From Chrysomallon squamiferum (taxonomy: Eukaryota; Animalia; Mollusca), in assembly GCA_012295275.1 (NCBI GenBank), contig CM022678.1, forward strand, positions 3,038,001 to 3,102,000: a stretch of DNA of 64,000 bases. The letters are read 5' to 3'. Positions 1 through 64,000 of the stretch are shown here, in pieces. Every line of letters starts with the position of its first letter. Position 1 is the first letter of the stretch. The translations under genes were made by a program, and so were the position numbers. The notes under the pieces were generated by a model. It ran no database searches, was not told the DNA's origin, and saw only the letters and a program-made list of their open reading frames with translations.

Positions 1-221
1 TTCCTTTGAACCTGTATCCTAAGGAACCTTTTCAAGTGTATTATTGTTTTAAATTTGATTCTTTAATAAAAGAAAAAAGTGCTAAATTTTAGGATAAGGT
101 TATTATTAATAATAACAATATCAAATATGACAATAACAACAATAATAGTATCAACAACATTATAAAAACAGTAAGAGGTATTATTATTATTATTATTTTT
201 TGTTTACTTTCCATAAACTAG

Positions 222-671
222 GTGGATCTGGAGGTGGTAATGCTGCAGCAGGGGGACAGGCTAAACACACCCATCTTGTTGGACCAGCTCCTGATTATGG
301 TTCTCTCTATCTTCCCAAGGAGTTTGGAGGGAGTGGAGGGGATGGAGGGGGTGCAGGTGCAGAAACAGATGCCCGCTGCACTCTTCATCAAAAGCAGCAA
401 GGGGGGAGAGGTGGGGGAGTCATTCAGATAGAGGCTGAAGAGATTCAGTTGGATGGAGAACTCAGATCCAATGGTGTGGCAGGGTCAGGTCCGAGAGCTG
501 GGGGTGGTGCAGGTGGGAGTGTCCTGCTAATGACAGAGAAGTTGAGGGGGTTGGGAACAGTGTCAGTCAAAGGTGGACCAGTGGCTGAGGGGTCAACGAC
601 ATGCAGAGGTGGTGGTGGTGGTGGTGGAAGGGTGGCTGTGTATTACCTGGCTGAAGGAAACATGTTTAAAG
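222..671 (+). CDS. Exon 1 (in window), Gly-rich repeat
   Basis: ctag|gtgga ... aaag|gtaag, phase 1/1; YGSLYLPKEFGGSGG, GGGAGGSVLL, GGGGRVAVY. Confidence 0.9.
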
Positions 672-937
672 GTAAGTTGTAAATATTACTATTTTTTTTA
701 AAATTCTATTTAGATTCTGAATATCTTTTTAATTAATAATTGTTTTGTTTTAAGAATAACATTTTTGTCAGTGTCTGTAAACATTATCTGATATTATATA
801 CATGTTTGTTTGATTAATTAATTGGTTAATTTTGCTACTTTCTCACTTTTTAGTTATGCAGTTCTATTTATTTATTTGTTTATTTGTTACTTTTTTTTTT
901 CTTCTTTTTTTTTATTATCTATTTATTTGTTTATATA

Positions 938-970
<33 letters not shown>

Positions 971-1211
971 TATATTTACTTACTCATTTCCTTACTTACA
1001 ATTTTTTTATTTTTTTTTATTTTTTTTTATATCTCTACTCCATGGTAAACTAAACTCATTTTCATTCATATACTTCTATATCTGTGACTCTCTATTATTT
1101 AACTAACTAATTAATTAACTTGTTAAATAATATATGGATATAAGTATATATAAACAAATAAAAACTTTAATTCATTTATTCATTCATTCATTATTACACT
1201 TTTTTTTGCAG

Positions 1212-1755
1212 GAAAAGTCTTAAGTCATGGAGGTGGTGCTGCCTATGAATGTGGAGGAGCAGGAACACAAATTTGGCACAATAAAAACCAGACAGGATAT
1301 GACCTCATAGTGGACAACAAACACACCTGTCTTCCCATCAACTCTCGTGTTGACTTTGGCATTCTATCAGATGAGCATCGCGGTGAACACAGCTTTCACA
1401 CATGGCTCTACGACCCTCCCAGTGGCCATAATCACAACTTCCAGGCCGTGACACTGGCTGGCAGTGCTCACGTAGCACTACATCGTCGCAACATTGACGA
1501 CTTTCAGCAGACGATGCATGTTGAAAAAACAGCTGGGGACAAAACTGGAATGTTCCACATTGGTCCAAAGCAGTTGTTTATTGCTGAATTGCCTAAAGAA
1601 AGTCCTGATTTGATGTTCGGGTTGGTGTCATATCCAGGGGGGACAATTCAGATGGGGGCAACCCTGGTTGTTAACAACATAGAGTTAGATCTTCAGGGTA
1701 TCTTGGCAGGAGTCGAGAATCTTATCATTGGTCCAAAGGGCAAGGTCATTCTTAG
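1212..1755 (+). CDS. Exon 2
   Basis: gcag|gaaaa ... cttag|gtttg, phase 1/2; GGAGTQIW, GDKTGMFHIG. Confidence 0.9.
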
Positions 1756-1778
1756 GTTTGTAATTTTATTTTTCTTCT

Positions 1779-1819
<41 letters not shown>

Positions 1820-1859
1820 TTATTATTATTATCATTATTATTATTGCTAGTATTATTAC

Positions 1860-1899
<40 letters not shown>

Positions 1900-2560
1900 G
1901 CTGTTATTATTACTATCATTATCATCATCATCATTTTTATATTTTTGTCTGTTTCTGTGTGTTTGTTTCTTTGTTTGTACTAAAGATTTACAAATCCAAC
2001 TAATTTGTAAACAGAAATTAAAAGATAAAGTTTGAACAGAATGTTAATATAAAAATAATAATCTATCAACACGAAAAAGACTGTATTGCCACTTAGACTA
2101 CATTTTTATTTATCATAAAATTCAAAACAGTAGTCAGTTAGTTAATATTCATATACTGGATATCACAAAGGTTCACAACAAAAAACATTGCCACATAGGT
2201 TATTGTTTTATATGCAATAAAGTAAAAGTTATTGTTTTACATATCACAAAAAACAAAAAACAAAAACATTATTTCTACATAGATTATTGCTTTATATGCA
2301 GTAGAACTAGAAAGCACTGCCATATAAGTTATTATTTTATATATCATAATAGATAAGGAGAAAACATCACCAAATAAGATATTATTTTATAGATCATGAA
2401 AATTAAAAAGAAACTACTGGCACATAAGTTATTATTTTATACATCGTAATATTTAATAAAAACCAATCATTACATGGGTTATTATTTTACTTATAACACA
2501 CAGCTATGAAAATCACTTTTTAAGTTAATTTGATTTATAATTAAATGTTATCATTTTCAG

Positions 2561-2786
2561 GCCACATGGAAATATTTCCACAGATGTGAGCAACGAAATA
2601 CAATTTACAAATATCAAAATTCAAGGTGGTGGCAGCATTATTATCAACAGCAGTGGCAATGGCATGATGCTGAAGGGGTCAGTGTTGCACATAGAGAGTG
2701 GTGGTGTCCTAGAGGTTGATGCTGTTGTTATTGATGTTAAGCAGATAATCTTGGATGACTCTGGCCTCATAAAATCTGATGCAAAG
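2561..2786 (+). CDS. Exon 3
   Basis: ttcag|gcca ... aag|gtaaa, phase 2/0. Confidence 0.88.
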
Positions 2787-3017
2787 GTAAAACACCAGGA
2801 TAATATTTATGTATATCTCTATTTATATCTATATTTATATCATTCTTTCATTCATTCAAGAACTGAAGGCTATTTGAAATGTTTCATCACAACTTTATAA
2901 ATATATTCCTTGGATCCTTTTCATTAAATACCAATCCATTTCATACTTTAGAATCTATTTCATTACCCCATTTTCATTACATACCAGTCCATTCGATACT
3001 ACATTTTTTTTTTGCAG

Positions 3018-3225
3018 GCTGTTCTAGATGGTGTAGGGGTGGGTGAAATAGGAGGTGGGGCATCACATGGGGGTCAAGGTGGTGCACATAGAGACAGTAA
3101 AACAGGTCTCTACTATGGCAACGTTCTGCGCCCAGACCAGCCAGGAAGTTGTAGCAGGACAGATACATACAGAGCTCTGGGTGGAGGTGTGATCACTATC
3201 AAAGCTGTTGAAACACAACTTGATG
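3018..3225 (+). CDS. Exon 4
   Basis: gcag|gct ... gatg|gtcag, phase 0/1; GGASHGGQGG, YGNVLRPDQPGS. Confidence 0.88.
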
Positions 3226-3304
3226 GTCAGTTGATTATTTTCTTTATTCTTTTAGTTAGGAACATATATAAATTCTCCAAACTTTATATATATATATATA
3301 TATA

Positions 3305-4072
3305 CAGTGGTACCTTGACTTACAAGTGCTGCAACTTACGAGTTTTCTGAGTTATGAGCAGTTGTGTGGTGGAGTTTTGCTTTGAGTTGCGAGCCAAAAT
3401 CCAAGTTATGATCGAGCTTCATATACACCGCCACTAGCTGGTGCAATGAACAACACAACATCTGGCCAGCAACCCACGTCTCACTCGTTTACTTTGTGTG
3501 GTTACCTTGCCGCGGAATCATCTCTGTTGTGCTGTGTTCCCATTTTGTGCAGTATTTTGCCAAATTTCTTTTTTCTGACCATGTATAATAAGAAAGTGAG
3601 TCCAAAAGACAGTGCTGAGAAGAAGAATCAGATGATGACCATTGAATTAAAGCATGAAATCATTGAAAAATATGAGGGAGGATGCATGTAGTTGATTTGG
3701 CTACACAGTACTAGCTTAGTATCATGCTGAAGCAGAAGGAGTTGATAAAGGCTGTAACCCCAGCCAAAAGCATTAAAATAATGTCTGATCTCCATGAAAA
3801 ATTCACTTTACAAAACCAGTTTATTTCTTTACATTCTCTTCTATTTTTTTAATTTATTATTTTTTTTTACAATATTTTTCATTTAGAAATGCATTTTTCT
3901 TATTTAAAAACACTATAAAAAATCAAAAAAATCTAAACATTTAGATGGTTTTGGGGGGCTAGAATGGATTAATGGTATTTCAGTTAATTTCAGTTGGGAA
4001 TATTGATATGAGCAGATTTGAGTTTGAGCTTGGTCATGGAATGAATTAAATTCATAAGTCAAGGCACCACTG
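3305..4072 (+). mobile_element. Tigger/pogo-type (Tc1/mariner superfamily) non-autonomous DNA transposon with TIRs and transposase N-terminal remnant
   Basis: TA|CAGTGGTACCTTGACTTA ... TAAGTCAAGGCACCACTG|TA (17/18 inverted match, TA flanks). Internal KKVSPKDSAEKKNQMMTIELKHEIIEKYEGG (about 3590-3685) resembles the Tigger/CENP-B N-terminal HTH and is truncated by a stop. Confidence 0.85.
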
Positions 4073-4078
4073 TATATG

Positions 4079-4112
<34 letters not shown>

Positions 4113-4132
4113 TGTATTGGTGTGTGTATATA

Positions 4133-4168
<36 letters not shown>

Positions 4169-4430
4169 TACAAATTAAATGAATTAAAATATATAAATTC
4201 GGATGAGAAGTTTTTATTTATTTGTTTTTTTGTTTATTATTATTCATTTACTTATTTAGTTACTTATTTACTTATGCATGCATACATACATACATATATA
4301 CATACATACATACATACATACATACATACATACATACATACATACACACATACAGACACACACACCCATACAGACACACACACACCCATACAGACACACA
4401 CAACCCATACACACACCTACATACATAGAT
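4073..4430. repeat. (TATG)n / (CATA)n / (CA)n microsatellites
   Basis: Directly visible tandem repeats. Confidence 0.9.
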
Positions 4431-4983
4431 ATAAATATATAGACTGTATCTATTTATGTTTTTATTTATTTATTTACTAATTGTCTTTTTATTTCTTTAA
4501 TTTTTTTCATATGTTAATATTAATTATTAATTTTTAAAAATCTTTTTATATTTGTTTACAAAGATTGTATAATAATTTAAATTTATCTTAAATTAAATAT
4601 TTTAATTTTTATGTTTGTGCATATGTCTATTTATCTTTCTGTATTATATATGTTTTTGTGTCTTTGTATGTATTTTATTTGTATAGATATGTATATATTT
4701 GTATGAATGGGTGCTTATGTTTATGGTTATATGCTTGTATCTCCATACTTTGCTTATGTGTATGATTTGTGTGTTTTGTTTCTCTGTCTTTAGGTATACA
4801 TATGTGTTTGTCTCTGGATACCTATTTTTGTGGTTTTGTGCATGTATCTGCATATGTGTCAATGTATGTCAGCATGTGTATGTTTATGTGTGTACATTAC
4901 TGTATTTTGTTTCTCTGTAGATATATGTACAAATATTGTTCAGATAAAAAATAAATTATATTCATTTAATTGTGTTAACTCAG

Positions 4984-5106
4984 GTAAAATATCATCAAAC
5001 GGAGCATCAGGTGAGAAGGGTACAGGTGGTGCTAGTGGTGGGAGTATTCTTCTAGAAACAGAGACACTTTATGGCAAAGGTTCTTTGGAAGCCAATGGTG
5101 GTGATG
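4984..5106 (+). CDS. Exon 5
   Basis: tcag|gtaaa ... gatg|gtatg, phase 1/1; GGASGGSILL. Confidence 0.88.
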
Positions 5107-5427
5107 GTATGTACTTTGTTATTTGTTTTGTCTGTTCATTTTAAAATTATTTTTATTTGTAAAGTTTAAGTTGTTTTTATCATTGTGTTTGTGTAATGTG
5201 AGTAAGGTGATGTTGGATGTTAGAGTGCTCAAACCTGGATTTATCATTGTTGAATCATCCCATTTGTAAATAACCCATTCCAACCAGAGAATGTGTACCG
5301 AATGTTGTTTTTCTGTTGCTGATATAGTCCTTGTTGGAAACCTAATTACAGATTGATATGTCTCTGAAAAACTTTATTTTAATGTTGTAATATGCTATTA
5401 GAAGATTATTCCTTTGTCTGTCTATTC

Positions 5428-5660
5428 TATCCATCCATCCATTATTCTATCCATCCATCCACCCACCCATCAATTTATCGACCCACACATCCATTTATCC
5501 TTCCTATCTTCGATTGATTGATCCATCCATCCATTCATCCATTCTTCCACTTTTCCATTCATCCAGCCATCCCTTCATCAACCCAGCGAATTATCTACCA
5601 TATCCTAACCTATCCATCCATTCCACTAGCCCTCCATCCATCCACGCATCCATCCATTCA
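5428..5660. repeat. Degenerate (TCCA)n microsatellite
   Basis: Repeated atcc/tcca units. Confidence 0.8.
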
Positions 5661-5747
5661 TTATCTGTTGCATCCAAAATGATTTTTTTCAAGTATATGT
5701 GTGTGTGTGTGTGTTTGTGTATATATATTTCTTAATTCTGCTTCCAG

Positions 5748-5941
5748 GAACAGCAACTACTGGGGGAGGTGCTGGGGGACGAATTGCAGTGTACTACACA
5801 ACAGGGGAGTTTACTGGAGAACATTCAGCAAAGGGTGGAACATCAAACCTTGCTGTGGGTGGGCCTGGAACAGTTTATGAAGAACAGAGGAACAAACAGA
5901 GAACACTAACAGTGAAGAACATTCCTGGAGTACCACGACAG
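5748..5941 (+). CDS. Exon 6
   Basis: ccag|gaaca ... cag|gtgac, phase 1/0; GGGAGGRIAVY, GGPGTVY. Confidence 0.9.
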
Positions 5942-6170
5942 GTGACTTTTAAACTGATTTGTTCTGTTTTGATATGTTGAGTGTATGTTTATTTAACTAT
6001 TATATACTTAAGTTTATTTAATAAGCATTTGCATACATTTGTTTTTATCTCTTTGCAATTGAATTTATGTATTTATTTTAATTTTCTGTATGATTTTGTA
6101 TTTGTGTATACAAGTTGGATTTGTTATCGTATAAGTATGCATAAAATAGATGTCTTTGTTTGGATGCATA

Positions 6171-6204
<34 letters not shown>

Positions 6205-6325
6205 GGTGTGTTTGTTTGTTTGTGTGTGGTCTGTGTGTGTCTGTATATATATATATATATCTTTGAGTATGTTCATTTTCAAACATTTGATAAACTGATA
6301 TAAATATCTATAATGTTTTACTAAG

Positions 6326-6992
6326 AATCTCATCAATGACTACAATGAGGACATCATAAGAAGACAAGATGGAGGGCGAGCTTGGCTCACTCTTAAAGAC
6401 ATCCAAAACATGACACTTGACAAACTACACCTTGACAGCGGCGCTCACTTGGCCATTGAGCCAGTCAAAAGTCCTCTTCATCCAGTCACACTCTCAGTCC
6501 AAATTCTTACTGGATCCATGGATCTCCATGATAGGTCTAAGATTGGATCACTCCATATTGGTCCATATCAGACAGTGACAATCCAGAGAGTGGATCTGTA
6601 TCTTGCAGTCAACTTTCACGTCTATCAAAAAGGAACATTAAATCTGCCGAGTGAGGTCAAACTTTACAACACCAACAACACCCTCCATGGCCTCTTGGGA
6701 GGAGTACAGCATTTAAAGATGGTTCGGTCAGTTTTAGAGATTGGACCAGAGTCTCAGACAGTGGGTGTGTCCACTCAGGGTCATCTTCTGCTGTCATCCA
6801 TGTCCCTCCTGTCCAGTTCTGAGGTCATCTACAAAGGATTAAATCAGAATCAGCTGTCAGTGTTGATGTTGTATGTGGGGCCATCATGCACAATGTCAGC
6901 AGCCAGTCTCACTGTTGAAGCAACAGAAATTAAAGTAGATGCTGGTGGAAAGATCAGTGCCAGTGAGTCAGGTGAAATTGCTGCTGGTGTTG
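6326..6992 (+). CDS. Exon 7
   Basis: ctaag|aat (AAG acceptor) ... gttg|gtaag, phase 0/1; in frame with ORF 6410. Confidence 0.82.
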
Positions 6993-7562
6993 GTAAGTGT
7001 CACAACAAACAAATACTATTGTTAAAACTTATTTTTATTTAATTTACATTAATTTAAGTCAGAATGTGAAAAAAAAAAAAAGAAAAAAAAGAAAGAAAGT
7101 TTTTAGAACTATCCAGTGATTTAATTAAATTTACCAAGATTAAATTCACAACATTACAGTAATAATAATAATAATAATAATAATAATAGCCCATAATAAT
7201 AATAATAATCATAATAATAATAAAAATAATTGTAGTAATAATAATAGCAATAATTATAATAATAACAATAGCAATAATAACAATAACAATAATAACAAGA
7301 AAAAGAATAACTACAACAATAATATAATAAAAATATAATAATAAAAATAGTAATCAGTTTTTACTTGATCTTGCTTTTTATTTTTCTTTCCATTAAGAAA
7401 TGAATAAGTAACATGCATTCAGGTACCTCTTAAAATATATATGTTCATCTTTCTTTTTTCTTTCTTTCTTTCTTTCTTTCTTTCATTCTTTCTGTTTTTC
7501 TTTAGTTCTTTCTTTCTGTTTTTCTTTCTATCATTCTTTCATTTCTTCTTTTTTTCTTTCAG

Positions 7563-7755
7563 GATATGCTGGAGGCAGTGCTGGGGCCAGTCATGCTGGA
7601 GAAGGTGGAGCTTCCTCTGGATCAACTCGTGGCAAAGTGTACGGAGACTTCCGCAAGCCCACTGAGATGGGTTCTGGTGGCAAACTGACAAAACCAGGAG
7701 GAGTGATACATTTGCAGGCATCCACCTTGACAGTAGCAGGAAGCATTGAAGCCAA
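7563..7755 (+). CDS. Exon 8
   Basis: tcag|gata ... gccaa|gtttg, phase 1/2; GASHAGEGG, YGDFRKPTEMGSGG. Confidence 0.88.
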
Positions 7756-8115
7756 GTTTGTACTAGCATAATTTTGAATAATTAAAAATAATGTGTGCAG
7801 TTATCTAGCTCAGACCCAGATACTTCATCTTAAGTACATTTAAATAATTTATTATAATGATTTATTTATATAATTTTTGTTAATAATAATTATTATTATT
7901 ATAGCAACAACAAAAGTAATAACAGCAACAATAACAATAACAATGATGACAAGAGCAACAAATATTAACATAATAATTGTAATTGAATTTTTATCCAATT
8001 ATGAATTATTTATTTAAATTTTTAAGTTAAAATAATAAAAATAATGATAGAAATAATACAGCTAATTAAATTCATCAAGATTAAATTTACAAAATAAAAA
8101 ACACAACACCATAAC

Positions 8116-8167
<52 letters not shown>

Positions 8168-8414
8168 CAATATTAATAACAGTATAATAATAATAGTAAA
8201 AAAACAATAATACTAATATATAATAGTAGTAGTAGTAGTAATAATAATAATATTGTTATTATTATTATTTCTAAACTGAATTTTACATACTTTAAGAAAA
8301 GCAAAAAGACAAAAAACGTTTTGACTTCATAAAAGTCCTGTGGATCCTGTCATTCACTTTTCATTGATTTTGACATCATAGAAATTATATTTGTTATTTT
8401 GTTTTTATTTTTAG

Positions 8415-8497
8415 TGGGGCAGGATCCACTGACTCATCCAGTGGGGGTGCATCTGGAGGCAGCATCTTGCTACAAGCTGAACATGCTGACATCACAG
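8415..8497 (+). CDS. Exon 9
   Basis: ttag|tggg ... acag|gtaaa, phase 2/1; GGASGGSILL. Confidence 0.87.
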
Positions 8498-8565
8498 GTA
8501 AACATATTCTGTGTTGAAGTTCATAACAATAAATAAATAAATAAAGATTGATATATAGATAGATA

Positions 8566-8566
<1 letters not shown>

Positions 8567-8641
<75 letters not shown>
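8567..8641. repeat. (CA)n microsatellite
   Basis: Perfect AC run. Confidence 0.95.
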
Positions 8642-8645
<4 letters not shown>

Positions 8646-9051
8646 TACATACATATTTATATAAAAAAGCTAATTTCACTTCCATTGGACTTTTTCAAAT
8701 TCTGGTGTCATATTCTTTATATACATGTAACAAATATTTTGGAGATAAAGGGTAAAAAAAAAAAAAAAAGTTGATATTTATATCTCTTAAAATTGCTGTG
8801 TCACAAATTCCAAATTGACAGGGTGCTGGTTATAGAAAATTAATCAGACAAGTATGTTGTTAAATGAAACAAAATGTATCTTGTAGTTTCTGATATACAT
8901 AAAGGTTATTTTATATATAATACATCAGTTTGTATGATTATGCTTAGTATATCATTAAAATAAAAAGTTTTTGACTTGTATTACTGAAAGAATTTGTTTT
9001 ACATGACAACATGAATATTTGAAGATAATATGAAGGTATACACACTTTCAG

Positions 9052-9239
9052 GAGTTATCCATGTCAATGGCGGGTCTGGACACAGTTCTGGTGGGGGTGG
9101 AGGTGGTGTCATTGCTGTTGTATACAATGATGGCAGGGTTGCTGGAGAACTGACAGCATATGGTGGAGATGGCAATGATGCTGGTGCAGCAGGCACTGTG
9201 TTTACTGAAGAGACAAATGACAACTTTTCCTACAGAAAG
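9052..9239 (+). CDS. Exon 10
   Basis: tcag|gagtt ... aag|gtttt, phase 1/0; GGGGGGVIAV, GAAGTVF. Confidence 0.88.
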
Positions 9240-9420
9240 GTTTTGTATTTTTCTCTGTAGATTTTATATATATATATATCCATTACAACTCTTACTCCTG
9301 TAATGAACTTTCCTCACTTGTAGGAAGGTATATCTGACAAAAAGAATAAAATAATGACAGCATTAATTCTCCTCAGAATATATATCTGTATTGAGAATTA
9401 ACTTATAGATAAACTCAGAA

Positions 9421-9463
<43 letters not shown>

Positions 9464-9509
9464 CAAACTAGTCTAAAAAGAGTAAAGCAGTATACAATTC
9501 ATTTTGCAG

Positions 9510-10371
9510 GTGGCTGCTAGAAACAGTCACATCACAGATGCAGAGACGAAGCTGGTAGTTTCAGATCAAGAAAACATGATTGAACTCGAAGAATTCTTCA
9601 TTGGCCAGGACACAAAGTTTGCATTCATATCCCGTACTTCTTCATCACCACTTATTGTCCACATTGCAGTGATGACCGGTGACACCAACAGTCACCTTTC
9701 AGTAACCGATGGCAACAACGTGTACATTGCCACACAGATGCAAGGTCAGCTGAAGTCAATGGATTTGAAGGTCAGCATTTCTGTTGAAACAAAGGGTATT
9801 TTGGAACTTCCGAGAAAGGTTGTGGTCAAAAAGGGAACTGTTCTTGATCTTTGTGGTGGTTTAATGTCAAATACTGCTGATGTAGTTGTAGAAGATGGAG
9901 GAATGTTGAAGGCTGCTTTTCCAGCTTGGACAAAATTGGATGGGTCAGCCAAATCCACCTTGGGAGTCATCAAACTCAACTCATTACAGATAGACACCAA
10001 TGGACTGGAAAAGTCCCAAAACTGTGAAACACAGTCTAAAATCAAGCTGGACTTAAATTTCTTGAACAGAACTATCCCATTTCAACTGGACACTTCTGCT
10101 TTTCTGTTGTCTGAAGGAGTGACCTTGGTTGTACTTGACCCAGATATTCCACCATCACAGAACACCTCCTGCCCTCTTGATTTTACTGAAGATATGTCAC
10201 AGGGTCAGTCTGAAGTGGTTATTTACAAAGGTCAAAAGTGCAGTTTATCTACAGGAACACATACCTTTAAAAGCCTGAGGCTGGAGGGTGGAGCAGAATT
10301 GAAACTACTTGGTGATGAGACTGGATCACAGAAAACAGAGATACATGCAGAAATATTAGAAATAATAACAG
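9510..10371 (+). CDS. Exon 11
   Basis: gcag|gtg ... acag|gttag, phase 0/1. Confidence 0.88.
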
Positions 10372-10599
10372 GTTAGTGCTTGTATCATCATCATCAATAT
10401 GATTGAATTTACTGTTATTATTATTAATATTGCTAATGTTATTATTATTACACATTATTATTGTTGTTATTATTTTATTATTATATTATTATTATATTTA
10501 TTATTATTATTATATTATGTTTATTGCTACTGCATATATTATTACTATTATTATTACACATTATTGTTGTTGTTATTATTATTATTATTATTATTCTAG

Positions 10600-10899
10600 G
10601 AGCAAGAATCACTGGGGTGGGTACTGGATTTTCATCTAATGGTCCTGGAAGTACCAGTGCATCTGACAGTGGGGCATCTCATGGTGGGGCTGGTGTTGGC
10701 AACATAAAACCCCCTTATGGCAGCATCGTCATGCCAATGGAATATGGTAGCAATGGCAAGAATGGGGTTGGTGGAGGGCAGGTCCACATTACAGGGGGTC
10801 AAGCTAATATTGATGGAATCATTGATGTGAGTGGTGGAGGACTAGGGGGTTCCAGTGGTGGAAGTATTCTAATGGAAGTCACTAAATTTACTGGAAGAG
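10600..10899 (+). CDS. Exon 12
   Basis: ctag|gagca ... agag|gtttg, phase 1/1; GASHGGAG, YGSIVMPMEYGS. Confidence 0.88.
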
Positions 10900-11221
10900 G
10901 TTTGTAATAATTATTTAACTATATTATTATTGTTGTTGATGTTGTTGTCCAGTTTACAATTATGCTCAGCCAAACAGTTCCAGTCAAAGGTTTCTTTTTC
11001 TTTGTGTTTTTCTTCTTTTAGGTTTTTTCTTAGATAAAATAAAAATATACTATTTATTTTTTTTTACTTTTGCTATTATTGGTGATGTTCTTCTTATTAT
11101 TAACTATTGTTATTATTATTATTATTATTATTAACTATTATCGTTATTATTATTATTAATGTTTATTATTAATGATATAATTGATGTGATTGTTAAAAAC
11201 ACATTTTATAACATTATTCAG

Positions 11222-11356
11222 GAACTTTGCTGGCTAATGGAGGATCTGGGGGAGGTTCTGGGGGTCGCATTGCTCTAAACATCAGCAGTACCTACCAGTT
11301 TAGTGGAGGTCTGTTCGTGAAAGGGACACAACTGGAAAACAAAACAGCAACTGCAG
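11222..11356 (+). CDS. Exon 13
   Basis: tcag|gaact ... gcag|gtgaa, phase 1/1; GGGSGGRIAL. Confidence 0.88.
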
Positions 11357-11838
11357 GTGAATTTGTCTACTATGTGTTTTAGTGTATGTTGTGTGTGTAG
11401 CATGTATATTTTTCTGACTGTATTTGTGTAGTGTATATAGTGTTTGAATATTTGTTGTGTTTGTATTTCTTTGTATTCATGTGGTGTATTTATTGTATAT
11501 TGTGTATGTGTATGTTGCATATGTGTATTTGTGTATGTTTGTAATTCTATGAATATATCGTGTGTTGTATGTGTGTGTATTAGTATGTTGTATGTGTTTT
11601 TGTGTGTATGTGTAGTGTGTATTTCTGTGTACATACTTAATTTTCTTTTATAGTTTACATCAATTCACAAATCCTCATTTTTAACATTCACATGATGTGT
11701 ATATATCTTTGTCTGTCTGAATGTATGTATATGTATGCATTCTTCTTAAATATCTGTTTTTCATGACATAAGACTATTTAATAACACTTAAAGTATTTAA
11801 TGGTTTCTGATAAAATAAACTTCTATATTTTCATTCAG

Positions 11839-14473
11839 GCACAATCTACATTGAACATGCTGGTAATTCTGGAAGACTAAGGCAGTTAATATTAGCTGGT
11901 AAGAGTGAGAGTTACATTGAAACAGGAGACAGTCAGGGTCTTCCAGACACAACTGATGACCTGATTCTCAGAGGTGGAGCCAAATTAAAACTGACAAAAC
12001 CATTCACTGTGAAGAATTTCATTGCTGATGGAAGTGCCACAGTCAAACTGGTCAATTCTAATTTCACTGTGGATAGATTTCAGTCTGCTGACAGAGGAAC
12101 ACAATGCAGTTTTGAAATTGATGCTGGATCCCATCTGAAATATAATGGAGACTTTCTGATTAGTGCTTCTCAACCTATTCTCAAACTTTCAGGTCAAATG
12201 ACTGTTAAGAGTTTGACCCTAGGACGCAATGCTGAAATGATTCTAGACTCTGACAAAATGAACACCGATGTAGTCCACTTGCAGGAGAATTCCAGGATTG
12301 TTTACAAAGAAGCAACATCATCAGACAGTCAGACTCTGAGCATTAAAAATCTGACTCTAGGATACCACAGTGTTCTTGAGTTTGAGAAACCAAATGTTAC
12401 CCTGCAAGCAGAATATCTTCAGATGATTTCCAAGTCAGAAATCACTAGTGTGTCCTCCATCAAAAACATCCATATCTCAGCTAAACATTTTACACTGCAA
12501 CAAGAGGCAGTGATTAACGTCACTGGAGGAGGAAGACTGGGCTCTGAGGCAAACAAGGGAGGAAGTTATGGAGGATATGGAGGTGGGGCTTCAGAACTTC
12601 CTTATGGATCAACTACAGAACCCAAAGACCTGGGAATAGGATCATCAAATCTGTCAGGAGGAGGAGCTATCTGGATTGAGTCAAGTGAGAGTTTGTTGGT
12701 AGATGGTGGACTGTCAGCTAATGGGCTGAGTGGTGATGATGGCTCAGGAAGTGGAGGTAGCATCCTGATACAAACTCCAATTCTAAAAGGTCATGGAATC
12801 ATAGAAGTCAATGGTGGACATTCTCTTACTGCTGGAGGTGGCAGTGGTGGCAGGATTGCAGTCCATGCCACCAGTTTCAGTTCTTTTCTAGGAAAACTTA
12901 CATCCTTTGGTGGTAAAGGGAATAGTACCGGAGCTTCGGGTACTGTGTATGTAAAGTCAGAAGATTCAGGTGGTGAAAAACACACCATCATTGCTGACAA
13001 TGGAATCTACACATCTTCACTGTATACAACAGTAACATGGAACACTCCTTCTACACCTATCATTTTAACTGTGAAAGGAAAATCATTTGTGAAGTTTTCT
13101 CTGCCAGAATCAACTACCCTTGTCATTGACAAAATTGATGGAGACTATTCAGGAGGAATTGCAATTCATAAAGGACAAAAGGTTAAAGTTGCTGCAGCAT
13201 ATGGAACACAGCATCCCTTTGCTCTCAAGTGTAAGCTGAAAATTCTAGAAGGATCTGTAGTTTCTCTTCCTGCCAAGCTGTTGCTGAAGGACTCTGAGGA
13301 AAAAGATTCTGATAATCTGTTAGTGGAAGGAACTGCTGTCGGTTTAAGGGAGTTGGTTGTGGCGCAAGGTGGGAAGGCTTCCTTCTCTCACAGCAGTCAG
13401 AGTGGAGTTGATGAAACTCATCTTAACAATCCTGGTGAACTGTTTCTTTCCAAGCTTACCATCACACACAATGGGTTGTTAACCCTCGGTAAAAATAAAC
13501 TTGACATCTTCAGACTCTCACTTTTGCAGAATATTAACATCCACTTTGGCGGAAAGCTGACAGCAAGACACCTGTCACTCAGCAGTCCAGCTCTGGACAT
13601 TGCTTATGGAGGAGAACTGAGTGTAAGTGAAGGTGGTCATTCTCCTGGTCAGGGAACTGGAGCAGGCAGAGAAGGATCAGGTGGATCTTATGGAGGGAGT
13701 GGAGGGCAGTCCAGTTCTGGGGCAGTTCCTGACAATCATATGTATGGAAAGTTGATAGGATCAGTGGAACTAGGATCAGGTGGAGGAATGGGATGGTGTT
13801 GGTGGGTATGGTGGAGGAATTCTTGAGACAGAGATAGAGGACTTCCTGCTGCATGGGACTGTCAGTGCTGATGGAGGAGCTGGATTAGATGGTGGAGGAG
13901 GAGGAAGTGGAGGTTCTCTGTTTATTCAAACAAAGACTCTCAAGGGTAATGGCATGATGCAAGCTGTTGGAGGTAGTTCTGGTGGTACAGGTGGTGGAGG
14001 TGGTGGTGGAAGAGTGACTGTGGTGGTAAAAGGTGACTACAACTATACTGGATCATTCAAAATCAGAGGTGGATCATCAAAAGTGATGGCAGGTGGATCA
14101 GGTATTTGCTACATACAAACTCTGAAAAACAACAACAAACACAGAGAACTGTTCTTCAGCAATGATGGAATCTCTGGAAAAGTGACAGCCAAAACTGTGC
14201 TCACTTATTCTGAATCTTCACAACTGTTTGTTGAGAAACTGCAAATCAAATCACAAGTAAATCTGGAAATTGCAACTCCTAACCTTGACTTTACAGCTAA
14301 GGAGATTGGTTGTGAAGGGTCCAGTATGATTTCAGTGAAGGACTCAGTTGTGTTCAGTGCTGATATTGACAAAGATGAAAGTCGACTCTTCTGCAGTTTT
14401 TCTGTCAGTGAAAATGCCGAGTTACGTCTGCCAAAGACTGTGGAGCTCCTAGGTGCAGGAAATGTATTTGATG
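11839..14473 (+). CDS. Exon 14 (2.6 kb; apparent frameshift near 13788)
   Basis: tcag|gcaca ... gatg|gtagg; ORFs 12009-13826 and 13780-14553 join across ggaatgggat. Confidence 0.87.
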
Positions 14474-14809
14474 GTAGGAAAGAATTTTTCTTCACATTTA
14501 AAAAAAAAAAATATATTTTTTTTCTCACAGTTAATTTAACTGAATCTTTATGAATGAAAGATATTTTGAAAATGTAAAATTTCATTTAATTATTTAATTT
14601 ATCTTAATTTAATTATTGACTTTTTATTTTATTTTATTTATTATATATAAATATATTTTTTTATTTTATTTTTTTTTTTTTTTTTAATTAATTAAACTAA
14701 TTTTTTTTTATTTATTTATTTTTATTTATTTTTTTATTTATTTTTTTTATTTTATTTTTTATTCTGCTTCTTCTTCTTTTTAAAACAAAAATACACTGTT
14801 TCTGTTCAG

Positions 14810-14936
14810 GCCTGCTGACAAATATCAGAGACATGGTGATATCTGCGAATCAACAAGCAGAATTCTCAGACAAGACAAAAACTGCTTTGTATCAAGATGG
14901 TCAGTATATGGTGAAGACGGAGCCAGGAGCTTACAG
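14810..14936 (+). CDS. Exon 15
   Basis: tcag|gcctg ... tacag|gtaga, phase 1/2. Confidence 0.85.
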
Positions 14937-15475
14937 GTAGATTTTGATTTTAAAACATTTATATATTTATTTTTAACAGGTAGATGAAAAATTATTTTTA
15001 AAGTAAATTTGTTGGGTAAAAGTTATTTTCAAAACTAAACTATCTGATTTTGACTTTCTATCTGTATAAATTTCACGTTTATATATAATGCTTAATGTTA
15101 ACTTTTTGGAAATCTATTTTTTAGATAGCAATTATTTTGAAAACTAAAATATTTCCTTTTGACAGTCTGTATGGGAAAGTTAAAAACTATATGTTTAATG
15201 CCTTCTGTTAATGAAATAACATTTTTGAAATGTATTTGTTGGATAAAATATTTAAAACTAAAATATTTAAGTATTTTCTTTATAGAAAAGATTGATAAGT
15301 ACAAAAATAATCTAATCCATGCCATAACTGTAGCCATTAACAACTTCATATTACTTTTAATCTTTTTTTATATGCTTTAATAACATCAACATTTTTAACA
15401 CAAAAACAATGCTCTTTGGATGAAACCACTGTTATTCTGAATCTTTGATGTATTTATTTATGCTTTCTCTAACAG

Positions 15476-15692
15476 ATTTGCCACATTCACCCTGAAAGAT
15501 CACGCCAGAGTAAAGTTCAAAGCTTCTGACAAAATACTCAACATAGGAACTTTGGAACTCCATTATGGAGCTGTTCTTTATGGAGAAAAACTAATCATTG
15601 AGAGTAATGAAATAATACTACACCCAGGGTCCAAGCTGAACCTCACTGGAGGGGGGTATGCACCAACAAAGGGGCCAGGTGCAGGGTACATG
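15476..15692 (+). CDS. Exon 16
   Basis: acag|attt ... atg|gtgag, phase 2/0; LNLTGGGYAPTKGPGAG. Confidence 0.87.
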
Positions 15693-16250
15693 GTGAGTGT
15701 TTGAATTTATTTTTATACTGGTTTGAATTTCTTGAAAATTTACACACACACTCATAATTTTTTTCCAGTTACTTTTCTTTACTTTTAATTATTTATTTGA
15801 GTATATTTTATATTTCTTTATTTATTTTAGTTCATCTGTTATTTATATATCTTCTTTTTTTTAAAAAAAAAAAAAACATTTATTTGTTACAATGTTTTAT
15901 GGTTTTTTTTTTATTTTTATATATCATTTTTTTTTCATAACTTGATTATCCAATTGTTTCTTTGTTTTTAAATTACTAAATTATTATTTTTTTTTATTAA
16001 AATGTACTTATTTATTTATTATTATCTATTTATTTGTTTGTTTGTCATGTTTGAAAATTGTTTGATTTTTGCATTTATTTGTAAAGTATATATATATGTA
16101 TGTATGTATGAATGTTTGTATGTATACATTTATAATGCGTGTGTATGTACATAGATAGAGAGATAAACATGCAGATAGATTACATATAGATATAAAACAG
16201 TTTTCTGTTTTTCAGTTACTGCTTAATTAAAACATTTTCTATTTTCTCAG

Positions 16251-16484
16251 ATTTCTGACATTGCCACAGGGGCAGGCTATGCTTCTCATGGTGGCTATCT
16301 GAAGAGTTCTACAAGCAATGGTGGAAAATTTTATGGTTTTACCCGAAATCCTAGCGATCCAGGCAGTGGGGGAGGTAACTCTAGTGAAGGTCCAGGTGGT
16401 GCTGGTGGTGGTCTCCTTGACCTTAAGGTTGCCTTCACTTTATTGGTGGATGGAGAAATCAGAACTGATGGGCAGAATGCAATG
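16251..16484 (+). CDS. Exon 17
   Basis: tcag|att ... atg|gtatg, phase 0/0; YGFTRNPSDPGSGGG. Confidence 0.87.
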
Positions 16485-16789
16485 GTATGGAATAATGTCA
16501 TAATGTTTTTTTTTTGTTTTTTCTTTAATGTTTCTTTGTGTTTTACTGGGCTTTTTTAAATTTAAAAAATTTTTCATAATAATAAACTTTTTTAGGAATT
16601 AAATGCTGTGTTAAATGTAATAAAATAAAAAATAATTAATTTGTCTCTATTTTTCCTTATCTGTCTCTCTTTCCTTCACACACACACACACATACACATG
16701 CACCCACATCTTATTGCAGTTAATAAATTATACTACAAAAAAGAGATACAATTATTCATAATAAAACTATGATATTAAATATATTCTAG

Positions 16790-16941
16790 GCGGTGGATGC
16801 TGGTGGGGGAAGCGGTGGGACTGTTCTTATAGACACACTTGACTTGAAAGGGCATGGAATCATTTCTGCAAATGGTGGATCTGGGTGGGGCAAAGGAGGT
16901 GGAGGGTCTGGTGGAAGAATGAGAATACAAGTAGGAAACAG
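16790..16941 (+). CDS. Exon 18
   Basis: ctag|gcg ... aacag|gtatt, phase 0/2; GGGSGGTVL, GGGSGGRMRI. Confidence 0.87.
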
Positions 16942-17344
16942 GTATTTCATGTTTCTTCTCCTGAATCATTAACAACAAACAGTTCATTGTGTCATGGTTA
17001 TTCTGTTAAATACTTAACAGAAAGTTATTTTAGTATCTTTTCATATTTATAACTTACAATTTAAGTGGCAAATATATTGCAGGTTTTAAACTATTGATTT
17101 TTTTTAAAGTATTTTATTTATTGTCTGAATCTAAGTCTTTTACATTGCTTTTTTGTAACGATGGATTAGGTTGTAGCATCAGTTTCTTTATCATTTTCCT
17201 ATTATGGATTCAAAATGGATGTAGTGAAATGATACATATTAACAATATAATCTAAGTAACTAGAGTTGGATGTGAAGAAGACCTCTAAACCATTTAATAT
17301 TATTTTAAATCTTTTTCTACCTGGAAATTAAAATCATATTCCAG

Positions 17345-17577
17345 ATACACATACTCAGGTAAGCTGACAGCATTTGGTGGTGGCAACAACAATAATGAAG
17401 TTTCATACTATGCTGGACCAGGAACAGTGTACATCAGAGACAATGCACTGAAAGGTGCTGCTGCGGGAAACAGCCTCATCATCGAGGGTAACATTGATGA
17501 ACCATTGCAAGACCAAACAAGAACTCAAGTAACAGACAGTCAAGACAACTTTAGTTATGACACAGTCACTATCAAAG
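17345..17577 (+). CDS. Exon 19
   Basis: ccag|atac ... aaag|gtaat, phase 2/1; AGPGTVY. Confidence 0.86.
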
Positions 17578-17785
17578 GTAATTTCAGCAATTAGTGTCAC
17601 TAGTTACCACATTTTTAGCTACATCACTGTTACTATCACTACTTAGACAGTTTTCAACTTTGTAACTATCACTATTCAACATTGATTTCAGCTGTGTCAC
17701 TGTCACTATTTAACATTGTTTTCAGCTGTATTAGTGTCACTCTCAGTATCATTATTTAGCACATATAATTTTATTTTTTTTGTAG

Positions 17786-20700
17786 GATTTGCTAGGGTAG
17801 AGTATGGAACAGAAAATGACAAACAAGAACTGAAGGTGAAGAAATTTATAGGAGACAAAACTGGATGGCTTTATGTTCGCAAAAGCCAGACACTCCGAGC
17901 AGAAATCATTGAGGGAATGCAGACAACATTGACAACATCAGTCAACCTTGATGTGGACCACACCGGTGTTCTGCATGTCCCACTCAACATGACAGTGGCT
18001 GGGACACAACTGGTTCTTGGAGGACTGGTTACATTTAAAAACCTCATCGCAGAACAAGGTGGTGTGATAAAGCTGAAGATGACATCGCAGACAGGGTCTT
18101 TTCAAAGTGGTAAATATGTTTCCAGTAGCAAACCAGGCTGTTACCTCCTGAGCTCGATGACGTTAAAACATGGAACCAAGTTTGAACCCGAGTCTGATCT
18201 GTGCCTGCAGATAGGAAAGCTGGAGATGAAAAGGTTTATTGTTCTTAAGGCTCATGAGATTAACATCACAGCTGGGACTGTGCTCCTGAAGCGCGGAGCT
18301 CAACTTGATGTGTCTGGAATGGGAAAAATAGAAAACGTTCCCACAGCTCTGGCTAATGGAAAAACAGGTCATGGTGGTGCCCATGCTAGTGAAGGAGGTG
18401 TAGGGAAAGGAATTAGTTCAAAAGATGCTGCTGTTCCTTTTGGATCCATCTACGATCCAGTCAATCCAGGAGGATGGGCAGCAGGATCAGTTCCTGGAGG
18501 TGGTGTCATCACCATAACAACAGATGAGTTGGTTCTAGATGGAATTCTCAGTGCTGATGGTGAAGGAAAAGATGAAGGAGGTGGTGCTGGTGGAAGTATT
18601 TTTGTCAAGTGTGGTGACAGTCTTACAGGATTTGGATTGATGAGTGCCAAGGGAGGAGATACATCTTTGTCAAGTTCGGGTGCTGGAAGTGGAGGAAGAA
18701 TAGCCGTACTGACAAAAAAGACTCTGTACACAGGAAAGTTCAAGGCAAATGGTGGATCTTCACCAGCAGAAAATGGACGAGCAGGTCCAGGTTCTGTTTA
18801 CTTGAAGGTGGGACTTGATGATGATGTGACTGAAACACTGACAGTTGATAACGAAAACAAACAGCAGGTTTTCTACCTGACACTTGATGAGAAAGAAAAT
18901 GACTTGTCTTTTAATGTACTCAATATTTACAACTATGCCAAGCTGCAGCTCAAAGAGTCAGGACTCACCAAGAAAACACTGACTATAAAGAAAGTTAAAG
19001 GAGATGGGACAGGATTGTTGAGAATGAGAGCACTGCAGAAAGGAATGCTAGAACGGCTCCGGTATGGAAATCTAACCAGTTCAAAACTGGAAATTAATCT
19101 CGAACTGCACAGTGGAGGAGAATTCATCTTGTCTGAAACGACCACAATTCTCGGAAAGGCACCAACAGCACTTGATTTAAATGGAGTCCTCCGGGGAGTG
19201 GTGAACATGATTGTAGGTCCAGGAAGACACGTTAGAATTGGTGAGCATGCATCGATTGTTCCAATGAAGGAGACAGAACAAACCAGACAAACATCAGTAA
19301 CATTTGGAATGCTTCAGATGGATCCTCAGAGTTCCATAGACTATGACTCTGACACAGGAGCGCAGATGATGGTTGGAGAGCTTAATCTTAAGTTCAGCTC
19401 ATCTATCAAGGCAGACTTCTTTAACATTTCTTGTGCTAAACTTGATCTGGAACTGGAAGCTGTTCTTTCCAGTTCTGCAGCAGATAGATCTAACTCATCA
19501 ACAATGGATTCAACAAAAGGATCCCCTGCATGTCCCAGCACAGCTTCAACCTGTCCTGGAGCAGGCCACGGTGGACCAGGAGGTGGGAGTGATGGAGGAC
19601 AACACTACGGCTCAGCTTTACAACCCACATGAATCAGGCAGCAGAGTGAGCAGTAGAGGAGGAAGAGGAGGAGGCTGGATTAAACTCAATATTGGCTACA
19701 AGATCATCAATGATGGTGAGATTTGTGTCAGTGGCAGTTCATCTGACCTTGGTGGTGGAAGTGGTGGAAGTATCCTTATCAGTACATACTTCATTGATGG
19801 GTACGGGAAATTCACCAGTGTTGGTGGAGATTCTAAAGGAGGTAAAGGAGCTGGTGCTGGAGGTAGGATAGCTGTGTACATGAAAACTGAGAACCTTTTT
19901 GGAGGATCATTTTCTGCTTTTGGTGGGAAAGGAAAATCCCTGACGGAAGGAGCATCTGCAGGCACAATTTACTTGGAAGATGTTTTAAGAGGATTCAAAC
20001 AAAAAAGACTTATAATAGATAATAACTATGGACCTGTAACAAAATTAGCCACCATAGAAGAGACAGATAAACATGAATTCAGTTTTGAAGAAGTTCAAGT
20101 ATTGAGAAACGGGGGTCTACATTTCCTGCACAGTAATGGTGATATTAAAATCCACATGAAGGTTCTCACTGGTGACAGGTCAGGACTGATACATCTTCAT
20201 CCTAGACAGAAGCTGACAGCTGAATATGAAGAATCTAAAATAAAAGCTTTCACAACTGGAATAAATTTCATTGTTGATGAAAATTCTGAAGTACTTCTTC
20301 CACAAATATTCTACGTCTATGGTCGTGGTATCCATCTAGATGAGCACCAAGACCAATCTGTACAGTGGTATGGGCGTGTCACTGCTGTGTCATCTCTCAT
20401 TGTGGGACAACATAGTTCTGTGTATCTCGGCTCAAAGGCACACACTGCAATGCTTCAGAATGGTTCCTACATTTACAAAGATAATGAGGGTTCCATCAGG
20501 CTGGGAGAATTAGATCTTCGAGGCAGTTCTGCTTTGGAATATGCTGCTGATGTCACAATGAAAGCAAGTATTGGTCTAGTTGACATTCGTTACCTGGCTG
20601 TACTTTCTGCAGAGAGCCTGGCCCTTAAAGCTAGTTATCTGAATGTTGAAGCTGGAGCCAAGATAACGACATCTCCTCTTGATCGTCCTTTAGACACTCT

Positions 20701-21782
20701 GGACTCCGCTACTGGTTCTGGAACATCTGTGAATTCATCCTGCTGTGGATCTGGTGCAGGACATGCCAGTCATGGTGGAGGGCACCATGCAAATGACAAA
20801 TCATCCATATTAGAAGGAGGCAGATACTTTGGTAGTTTATACAAACCAAAAGACAGGGGAAGTTCTGGAGGACGTAGTTCAGCAGGAACAGGGGGCAATG
20901 GAGGTGGTGCAGTGAATTTGGAGATAGGGAGGAGGATATTAGTTGATGGTGAAGTGACAGCTAAAGCAGGAGATGGAGCTACATCAGCAGGAGGTGGCTC
21001 TGGAGGGAGCATCTATCTGAGGACATCACAGCTGGAAGGATATGGATCTCTTAATGTTGAAGGAGGCAGAGGTTATTGTGGAGGGTCTGGAGGTAGAATA
21101 GCAATGTATGTTACAAAAGAGAATAACTTCAAGGGTAAATTTGAAACTGAAGGAGGATCAGGAACAGGACTTTATAAATCCAGTGGAGGACCGGGTGTAG
21201 TGTATATTGAAGAACAAAGATTTGGATACAGCTACAATAAACTCTATCTAACCAATGGAGGCAAACACTGGGATCAGTACTATACACTGGATGAACCTAA
21301 TAAAACTAGTTACACCTTTAACGAGGTTCACCTGAACAAGAATTCCTCACTGCAGATGACTGATACAACTGAAAAAAATGTTCTGAGAATTAATAGAATT
21401 TATGGAGATCGATCAGGAAGACTTCATTTGCATTCAGGTCACACAGTCTATGTTGAAAATGACCTGCTTGTCACAAAAAACCCCTGTCAACATCTGGATA
21501 GATGTTGGAGCAAAGGTCTACCTCTCATCTCTTGTGTACATTCTTGGTGAGGGAGAAATAGCTCTTCTGTGGAAGGGAGAGATCATTGGTGTTCGTCACA
21601 TGAGAATTATTCCAGGAAGGACAATATCATTTGGCAGTGTAGCTCAAACAAGTTTCATTGAAAATAACACATATGTTGCAGGACAACCTGGGTGGTTCAA
21701 GTTCTCCAGTTTTGAGCTTGGTTCTAGATCTTCTCTCAGTCTTCCCCCACCTCAAGGACTTCGACTAACAACTGGACTGCTG
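17786..21782 (+). CDS. Exon 20 (4.0 kb; apparent frameshifts near 19625 and 21478)
   Basis: gtag|gattt ... ctg|gtagg; ORFs 17716-19632, 19373-21550 and 21402-21845 join via two +1 shifts and restore the expected end phase 0. Confidence 0.87.
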
Positions 21783-22449
21783 GTAGGGCTTTCTGTTTTC
21801 TTAAAGTATTTTGATGTTTTTATAAATGAAGAGTTAACATATTAACAACATTACAAATATTATATTAATACCAGCATATATGTGTGATAATACAGAAATT
21901 TAAGAAAAAGATGGATATTTATAATTTGTAGAATGAATGAATAATCAAATAACAACAATTCAACTAGGTTTATTAATGTTAACACTTGCTATATTTTTGT
22001 GTGTGTGTGTGTGTGTGTGTATGTGTGTGTGTGCATGTGTGTGTGTGTCTGTGTGTGTGTGTCAGTGTGTGTGTGTGTGTCTGTGTGTCTCAATACAATT
22101 TTATTATGCTTTCAAAATATGTGGACTTTATTAGTTTTGGAATAAACAAACAAATATTTGTTTAACTTATTAGGTACTTTTCGACTTGCTCTCCATCTTT
22201 ATTCATTGCTTTAGTAATGAGACTGCTTCACCAGTCACAATATACCAAGCTATAACAGAACATCTGGTTTATTTTATCATGTTTCCACTTGTCTTTTGTG
22301 ATATTGTCTGGATCTATCACAAAGCAGAACCAGAAAATTCACCTTTAACCGAATGTTTCCTTTCTTTCATTTTCTAGGATTTCAAATATTTTTCCACGTT
22401 CACATCTGAAAATATGCTAACTGAAACATGTCTTTCTTTCATTTTCCAG

Positions 22450-22615
22450 GATTTCAAATATTCATCCACGTTCACATCTGAAAGTATGGTGATTGAGACA
22501 TCAAATCTGATTCTTGAACCCCTGGCCAAACTGATCTGCTCTGCACTTGTGGAGAAAGGTCCTGGAATGCCAACAGCAGCAGGAGCAGGAGCTGGGCATG
22601 CAACTGTGGGAGGAT
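22450..22615 (+). CDS. Exon 21 (alternative in-frame acceptor at 22378)
   Basis: ccag|gat ... ggat|gtgag, phase 0/1; GAGAGHATVGG. Confidence 0.85.
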
Positions 22616-22633
22616 GTGAGTAAATAAGAGTTA

Positions 22634-22925
22634 CAGGTTGAGGATCCAATATCTGAAAATTCAGAATTCCAAAAACCACTGAAATTCAAAATGTTTCTGG
22701 AGCAGCAAAAATAGTGATATTTTAGAGTTTTCAGATTGTTTTGCAGAAACTTTATATTATGCACAAATTTTCAAAAAAGTATTGTGTAAAAAATACTATA
22801 TAAGCCCTATATAATATAAATGGAATTATATTTAGACTTAGATTCATTTCTCATGCTATGTCTTTAGATTCTAAAATCTCAGATATTTCCAGTCCCAAGA
22901 ATTTTGGATAAAGGATTTTTATCAG
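22634..22925 (+). mobile_element. Degenerate Tigger4/MER46-like MITE
   Basis: Starts ta|CAGGTTGAGGATCC and ends ...GTCCCAAGAATTTTGGATAAAGGAT. Both ends and the internal atgcacaaa...tttagactt segment resemble the MER46/Tigger4 consensus as I recall it (not aligned). Confidence 0.55.
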
Positions 22926-23140
22926 CAATTCTTTTGTACATTTGTTAAACTGATTGTAAATGTACTATGTTTATAATGATAATTTACCTACCCATTTTAA
23001 TTTTTTTTATTTATTTATCATATTCTTAAAAACAGAATATAACAGGTAGAATGAGTTATCTGTAATAAAAACATATAATAATTTAAAACTGTATATAAAT
23101 TGAAGAAAATGAAAATATTCTCACAAATTCTTATTTTCAG

Positions 23141-23371
23141 ATGCCAATGATAAATCTGTTGGAGGAAAATCATACAATTCTTTATACAGACCAACATCCC
23201 GTGGCAGTCAGGGTGGCCATGGCAACAGTGGTCAGGGAGGATTAGGAGGGGGATTAGTCAGGATTACTGTGGGATCTCAGTTTCTGCTTGATGGCCATGT
23301 TCTGGTTGATGGTGGGAATGGTCAAGGTGGTAGTGGTGGTGGTAGTGGAGGTTCTGTGTGGATCATAGTTG
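23141..23371 (+). CDS. Exon 22
   Basis: tcag|atgcc ... gttg|gtaag, phase 1/1; YNSLYRPTSRGSQGG, GGGSGGSVW. Confidence 0.88.
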
Positions 23372-23494
23372 GTAAGTGAGAACTGTTGCAGTTAACATGG
23401 CAGTTAACTGGAAGCAGAGTCTGTGTTTCTAATTATGTCATGGAATTCTTTTTTTTACTTGTTATAAGACATATTGTATCATGTAGAATTTGTT

Positions 23495-23595
23495 GGTAGA
23501 ATATAGTTCATTGGTTAGAATACTCATCTGACATGTCACATGTCACTGGATCTATTCTTCTTGGTGTAGCTACTGGGCTTTTTCCCATTCCTGTG
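23495..23595 (+). mobile_element. Degenerate tRNA-derived SINE head fragment
   Basis: A-box-like tagttcattggttaga and B-box-like ggatctattc, followed by gggctttttcccattcc. Confidence 0.4.
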
Positions 23596-23780
23596 ATTGT
23601 TCTGCAGTTAATATTTCTAACATCATGACATATTTTTCAGGTATATGAGAATAAATTCCAACTATTGCTTCATCTTTCGTGGTTTATCCCTTTATATCAA
23701 AATGGGTGCATTTTGGTGGCTAGTTTGCCCTGAAATATCTTAACTAATATTTTGGCATCTCTGGAATATTGCAGTCTCTA

Positions 23781-23905
23781 AATTCTGGGAATATTTCTAA
23801 TCTTAAATTCCTTGAATATTATTAATCTTAAATTCTGAGAATATTTCTAATCTTAAATTCTGGGAATATTACTAATCTTAAACTCTGGGAATATTGGTAA
23901 CCTTA
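23781..23905. repeat. 25-bp minisatellite, 5 copies
   Basis: Unit aattctgggaatatttctaatctta at 23781, 23806, 23831, 23856, 23881. Confidence 0.9.
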
Positions 23906-23989
23906 AATTGCAGAAGCTATGTTATAAATATTAAATTCTATATCTTTACAAATCCAGCTAGAAACAAAATATATAATGCATCATTTCAG

Positions 23990-24351
23990 GTGATTTCCGA
24001 GGTCATGGTATGATAAGATCTGTCGGAGGTCAAGGTTCAGGAGTTGCAGGGGGTGGGGCTGGAGGTCGAATTGCCATCCAGGCACGGTACTCCAATGACT
24101 TCCTAGGTCATCTACATGCTTTTGGTCAGGGTGGATCCACATCAGGAGATAGGGGAGGTCCTGGTACCATTTTCTTTGAAGAAAAAATTGCAGAGCGAAT
24201 TTGGCAAACAAGACTTTATATTGATGGAAAGATGACAAATCCACCAAAGCCAGTTGTGATTTCCGAAAAGAATCCAAGAGTTGTCGAAGAGAATTTGACT
24301 AATTACAATATGGCTGACGTGGAATTTGATCATGTGTTACTGCAAAATATG
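23990..24351 (+). CDS. Exon 23
   Basis: tcag|gtgat ... atg|gtaat, phase 1/0; GGGAGGRIAI, GGPGTIF. Confidence 0.9.
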
Positions 24352-24416
24352 GTAATCTTTTATTTTGTTTTTTATTTTTATTTTTTTGTATTTATTTTCA
24401 TCATCAATATTATTAC

Positions 24417-24447
<31 letters not shown>

Positions 24448-24658
24448 TTATTTTTTTATTTTATTTTATATTGTTTTATATAATCATTATTATTTTTTTA
24501 TAATTATATACATATTTATAGTTCATTATTTATTTTTCATTTCATATTTTTAATTAAATATATAATTTTTATTCATTCATTCATTTATCAATCAGTCTTT
24601 TTGTCTGTTTATTTACTTATTTATTTACTTGTTTATTTCTTTGTTTATTTACTTTTAG

Positions 24659-24998
24659 GCACAACTTGAGCTTCCTCAGAACAACAACAACATCAAAAGC
24701 ATCAACATTGGGACAAGTTTTGGTGATAAAACAGGAATTCTTCACATTCAAAATGGACACACCTTCTTCCTGTCACATGACATATACTCACCTGTCAGTG
24801 CTTCTCCACCTTTAAACTTCATTCTGGAAGAAGGTGGAACACTAGAAGGTCCGGTAGAACTACGGTTGATCGGTTTACTTCAACCAGCTGCTTTGGTCTG
24901 GAAGGGGCATGTCAGTGGAGTGTACAACTTGACAGTTGAAACCAGGAGACAGATTCACATGGGCAGACAAGCAACCAATCAGCTGAAAGAAAAGGGAG
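24659..24998 (+). CDS. Exon 24
   Basis: ttag|gca ... ggag|gtaag, phase 0/1; GDKTGILHI. Confidence 0.88.
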
Positions 24999-25468
24999 GT
25001 AAGCAGGATGGTAGTATGATGGCTATGTCATGGTGTGTATGGCTTTTCAGAAATGTATAAGAAGTAAGATATGTTGTTGATTTATTTAGTTTTTTGGTTT
25101 CTTTATGTATTATATTATTTAAATTCTTTGTTAGTTGCATTACTTGTGGTATGTTTCTTATTTATTTTATGTTATTTTATTTTGTTTTATTTTATATCAT
25201 TTTATTTTACTTTGTTTTATTATATTTTATAAAAATAAATTCAATTATTTCCTTTAATTTAATTAATTTTAATTAATTTAATTCACATTATTTTATTTTA
25301 TTTTACTTTATTTTAATTTTATTTAATTTTATTTTACTTCAGTTAAAATTTATGTATTTCACTCACAGCAATGATACAGAATAAAACTGAAAGGTAAACA
25401 AATTATTTTCTATAATTATTAACTATCCACCATCTTTTCTTTAAAACATCAGTTCTTCTTATTTTCAG

Positions 25469-25750
25469 ACAAATTCATGTTCACTAAACTTTCTCTGGAG
25501 GCAGAAACTAAGCTGACACATCCTACAAGTTTAGAAATATCTTCACTGGAGGTGATGTTACATTATGATGCTGTAGTCACAGCTGATGCTATTGACATCA
25601 CTGCTGGACTGGTTCATCTTGAAGGTGGAGCATCATTGTACACCAGTTCACGAGGATCAAATGCAAACACAGGACCAGGAGCAGGAAATACAGAAAGTTC
25701 ATCTGGCGGATGCCATGGTGGATATGGTGGGAAAGCTCTTAAAGCAAGAG
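25469..25750 (+). CDS. Exon 25
   Basis: tcag|acaaa ... agag|gtggg, phase 1/1; GGCHGGYGG. Confidence 0.86.
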
Positions 25751-26248
25751 GTGGGCAGAAAAGAAAAAAAATTGATTTAAATGTAGTTTTTTTTATTAAA
25801 AAGCATTCTTTAATTTTATCTTAAATGAAGACCTTTTTGATAATTTATTTTGTTTTCAAAAATTAATATTCTTTACACAAAAATGTATTTGATACCATTA
25901 TCTTCAACAAAAATAGAAACAATGATTAGTAATGGTGATAAATATATTAATGATAATTTTTTGTTATTATTGGTAGTACTAGAGGTAGGATTTGAAATAG
26001 CAGTAAGATGTGTAATAGTAAAAACAATTATTAGTTATATTATTATGATTTCTTGTTATTATTGGACTTGTTGATTTAGTAGTAGTGGAGCTATGAAAAA
26101 TACTGTTACAGTTATTTTAGCATAAAAACTGCAAATGTATTATTCACAAATAGAAGAGGGGAAGTTTCTTATTATGTTGTTAAAAATATTTTATTTATCT
26201 TGTTATTATGCATGAATTAATACATTTACAATTGTAATTATTTTGTAG

Positions 26249-29200
26249 GTACTCCATACAACTCCTATCTTCATCCAGTAATGCCAGGAAGTGGGGGTGG
26301 TGGAGTAAAAGGAGGATCAGGTGGGGGTGTGGTCTTCTTGAATATCACTGATTCACTTCACATTGATGGTTCCATTCTAGCTAAGGGAGGTAACTCCCAA
26401 GGTGATAATGGTGGTGGAGGAAGCGGGGGCAGCATTTACATCAATGCCACAACATTCTCAGGACATGGTGAGATCTCTGTTGAAGGAGGGAGTGGTACTG
26501 GCAGTGGAGGGGGCGGATCAGGTGGGAGAGTAGCCATCAAGAGCAGTCGTCTTCTTGAATACAGTGGGGAGCTGAAGACCTTTGGTGGGTATGACAAAAC
26601 AAAAGGAGGTGACAGTGGCGCTGGTGGAACAGTGTTTATAAAATATAACCTCCTGAATGCTCCTCAGTCAGAAGAAGATTATGAGGGTCGTTTGCCAACA
26701 ACAAAATTACTTCTAGACAATGACAACAGAAATGATAAACTAGCAACAGTCCTTATACCAGACAATGGAAAAAACATCACAGTCAGTGAATTGAAAGTCC
26801 TTCGACATGTTGTTGTGGAAATGATGGGGAATAACTCGGAAATGACTGTAGACAAGTTTGATGGGGACAGAACAGGACAGCTGCACTTAAAGACAGGTCA
26901 GAAATTGTTTGCTGAGTATGTGTCTTCAACAACAGGCTACACAGTGGCTCCTGTCAGCTACAGCATAGAACCAGGAGCCGAGCTTGTTTTGCCTTCAACT
27001 GTGATCATGCTGGGCACCAGAACTCACCTCCGTGGACAGATGACGGGAGTACACAATTTGACCTTAGCAGAACAAGCTGATGTGTCATTCTACTCCACTG
27101 CCAGAACAGCACTGATAGAGAATGATGAGTACACTCACCTCACAACTCCTGGTAACATCAGCTACAGCTGGCTCACTGTCCAGAGAGGGTCTGAAGCAAC
27201 ATTCACTGACGTCTCAGATGGTCTCACATTAACTATAAACATCTTTGTGCTCAAGTACCAGGGTAAGATCTGGATGAATAAAGGAACCATCAACTCTAAT
27301 GTTGCTGTGGTTGAAAGTGAAGGCAAGCTAATACTTGATGGTATGGGACATGGTTTTGCTTCTGGTCCTGGTCGTGGATCAACAAATGACGGAAAAGGAC
27401 AAGGGGCAGCTCATGGAGGTCACGGTGGGGCAGAAAAACCTGAACAGGGTGGATTACCTTATGATTCTGTGTACAGACCAGCCGAGCCAGGCAGTGGTGG
27501 AGGAAATGGTGAAGGACAAGGGGGAAGTGGAGGAGGATATTTGTTGTGGCAGAATGGAAAATTAATGGAACTAGATGGACTGATAACCCTGCAGGGTTCC
27601 AGTGGCAATGGTACCAGCAGTGGGGGAGGAAGTGGAGGTGGAGCTTTGATTAAAACACTGAATATCACTGGGTATGGACTGGTGGATGTGAGTGGGGGAA
27701 ATGGAACTGGACCTGATGGAGGTGGAGGAGGTGGAGGACGTCTGGCTCTTCATGTAGGATTTGACAATAGTTTTGGCGGTCGACTCAGATCTGTTGGTGG
27801 ACATGGAATAGGAACAATGCCTTCTGGGGCTGCTGGTACTGTATACATGGAGGAATCAGCACGTGGACCCCAGTATGATGAAGTGAAGTATGACAAAATG
27901 ACCAATGAAACCTACAGAGTGGCGACACACACAAGAATTGAAGTTGACAATGAAAACCTGGATATTGAACTGTACAAAAATCATGCAGAGCCTTGGCTGT
28001 ACTCTGTCCTTGATGAAGGATACAAAGACTTCTACGAGTTTAATGAAGGTTTTCTTACCAGACATGCAAACCTTCTGATTGAATATCCAGCTGGAAAGAA
28101 CGAGATTTCTATAGCCATACACAAGTTCTATGGAGACAGAACTGGACTAGTTCATATTAGAGAAAACCAGCATCTCTATGCCGAAGTGATTGAGTCCAAG
28201 ACCAATGAGTTCATTGCTCCGTGTAGTTTTAGAATTGATGCCAAGGCCGAGATGCTGCTTCCAGATATTAACCATTTCTTTGGAACAAGAACTGTCCTTG
28301 GTGGCCGTTTGACTGGACCAATAGAACTGTATCTTCGAGAAGGCGCTGACATTGTTTTCACCTCAACAGCTCAAACAGCTCTCATAGAAAACAGAACATA
28401 CACCATGCTGACTCCTGAAGGAAATTTCACTTTTGGCTTGTTTGCAACGATGAGGTATGCAACTGGAGAATTCCGAAAAATTGAAAAACCAATGTCCATC
28501 AATGCTTCTCTCTTTTATGTGAAATTCCAGTCAGAGCTGTTCATGAACAAAGCTGATCTCTTCACTGGACATGGTCAGTTAGAAAGTCAGGGTGTTCTTC
28601 ATCTCAATGGTGCTGGTTTCCCATCGGAGGAAGGAATTGGTAGTGGAGTCACTGAAAATGAGGCAGGAACTGGTGGTGGTCATGGTGGTTATGGAGGAGG
28701 ACCAACTCAAAGGTTTGGAGGACCAGCCTATGACTCTGTATTCAGACCTGTAGAAGCTGGCAGCGGAGGAGGAAATGGAACTGGAGTAGGAGGTAGAGGT
28801 GGAGGCATTCTGTACTGGGAAGGAGCAGATGACATTGAAATAGATGGATTGCTGTCTGCAACAGGAACAGCAGGTTCTGAAGGAAATGCTGGAGGTGGAA
28901 GTGGTGGAGCTGTGTTCATTAAAACAACAAATATCTCAGGACATGGAGTGATCAGTGTCAGAGGTGGGGATGCTTATGGATCTGGTGGAGGTGGATCTGG
29001 AGGAAGAATAGCTGTTCACTGTCGACTGAGAAACCAATATGGTGGAAAGTATGAGAATGCTGGTGGGATTGGTACAGGTGAAAAAAGCAGATCACATTCT
29101 GGTGCAGCAGGAACTACCTATGTTGAAGAAAACATGAGACCTCTTGAATACCGCTACAGAAAATATGACAAATTCTTGAATGAGACCTTTCTTCAGGTGG

Positions 29201-30262
29201 ATCACACACACATCCATGCTGACAACCAGTTTCATTTCAGTCCTTCACCAACAATGCTGATGGATCCTTTGTGCGGAAATTGTCATGGAGGCAGTACAGA
29301 GCTTCTTGACTTGGGAAGAGTAGACTATGAGATTGATGAACTGGAACTGTTGGGAACTACACGTCTGATGGTCTACCACCCGACAAATGAGGCAACTGTC
29401 ACTGTGACAACTCATGTATTCATTGGAGACAAATCAGGCCAGCTACATCTCAGAAACAATCAGATCGTTTATGCTGAAGTCATCCAGTCAGTCCTGAACA
29501 AAACAGAAGCTCCTTGTGGCTTTATAATTGACCAAGGAGCAGAGATTGTCCTTCCAGGAGAGTTTCACATACATGGGACAAATGGAACAATAGGTGGAAC
29601 AATAACGGGAGTTCTGAATCTGTTTGTGGAACGTGATGTATTCATGGTGTTCAGATCAACTGCTAACACTGCTCTGCTGATAAATGGAACTGAAGGAAGA
29701 ACAAGAGTTACTCCTGCTGGTAATTTTGCCTTTGACACTCTGCATGTGAAACAGGGTGGAAATATGAACTTCCTAGAAGTTTCTGAAACATTGAAAATAG
29801 AAGTCAGTGAACTCAAAGTTAAATATGGTGGACTGTTATACATGAACAGAGCAAAAATTTATTCAACCTACTCCTGGGTGGAAAGCCAGGGTGTGTTCCA
29901 CCTCAATGGAGGGGGGTACGAGGAAACAAATGGGTCTAGTCCAGGAATTAGTATAGATGGAGTGGGGTATGGTGCTGGACATGGTGGACAAGGAAGTGCA
30001 CCGAATGTTTCATTACTACCAGATGGATATGGGTCAGTCTGGACACCCACTGATGCAGGAAGTGATGGGGGAAATGGGACAGGAACAGGTGGAAAAGGTG
30101 GAGGGGTTCTGTTCTGGGAAACCAGTCACTACATGGAACTCGATGGACTTGTTGCAGCTGCTGGATTGGATGGAAATGGAGGTAACTCTGGTGGTGGCAG
30201 TGGAGGAAGTGTCTGGATTAAAACTACAAATATATCAGGACATGGTGAAATTGCAGTTAATG
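26249..30262 (+). CDS. Exon 26 (4.0 kb; more than 3 repeat units)
   Basis: gtag|gtact ... aatg|gtaag, phase 1/1; ORF 26281-30459 is uninterrupted. Confidence 0.92.
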
Positions 30263-31154
30263 GTAAGTTATTGTTATTTTTGTTATTATTATTATTATTG
30301 CTATTTTTATTATTTTTTATGTTTATTGTTTTTATTGTTACCATTTTTTTTTTTGTTATTATTATTATTATTATGACTATTATTATTGTTATTATTGTTA
30401 TTGTTGTTGCCATTTATTTTTATTTTATTGTTATTGCTGTTTATTATTATTATTTTTAATAAATGTATTGTATAAATATTTTTTAATAATTTTTATTATT
30501 ATTACTAACTACTATTATTTTTATTATTTAAATTTTTAAAATTTTATTCAGTAGTTTATTTTTTTTTCATTTAATTTTATGCTTTTTGTTGTTATTTTTA
30601 TTGTTGTTGTTGTTATTATTTACTACTACTTTTTTTTTTTTATTTTATTTTATTATTAAAAACAATTTTGTTACTTTTATTTCAACAGTTTTGGCATAAA
30701 CCTTAGTAACATGCCACTTACTAATATTTCTTCTTATTTTCTTAAATGGTATGCAAAATTTTCTTGGCACTCGACACTGAATCAAGCTCACTACATGTTA
30801 CAATTTAGCATAATATTAATTTGTTTCTTTTGTGGTGAATTTTAACTGAGAAAAAAATAAAAAAAAAAAAAAACAAATAAAAAAAAAAGCATGAGAATAA
30901 ATAAATGAGGAAGAAAGAAAGAAATGGAATATGATTATGACGATAATAATGACAATGATGAAAATTATAATTATGATAATTATGATGATTATCATGGTGA
31001 TGAAAAATATAATGATGATTATAATGAACATGATTATTATAAAAACAATAAACATGATGATAATAATGATGACGATAATGGTATGACACAGTAATTAAAA
31101 TATATAACAAACATATTCTACTAAATGTACAAATAATAAAATGTTTTACTACAG

Positions 31155-33496
31155 GTGGCAATGCTGGTGGTGTTGGAGGTGGGGGTAGTGGTGGAAGGAT
31201 AGCTATACACTGCCGTTGGAGATACAGTTTTGGAGGAAAGTTCACCAACCATGGAGGCAAGGGAGGTCTAAAGTTGGTAGCAAAACTGGGAGGAGCAGCA
31301 GGCACAACATTTGTAGAGAACAACCTTCGACCCCTAGAGTACCGTATCCTCAAATACCTTAAAGAAGATAACATCACAACCAAATACTTCAAGGTGGACC
31401 ACCACTATGTACATTCTGACAATAATGGTCTGTGGGTTCCAGGAGCCACAGTTGTTCAGGATTTCAACAGACTTCACTTTAATTTCACAGAGATGGAAAT
31501 TAATGGGTTTTCTCGTGTGATCTTCCATCAAGCATCAGCTTCAGGGCATGATGTTGTTGTTGTTGTGCACAGACTGATGGGAGACAAGACCGGACAGCTA
31601 CACTTGAGATCTGAACAGAAAGCTCTGATAGAATTTGTTGAATCAATCAGCAATGTCACTGAAGCACCCTGCAGTTACAACATTGACTATGGCAGTGAAG
31701 TTGTCTTCCCAACAGAGGTGCATCTGCAAGGTGTGAACACCACCATTGAGGGCAAAATGACTGGTGTGCATCATCTCTATGTAGAAGATGGTGCCTTCCT
31801 TAATGTAGATGCCACAGCAGAAACTGTAATCATTGAGAATGGAACATACACTGACACATCTGGGGAAGGTAACTTTTCAGTGTTTACTCTGAACGTTCAG
31901 AACAAAGGAGAAGTCCAGTTTCAGAGAGTCTTACATGACATCACCATTACAGCTGCCTTCATAGAGGTCAAACATGGTGGCAAGATCTACATGAATCATG
32001 GATTCCTTGAAGTTGGAGATATGGACATGGAGACTGATTCTGTTTTAGATCTGGTGTCACGGGGTTCAAAGGCAGGAGAAGGACCAGGTGCAGGAGCTTC
32101 TGAAGGAGCTGGTGGGAGCTATGGAGGAGCAGGAGGCTCAGCCAGTGAAAGTCAAGCCTATGGGTCTGTATTTTCTCCAACTGATCTAGGAAGTGGAGGT
32201 GGTGGGAGTGGAGCAGGAGGCGGTGGTGGGTTTGTTAATCTCAGAGTAGGCAAACAACTACATGTGGATGGTGTTGTCACTGCTGCAGGTGGAGATGCCT
32301 CAGATAGAGACAGTGGAGGTGGATCAGGTGGATCTATCTTCATCCAGGCCTTCAACTTCTCAGGTCATGGCCAGTTGAAATCTAGTGGTGGTCAAGGAAA
32401 CGGTTCTGGGGGAGGTGGGAGTGGTGGCCGGATATCTGTACATATCACCTTTAAAAATGACTATGGTGGTCAATACATAGCACATGGAGGTGCTTCCAGT
32501 AGCCATGGTGACAAAGACGGAGGACCAGGAACAATTTATAAATATGAATCACAGAGAGGACCACAGTACAGAGAACTCAAGTTTAACCCCAATCTGAATG
32601 CAACAGTTCTGAAGCCAGAACACATAAAACTCACAGTGGATAATGGAGAGGTAAAAACAGTTAATCCTGCAGTTGTTATGGAAAATGAAAGCCTGTTTTA
32701 CGAATTTGATGAAGTCCAAGTTGAAGGTTATTCCTATGTTCACTTCTACCACCCAGCAGAGGCTGAGAATGTCACAGTTGTTATACACGAACTCACAGGA
32801 AACAGAAAAGGATTGATCCGTGTGAAAAACCTGCAGCATGTTCGAATTGATTTTGTTGAATCTACTCACACCTATCTTGTATCTCCATGTGGCTTTCATG
32901 TCGACAGAGGGGGACAACTCTTGCTGCCAACCACAGTGGTCCTTCTGTCTCAGAAGTCAATATTAAATGGGACACTTACCGGAACAGAACATCTGGTTCT
33001 TGAAAGAGGCTCGGAACTGATTCTGTCGCAGTTTGCTGAATCTCTACTTGGAGTTCACTCTGCAGACATCCAGTCAAATCCAGGACTTGTGTATCTCATG
33101 ACTATTTCCTTGCACAACAAGGCTATCCTGACAGTTCAGTCCCATCCTACAAACCTAACAATAACTGCTGCAGACTTGTTTATCAAACAGGGAGGCATTT
33201 TGTCAGTGAAAACCCTCTTCACCAGTTTAAACACCACAAACTTAACAATTGAAAAAGGAGCCAAGGTCATAGGTGATGGTCAGGGTCATTCACAAGGTAA
33301 AGGTCAAGGAGCTGGAAGTGGCGGGGGTAAACTGGCTTCAGGAGCAGGTCATGCTTCTCTGGGAGGTTCCACAACCAGTTACAGAGGAGGAAACCCATAT
33401 GGGTCAGTATTGTGGTCAAACACTCCAGGAAGTGGTGGGGGTGGAGGCAATCTTGGTGGGTCTGGTGGAAGCACTGTTGTCATCAATGTTGCAAGA
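31155..33496 (+). CDS. Exon 27 (2.3 kb)
   Basis: acag|gtggc ... aga|gtaag, phase 1/0. Confidence 0.92.
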
Positions 33497-33808
33497 GTAA
33501 GCAGTTAATTTGTTAATTTTGTTAAACAGTTGAGAGCTTATTTATTTATTTATTTATTTATATTATCTATTTATTTAATTTTATTTAATTTATTATTTTT
33601 GTTGTTGTTATTATTATTTTGATTATAATTATTATGATTGTTTTTATTTTTTTCTATTACTGTTATATCTGTCAGTACAGTTCTTGTTACTTTTGGTATC
33701 ATTATATTATTAATTTGCAATTGTGTTACTGTTGTTGTTGCTCTTCTTCTTTTTGTTATTGTTGTTGTTGTTGTTGTTCTTATTATTATTACTATTATTA
33801 TTTGACAG

Positions 33809-33983
33809 GAATTCATTCTAGAAGGTTTGATCAGTATGGGTGGGACAGATGGAAAGACAGAGAAGGTGGGAACTGATGAGTGGGTATGTGGAGGGGGAGG
33901 AAGTGGAGGGAGTGTTCTTATCAAGTCTTACAATCTGATTGGAAGAGGAAAAGTCCAGACACATGGAGGAAATGCTGCAATAG
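33809..33983 (+). CDS. Exon 28
   Basis: acag|gaa ... atag|gtaaa, phase 0/1; GGGSGGSVLI. Confidence 0.88.
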
Positions 33984-34623
33984 GTAAAACATTTTTTTTA
34001 TTCATCTGCTAATTCAAGTTACTATCAAATGTGATTGTTCTTTGATTTACAAACCATTGCAGATGATATGCCTATATTTGTGCACAACATAAAAATATAG
34101 ATATAAAAATATATATACACTCACCTGCATATATGTTCTCACACACAGAGACACATATATGTACATGTGGTGGTAGCACACATATACACACATAAACACA
34201 AATACAAACACAGATATACATACACACAGACACAGGCAGACATATGCAACAAATACTGACATAAACAGACACTTACACAAATACAAATATACACATACAT
34301 ATATACTGATATGAAAACATATAAAAATACACATACAAACATACATACATACTTACATACATCCATACAGAAACATTTGTTCCTTCTTTTCTCAGTATAA
34401 TCAACAAGAATTAATTTACATATTTATTCATTATCAGAATATATGAATATTAATCAAATATGTGTTCACTGAGTCAAAATTTGGTGCAGATGACAATTAA
34501 AACATTTCATAAAAAAGAACATTTTAGGTAACATTAAATAAATAGTTTATTTTTGTTTCATTTTTTTATTTGATAATTTGACAAAAGTGACATTATTAAA
34601 ATATTTATTAATTATTTTCTCAG

Positions 34624-34916
34624 AATGTGGAGGAGGTGCTGGAGGACGAATTTCCATTCACCTCTTGGAAATGTTCCGTTTCCTTGGATCAGTCACCTCT
34701 CTGGGTGGATCATCATCATCCAGTCATCCAGGATCTCATGGATCACCAGGAACTGTTCATGTGTTGTCAACCATAGGTGAATACAAGTCACCACAAGTGT
34801 GGGTTGACAACCAGAACTTCGGCACGTTGTACCACTGTTTGTATCCTGTGTATCTGCCACTGATTGATATATCAGCTCTGTACTTGTATCACCAGGCCTG
34901 TGTCAGAATGGAAGAG
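34624..34916 (+). CDS. Exon 29
   Basis: tcag|aatgt ... gag|gtaag, phase 1/0; GGGAGGRISI, GSPGTVH. Confidence 0.88.
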
Positions 34917-35149
34917 GTAAGTAATGATTTACACTGACACACAAAAACATGCATTTACAAACATACATATACACACACATATACAAACACACACTGATTC
35001 ACACACAAACACACAGATACATGCACATACAAGCAGACACACACATACACAACATACAAACACATGCTCATACAAACACCCATAAATGACACATCACAAA
35101 CAAACAAACAAAACACCCAGAGAAACACACATAGATATAAATACTATTA

Positions 35150-35252
35150 CTATATTATTATTACTATTATTACTATAATTATTATCATTATTTTATTAGC
35201 CTTATTATTATTACTATTACTGTATTATTATTGTTATTATTATTATTATTAC

Positions 35253-35317
<65 letters not shown>

Positions 35318-35322
35318 TTATT
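35150..35322. repeat. (TAT)n microsatellite
   Basis: Long TAT/TAC array immediately upstream of the exon 30 acceptor. Confidence 0.9.
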
Positions 35323-35329
35323 GATACAG

Positions 35330-35577
35330 AACAATCTCTATGTTGACGGTCTTGGTGGAGATGGGACAGGTCTACTTGATGTCATTAATGGCCGATCTGT
35401 AACAGTTGGACGGTACTCAAAGAGGGCTCACATAAATACTTACATAAATTCAGCTTCCTTGGCATTTTTATACCTGCCAGCCACAACATACATTGAAAGG
35501 GGACTCAACAACTATGGAGGCATATTTGGAGTACAACATCTTTATGTGAGAAGTGATGTAACTCTGCATCAGACAGG
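35330..35577 (+). CDS. Exon 30
   Basis: acag|aac ... acagg|gtaag, phase 0/2; GGDGTGLLDV. Confidence 0.87.
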
Positions 35578-36292
35578 GTAAGTTTGTACAGAAAGAAAGA
35601 TAATCTGTTTCTGTTTAGAGTTATGTGCCTTGGTCTTGTAGATTTATTACTTTTCTTTTCCTGATGGGAATTGTGAAGAGATGTATAAGTTAAATAAATT
35701 AATTAATTGATTAATAATAATTATAATAATATATAGGATGAATACAATAAATAATTAAATATACTATGAATAGCACTGGTTTTGTTATCATAGTATATTT
35801 AGAATACATTTATAGATGAAATATTAATTTAATCTTAATTGGTTTATTTATCCTTTAAAAGGTAAATGTTTGTATGTGTATGTGAGTTTGTCTATTTGTG
35901 TATTCATGTGTTTGTGTATGTGTGTGTGTGTATTTGTTTCTTAATATCTGTGTATATATGTACATAATTTGATATATGAAAACATGTAAAATATTAATTT
36001 CTTCACAAGTTTATATTCAGTTCAGAAATTATGTTTATATTTAATATATTAGTAGGTTTTTTCTAATGAAAACAAATGTAACCACACATATACTGAACAC
36101 TTTTCAATTTAAAAAACATCTTGTCTGTATTAGAGTTCTTCTTGAAAAAAAATGTACACACACAAACACAGATCACTTTTAATTTTTTGTAAAATCTTTT
36201 CTATATTACAATTTTTCTTACATGAAAACAAATTTACACACACACAAACACAGATCATTTTTAATTAAAAAAAAAATCTTGTTTCACTTCAG

Positions 36293-36547
36293 ATACAGCA
36301 GAAGTTTGACACGGACAGACAATGTGACCTACAGCGCTATGTACAGATTCACAACATTCACCATCATGAACTCTGCCTCGCTGACACTTCATGCTTCATC
36401 TTACAAAACATCGTCAACACTACAGCTCGTAACCGAGGTAACAAGAGCTCAGTACAGAAGTAAGATCTTTGTTGATCGGTCAGCCTATTTGAGGGGCAGA
36501 GAACTGCATATCGAAAAGAAAGCAATAGTTGATGGCAATGCAAGAGG
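36293..36547 (+). CDS. Exon 31
   Basis: tcag|atac ... agagg|gtatg, phase 2/2. Confidence 0.86.
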
Positions 36548-36977
36548 GTATGAAGAGTTTTGTTTCCATTGTTTTTCTTTTTAGTTATGGCTTTGCAAAG
36601 TTGGTTTTGTGTTGCTGTTTATTTGTTTGTTTTTTGTGGTGGGGCTGGGGTTTTGGTTTTGGTTTTTTTTTTGGGGGGGGTTTTGGGGGAGGGTTTAAAA
36701 TAATTTTCTCACTTTTTATATAATTTTTTATACTGACAGATACCAGTACCAACACACTTGTACTATGACATACATAGACTTTCATAAACACATATACATA
36801 GGTTTATTTTTGTTTAATGATATGCATATGCTGTGTAATTTGTTTGTTTGTTTGATTTATTTTAATTCATTTATATATTTATTAATTTATTTGTTTACAT
36901 ATTTGTTTGTTTGTCTATTTATTCAGTGATTAGATTTTTTAATTAATCTGTATCACTTTTACTTTTAAATTCAACAG

Positions 36978-37174
36978 CTACATTCACAACTCTGGGCCAG
37001 GGGCAGGGCACACCTGCAGAGCAGGATCTGGGGGAGGGTATGGAGGTGCTGGAGGGGATGGAAGAGGGTGTTCCAGCTGTCAGGGAGGAGCTACATATGA
37101 CAGTGCATGCTTGCCAGTCACTTCAGGAAGTGGTGGAGGATACTGTAGTCATGGAAACAGTAGAAGTGAAGGAG
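36978..37174 (+). CDS. Exon 32
   Basis: acag|ctac ... ggag|gtatg, phase 2/1; GGGYGGAGG, YDSACLPVTSGSGGG. Confidence 0.88.
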
Positions 37175-37476
37175 GTATGACAAGTTAAAGGTGGAGAGGG
37201 TGGAATGATATGTTTGTACCACAGCATTTTAAAATTAATAATATTTTGTTTGTGTGTGATAATATTGGTAACTAGTACTTAAATGTGTTATTATTATTAA
37301 ACAAAATTAAGTTAAATAAAAATATTTATGATGTGAACTTTGATATCAAATTCTTGTGACTAAACAGAACCAAAAATTCATTCTTGATATGCTCAAGTGA
37401 GGCAAGGAATGTTTGTTGTTGTTGTTGTTTTTATTATTATTATTACTATTGTTATTATTGTTGTTGTTGCTATTAC

Positions 37477-37508
<32 letters not shown>

Positions 37509-37623
37509 CTACTACTATTACTACTTTTACCATTATTATTATTGTTGTTGTTGTTGTTATTATTGTATTTATTATTATTATAATTATCATTATCATTATC
37601 ATTACTATTATTGTTACTTTCAG

Positions 37624-37898
37624 GTTCTGCTATTCGATTTACTCACACAGCCACTTACATGGAAGGAACAGTGACATTCAATGGCAGGAGTGGGTCTAGA
37701 GGTGGGGGTGGGGGTAGTGGCGGGGCTATTTGGCTGGATGCTGATTACACTAATGGGTGGGGTACCATGCTTGTCAATGGTGGGTCAGCAAGCTCTGACT
37801 GTGAGGGATGTTACAACGGTGGTTGTTGTTGTCATCACTATGGTGGTGGCGGAGGTGGTGGTCGCATTAGAACTCACAGTGACGTCTACATCAGCAAG
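37624..37898 (+). CDS. Exon 33 (last Gly-rich unit, Cys-rich)
   Basis: tcag|gttct ... aag|gtaat, phase 1/0; GGGSGGAIW, CCCHHYGGGGGGGRIR. Confidence 0.88.
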
Positions 37899-38501
37899 GT
37901 AATGTCATGATAACTGCAAACATTGCTATTATTATATAAAATAAGTTTTTGTTTGTTTATTTATTTATTTATTATTTTGTTGTTTATATATTTATTGACT
38001 ATCTGCTTGTTTACTTATTTATTATATTTATTCACTCTTCTTCTTCTTATTACTATTACTATTATTATTTATTTATTTATTTGTCCCTTCCATTCTTTCT
38101 TATTCAATCTTTTATTTATCCATTAATTCTTTCCTGTTTCTTACTTATATTTTATTTTCTCTCCTGTTTTTCTTTTTTCTTCTCTCATTCTTTTTTCATT
38201 TAATTGTTTGTTTATTCCTTCTTTCTCTCATAAGTTTTCAGTTTATTTCTTGCTTTAAAGAACATTACTGTTACTGTTACTGTTATTGTTATTATTATCA
38301 TTATTATTATTATTACTATTAGTAGTAGTAGTAGTATAGTAGTAGTAATAGTGACAGTAGTAATCATAGTATTAGAAGTAGTAGAATTATTGTTGTTATT
38401 CTTATTATTATTATTATATTTTTACATTTCTTAATATCAGTAATTTTAAAAACACAGATTTATTATTATTACTTTTTTTATTTATTTCTTCTTTTATTAA
38501 G

Positions 38502-38706
38502 GTTTTATTACATCGGCGCAGTCGTCAAGGAGGCAGTGGTCCAGGAGGCAATGGTGTTGCGGGGACTCTCTGCGACTACAGCAGCAACCTATGCAGTGGA
38601 AATGGGGACTGGAACACTACAACATCGCTGTGTGATTGCAAGGCTGGATATGTTGGAAGTGACTGTCAATATGAGTGTGATACTGCAACAATGTGTAGTA
38701 ACAAAG
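38502..38706 (+). CDS. Exon 34 (end of Gly region, first EGF-like repeat)
   Basis: ttaag|gtt ... aaag|gtgtg, phase 0/1; HRRSRQGG...CSGNG...CDCKAGYVGSDC. Confidence 0.85.
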
Positions 38707-38756
38707 GTGTGTAATACCAATATTTGCATATAGATGAAACTGATGAATAGTTTAAC

Positions 38757-38794
38757 TGATGATGATGATAATAATAATAATAATAATAATAATA

Positions 38795-38838
<44 letters not shown>

Positions 38839-38963
38839 GTAGTAATAGTAGTAGTAGTAGTAGTAATAACAATAATAATAGTAATTATTAGAATAAAATA
38901 ATTATAATGATAATAACAATAATAATAATATGATGATAAAAATATAATAATATAAGGATGACA

Positions 38964-39013
<50 letters not shown>
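38757..39013. repeat. (TAA)n/(TAG)n microsatellite
   Basis: Directly visible. Confidence 0.9.
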
Positions 39014-39016
<3 letters not shown>

Positions 39017-39400
39017 CTGTTTTTCTACATTTCTTTTAAATTTTATAATTTTGTAAGCTAAGAAATTTATTTTGAATTCATCAATTACTAAGTACAGTTA
39101 TATGTTTTTTACAGTATACATGAGCTGGCCTGAATATTAATATGTCAGTGTCTGTGTGGTTTTGTGAATGACAAGTACTAACATTCTGAGCAGTATGCTT
39201 ATTATTCAAACAAAGTATTATAGATTCTGTGATTTCATAACGCAATATGAACTTTCAATATTATAACTTTAAACATAACAAATTTGTCTTTATTTATTTA
39301 CAGATAACAGCAAGATTTCCTGAAATTTCTGATCACTTTAAAATGAATTTAAAAAATATTAAACTCTCATTCTGATTTATTATGTTGCTATTGGTTACAG

Positions 39401-39625
39401 GGGTCTGTTCAGATGATGGTACGTGTGTGTGTGAAAATGGCAGAGTTGGTTACCAGTGTGAACACGAGTGTGTTGATGATGTCAACTGCAGCAACCACGG
39501 GACATGCAGCAACTATGGCTCCTGTGTCTGTGATGCTTGTTTCAGGGGAGACGACTGTTCTACAGAATGTGGAGGAAACGGAAAGTGTTTTCTAGGAGAG
39601 TGCAAGTGTAATGCTTGTTACCTGG
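39401..39625 (+). CDS. Exon 35, EGF-like repeats
   Basis: acag|gggtc ... ctgg|gtaag, phase 1/1; CSNHGTC. Confidence 0.9.
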
Positions 39626-39795
39626 GTAAGTTTGTTTGTTTGTTTGTTTGGTTATTTGTTTATTTGTTTGTTTATTTGTAGATAGACTGATGTATCATTT
39701 ATTTATTAGTAATTTACTGATTTCCTGATTTATTGGTTAACTGATTTATCATTTATTTATTTATTTATTTATTTTTGTATGTTTACTTATTTGTT

Positions 39796-39853
<58 letters not shown>

Positions 39854-40445
39854 GCTGTCATAATATAATAACAGACATAATAATGATAGTAATATGAGTC
39901 ATTGCATTGACATAGATATGTCACATATCTTGTTTTTATTATTAACAAGTTTTTGTGGTTGCAAGTCAAGCTAAATAATAACATGATTTTGTCAAATATG
40001 TCCAGTATCAATAATTTGCTTCTGTACCATCACATATAGTAACAATATTAATAACAATAACAATGATACTATATCAGTTACTATAACAATAGTATAACAA
40101 TAATAATACTGATAGTAATTATAATAATATAATACAAAATAATAGTAGTAGTAATAATAATAATAATAATTCCAACTATAACAGATTATACAATTTTTCA
40201 CTCCTCAAACACTCTAAGCTATTATTTATCTCCCATTTTATAATAACTATAACATAATTTTTATTTTATCTCTCTCTCTCTCTCTTTCTCTTTCTCTAAA
40301 CCAGCATTTTAATCTCTATATCTCTTTCTATGTATAAAAAAACACACACACACACACACATCTATCGATATCTCTATATCTAAATGTGTATGTGTGCATG
40401 TGTGTCTATATATATATATCACAAATGCTGTGTTAAATATTTCAG

Positions 40446-40637
40446 GAGATTTCTGCAACTCTGAGTGCAATGGCCACGGTGTGTGTACTGACAACGGCAC
40501 AAAATGTGAGTGTGACGCGGGTTGGTCAGGTGACAAGTGTACTAAAGTCGTCTGTCCTGGAGAAAACTCAGAATGTTCTGGACATGGTCTCTGTGTCGCG
40601 GTCATCGGAAAATGTTTCTGTGGACCAGGCTGGAAAG
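40446..40637 (+). CDS. Exon 36, EGF-like repeats
   Basis: tcag|gagat ... aaag|gtgtg, phase 1/1. Confidence 0.9.
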
Positions 40638-40879
40638 GTGTGCATAAAACTGTCTGAATATTTGTGTTTTGGTTTTCTTTATTAATATATGTTTTCTGTT
40701 AGTATTTTTCTCTGTATTTTCATGTTATCTAAGATATTAAGATATTCTCTGGAAGTATTTGTGTGCTCTCAAAAAATTCTTACATGATTTCAGTAACTAT
40801 TTTTGTACTGTCTCTAAGAAATTAAAGTGTTCTGTATAAAAAATATGACTATAATTATAAATGAGTGTTGTGTATGTTT

Positions 40880-40919
<40 letters not shown>

Positions 40920-40968
40920 ATTCATGTGTTTATGTTAAAATCTGATACTCTTTCCTATTACCATTCAG

Positions 40969-41248
40969 GCAATGACTGCAGTCTGCCTGATTGTCCTGGG
41001 GAGCCAGCCTGCAGTGGGCGTGGCCAATGTGACACAGGCATAGACCCACCAAAGTGTTACAACTGTGACTCTGGGTGGTATGGCCCAGCATGTAATGACC
41101 CATGTATCTATGGCAATGCCAATCCAACCAATGAAAAATGTGTCTGCAACACCACCTGTCACCATGGTGATGGCTGCAATGTGGAATGTTCAGAACATGG
41201 GTCATGTGATGTGAATAATGAATGTTCCTGTCCACCATTAGGAGGATG
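40969..41248 (+). CDS. Exon 37, EGF-like repeats
   Basis: tcag|gcaat ... ggatg|gtaaa, phase 1/2. Confidence 0.9.
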
Positions 41249-41530
41249 GTAAAGTATACTTTCTTGTTTTATTTTTATTTTACTTATCATTTATTTATTT
41301 ATTATTATTGTTATTATTATTTTATTTTTTTTTGTAACATATTTATGTACCCATATGACAGATACTAATATTACTATAATATTTTTGTTTGTGCTAGGAT
41401 GTTGTTAAACATTCTATCATTCAATACTTACATGAATAAACTCATTCATACACAGACATATAAATACACACATACTTATACATGCACACTCATACTTAGA
41501 TCATACACACACATGCATATGCACATACAC

Positions 41531-41579
<49 letters not shown>

Positions 41580-41932
41580 AAGTTAACAGCACTTAATTAT
41601 GCATATACACACATACATACAGACACAAGAATACCCATGTTTATGGACAAACATGCATACACTTGCACACATACACACATAAACATACGTATAAAGTTAC
41701 AAGAACATACACACACTGTTGTAAAACTACAACTTCCATATAATCTTCTATTGAGTTTTCTTTTCTTTTTCTTTTTTCTTTTTTGTGTTTGGTAAGGTTT
41801 TTTATATATAATTCCAGAGACAAGCACCAGAAACTGAAGCTCTGCACAATCATTTCACTTGTCTTAATTTTTTGATATGGTTGAAATTTTAGTTCTTATT
41901 AATATTAAAATTTCACTTACTTCTTTGTCAAG

Positions 41933-42108
41933 GTTTGGAACATACTGTGAAACTCCTGGCTGTCCAAGGAACCCAGATACCAATGTTGAATGCAGTAACC
42001 ATGGCGACTGTAACAGTGAGACACATGAATGTGAGTGTAATGCAGGATGGACTGGTCTGGCTTGTCACACACCCGACTGCCCTGGGGAACCTGACTGTAA
42101 CAACAGAG
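41933..42108 (+). CDS. Exon 38, EGF-like repeats
   Basis: tcaag|gttt ... agag|gtgaa, phase 2/1. Confidence 0.86.
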
Positions 42109-42554
42109 GTGAAAACATTTTAATTGTTTTAATAAAAAATAAAAAATTAATTATAGAGCAGTAATATATATGAATACTTTTATATTATTTCCACTGCTTA
42201 TTCTCCTTGCTCTGTCTGTGTTTCCTTTCATAACTCCAGTTTATATATTATTTCTCTCTCACCATCATCTACATCATCATCATCATCATTATTCTCCAGA
42301 TCTCACTGAATCTTGTATTTTCTTTTTTCAATCATTATGTTTCTGCCCAATTATTTCTTTCTGTTTTTCTTTCACTCTCTGTATTTGTCTCTTTCCACTT
42401 TTCTCTCACTATCTCTTTGCCTTGGATTCTTTTTCTTTCACACTCTCAGTATCTCTTTATTCCTCTCTCTTTCTACTCTACTATTAAGTCCTTCCTGGCA
42501 ACATACAAACCATTATGAATATTTTCACAAGCAGATGAAATTTTATATATACAG

Positions 42555-42842
42555 GAATATGCAATGGAAGTGTCAATCCACCTGTATGTGTCGACTGTCA
42601 ACCCAACTGGATGGGACCATCTTGCAATGACCCCTGTGTACACGGAATTCAAACACCCATGAACTCTGGTTTCTGTCAGTGTGAGCCAGGCTGGGCGGGA
42701 GTAGGGTGTGACTCAGAATGTTCAGAACACGGTAAAATCATCAATGGAGCATGCCAGTGTGATTACATAACAGGATGGAAAGGAGAATTGTGTGATATCC
42801 CAGGATGCCCTGGGCTCTTCAATCTTGACTGCAGTGGAAGAG
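42555..42842 (+). CDS. Exon 39, EGF-like repeats
   Basis: acag|gaata ... agag|gtaag, phase 1/1. Confidence 0.9.
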
Positions 42843-43186
42843 GTAAGTGGTTAACATAGTTGAATATTTAATTCAGTGGTTAGAGCACTGATATTGCTAT
42901 TTCCATTTAGTGTGGTTTGCTTGTTCCAAACTCTCTGGTAGGTGCTGTCTTGTACAAGTAAAAGATATCTGTTACTAGTTGGTATCTACCAGTTGCCATT
43001 GGTGACTTATAGGTCTATACATAAAGATGTTCATTATGATTTGATATCTTACAGAAAATATGTCTGTGCACACATACAAACACACACATACGTATATGTA
43101 GATATTTATTCTTAAGGTATTTAGTTTATTACATCTTTACCTGTATTTAACAATACCTGATTATATTTTACCTGATATATTCACAG

Positions 43187-43328
43187 GTGGCTGTGACAGC
43201 AGTCAACACATATGTACCTGTGATCCAGGCTGGAAGGACATTGGATGTGAACTTGCGGATTGTGCTGGAGATCCAGACTGCAGTAACCATGGTTACTGTA
43301 ACAGTACCACCAATCCACCTCACTGCAG
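43187..43328 (+). CDS. Exon 40, EGF-like repeats
   Basis: acag|gtggc ... tgcag|gtatg, phase 1/2. Confidence 0.88.
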
Positions 43329-43454
43329 GTATGTAAATACGGTTTCTGAAAAAAAGTATATTTCTTGTTTACATTAACAAAATTTTAATTCAATAAAACA
43401 GATTATTATTTGACTGTTTATTAAAAGTAGCTTTCACTGTTGTTTGTGTTTCTT

Positions 43455-43535
43455 AGTGTATTTCTATTTTGCATTCCAGTAAATGATATATGATTGTTAT
43501 GTCAAAGGCCATGGTTTGTGCTGTTCTGTCTATGT
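43455..43535 (+). mobile_element. SINE core fragment (MESC/Meta-like)
   Basis: caaaggccatggtttgtgctgttctgtctatg resembles the mollusc MESC SINE core as recalled (not aligned). Confidence 0.4.
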
Positions 43536-44151
43536 TTAAAATCTGTGTTTTATTAATGAGTAGAAATGGATTTTTTATTTTTTATTCTTTTTTCCCCATA
43601 AGTCAATTTTGGTCTCTTGCTTTTTCTCCTACTTTCATTCTTTCTTTCTTTTTTCTTTCTTTATTTAATTCAATAGTTTTTGTTCTTTTATTCTTTAAGT
43701 TTTCTTTTCTTTCTCTCTTTGTTTCTTTTTTTTTTTTTTTTTTTTTCTTTCCTCTTTTTTCTTTCAGTCTTTCTTTCCTTCAACCTTCATTTATAACTTT
43801 CTCTCTTATTTAAAATCTTTTATGCTGTCATTTTCCTGTGTCCATTCTTTTTCTTTTCATCATTCTCTCATTGATTCTTCTTACCATATTTCTTATTTTC
43901 TTTTTTGCTCTTATTTTCCTTGATTCTTCTTTCTGTCCTCCTGTCATGCTTTCTTTCCTTTCATTCTTCCTTCTTTTCTTTCTTCCATCAAGTTCTGTTA
44001 CTGACCATTATTTCATTCTGAAATATCTTATTAAATAATTAAAAAAATAGTTTTATTTAGTTTGAAATAATAATACACAATAAACTAACCTCTGAATTGT
44101 ATGTTTAATTACTTTTTTTACCTGTAATTTATTACCTGTCTTTAATTACAG

Positions 44152-44338
44152 GTGTGACAATGGCTGGTTTGGCCATGCCTGTGACCAAATTTGCAAACAT
44201 GGGACCCAGGTTCCAGCTGGAAGTGACAACTGCCAATGTGACCCTGGTTATGTTGGCATCAACTGTGATGTTGAATGTTCATTTCACGGAAAAGTCACCA
44301 ACAATGTTTGTGAGTGTGACGTTGGCTGGCGGGGAAAG
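44152..44338 (+). CDS. Exon 41, EGF-like repeats
   Basis: acag|gtgt ... aag|gtaag, phase 2/0. Confidence 0.88.
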
Positions 44339-44396
44339 GTAAGTAAAAATAAATATGTTTTTCTCTTTTCTTTCTTTATTTCTTAGTTTTCTGTGT

Positions 44397-44427
<31 letters not shown>

Positions 44428-44446
44428 TTTTTTTTATTTATTTATT

Positions 44447-44481
<35 letters not shown>

Positions 44482-44780
44482 TTAATCTTTCAGGTTGTTG
44501 CCTTATTTTCTTTCACATTCTCCACATCTTATAATTTTGTTCTCTGCCTCTCTGTCTGTCTGTCTGTCAGCTTGTCTGTCTATTTTTCTATCCACCTATC
44601 TGTCTATCTGTCTATCCGTCTGTGTGCCTGTCTGTTTATCCTTTCTGGCCATCTGTAAATGAGTGCTATTGGTTCAACAGCTTTATTTATAATGCAACTA
44701 TAAACTTATTAATATGGTGATAAATAATGTTTGTGTGTTCATTTTGAGAATATTTTAATGTAACATGTTTGTTGTTGTAG

Positions 44781-44913
44781 GTGTGTGACATACCTGGTTG
44801 TCCAGGTGATGCTGAAGATTGTACAGGTCATGGTATCTGCAATGAAGCCAGTCATAAATGCTCTTGCTTTCCGGGGTGGACAGGAGATGGGTGTGAACTG
44901 GCTGATTGTCCAG
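44781..44913 (+). CDS. Exon 42, EGF-like repeats
   Basis: gtag|gtg ... ccag|gtatt, phase 0/1. Confidence 0.88.
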
Positions 44914-45086
44914 GTATTCAGAGTTAATTTAGGGTGTAGTGATAAAAATAAGTCTATTCTTATGAAATATATTTTTTTATTAAATAATTGTTACATGTTT
45001 CCTCATCATCTTAATATTGTCCTTTATTATTATTATTCTTAAATTTTTAAAAGTCTTTATTCTGACTTTGTTTTATACATTTGTAG

Positions 45087-45254
45087 GATCACCTGACTGC
45101 ATGGGGCGGGGTACTTGCAGTGTGGAATCAGACCCACCCATCTGTGTGGACTGTGAAGCTGGGTGGATGGGCCCTGCCTGTAACGACCCATGTGTGAATG
45201 GAACCCAGGATCCACCAAACAGTGGTGTATGCAAATGTCACCCATGCTACACAG
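45087..45254 (+). CDS. Exon 43, EGF-like repeats
   Basis: gtag|gatca ... acag|gtaat, phase 1/1. Confidence 0.9.
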
Positions 45255-45274
45255 GTAATGTAGCATACACATTG

Positions 45275-45305
<31 letters not shown>

Positions 45306-45414
45306 CATATAAGCACAAACACACACACACACACACACAACACACAACACACACACACAACACACATCACACAACACACACACACACACATTAAATATTA
45401 TTGTATAATTGCAG

Positions 45415-45591
45415 GCAAAGGATGTAACAGTATGTGCAGTGGCCAGGGTCTCTGTATTAATGACAGGTGTGTCTGTTACGAAAGTTTCCGAGGGTCAAAG
45501 TGTGAGGTTACTGGTTGTCCTGGCAACCAGCATGACTGTTCTCTTCATGGTGTGTGTAACAGTGTTCTGCATCAGTGCACATGCATTCCAG
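45415..45591 (+). CDS. Exon 44, EGF-like repeats
   Basis: gcag|gcaaa ... ccag|gtgag, phase 1/1. Confidence 0.9.
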
Positions 45592-46171
45592 GTGAGAATT
45601 AATTAAATTAAATATTTTGCTAGAGATAATATTATATTTAAAATGCCTTCTTTTTTTAGTAAAAATAGTTGCACTATAATGTACAAAAAGTAAAATTTGA
45701 GAGAGTTAATAAGTGTAACCCAAAAGTAATTGATAAATTATACCCCTCAAATATCATAATGTATATTTTCTTGACTATGATAGGATGTGTAAAAGTAACT
45801 GAAGTGTTAATTAGAAAGAATAAATATAAATGCTTTTTTAACAGAATTTTTATCTCAGTTTAACTAGGTGGTTTTTTTTTTTTCTTGTTATATTTTTTAT
45901 TCTGACTATGACAGTGTGTGTGATAGTAACCCAAAAGAAATTTTGGAATGTTTTCTCATGTCTTTATATGTTGATGTATTTCACATTCCAATGTATGCGC
46001 CATGATTGTTATAAAAACTATGGAATGTACGTACTGTGCTGTGTATGAGTAATGTAATATGTAAACCCCAATATTACCAGCATGAAAAAAATAATTATAA
46101 ATTAAGAAAATTAAGAAAAAAATCACTATTAATATTTGAAGTTTACAAATATCAATCTGTTGATACTTCAG

Positions 46172-46278
46172 GGTGGACAGGGAAGGCTTGTGATGAAGCA
46201 GATTGTCCACTTGGATGTTCTGGACATGGATTTTGTAATGGAACAGACAGGCAGATCCCACAATGCATCTGTGATCAT
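46172..46278 (+). CDS. Exon 45, EGF-like repeat
   Basis: tcag|ggtgg ... cat|gtaaa, phase 1/0. Confidence 0.87.
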
Positions 46279-46823
46279 GTAAATAAATAGTGTCTCTCTG
46301 TCTGTCTCTCCTTCATTTATTTCTTTTTCTTTAAATTCTTTATTCTTCTTCTTTTTTTACTTATCTTAGTTCCTTTTTCTTCTTTCTATATTCATCACTG
46401 TCTTTCACTTTATCTATCTTTATTTTTTTTTTGTCTATATATATATATATGTCCTTCTTTCAGTCAGTTGATATAGGTATCTGTGTCTTTCTTGACTGAC
46501 TGTCTCTCTGTCTCCCTGCCTGCATATCTCTCTGTATGTTTGTATATCTGTCAGTGTAAACATTTGGTTGTTCTCTCATATAATTCATAATTAGTAATGG
46601 CTTTTATCTTCATCAAATATGGATTCAATTTATTATTATTAAAGATTAGTATCTAGTCAAATAAACAAACAGTTTGAAGTATACTCATTATAATTAAGCT
46701 CTGTGTTCACCCCAGTCAGATACAAAATAACAAGAAATAAAAATATATTTAGACTATTCTTTAAATTAAATATTTATCAGCTCCTAACCGTTACTTTAGA
46801 TAATATTATTTTCAATGTTACAG

Positions 46824-46986
46824 GGCTGGTTTGGTGATGCATGTGAAAAAGAATGTCAACATGGTAAACCTGTGGGTGATGTGTGCGTGTGTGATGCATG
46901 CTATGCAGGTGCTGCATGTGAAAAGGAGTGTTCAGACAATGGTGTCTGTAAAGATTCTGTCTGTGAGTGCTTCAAGACAGTGATAG
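46824..46986 (+). CDS. Exon 46, EGF-like repeats
   Basis: acag|ggc ... atag|gtgag, phase 0/1. Confidence 0.88.
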
Positions 46987-47521
46987 GTGAGTTGACTTTT
47001 ATACTTTTTTGTTGTTGTGATTTTATTATTATTATTTACTATTACTATTACTACTACTAGTAGTTCGTGTTCTTGTTGATGTTACTGTTATTATTACTGT
47101 TATTACTTATTTTATGCTGTTATTTTCTTATTAGTGTTATTGTGGTTGTTACTATTTATTGCTACTGTTATTATTTTTTATTATTGTTGTTATCGTTATT
47201 TTTGTTATCCTTTTTGTCTTTTATTTTATTTTATTTTGTTTTATTTTATTTTATTTCATTTTATTTTTTGTTGTAAGGGTTTTTGTTTATTCTGTTTAAT
47301 ATTTTTGGATAAGTTTGTAATTGAAGAGAATAGCTATTGTGTTGTTTTGGAGGTTGTTAGGTGGTTGTGTTTTTCTTCTTCAATTCTTTTCCTTACGGTA
47401 TTTCTTTTTAATATTTCTAAATATTATTATTCTTTTAATCTTTATTTTTCTTGCTATTCAGGAGAATGATTTTACTATAAAATTAATGTTTTATTGTTTG
47501 GTAATTATGTTTTAATTTCAG

Positions 47522-47692
47522 GTAACTCATGGGTGGGGCAGCTGTGTGAAGTAAGGGGGTGTCCAGGAAAGGATAACACATGCAGTGGACATGGAACCTG
47601 TAATGCAGTACTACAGGAATGTTCCTGTTACCCTGGCTGGAGTGGAGATGATTGTTCAGAACCTGTCTGTCCTGGAGATCCACCTTGTTCAG
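47522..47692 (+). CDS. Exon 47, EGF-like repeats
   Basis: tcag|gtaac ... tcag|gtatt, phase 1/1. Confidence 0.88.
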
Positions 47693-47699
47693 GTATTTG

Positions 47700-48070
47700 T
47701 ATATAAATTATTTTCCTTTACATTATTTATCTGTAAATTATTCATTTTCTTATATATTAATTTACCTGTATGCTTGTTTGTTTATTATTTACCTATATCT
47801 TTGTAACCTGTTTTTATATTAGTTATTTTCCTTTAGTATTGTTACCTGGAAGAGTATTTAAATGCTATAAATAAATAAATAAATAAAATAATAAAAATAT
47901 TTAAACATAAGATTGTTATCTGCTTGTATAGTTATTTACCTATAAATTAGTATATTAGTTATTTACCTCTAAACTTGTATATTAGTTATTTATCTGTAAA
48001 TTTGTATATTGGATATTTACCTGTAAATGTATATTAGTTATTAACTTATAAATTTCTTACCTGTTTGTAT
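47700..48070. repeat. Degenerate ~25-bp minisatellite
   Basis: Recurrent tatattagttatttacct(g/a)taaa. Confidence 0.65.
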
Positions 48071-48196
48071 ATTTATTATAAACTGTTTGTATATTATTAT
48101 TTTTTAAATTAATCGAAAATTTTTGATATTTGTTTTTCATTCTTTACTAAGCAGTCATATTTGTAATACAAAATAAAATGAATTTTTTTTGTGCAG

Positions 48197-49250
48197 GTCA
48201 AGGAGACTGTGTGTCAAGTGGAAAATGTCAGTGTCGTTCTGACTGGGTTGGCAAATCTTGTGAAATCCCTTGTATCAACGGCACCAACGTTGATGGCGTT
48301 TGTGTGTGTGACAGGCCCTGCGTCACCGGCATCAGCTGTCACCTGCAGTGCTGGGGTAACGGCAGGTGTACAGACAACAACACCTGTGAATGTGACTTCT
48401 ATAAGGGATTCAAAGGTGAAACCTGCAGCATACCTCAATGTCCAGGCTGGCCAGAAAACTGCATGGGACACGGTTCTTGTAATTCAGCAACAGGAAAATG
48501 TGAATGTGACCAAAAATGGTTGGGAAAGGCCTGTGAAATTCCTGACTGTGGTTCTCCATCTTGTAGTGGTGTCAGTGCCAGCTGTGGTGAAGATCCTGAG
48601 ACAAAGAAACCAAGGTGTTTTGACTGTGCCTATCCATATATGGGGGACAGGTGTGAAAAGCAATGTGTGAATGGTACTTCAAAACGTTTCATCAATTCAC
48701 TGGGTGATGTTCAGTGGGTGTGTGACTGTGACCCATGTTACAGTGGACCAGCCTGTGATGAAATGTGTTCTGGAAATGGTGTGTGCACTGACGGGAAATG
48801 TGACTGTGGCTTTGATGGTCACCGAGGGGAACTTTGTGATCAGAAAGGCTGCCCTGGGTGGGGAAAAGACTGTACAGGGCATGGACAGTGTAATGTGATA
48901 ACTGGAGAATGTGTGTGTAACAGTGGCTGGGTGGGGACTGGGTGTGACCAGCCTGTCTGTGTCAGTAACTGTAACTATCGGGGTCAGTGTATAGATAAAA
49001 ATGGAACAGTTGCTTGTCAGTGTGATACGGGGCACTTTGGTCGAGCATGTGAGTTTGTTTGTGAACATGGTTCAGTTGTGAATGAAACATGTTTGTGTGA
49101 ACCATGTTACAGTGGACCATTCTGTGACAGTCTGTGTTCAGGGGCAGGTAACTGTACAGAGAAAGGAGTCTGTGATTGTGGGTTCGATGGAGCAAGGGGA
49201 GACTACTGTGAACGTCCTGGCTGTCCTGGTTATAACACTGACTGCTCAAG
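48197..49250 (+). CDS. Exon 48, EGF-like repeats
   Basis: gcag|gtcaa ... tcaag|gtagg, phase 1/2; ORF 48178-49254. Confidence 0.92.
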
Positions 49251-49616
49251 GTAGGTAACTTTAAAATACATCTTCCTTTTTTTGTTCTTTATTTATTTTA
49301 CTTACATAGGTTTTTTTTTTTTTTTTTACCTATATATTTTAAATGAGAGATACCATCTAGCACTTGAACTTATTTGGTTTCTTTTGTTTTTCTGTCATTA
49401 TTACTAAGTCACTAACAATTTTAAATATAGTAGAGGTGTTTCTGCTTTTAATTATTTGTTTTGTTTCTTGTCTTATTATTTTTGTTGTTATTACTGTTAT
49501 CATTTCATTTTGTAAAAATTTGTTTTGCATGTCAAAATTTAAAAAAATAATTTTTTATTTCTATTTATGTCATTTTTTGATTTGTTCTTATTTCATTATT
49601 ATTATTATTATTATTA

Positions 49617-49666
<50 letters not shown>

Positions 49667-50004
49667 CACACACATATATAAGGATGTTTTATTCACTTTT
49701 CCTACTTGTTTTATGGTTTGAATCAATTGTATTTTTAATTTTCATTTATTTATTTTTTATTTATCATTGTTTATTTAGGTAATTTTTTATTGTTATTTAT
49801 TTAATAATTTGCTATTGTTTGATTATTAATTAATTTATATATTTTTTTATGTTTATTTATATATTTAGCTATTTGTGTGTTTATATATTTATTTAGTTAT
49901 TTTTAAAAATTTTTTATTTATTACTGTTTATTTATTTATTTCTATTTATTTTATTTTAATTTATTTTATTTTATTATATTATTTATTTATTTATTATTGT
50001 TCAT

Positions 50005-50047
<43 letters not shown>

Positions 50048-50141
50048 TGTTTATTCATTTACATACCTATTTGTGTGTTTGCATATTTATTTATTTATTT
50101 ATCTGTTTTTATGTTTATTTATTTATTTTTATTTTTTTCAG

Positions 50142-50296
50142 TCATGGGACGTGTAACTCAGCTACAAGAATGTGTGTGTGTTTAGAAGGGTGGAAAGGAC
50201 GAGGATGTGAAAAAGCTGATTGTTTAGAAAATTGTAACAACCGTGGACTGTGTGACTCCAGCTCATCTCAGCCTGTGTGTCGAAACTGTTCTGTCG
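50142..50296 (+). CDS. Exon 49, EGF-like repeats
   Basis: tcag|tcat ... gtcg|gtgtg, phase 2/1. Confidence 0.87.
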
Positions 50297-50567
50297 GTGT
50301 GTAGTTAGTAAATAAAAAAATAAAAAAATAAGTAGACAAATGAATGAGCAAAATAAATATATCTATAAGCAATTTTGCAAATAAATAAATAATAGAAGTA
50401 TTAAATAAATTAAATAAAGTCTTGAAATCTTGTAAAAAAGTTCTATCATTATTATGTAAAGAAAGAAAAAAAGAAGGAAAGAAAGTTAAAAAAAGAAAAA
50501 AGAATTATGTTGTCAATATTATTTTTAATTTTTGTTATTATTGTTGTTGCTGTTGTTGTTATTGTTA

Positions 50568-50605
<38 letters not shown>

Positions 50606-50612
50606 TATTCAG

Positions 50613-50837
50613 GATGGATGGGGTTAGCATGTGAAATTCCATGTCATGGCGTACAAGAACCAATGGACAGTGGTATATGTAAATGTTCCACTGGATGCCA
50701 GCATGGACGAAGCTGTGAAAAAACATGCAGTGGTGTAGGTGTGTGTGACAACAACACTTGTAGGTGTGCTGATGACAACAACCTCAATGCAGGTCACTGG
50801 GGTCAATTCTGCTCAGAACCTAGCTGTCCTGGAAAAG
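50613..50837 (+). CDS. Exon 50, EGF-like repeats
   Basis: tcag|gatgg ... aaag|gtgat, phase 1/1. Confidence 0.88.
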
Positions 50838-51308
50838 GTGATAATTTCTTATCTTACTATTTGTGAATGTGTGAATCTCCATATGATTGATTGTGTGTCT
50901 GTGTGTGTGTATATTTGTGTTTGTGTACTTGTTTCTTTAAATATCTGTGAATGCATGAGTGGGTGGGCAAATGGGTATAACTGGTGTTTGTATGTGAAGA
51001 TGTGCTTGTGTGTGAAAGTGTGTCTGTGTGTGTGAATGTTTGAATCATGTCTATGATTATACAAGCAAACATAAATGTGCCTAAACATGTATAGACATAG
51101 AGATGTGATTAAAAACAGAAATAAATATTTATATATGTAAATGAATCTGTGCATGAACCAACTTTTTACTGATCCACAGTCTTCAAGAATATCGATTTCA
51201 TCTTTGGAAAAGCAAACAAGTTTTTAAAATTTAGCATACATCAAGACATCCTACAACAAACATCCATCTTTGAATAAATCATCATTAATTATCATAATTT
51301 ATTCACAG

Positions 51309-51653
51309 AATCTGTCTGCTCCAATCACGGAACTTGTATCAAAGCTCTTCTCACTTGCAACTGCAATCCTGGGTGGTTGGGCAGTGGATGCCATATCCCA
51401 GACTGCCCTGGCACTCCCGACTGCAGTAACCATGGCAACTGCATGGTCAGGGAAGACAACCCTTGGTGTAACTGCAGTGATGACTGGATGGGGCGGGAGT
51501 GTGAGTTACCCTGTGTACATGGGGTGGTGAAAGAAGGAGAAGGCTTTACTTGTGAATGTGAGTCATGTTTCACTGGACCTGGTTGCAACCAGACATGTAA
51601 CGGACACGGAACTTGCCACAACAACACGTGTGTTTGTGAGGAGAGCTGGTGGG
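51309..51653 (+). CDS. Exon 51, EGF-like repeats
   Basis: acag|aatct ... tggg|gtgag, phase 1/1. Confidence 0.89.
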
Positions 51654-51780
51654 GTGAGTTGTGGTTCTTGTTACTATTTATAAGTTGTCAGCAGCAATAG
51701 CAGCAGTTAAGTAATAGTGCTATTGTTGTAATTATTATTTCTAAAATGTAGGATTTTTTGTTTTATATGCTTGCTGTTAC

Positions 51781-51814
<34 letters not shown>

Positions 51815-52302
51815 TTATTATTGTTATTACTATTACTATTAATACAGTTATTATGACTATTGTTTTTATTTTTTTTTAATGTTTTTGTTGTAGTTATTAA
51901 TAATTTTATTACTTTCATTGTTATGTTACTGATATTATAATACAAATTCTACCTTATTATCATCATCATCATTATTACTACTGCTACTACTACTACACCT
52001 CTTACACATAATTATACACACATATATATATTCAGTCACTCAAACAAAAAAAACATAGACTAATATAAATGTCACAATTTTATCTTAACTTTACCTAGTG
52101 TGACCACCATATCTCACAATAACCTAAACTATAACACAACTTATACTGTACTCTGTCACATTCTGAACAAACCCTCATCAACTTCTAACAAAATAAAAAT
52201 TCATTTTAGACAAAGATACTCACCTGAACTATGTTGACATTAATAATTTTGTTCTTTAGTTAATTCTATTTATTTTTTTATTATTATTTTTTAATTCTGC
52301 AG

Positions 52303-52467
52303 GAGACAAATGTGAAGTGAAGGGATGCCCTGGAACAGGATCCAGTTGTTCCAGACATGGATACTGCACAGTTTCCGATCAGACTTGTACATGTAACAGA
52401 TACTGGAAAGGAAAAGGTTGTGATGATCCAGACTGCCCCGGAGAACCCACTGATTGTACAGACAGAG
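52303..52467 (+). CDS. Exon 52, EGF-like repeats
   Basis: gcag|gagac ... agag|gtgtg, phase 1/1. Confidence 0.88.
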
Positions 52468-52717
52468 GTGTGTAGCTGTACTTTTTTTAGACTACAGCTA
52501 ATTTTGAAATAGCTGATTGCTTACTCGTATCAGACATCCTTGAACACTGTAATTAGATGAAAGTAGTTAAACAAATAAATGAATAAGACCATTTAAAATA
52601 ATAGGACTTATATAATGGATACAAAAAGTGTAATTATGGATGAACTGTGTAAATACAATTTTGTGTATTTACATACTTACCTATGTATTTATTTATATAT
52701 TTTCTTACTTATTTCAG

Positions 52718-52969
52718 GAACATGTGATGGTGTAAATTTCTTCCCCCCACGCTGTGTTGGGTGTGTTCTGTCTATGGGGAAGGGCTGTGAAAAACCATGT
52801 GTCAATGGGACAGAGGAGCCCCCATTTAGTGAAAACTGTGTGTGCCATGCCTGTTTCTCCGACCCTGGATGTCAAACTGAATGTTCAAACCATGGGTCAT
52901 GTGACAATGGAACCTGCAGGTGTGAGGATGGATACATGGGAGATAACTGTGACACACTTGACTGCCCAG
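52718..52969 (+). CDS. Exon 53, EGF-like repeats
   Basis: tcag|gaaca ... ccag|gtatg, phase 1/1. Confidence 0.9.
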
Positions 52970-53115
52970 GTATGTATTTTTAGCACGTTTTAAAAATAAT
53001 CCCAAAATGTTTTGTTGATTTGTTTTATTTTATTATTTAGTAATTCATTTGTTTGTTTGACTGTTTATTTTTAAAAATCTTTCTCACTTAAATAATCTTT
53101 TACATTTTGGTATAG

Positions 53116-53250
53116 GTGAGCCTAACTGTAACAATCATGGTATCTGTACTAGATCAGGAAACCAGTCAATCTGTGTGTGTGACCCAGGGTTCGAGGGAGA
53201 AGAGTGCAGGTCTATGGTCTGTCCCGGAACACCTTCATGCAGTGGAAATG
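53116..53250 (+). CDS. Exon 54, EGF-like repeat
   Basis: atag|gtgag ... aatg|gtaag, phase 1/1. Confidence 0.88.
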
Positions 53251-53561
53251 GTAAGCATTCCTCCGTTCTGATTTTTGTTCAACATTTTAAAAATATCTCT
53301 TTTGTTATTTTTTTAAATTATTTTTTGTAAGTTGACTTATTTCTTGTTTGGAGGAGTTTGTTTTTAAATATATGTCTATTTATATATGGTGTGTGTATGC
53401 GAGAGTGAGTGTGTGTGTGTGCTGTGTGTGTGTGTGTGTGTGTGTTTGCACATGTGTTTATGTATGTTCCTCTGTGGGTATGATTTTAACATAATAATTT
53501 ATAAAATATATTGATTTGAGTTTCTGTTTTTGGTGTCACATGTTGGAGTTTTCACATTCGT

Positions 53562-53605
<44 letters not shown>

Positions 53606-53958
53606 TCATCCACAAACACTCACACAAACACGTACATACACAGCAAATCCAAACAAAAATAAACACACCACATATTTGTAACAACAACTGACACATGTGT
53701 GCTTACATTCAGATTTTATATTTTATATTTTCTAGCTACGAAAGACATGCACGCACATACATACAGATGTAATTTAATATTTATATCTCTAGCTGTGATA
53801 TACACACATACATATATACATACACAGAAATATAAATGTTATTTTTAATATTTCTAGTTGTGACAGACACACATACATACAAATATAAATTTTATATTTC
53901 TATGACAGAAACACACACATATATACATGTATATACATTTTATATTTTGCATTTCTAG

Positions 53959-54147
53959 GTATGTGTACTCTATTACCAAACACAACAACACCAGTGTGCG
54001 TTTGTAATCATGGATTTGGAGGTGTTGCATGCGACCACTGTCTACCTCACTTCACAGGACAACAATGTGACCACTGCAAGCCTGGCTACATCGGCTACAA
54101 CAACAGCTGCAGTGTTCTTTGTCTTCATGGACATTCAGTACCTAAAG
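53959..54147 (+). CDS. Exon 55, EGF/laminin-EGF-like
   Basis: ctag|gtatg ... aaag|gtgct, phase 1/1; CDHCLPHFTGQQCDHCKPGY. Confidence 0.87.
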
Positions 54148-54487
54148 GTGCTTACAGACATAAATAATTTGTTTAGATGTTATTCTCACTCATTAATAAA
54201 ATTTGGCCTCTAGTTTTATAAATGTGTATGTTAGTATGTTAACCTTTATTTATTTATTTATTTATTATTATTATTATTATTAGTAGTAGTAGTAGTATTG
54301 TTATTATTATTGTGGTACTTATTATTTTATCTTCAGAATCATTATTATTTTTACAACTATTACTACTACTGCTACTACTACTACTACTACTACTACCACT
54401 ACTACTATTGCTATTATTATTATTGTTATCATCATTATCATCACCATTATTATTATTATTTTTGTTATTATTACGCTTATGAATATT

Positions 54488-54531
<44 letters not shown>

Positions 54532-54556
54532 TATATATCATATATTGTACATTCAG

Positions 54557-54670
54557 GAAGTGACAACTGTGTGTGTTATGATGACCAGAAGGATGGACAC
54601 TGGTCAGGAGACAGTTGTGACACATGTCAACTTGGATGGGCTCCACCAAGCTGTAACAAATGTGCTAAAG
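54557..54670 (+). CDS. Exon 56, laminin-EGF-like
   Basis: tcag|gaagt ... aaag|gtttg, phase 1/1; GHWSGDSCDTCQLGW. Confidence 0.87.
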
Positions 54671-54746
54671 GTTTGTACATAACACTAAATGTTTATTTTA
54701 ATTTTATTTATTTATTTATTTATTTATTTATTGATTTCTTGCTTCA

Positions 54747-54818
<72 letters not shown>

Positions 54819-55209
54819 TACTACTACTATCATCATCATTATATTATTATTATTATTATTATTTTTGTTGTGCATCTGTCTGTCGTTTCTGTACATTTGT
54901 CTGTTTTCTAAAAACATACTGTTACTAACACTGGACTCTCAACCCATCTTTCTTCTTTCTTTCATGTAAGCTCCTCTCTCATTCTGTTTCTGTTTCTTGA
55001 ATTATTTATTTATTTTATTTTATGTATCTATATGCATATTTATTTCTCATTCTATTTCTTATTTATTTCAATAAACATTGACAACAAAATTCTTGATCTA
55101 ACACATTGTTATTTGTATGTTTGTTTGTTTATTTATTTAATTTTTATATATTTTTATTTCTTTATTTCTTTATTTCTTTATTGTTATATATTTATATATA
55201 TTTATTTAG

Positions 55210-55492
55210 ATTTTGTTGGACTATCCTGTAACATTCCCTGTATAACAGACCATGGAATTTACAAAGATAAATTTGATGGAGACAGTGGGACAGAAAATGT
55301 TATTCCACAATTCCAGTGTGTCTCCAACAGCTCAGGAGAATACACTGCTTGGTTTGGCTACAACAACCTCAACAGTCACAATGTCTACATTCCAGAAGGG
55401 CAGTCCAACAAACTGACTGGGGTGGGGTTCACAGCAGTCCCTCTCCCTACCAAGTTCCGCCCTGGTTTTGTGAAGTATGCTTTTGCTGTCAG
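55210..55492 (+). CDS. Exon 57, non-EGF beta domain
   Basis: ttag|atttt ... tcag|gtagg, phase 1/2; PQFQCV...YTAWFGYNNLN...PTKFRPG. Confidence 0.87.
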
Positions 55493-55509
55493 GTAGGGAA
55501 TATCAGCTT

Positions 55510-55640
55510 ATTATTGCCTTACTTTTCCTATCCCATCCAGGGCTTCACTTCAGAGTAAATAAAGCATGGATTTTTTATCTGTGGGTTGGCATGTACGAAA
55601 AAAGATATTTTGCTGCTAATTGACATGAGAAGTCCACACA
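55510..55640 (+). mobile_element. SINE core fragment (MESC/Meta-like)
   Basis: tctgtgggttggcatgtacgaaaaaagatattttgctgctaattga resembles the recalled mollusc SINE core TGTGGGATGGTGCATATAAAAGATCCCTTGCTGCTAATCGA. Confidence 0.45.
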
Positions 55641-55739
55641 CAATGTTTGTAGTTGATTATCATTTATCTATTATTAGTATAACACTCATGGACATACACA
55701 CATATACATCCACCATCATGTACAAAAAACCCAAACACA

Positions 55740-55775
<36 letters not shown>

Positions 55776-56244
55776 TATTTTTATACACACACACACACAC
55801 ACATACATACATATATTCAAACAAACACGCACACACACAAAAACACACACACACATATATAAATATACACTTTCATACACATGCAAAAATATATATTTAA
55901 TACCCAAACAAGATATATTTTAAACTGATATTATTTATTTTACATTGTCTATTTAAGCAATTGCTTTCTTAAGTTTCTCAAGAAAAAAAAGTTGTTTTAA
56001 ATTTGTTACTATTATATTATTACTATTACTATTGCCACTATTATTATTACTATCATTCTTCTTCTTCATCTTCTTATCCTTCTTCTTCGTCTTATTATTA
56101 TCATTATTATTATAACTTTTTTGTTTTGTTGTTGTTGTTGTTGTTGTTACTACCACTACTACTACTACTACTACTACTGCTATTATTATTATTAATATTA
56201 ATATTGTTATTGTTATTATTATTGAACTATTATTATTATTACAG

Positions 56245-56371
56245 TTCTTTGACATCAAGCAGCTCCATCTACTGGTATTTTGCTTACATGAAGTCAAACA
56301 GAGAATTTACCACAGGAATTAACATGACAGACATAAATGAGAATCAGTTCTGTACTTACCTCCCTGTCCTT
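56245..56371 (+). CDS. Exon 58
   Basis: acag|ttct ... ctt|gtgag, phase 2/0; bridges the phases of exons 57 and 59. Confidence 0.8.
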
Positions 56372-56751
56372 GTGAGTTGTTCATTATAAAAAATATAAAT
56401 ATACACATGTATATAATATTTTTTACTAGCAATAATGATAACATATTTAACAGATCATTAAAATGATAAAATGTTTAAATGAATATTTATTTGGGAAGAA
56501 GGATTTGAGAAAACAGAAAGAATATACATTCTTCATTGTTGTTGTTGTTTCTATTATTATTATTATTATTATTGTTTTTGTTAGTTGCTCTAACTGCTAT
56601 TATTGTTACCAAGTAATCATAAGTATTGTTATTATTTTCATCATCATCATAATTGTTATTTTTGCTGTTATTATTATTATTGTTATTATTATGTAACTGA
56701 TATTATCATCATATCATCATTATATAATTACTGTTGTTTTGTTATTATCAG

Positions 56752-59700
56752 GATGACAGAGATACTAGAGAAGAAACAGCAATGTGTTACTGTTTGTCTG
56801 GTTACTGGGGAAATGCATGTGAACATGAATGCCCAGGAGGTTCTAGTAATCCTTGTTATGGAAACGGGCTTTGTGATCCTGCCACAGGTCACTGCTCCTG
56901 CTATGCCAATGCTCAAGCAGAAACAAACTGCAGCACTTGTCAGCCAGGTTGGTTTGGTTCTGACTGTGCTGTTGCTCACAGCGATGCTGAAGTAGATCTA
57001 CATTCCAGACATTACGGCCGTGCATATAGCAGTGGTTACTTCATGACATTTGATGGCTCAACATACAGCTACCACAACACTGGTGAACATGTAGTGGTAG
57101 ACACTACAACAACACCAGGGACAGTGTTGAAAATTCACTGCATGTTGGTGATGTCTTCTGCCAACGAGGCTGGAGTTGTTATTCAAGCTGTTGCCATAGT
57201 GATTGAAACAAACACCATTGAGATATACAGCAAGGAAAACCATTTCATGATAATTTACAATGGGAAAGAAGTAAACATTCTTGGATCAGAGCTTGCTGTA
57301 GCTGATGGAGTGAAGTGTGAAATGATAACAGCGAGACAGGTGAGAGTTTTCATACACAGTGATGTGGTGGTTGATGTCTTCATTCAAACTGTCAGTCTTG
57401 ACCTGCAAGTCAAACTGGCCTACAGCATCTGCAACAAAACAACAGGACTTCTCTCATCATGCAGTGGATCTCCGTTTGATGACTTCAGACTCAAATCTGG
57501 AACAGTCCTGACCTCCACATCAGCTCCATACCTAAACCAAGTCTCCATCCACAGAGAGTTTGGCTTGTCATTCTACGTTAAACCAGAAAATACAGTTTTC
57601 TTGTACCAGCAGAGCATGGTTGATTCTCAAGGATACAGCCTCAAGTTTAACAAGACAAATGCAGTGAGTGAGCCACTGAGGATCTTCACCAGTTACGATG
57701 CATCAGTTGAGATTAAATTCAAAACCTCAGTCGAATCAGATACTTGCCAAACAGTTTGGTCCTTCAGGAAAAATGATGTCATTTCACTGTTGATCTGCAA
57801 TCGTCACATCGCAGTCTACTTTGAAGGAAATCTGTACAATTCACATTCATTGTCAGTGACTGCTGATGTCTGGCATCATCTGGCTGTTGTCTGGTCTGAT
57901 ACATCTCGAGTGATCAGCCTGTTTCTACTCAGAGACTCAGTTCACATGGCCTCAGACACTGTAACAATATCAACAAAAGGACATCCATTCATAAACTCTG
58001 GAACATTAATGATTGGGCAGTGGAATCCTGTTTTCACTCATCCTGAGAAGCTATATTGGAGTTTCTATGGAATGATAGATGATGTCAGAGTTTGGCAGGC
58101 AGCAATAACAGTGGTACAGATCAGGAAGTATTACAAGGAGGTGATAATCAGAGAGGCAAGTTTGGCTTGTCACTGGAGACTTGACGAAGGTTCAGGAATC
58201 ACTGCCACTGATGCTGTTGTTGGTCTCAGTTTGTCCATGATGAAAGATCCTTGGTGGAAACCAGAGTGGGTTAGGTCAGAGTTCAGATACACCTACCCAT
58301 CTTCTCACATAAACATTTATCATCATCAAGCTGATCGAAATTCAGCTGCTGAATTCTGTTCTTCACTTATATATTCCTCTCTAATAAATGCCTCTTGTAA
58401 TTCTCTGGGTCCTGCTTTCATCACTGCAATCTATCACCAGTGTGTGTTCAACTCTCTTTCATTCCACAACAACCAGTACTCTCTCGAAGTTATCCTTGCT
58501 TTAGCTGATTCATGTCAGTTTTACAACCAGCTGGGAGCCTGGCCTGCCCAGTCATTTTGTAACCTCTTCCCACAAAGATATTTCCCTCTGTGGACAGGAA
58601 CACACTGCTACACAAAATGTGTGTTTGGTATTCCTAACAACAAGAATTCACTTTGTCAGTGTCTATCAGGATTCTTTGGTTCATCATGCAGTGAAAAGTG
58701 TCCCTTTAGTGAAGGAAAACCTTGCAACTCTGGCACCTGTAAATCAGATGGAACTTGCATTTGTCCCAGAAACCGTATCCATGACAACTGTGATGCCTGT
58801 GCTGAAGGGTGGACTGGACGTGACTGCAGTCAGGTAGTGACTACTCTTAGTGAAAACCTGGATAACTATCTCTGTTTAGTCTATGGTTACTCTCACTTCA
58901 CAATGTTTGATGGACAAGTGTACAGTCTGCAGAGATCTGGAGAGTTTCTGCTGTTTGAAGAAGGAAATATGACAATCAGAATCAGACAAGTTCCTTGTCC
59001 AGGAAACAAAGCCATTTGTATTGAACAGCTGTGGATATCTGACAGCCAGGGAAATGTATCTATAACAATGGCACAGAAACAATCATCTTTTCTTGTCTGG
59101 TACAATGGAAATAAAGTTCTATTTGATACATCATACAAAGCCACAGATGAGATAAACTTGAAAAAAGATTCTGACAAGAAAATGGACATTGAGTTAAAAG
59201 ATGCAGTGACTGTCACCTTGTCATTGCACTACACCAGCATAAAAATAACTCTAATAGCTAAGACAACTTCTTGTGGACAAGCTAGAGGACTATGTGGAAA
59301 CTGTGATCACAACCTTGACAATGACTTCATCACATTTAAAGGAAATCTGGCTTTTGCTGATATAACTGCAGAACTCATTAATCAAGATGTGGCAGACTAT
59401 TTCTCTCTTGACATGTCATCTTCATCTGGATTCATTTACTCAGTAGATAACCAATCAGAGCCCAGACATCTGACAGGAGATGGATTCACTCTGGATCTAC
59501 AAGCAGCCAGCTGCTACTCAGAGAAAATAAATTCAATATCAAGTAATGACGATTTAACCTTCAGTGTGAAGATCAATCCAGATCAGGGTGATGGCACTCT
59601 CCTAATATATGAAGCTGCAACACAAATCAAAATCTCTCTCTTGGATGCGAAGATCAGACTAACAATTGGGGACACAACATTCAGCTCTTCTCTAGTTGTC

Positions 59701-62700
59701 ATCATGAAGCAGTGGCAGCATCTTTCTCTGGTTGTAGAACGGAAGACTTCCACAGTTTTCTTATACCACATTACTTCTCAAGGAATTATAACTTCAGAGT
59801 CTTTTGTCTTCAGTGGAACACTATATCTAGCCACAGGTTGTGTTAGAATAGGAGGAGAGAACACAGTAGATGTTATCTTTTATCATGGACTTGTTGATGA
59901 AGTCAGAGTTTGGAACAGAATGTTGAATATTTATGAGATAACACAGTCAGCAAGAAGAACCATAGATAACAAATTTACAGGAATCCAAGCCATTTGGTCA
60001 TTTTCAGAAGGTTCAGGTTACACTTCAAAAGACATTATCGGAGGTATTAAGATGTTCTTGCCTTTAAACGGTTTCAGGTGGACATACAGCAACCTAATGT
60101 GGACACTGCATGATCAGATCTATCCACCCCTGTATCGCTGGCCAACCACAAACATCAAATCATGTGAACGACTTTTAACTGATACTTCATTGACTGATCC
60201 ATGTAGTGGTCTGGGAAATGGCTTTCAGAATTACTTCTACATGGCCTGTGTTTCTGACTCAGTTTATGGAAATTCTGATGAAGGCTCTGCCATTATCACA
60301 ACATTCATTAAATACTGTCAGAAAATTCTGGGACCTGAAAAACCTCCAACCTCAGTGATATGTAAAAATAAAAATGATTCTCTGTACTCAGAGCTGTGTC
60401 TAGGTGACTGTAAATTTGGAAAGACAGATGAAGGTGGACACTGCGTGTGTAAGACTGGATACTGGGGTTACGACTGCAGTTCAGTTTGTCCTGGAGGTGC
60501 AACTAATCCTTGTTATGGAAATGGTTTCTGCAGACCTGACTCAGGTATTTGTGACTGTCAGCCATCTTGGAATTCTTCTGATTCCTGTAAAACCTGCAAT
60601 GAAGAATGGACTGGTCCTGATTGTAAAGAATTCAAACAAAACCTGTTCCAGAAATAGAATTCAAAAATGAAACATGTACAATGTTCGGACATGGAAAGGT
60701 GATTTCATTTTCACAGTCAACAATGAACATGATAAAGCCAGGTGAGTACTACATCTTGAAGAGTTCTAGAAAACAAATTAGACTTGGCATCAAGACTGTA
60801 CCTTGTGACAACCAAGCTCTCTGTATTTCTGCATTTGGAATAGAATCAAAGACAGAATCAGTTGTAATTCGTGCTGCTTATAGCAGATCAAAACTTGGCA
60901 CTGTCTGGATCAATGGCCAGGAAGTCAGAGATCTGACTCAATCACTACAACACTTGACCTTCCAGTGGAGTTCATCTTATGAGTATTTAGTCAGTAGTAG
61001 TAATGTAAACCTTCACATCAAGATTAGAGTACATGGACAACATCTCACATTTAATCTGATGTCAGACCCAGCACAGCTTTGTGATGATTCAACAAACTGT
61101 GGCTTGTGTTCCTACAATGACAGTTCAGAAATCTCAACCTCACTTCCATACAATGCATGGCTGATACCAAAGACAGAAAGTCTCTTCTCAGTTCTTTATG
61201 TCAACAGTGTGTACCGTGAGAAGGACCTGATAACTGCAGCAGGACACTCACTCTTCTTAAACAACTCACCCATTTCTTCTGATGTGCTGCTTGACACCAT
61301 TAAAGAAAATTCAGACTTCACCATTGGTATAATGATAAATCCAGACTCTGCCACTGGTGTTGTTTTGTCGTACAGCTACAAGACTCTGTTTGGAATCTAC
61401 CTCGACATGACACTGAAAATAAGAGCTGGAGTTACTGATTTTGATACTCAACTCAACCCACCTGTTAAAAAATGGACTCAACTGTTTTTGGTGTACACCA
61501 AAGCTCTTCATCAACTTGACATACATATCAGTGACAAGAACAACCAAATTAGATCACATACAGTAACTTTACCCAGAGAATTTGTGTTCAGATCAAAAGG
61601 AATTCTTACCATTGGCGGTTGGTCAGTACCTACTGGGAAACATTTTGATCTGGTGTCGATTGCAGGTTACACAGGTGAAGTGGATGAACTCAAGGTCTGG
61701 CACCAAGCTTTCAGTTACGTTGAAATCCACAACCACATCACTTCAAGAGTTACACTCACTGAAGCAACTTTGTTTAACCACTGGCAGTTCAACGAGGGAG
61801 AAGGAACAGTAATAATGGACATCAAACACAGATACTTCTTTGATTATTATACATATGTCTGGACCATCAACAGACCACAGTGGAGGCTTTCGTATGCACC
61901 AGTAATACTAAAGACCATCATCTCCACTCATAGGTTTAAAGAGTCATCACTTCTGCTAGAAGCAGAAACAAAATGCAAGAGTCTCATATTCCAAACCCAT
62001 TTCCAGAATCAATGTGGAAGTTTGTATACAAATTATGCTGAGCTCTTCTATTCATCATGTCTTGATGACATTGCTGCTTCATCATTAATAGAATCATCAG
62101 CCATCAGTATCATGTCCTTTTCTGATCTGTGTGAAATGACTTATCATCTGGACAAATGGCCTGCCCAGTTTCTGTGTCAAGAGATTGGTCAGTTTTCACC
62201 TTGGACTGGAGTTGACTGTAAAGAGAAGTGTCTCTTCCCAGATTACATGTATGGATCTGGATCAGGTGTGTGTCCATGTAGACAAGGATTCTATGGTGCA
62301 TCATGTTCAGAAATGTGTCCAGGAGGAGTAGCTAATACTTGTAATGGACATGGAATATGTGACCCTTCATCAGGTACATGTATCTGTGACAAGAACTGGG
62401 TCCAGACCAACAATGACAAATCCTGCACAAAGTGTGCTCCAGGTCATCACGGAAAAGACTGCAGCATCGCAATCCAGTCATCCACTTCAACAAAAGGCAT
62501 TCACTTTTGCTCCTTCATAGCAAATGGTCATCTCAGTACTCTCGATGGAGCCATGGTGGACTTGGATTTGGAAGGAATATTCACATTTTACCAGCAAACT
62601 AACATTGGTATATATACTGAAATTAATGTCAGGCCTTGCAAGAAGTTCAAAACTTGCATCTACTCAGCTGCTATTAAAATTTCGGACACCATTGTAGTGG

Positions 62701-64000
62701 CTGCAGCTCTGACTCCAACCACTTTATCAATAAATAATGAAACAATAAACATTGTAGACAAACATAAAATAAACAAAGACTTCACCATGGTTCGACTGGA
62801 CAGGTTTACATATGAACTACGAGGAAAAGCTGGATTCACTCTAAGGTTGCTAATAGAGGAAGGATACCTCAGCCTTCATCTCTCCTCACCAGCAAACCTC
62901 TGTTACAACACTAAAGGATTCTGTGGAGTTTGCCGTCCTTCAGTACAGACTTCATGTTCAGATGGAGATGTTGCTTGTTTGATCAGTTCAGTAGGTCTGT
63001 CATCCTTTGTCCTGCAGCATGCATCACAAACTCTTGATTCTGTTCAGGTTACTGAGTACTACTCCTCACTTGCAGTCCACTTACAGTCCAGCTTGTTTGC
63101 TTCAGTGTCCAACTCACAGGCAAACATCTCAGGCTATGCAGTTCACATAGACAAAGGATGGATGATAACTTCACCCATTCCGGACGACTTACTGAGCAGT
63201 TCTCATCTATGTTTTGAAGTGATGATAAAACTCACTGGAAATGATGGAGAATCCTATAATGGAATTATTTTGTCCTATGCTTTAAAGAAGACCTTTGGTG
63301 TTGCGGTGATAAATGGACATTTCACAGTTTACTTTGGAGAGTCTGTTTTCACTACTGGTCTCTCAGTTGAAGTAAATGTTTGGTCACACATTGCTCTGAT
63401 CTACAGCAGATCCATTGGCAGCCTCATCTTCCATTACATCCACAGTGACAATATCCACAACTATGAGATCATCAACATTGGAATAGGAGCTTTCCCTGGA
63501 GGAGGATCGTTAGCTCTAGGAACATGGCAACTGTCTCCTTCCCTATCAGTCCAGCCAACAGTAAAAACATTCACTGGAATCATTCAAAAGGTTTTCATCT
63601 GGCCAAGACCACTGTCACCATTAGCAATCCTTGCTCACTGGAAATACATTGATACAGTCGTTGCAGACAGTCATCTGATTCTAGGCTGGACCTTCAGCTC
63701 AGGATATGGAAACCAAATACAGGACATCACACAAGGATTTTCTATGGTTTTGTCAAAGTCAGGGACTCAGTGGGTGGTTTCTGATATGAGTATTAGTGTA
63801 AAGGTGACCACAGTCCTTAACAATCTTTACTTGTTGAAAAAGTCTCAAACTTTCTGTGATAAAGTGTTCAATGACAAGACACTCAAGATACCATGTGGAT
63901 CTCTGACAACAGCTGAAAATGTCTACACATCTTCATGTATCCTTGACATTTACAGTTCAGGCAACATTCAGGCTGCTATGGATACAGTGGTAACCTATTC
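56752..64000 (+). CDS. Exon 59 (>7.2 kb, runs off window): 4x [VWD - LamG/pentraxin - C8-like - EGF]; apparent frameshift near 60636
   Basis: tcag|gat, phase 0. ORF 56734-60657, then a shifted frame that I translated by hand and found open to 64000. VWD motifs FMTFDG/FTMFDG/GLCGNC; LamG motifs WHHLAVVW, GMIDDVRVW, WRLDEGSG. Confidence 0.9.

What the first reader, a model, noticed from the sequence alone, without database searches (positions are those of the whole stretch)
222..64000. A single giant (>11,000 aa) modular extracellular protein with an unusual architecture
Seen: 59 phase-consistent exons, about 33.9 kb of CDS, with neither start nor stop in the window. The order is 18 Gly-rich macro-repeats, roughly 50 EGF-like repeats, one small beta domain, then at least 4 VWD-LamG-C8-EGF units. 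Known: EGF arrays and VWD/C8 occur in tenascins, mucins and zonadhesin, and LamG/pentraxin folds bind glycans or ligands. I do not recognise this combination as a characterised protein. Inference: a very long secreted or membrane-tethered filament involved in mucus, adhesion, matrix or microbe recognition. Automated pipelines would likely split it into several 'tenascin-like' or uncharacterised models.
Basis: partly seen in the sequence, partly recalled or inferred. Interest (0 to 1): 0.9.

Follow-up and report, generated by a model that had tools for sequence, protein, structure and literature searches.

The report
Giant ancient cell-surface filament protein
This window is the middle of one real, spliced and expressed animal gene for a protein of more than 11,000 amino acids, with matching pieces in corals, clams and a single-celled relative of animals; it is likely a membrane-anchored filament whose outer part is predicted to fold like bacterial adhesion rods and would grip sugars on mucus, cells or microbes.

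Summary
Confirmed, with one correction. An independent model gives 59 GT-AG exons, 33,855 nt and 11,286 aa, with no start, in-frame stop or membrane segment. Four one-base frameshifts lie inside large exons. RNA contigs lack the extra base at both sites tested, so these are probably assembly errors.

Order: 17 full plus one partial ~400-aa Gly-rich repeat, ~53 EGF-like modules, a small unnamed domain, then 4 VWD-LamG-C8-like-EGF units. An Acropora model has the same order in one chain. Repeats match position by position in the clam Mactra (12 of 12) and in the choanoflagellate Salpingoeca, so the array predates animals. A homologue continues to 9 units, a transmembrane helix and a tail, implying at least 15,000 aa.

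Two Gly repeats are predicted (pLDDT 91.6) as a beta-helix closest to bacterial adhesins (HMW1, Z 16.8), with no curated family or PDB sequence match. It is not a mucin, tenascin or teneurin. Function is inferred only: a long surface filament that binds glycans.

The parts
222..64000 (+). Gene, open at both ends: 59 exons, 33,855 nt, 11,286 aa with X at four frameshifts
   Evidence: RNA for exons 20-21 and for exon 59
224..37845 (+). Gly-rich repeat array: one partial (224-617) and 17 full repeats of about 370-450 aa, 18-42% identical to each other; predicted beta-helix with ordered Gly-rich segments (exons 1-33)
   Evidence: structure
38550..55240 (+). About 53 EGF-like modules, including 11 four-module super-repeats of about 128 aa (exons 34-57)
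55310..56355 (+). Small unnamed domain (exons 57-58), conserved in the coral protein; no Pfam or NCBIfam match
56770..58630 (+). EGF-VWD-LamG/pentraxin-C8-like unit 1
58636..60421 (+). Unit 2
60424..62244 (+). Unit 3 (contains the frameshift at about 60635)
62256..64000 (+). Unit 4, cut by the window end
13780..13795 (+). One-base frameshift inside exon 14; not tested with RNA
19616..19616 (+). Extra base absent from RNA contigs of 2 of 2 covering RNA runs
21475..21475 (+). Extra base in an A run, absent from RNA contigs of 3 of 3 RNA runs
60625..60640 (+). One-base frameshift inside exon 59; not tested with RNA
21783..22449 (+). Intron 20, spliced out in RNA contigs of 3 of 3 RNA runs

Best explanation
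The window encodes the middle 11,286 residues of one expressed gene, whose product is likely a single-pass (type I) membrane protein of at least 15,000 residues that would stand out from the cell as a stiff filament and is predicted to bind glycans through its outer beta-helix repeats. Shown: spliced open chain, domain order, expression of two stretches, and conservation of order and of individual repeats in coral, clam and choanoflagellate. Predicted: each Gly repeat is a right-handed beta-helix like bacterial filamentous adhesins, with ordered Gly-rich loops that are likely a polyglycine-II bundle. Inferred from homologues: 9 membrane-proximal units, a transmembrane helix with a Cys and basic cluster, a variable low-complexity tail, and probably a signal peptide and F5/8C (discoidin) domain far upstream. 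Inferred mechanism: the EGF array is a disulfide-stiffened spacer, the VWD-LamG units pack neighbouring molecules into a coat, and the outer rod gives many weak sugar-binding sites that hold mucus, other cells or bacteria a few hundred nanometres from the surface.
For: Model and phases. RNA: 0.96-0.99 of sampled words of 56800-63990 in 4 RNA runs of one study; one spliced intron, two frameshifts absent. Same order in one chain: Acropora P0353, 40% identity over 4,836 columns; JGI protein P0027, Gly repeats then LamG and EGFs. Position-specific repeat orthology. C-terminus: P0464 is colinear with model 8261-11286 and continues to 9 units and a helix at 6328; 16 of 66 homologues with two or more units end in such a helix, the other 50 do not and look like fragments. 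Fold: pLDDT 91.6, pTM 0.83; best matches HMW1 Z 16.8 (rmsd 4.3, 269 aligned), Vag8 13.1, pertactin 12.9, Awp1 12.4. LamG part closest to pentraxins. In 11 of 11 EGF super-repeats the two short modules have 5+5 (9) or 4+4 (2) cysteines, never 5+4, as expected if the odd pair bonds to each other.
Against: No binding, localisation or tissue data. A beta-helix fold is shared by adhesins and polysaccharide lyases; the best Foldseek rows were PL6 alginate lyases, at E 0.001 and TM about 0.12. The anchor and N-terminus lie outside the window and come from unnamed homologues; the link to the signal-peptide/F5/8C proteins rests on equal contig lengths. Only 1 of 58 introns was seen spliced in RNA, plus one loose end, all from one study. 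No single protein record spans Gly repeats to membrane helix.
Confidence: 0.5

Rival explanations
1. Same single membrane protein, but a purely structural tether or spacer (cell-cell, cell-matrix or between microvilli/cilia) that acts by self-association, with no role in binding foreign glycans.
For: VWD-C8 modules polymerise in mucins and VWF (established; structural matches). Each repeat keeps its own identity across phyla, which suits fixed geometry rather than an arms race with microbes.
Against: Pentraxin-like LamG, F5/8C in the probable N-terminal part and adhesin-like beta-helices are all folds that commonly bind glycans.
Confidence: 0.25
2. The beta-helix repeats are a tethered array of polysaccharide-cleaving or -modifying enzymes.
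For: Weak best Foldseek rows are PL6 alginate lyases and GH55; lyases and tailspikes fill lower VIA ranks. A few polar positions are conserved across 88 repeats (Arg 85%, Asn 82%, Asp 83%, His 60-69%).
Against: Conservation is dominated by Gly (26 columns at 80% or more) and by Pro, Ser and Tyr. Top VIA matches are non-catalytic adhesins. No enzyme family matched in Pfam or NCBIfam.
Confidence: 0.1
3. Two or more adjacent genes, or short isoforms, that only look like one chain.
For: Junctions 33-34 and 58-59 were not seen in RNA; database records are all partial.
Against: No stop or hydrophobic segment in the model; strong in-phase splice sites at both junctions; the Acropora model crosses both, although it is itself a prediction.
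Confidence: 0.08
4. A pseudogene carrying four real frameshifts.
For: Four frame changes in the assembly; two untested; the RNA is probably from other individuals.
Against: Both tested indels are absent from RNA; no in-frame stop in 11,286 codons; ordinary identity to orthologues on both sides of each break.
Confidence: 0.03

Closest known systems
Two-partner-secretion and autotransporter adhesins (HMW1 2odl, FHA 1rwr, pertactin, Vag8, EtpA) and Candida Awp1
   Same: Predicted right-handed parallel beta-helix; best structural matches, Z 10.9-16.8.
   Different: 8-12% identity; no sequence match in the PDB; here a ~400-aa unit with Gly-rich insertions repeated at least 18 times in a spliced animal gene.
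Gel-forming mucins, VWF, zonadhesin, FCGBP (D assemblies)
   Same: Tandem VWD domains followed by a Cys-bearing helical module.
   Different: A LamG/pentraxin domain sits between VWD and the C8-like module; no Pfam TIL or C8 match; no Pro/Thr/Ser domain (at most 34 per 100 residues) and no GDPH site.
Teneurins and tenascins
   Same: Arrays of short non-calcium EGF modules matching EGF_TEN, EGF_Teneurin and EGF_2; some modules have 5 cysteines.
   Different: About 53 modules in a four-unit pattern; no FN3, fibrinogen, NHL or YD domain in the parts scanned; homologues are type I, whereas teneurins are type II (recalled).
Fibrocystin / PKHD1L1 (recalled: type I, G8 and beta-helix domains, surface coat)
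   Same: Large single-pass animal protein with beta-helix parts; weak G8 matches occur (E 0.014 in exon 11; above the Pfam cut-off in P0004 and P0050).
   Different: No TIG array seen; several times longer; EGF and VWD-LamG arrays instead.
Gly-rich polyproline-II bundle domains (phage S16 gp38, ALK/LTK)
   Same: Several short Gly-rich segments that are ordered but neither helix nor strand; such segments form bundles in gp38 and ALK (PMC13243192, passages read).
   Different: Neither is among the 50 listed VIA matches of the two-repeat model; the bundle was not verified on coordinates.
Prokaryotic giant surface proteins with AgmC-N-like Gly-rich modules
   Same: P0106 (7-8 modules) and a Dojkabacteria protein match the window's repeat profile along its length.
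   Different: Only P0106 scores on NF047640, and below cut-off (128.9 against 275); 4 of 4 window repeat stretches do not; their repeats form separate clades.

Membership tests
Gel-forming mucin / zonadhesin | VWD domains | tested here: met
   PF00094 in 4 of 4 units, 3 above cut-off
Gel-forming mucin / zonadhesin | VWD-C8-TIL order without insertion | tested here: not met
   LamG lies between VWD and the helical module; no TIL or C8 Pfam hit at E<=1
Gel-forming mucin / zonadhesin | Pro/Thr/Ser-rich O-glycan domain | tested here: not met
   Maximum 34 P+T+S per 100 residues within the window; parts outside the window unseen
Tenascin | EGF array followed by FN3 repeats and a fibrinogen domain | tested here: not met
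   The EGF array is followed by VWD-LamG units
Teneurin | Type II topology, 8 EGFs, NHL and YD shell | tested here: not met
   About 53 EGFs; homologues have a C-terminal helix
Fibrocystin / PKHD1L1 | G8 domains with TIG repeats and PbH1 beta-helix | tested here: inconclusive
   Only a sub-threshold G8 match in one window exon and no TIG in the stretches scanned; not every exon was scanned
TPS / autotransporter adhesin | Right-handed beta-helix | tested here: met
   Predicted model and structural search
TPS / autotransporter adhesin | TPS or autotransporter sequence signature and bacterial export | tested here: not met
   No Pfam, NCBIfam or PDB sequence match; spliced animal gene
Polyglycine-II bundle domain (gp38, ALK) | Packed PPII helices of Gly-rich segments | tested here: inconclusive
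   Ordered coil at pLDDT above 90; coordinates not available; not in the listed VIA rows
Beta-helix polysaccharide lyase/hydrolase | Catalytic residues clustered in the groove | not testable with these tools
   Conserved polar positions listed but could not be placed on the model
Type I membrane protein | Signal peptide and one C-terminal membrane helix | tested here: inconclusive
   Both lie outside the window; helix seen in 16 of 66 multi-unit homologues; signal-like N-termini seen by eye in P0016, P0041, P0054

The most novel reading that the evidence does not exclude
A 15,000-21,000-residue single-pass protein, among the largest cell-surface proteins known, already assembled in the common ancestor of choanoflagellates and animals. 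It carries a bacterial-adhesin-like beta-helix/polyglycine rod on an EGF stalk and forms the glycan-binding filament coat by which collar cells and ciliated marine epithelia trap bacteria or organise mucus. It has gone unnoticed because gene predictors split it.
Probability: 0.3. Interest if true: 0.9.

Novelty: new variant of a known kind. Interest (0 to 1): 0.75.

Why it matters
It ties fragments that databases hold as separate hypothetical or 'tenascin' genes into one conserved giant surface protein older than animals. It defines a large unnamed beta-helix repeat shared with prokaryotic surface proteins. It offers a testable candidate for filamentous surface coats of choanoflagellates, corals and molluscs, and so for how early animals captured or managed bacteria.

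Tried and rejected
No whole genome is held, so the gene could not be extended.

Bridging the four frame changes with 46-65-nt mini-introns scored lower than frameshifts, and RNA showed one-base differences at the two tested.

No Pfam, NCBIfam or PDB sequence match for the Gly repeats or the small domain. ESM Atlas gave only unnamed clusters for the repeat, plus one G8 cluster (0.90, 41% of members), and weak bacterial leads under 0.9 for the small domain. Foldseek gave nothing at E<=0.001 for the repeat. gp38 and ALK are not among the 50 VIA rows, which excludes nothing.

Locus searches gave no contig with the whole order: none with P0027; two metagenome loci with Gly repeats only; one 2.3-kb low-coverage contig in a bacterial MAG at 55-56% identity, probably eukaryotic carry-over, not taken as gene transfer.

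Gaps in RNA contig cover within exon 20 are not evidence of a break.

No vertebrate, insect or nematode name appeared among listed hits, but most hits are unnamed and two of the three searches stop at 5,000 aa, so loss is not shown.

Paper searches found no description of the family: (listings only). Supplements and subscription papers were not searched and may list these accessions.
Full report
Observation. The window is AT-rich animal DNA (GC 34.8%) with long + strand frames between simple-repeat-rich introns. A dynamic-programming gene model trained on the window's long frames gave 58 exons and 4 frame changes. Comparison with a coral protein showed a missing 127-nt exon at 56245-56371 and three shifted acceptors. 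The final model has 59 exons, 33,855 nt, 11,286 aa, no stop, and 58 in-phase GT-AG introns. It has no hydrophobic segment (first model). Phase agreement of freely chosen splice sites was 52 of 57, a partly circular test.

Frameshifts. Four one-base frame changes lie inside exons 14, 20 (two) and 59. Contigs from RNA runs of one study lack one base at 19616 (2 of 2 covering runs) and at 21475 (3 of 3), splice intron 20 (3 of 3), and carry a loose end that reads as the start of exon 22. Four RNA runs hold 0.96-0.99 of the sampled words of 56800-63990. The gene is therefore expressed at both places examined and the tested indels are probably assembly errors. Only 3.4 kb could be laid, so two indels and 57 introns have no direct RNA join.

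Anatomy. Residues 1-6967 are one partial and 17 full Gly-rich repeats, 18-42% identical to each other. About 53 EGF-like modules follow, mostly as 11 four-module super-repeats of about 128 aa. In each, the two short modules have 5+5 cysteines (9 cases) or 4+4 (2 cases), which suggests a bond between modules rather than free thiols (inference). No calcium-binding EGF pattern was found. A roughly 110-aa unnamed domain spans exons 57-58. Four ~610-aa units follow, each EGF, VWD, LamG and a Cys-bearing helical module. The LamG part is closest to pentraxins. A model of unit 1 is of low confidence (pLDDT 59) but matches VWF, MUC2, MUC5B and LamG/pentraxin structures. Pfam C8 is not matched.

One gene. 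Acropora digitifera XP_015752845.1 (5,431 aa) has about 8 Gly repeats, the EGF array, the small domain and a VWD-LamG unit in one predicted chain: 40% identical over 4,836 columns, and 992 of 2,320 aligned residues from the last Gly repeat to the end of unit 1. An unnamed JGI protein also joins Gly repeats to EGFs, with a LamG between them. P0464 (6,778 aa) is colinear with model residues 8261-11286 and goes on to 9 units, a membrane helix and a 429-aa tail. Of 66 homologues with two or more units, 16 end in a helix followed by basic residues, most with cysteines; one more hydrophobic end was dropped as low-complexity read-through; the others end earlier. Adding P0464's remainder gives 15,003 aa from the window start. 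A second set of proteins (Saccoglossus, Ptychodera, Potamilus, Patiria) has further repeats, and in the first three an F5/8C domain near an N-terminus that looks like a signal peptide by eye. Their repeats form separate clades. One such record shares its contig length (502,817) with records for repeats 14-16 and for VWD units. This suggests, but does not prove, that they are the upstream 4,500-5,800 residues of the same gene; paralogy is not excluded.

Age. Each of 12 of 12 Mactra repeats best matches the same-numbered window repeat; 6 of 7 Acropora repeats and 5 of 6 repeats of S. rosetta PTSG_13036 do so in order. In a FastTree of 88 repeats (369 columns; 11 source proteins plus the window; repeats under 331 aa left out), window repeats 12, 16 and 17 each group with their coral and choanoflagellate counterparts (support 0.99, 0.99, 1.00). 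The array was thus built before animals and choanoflagellates split. Octocoral repeats match less cleanly. Prokaryotic proteins carry related modules, but no direction of transfer was tested. Closest named relatives are bivalves (48-51% per repeat for Dreissena), so the source is probably a mollusc (inference).

Fold. Two repeats folded with a 55-sequence alignment give pLDDT 91.6 and pTM 0.83, almost all short strands. The closest solved folds are beta-helical adhesins (HMW1 Z 16.8, rmsd 4.3, 269 aligned; Vag8, pertactin, Awp1, tapirin, EtpA); Foldseek found nothing at E<=0.001. The Gly-rich stretch of about 60 residues in each repeat is ordered but neither helix nor strand, as expected of polyglycine-II helices. 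Such bundles are described for gp38 and ALK (PMC13243192 and bioRxiv 10.1101/2023.11.25.568672; passages only; the passages shown do not mention this family). This was not verified on coordinates.

Mechanism. Most likely a type I membrane filament: disordered tail, nine D-like units near the membrane, EGF stalk, outer beta-helix rod and perhaps a discoidin head, in all a few hundred nanometres long (rough inference from typical domain sizes). Glycan binding is inferred from fold classes only (0.5). A purely structural tether (0.25), an enzyme array (0.1), separate genes (0.08) and a pseudogene (0.03) are the rivals.

Known or new. It fails the defining features of mucins, zonadhesin, tenascins and teneurins, and has no curated family for over 60% of its length. 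Eight paper searches found no description (listings only; supplements and subscription journals not covered). Earlier notes of this scan describe the Gly-repeat part and the VWD-LamG part separately in other genomes. They are unchecked AI notes and are not independent support; this window shows both parts in one reading chain. Verdict: real, uncharacterised and ancient; the parts are known fold types in a new arrangement; function untested. Interest 0.75.

Noticed in passing
window 3560-3690: Short broken frame in intron 4 that resembles the start of a Tigger/pogo transposase (recalled); no Pfam match.
   Followed up: partly
window 22600-22800: Intronic stretch with raised depth (up to 209) and loose ends in run X5, suggesting a dispersed repeat.
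   Followed up: no
window 22360-22501: About 70 nt around the acceptor of exon 21 are duplicated in tandem at 89% identity, leaving a second acceptor-like site in the intron.
   Followed up: no
window introns: 102 tandem arrays cover 5,821 nt, 5,782 of them in introns; exon GC 44.8%, intron GC 23.5%.
   Followed up: yes
window 56752: Several homologous reading frames from host DNA in metagenomes begin at the position of the start of exon 59, suggesting a conserved intron before the VWD array.
   Followed up: no
L003:187-2337: A 2.3-kb contig filed in a Polyangiaceae MAG is 55% identical to repeats 12-14; probably eukaryotic contamination.
   Followed up: partly
P0054 and P0006: S. rosetta PTSG_13037 and PTSG_11389 are 82% identical over 1,138 residues, so the gene is at least partly duplicated there.
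   Followed up: no
P0219: A record named Candidatus Thiodiazotropha on a 3-kb contig is 53% identical to repeats 12-13; likely clam host DNA in a symbiont bin.
   Followed up: no
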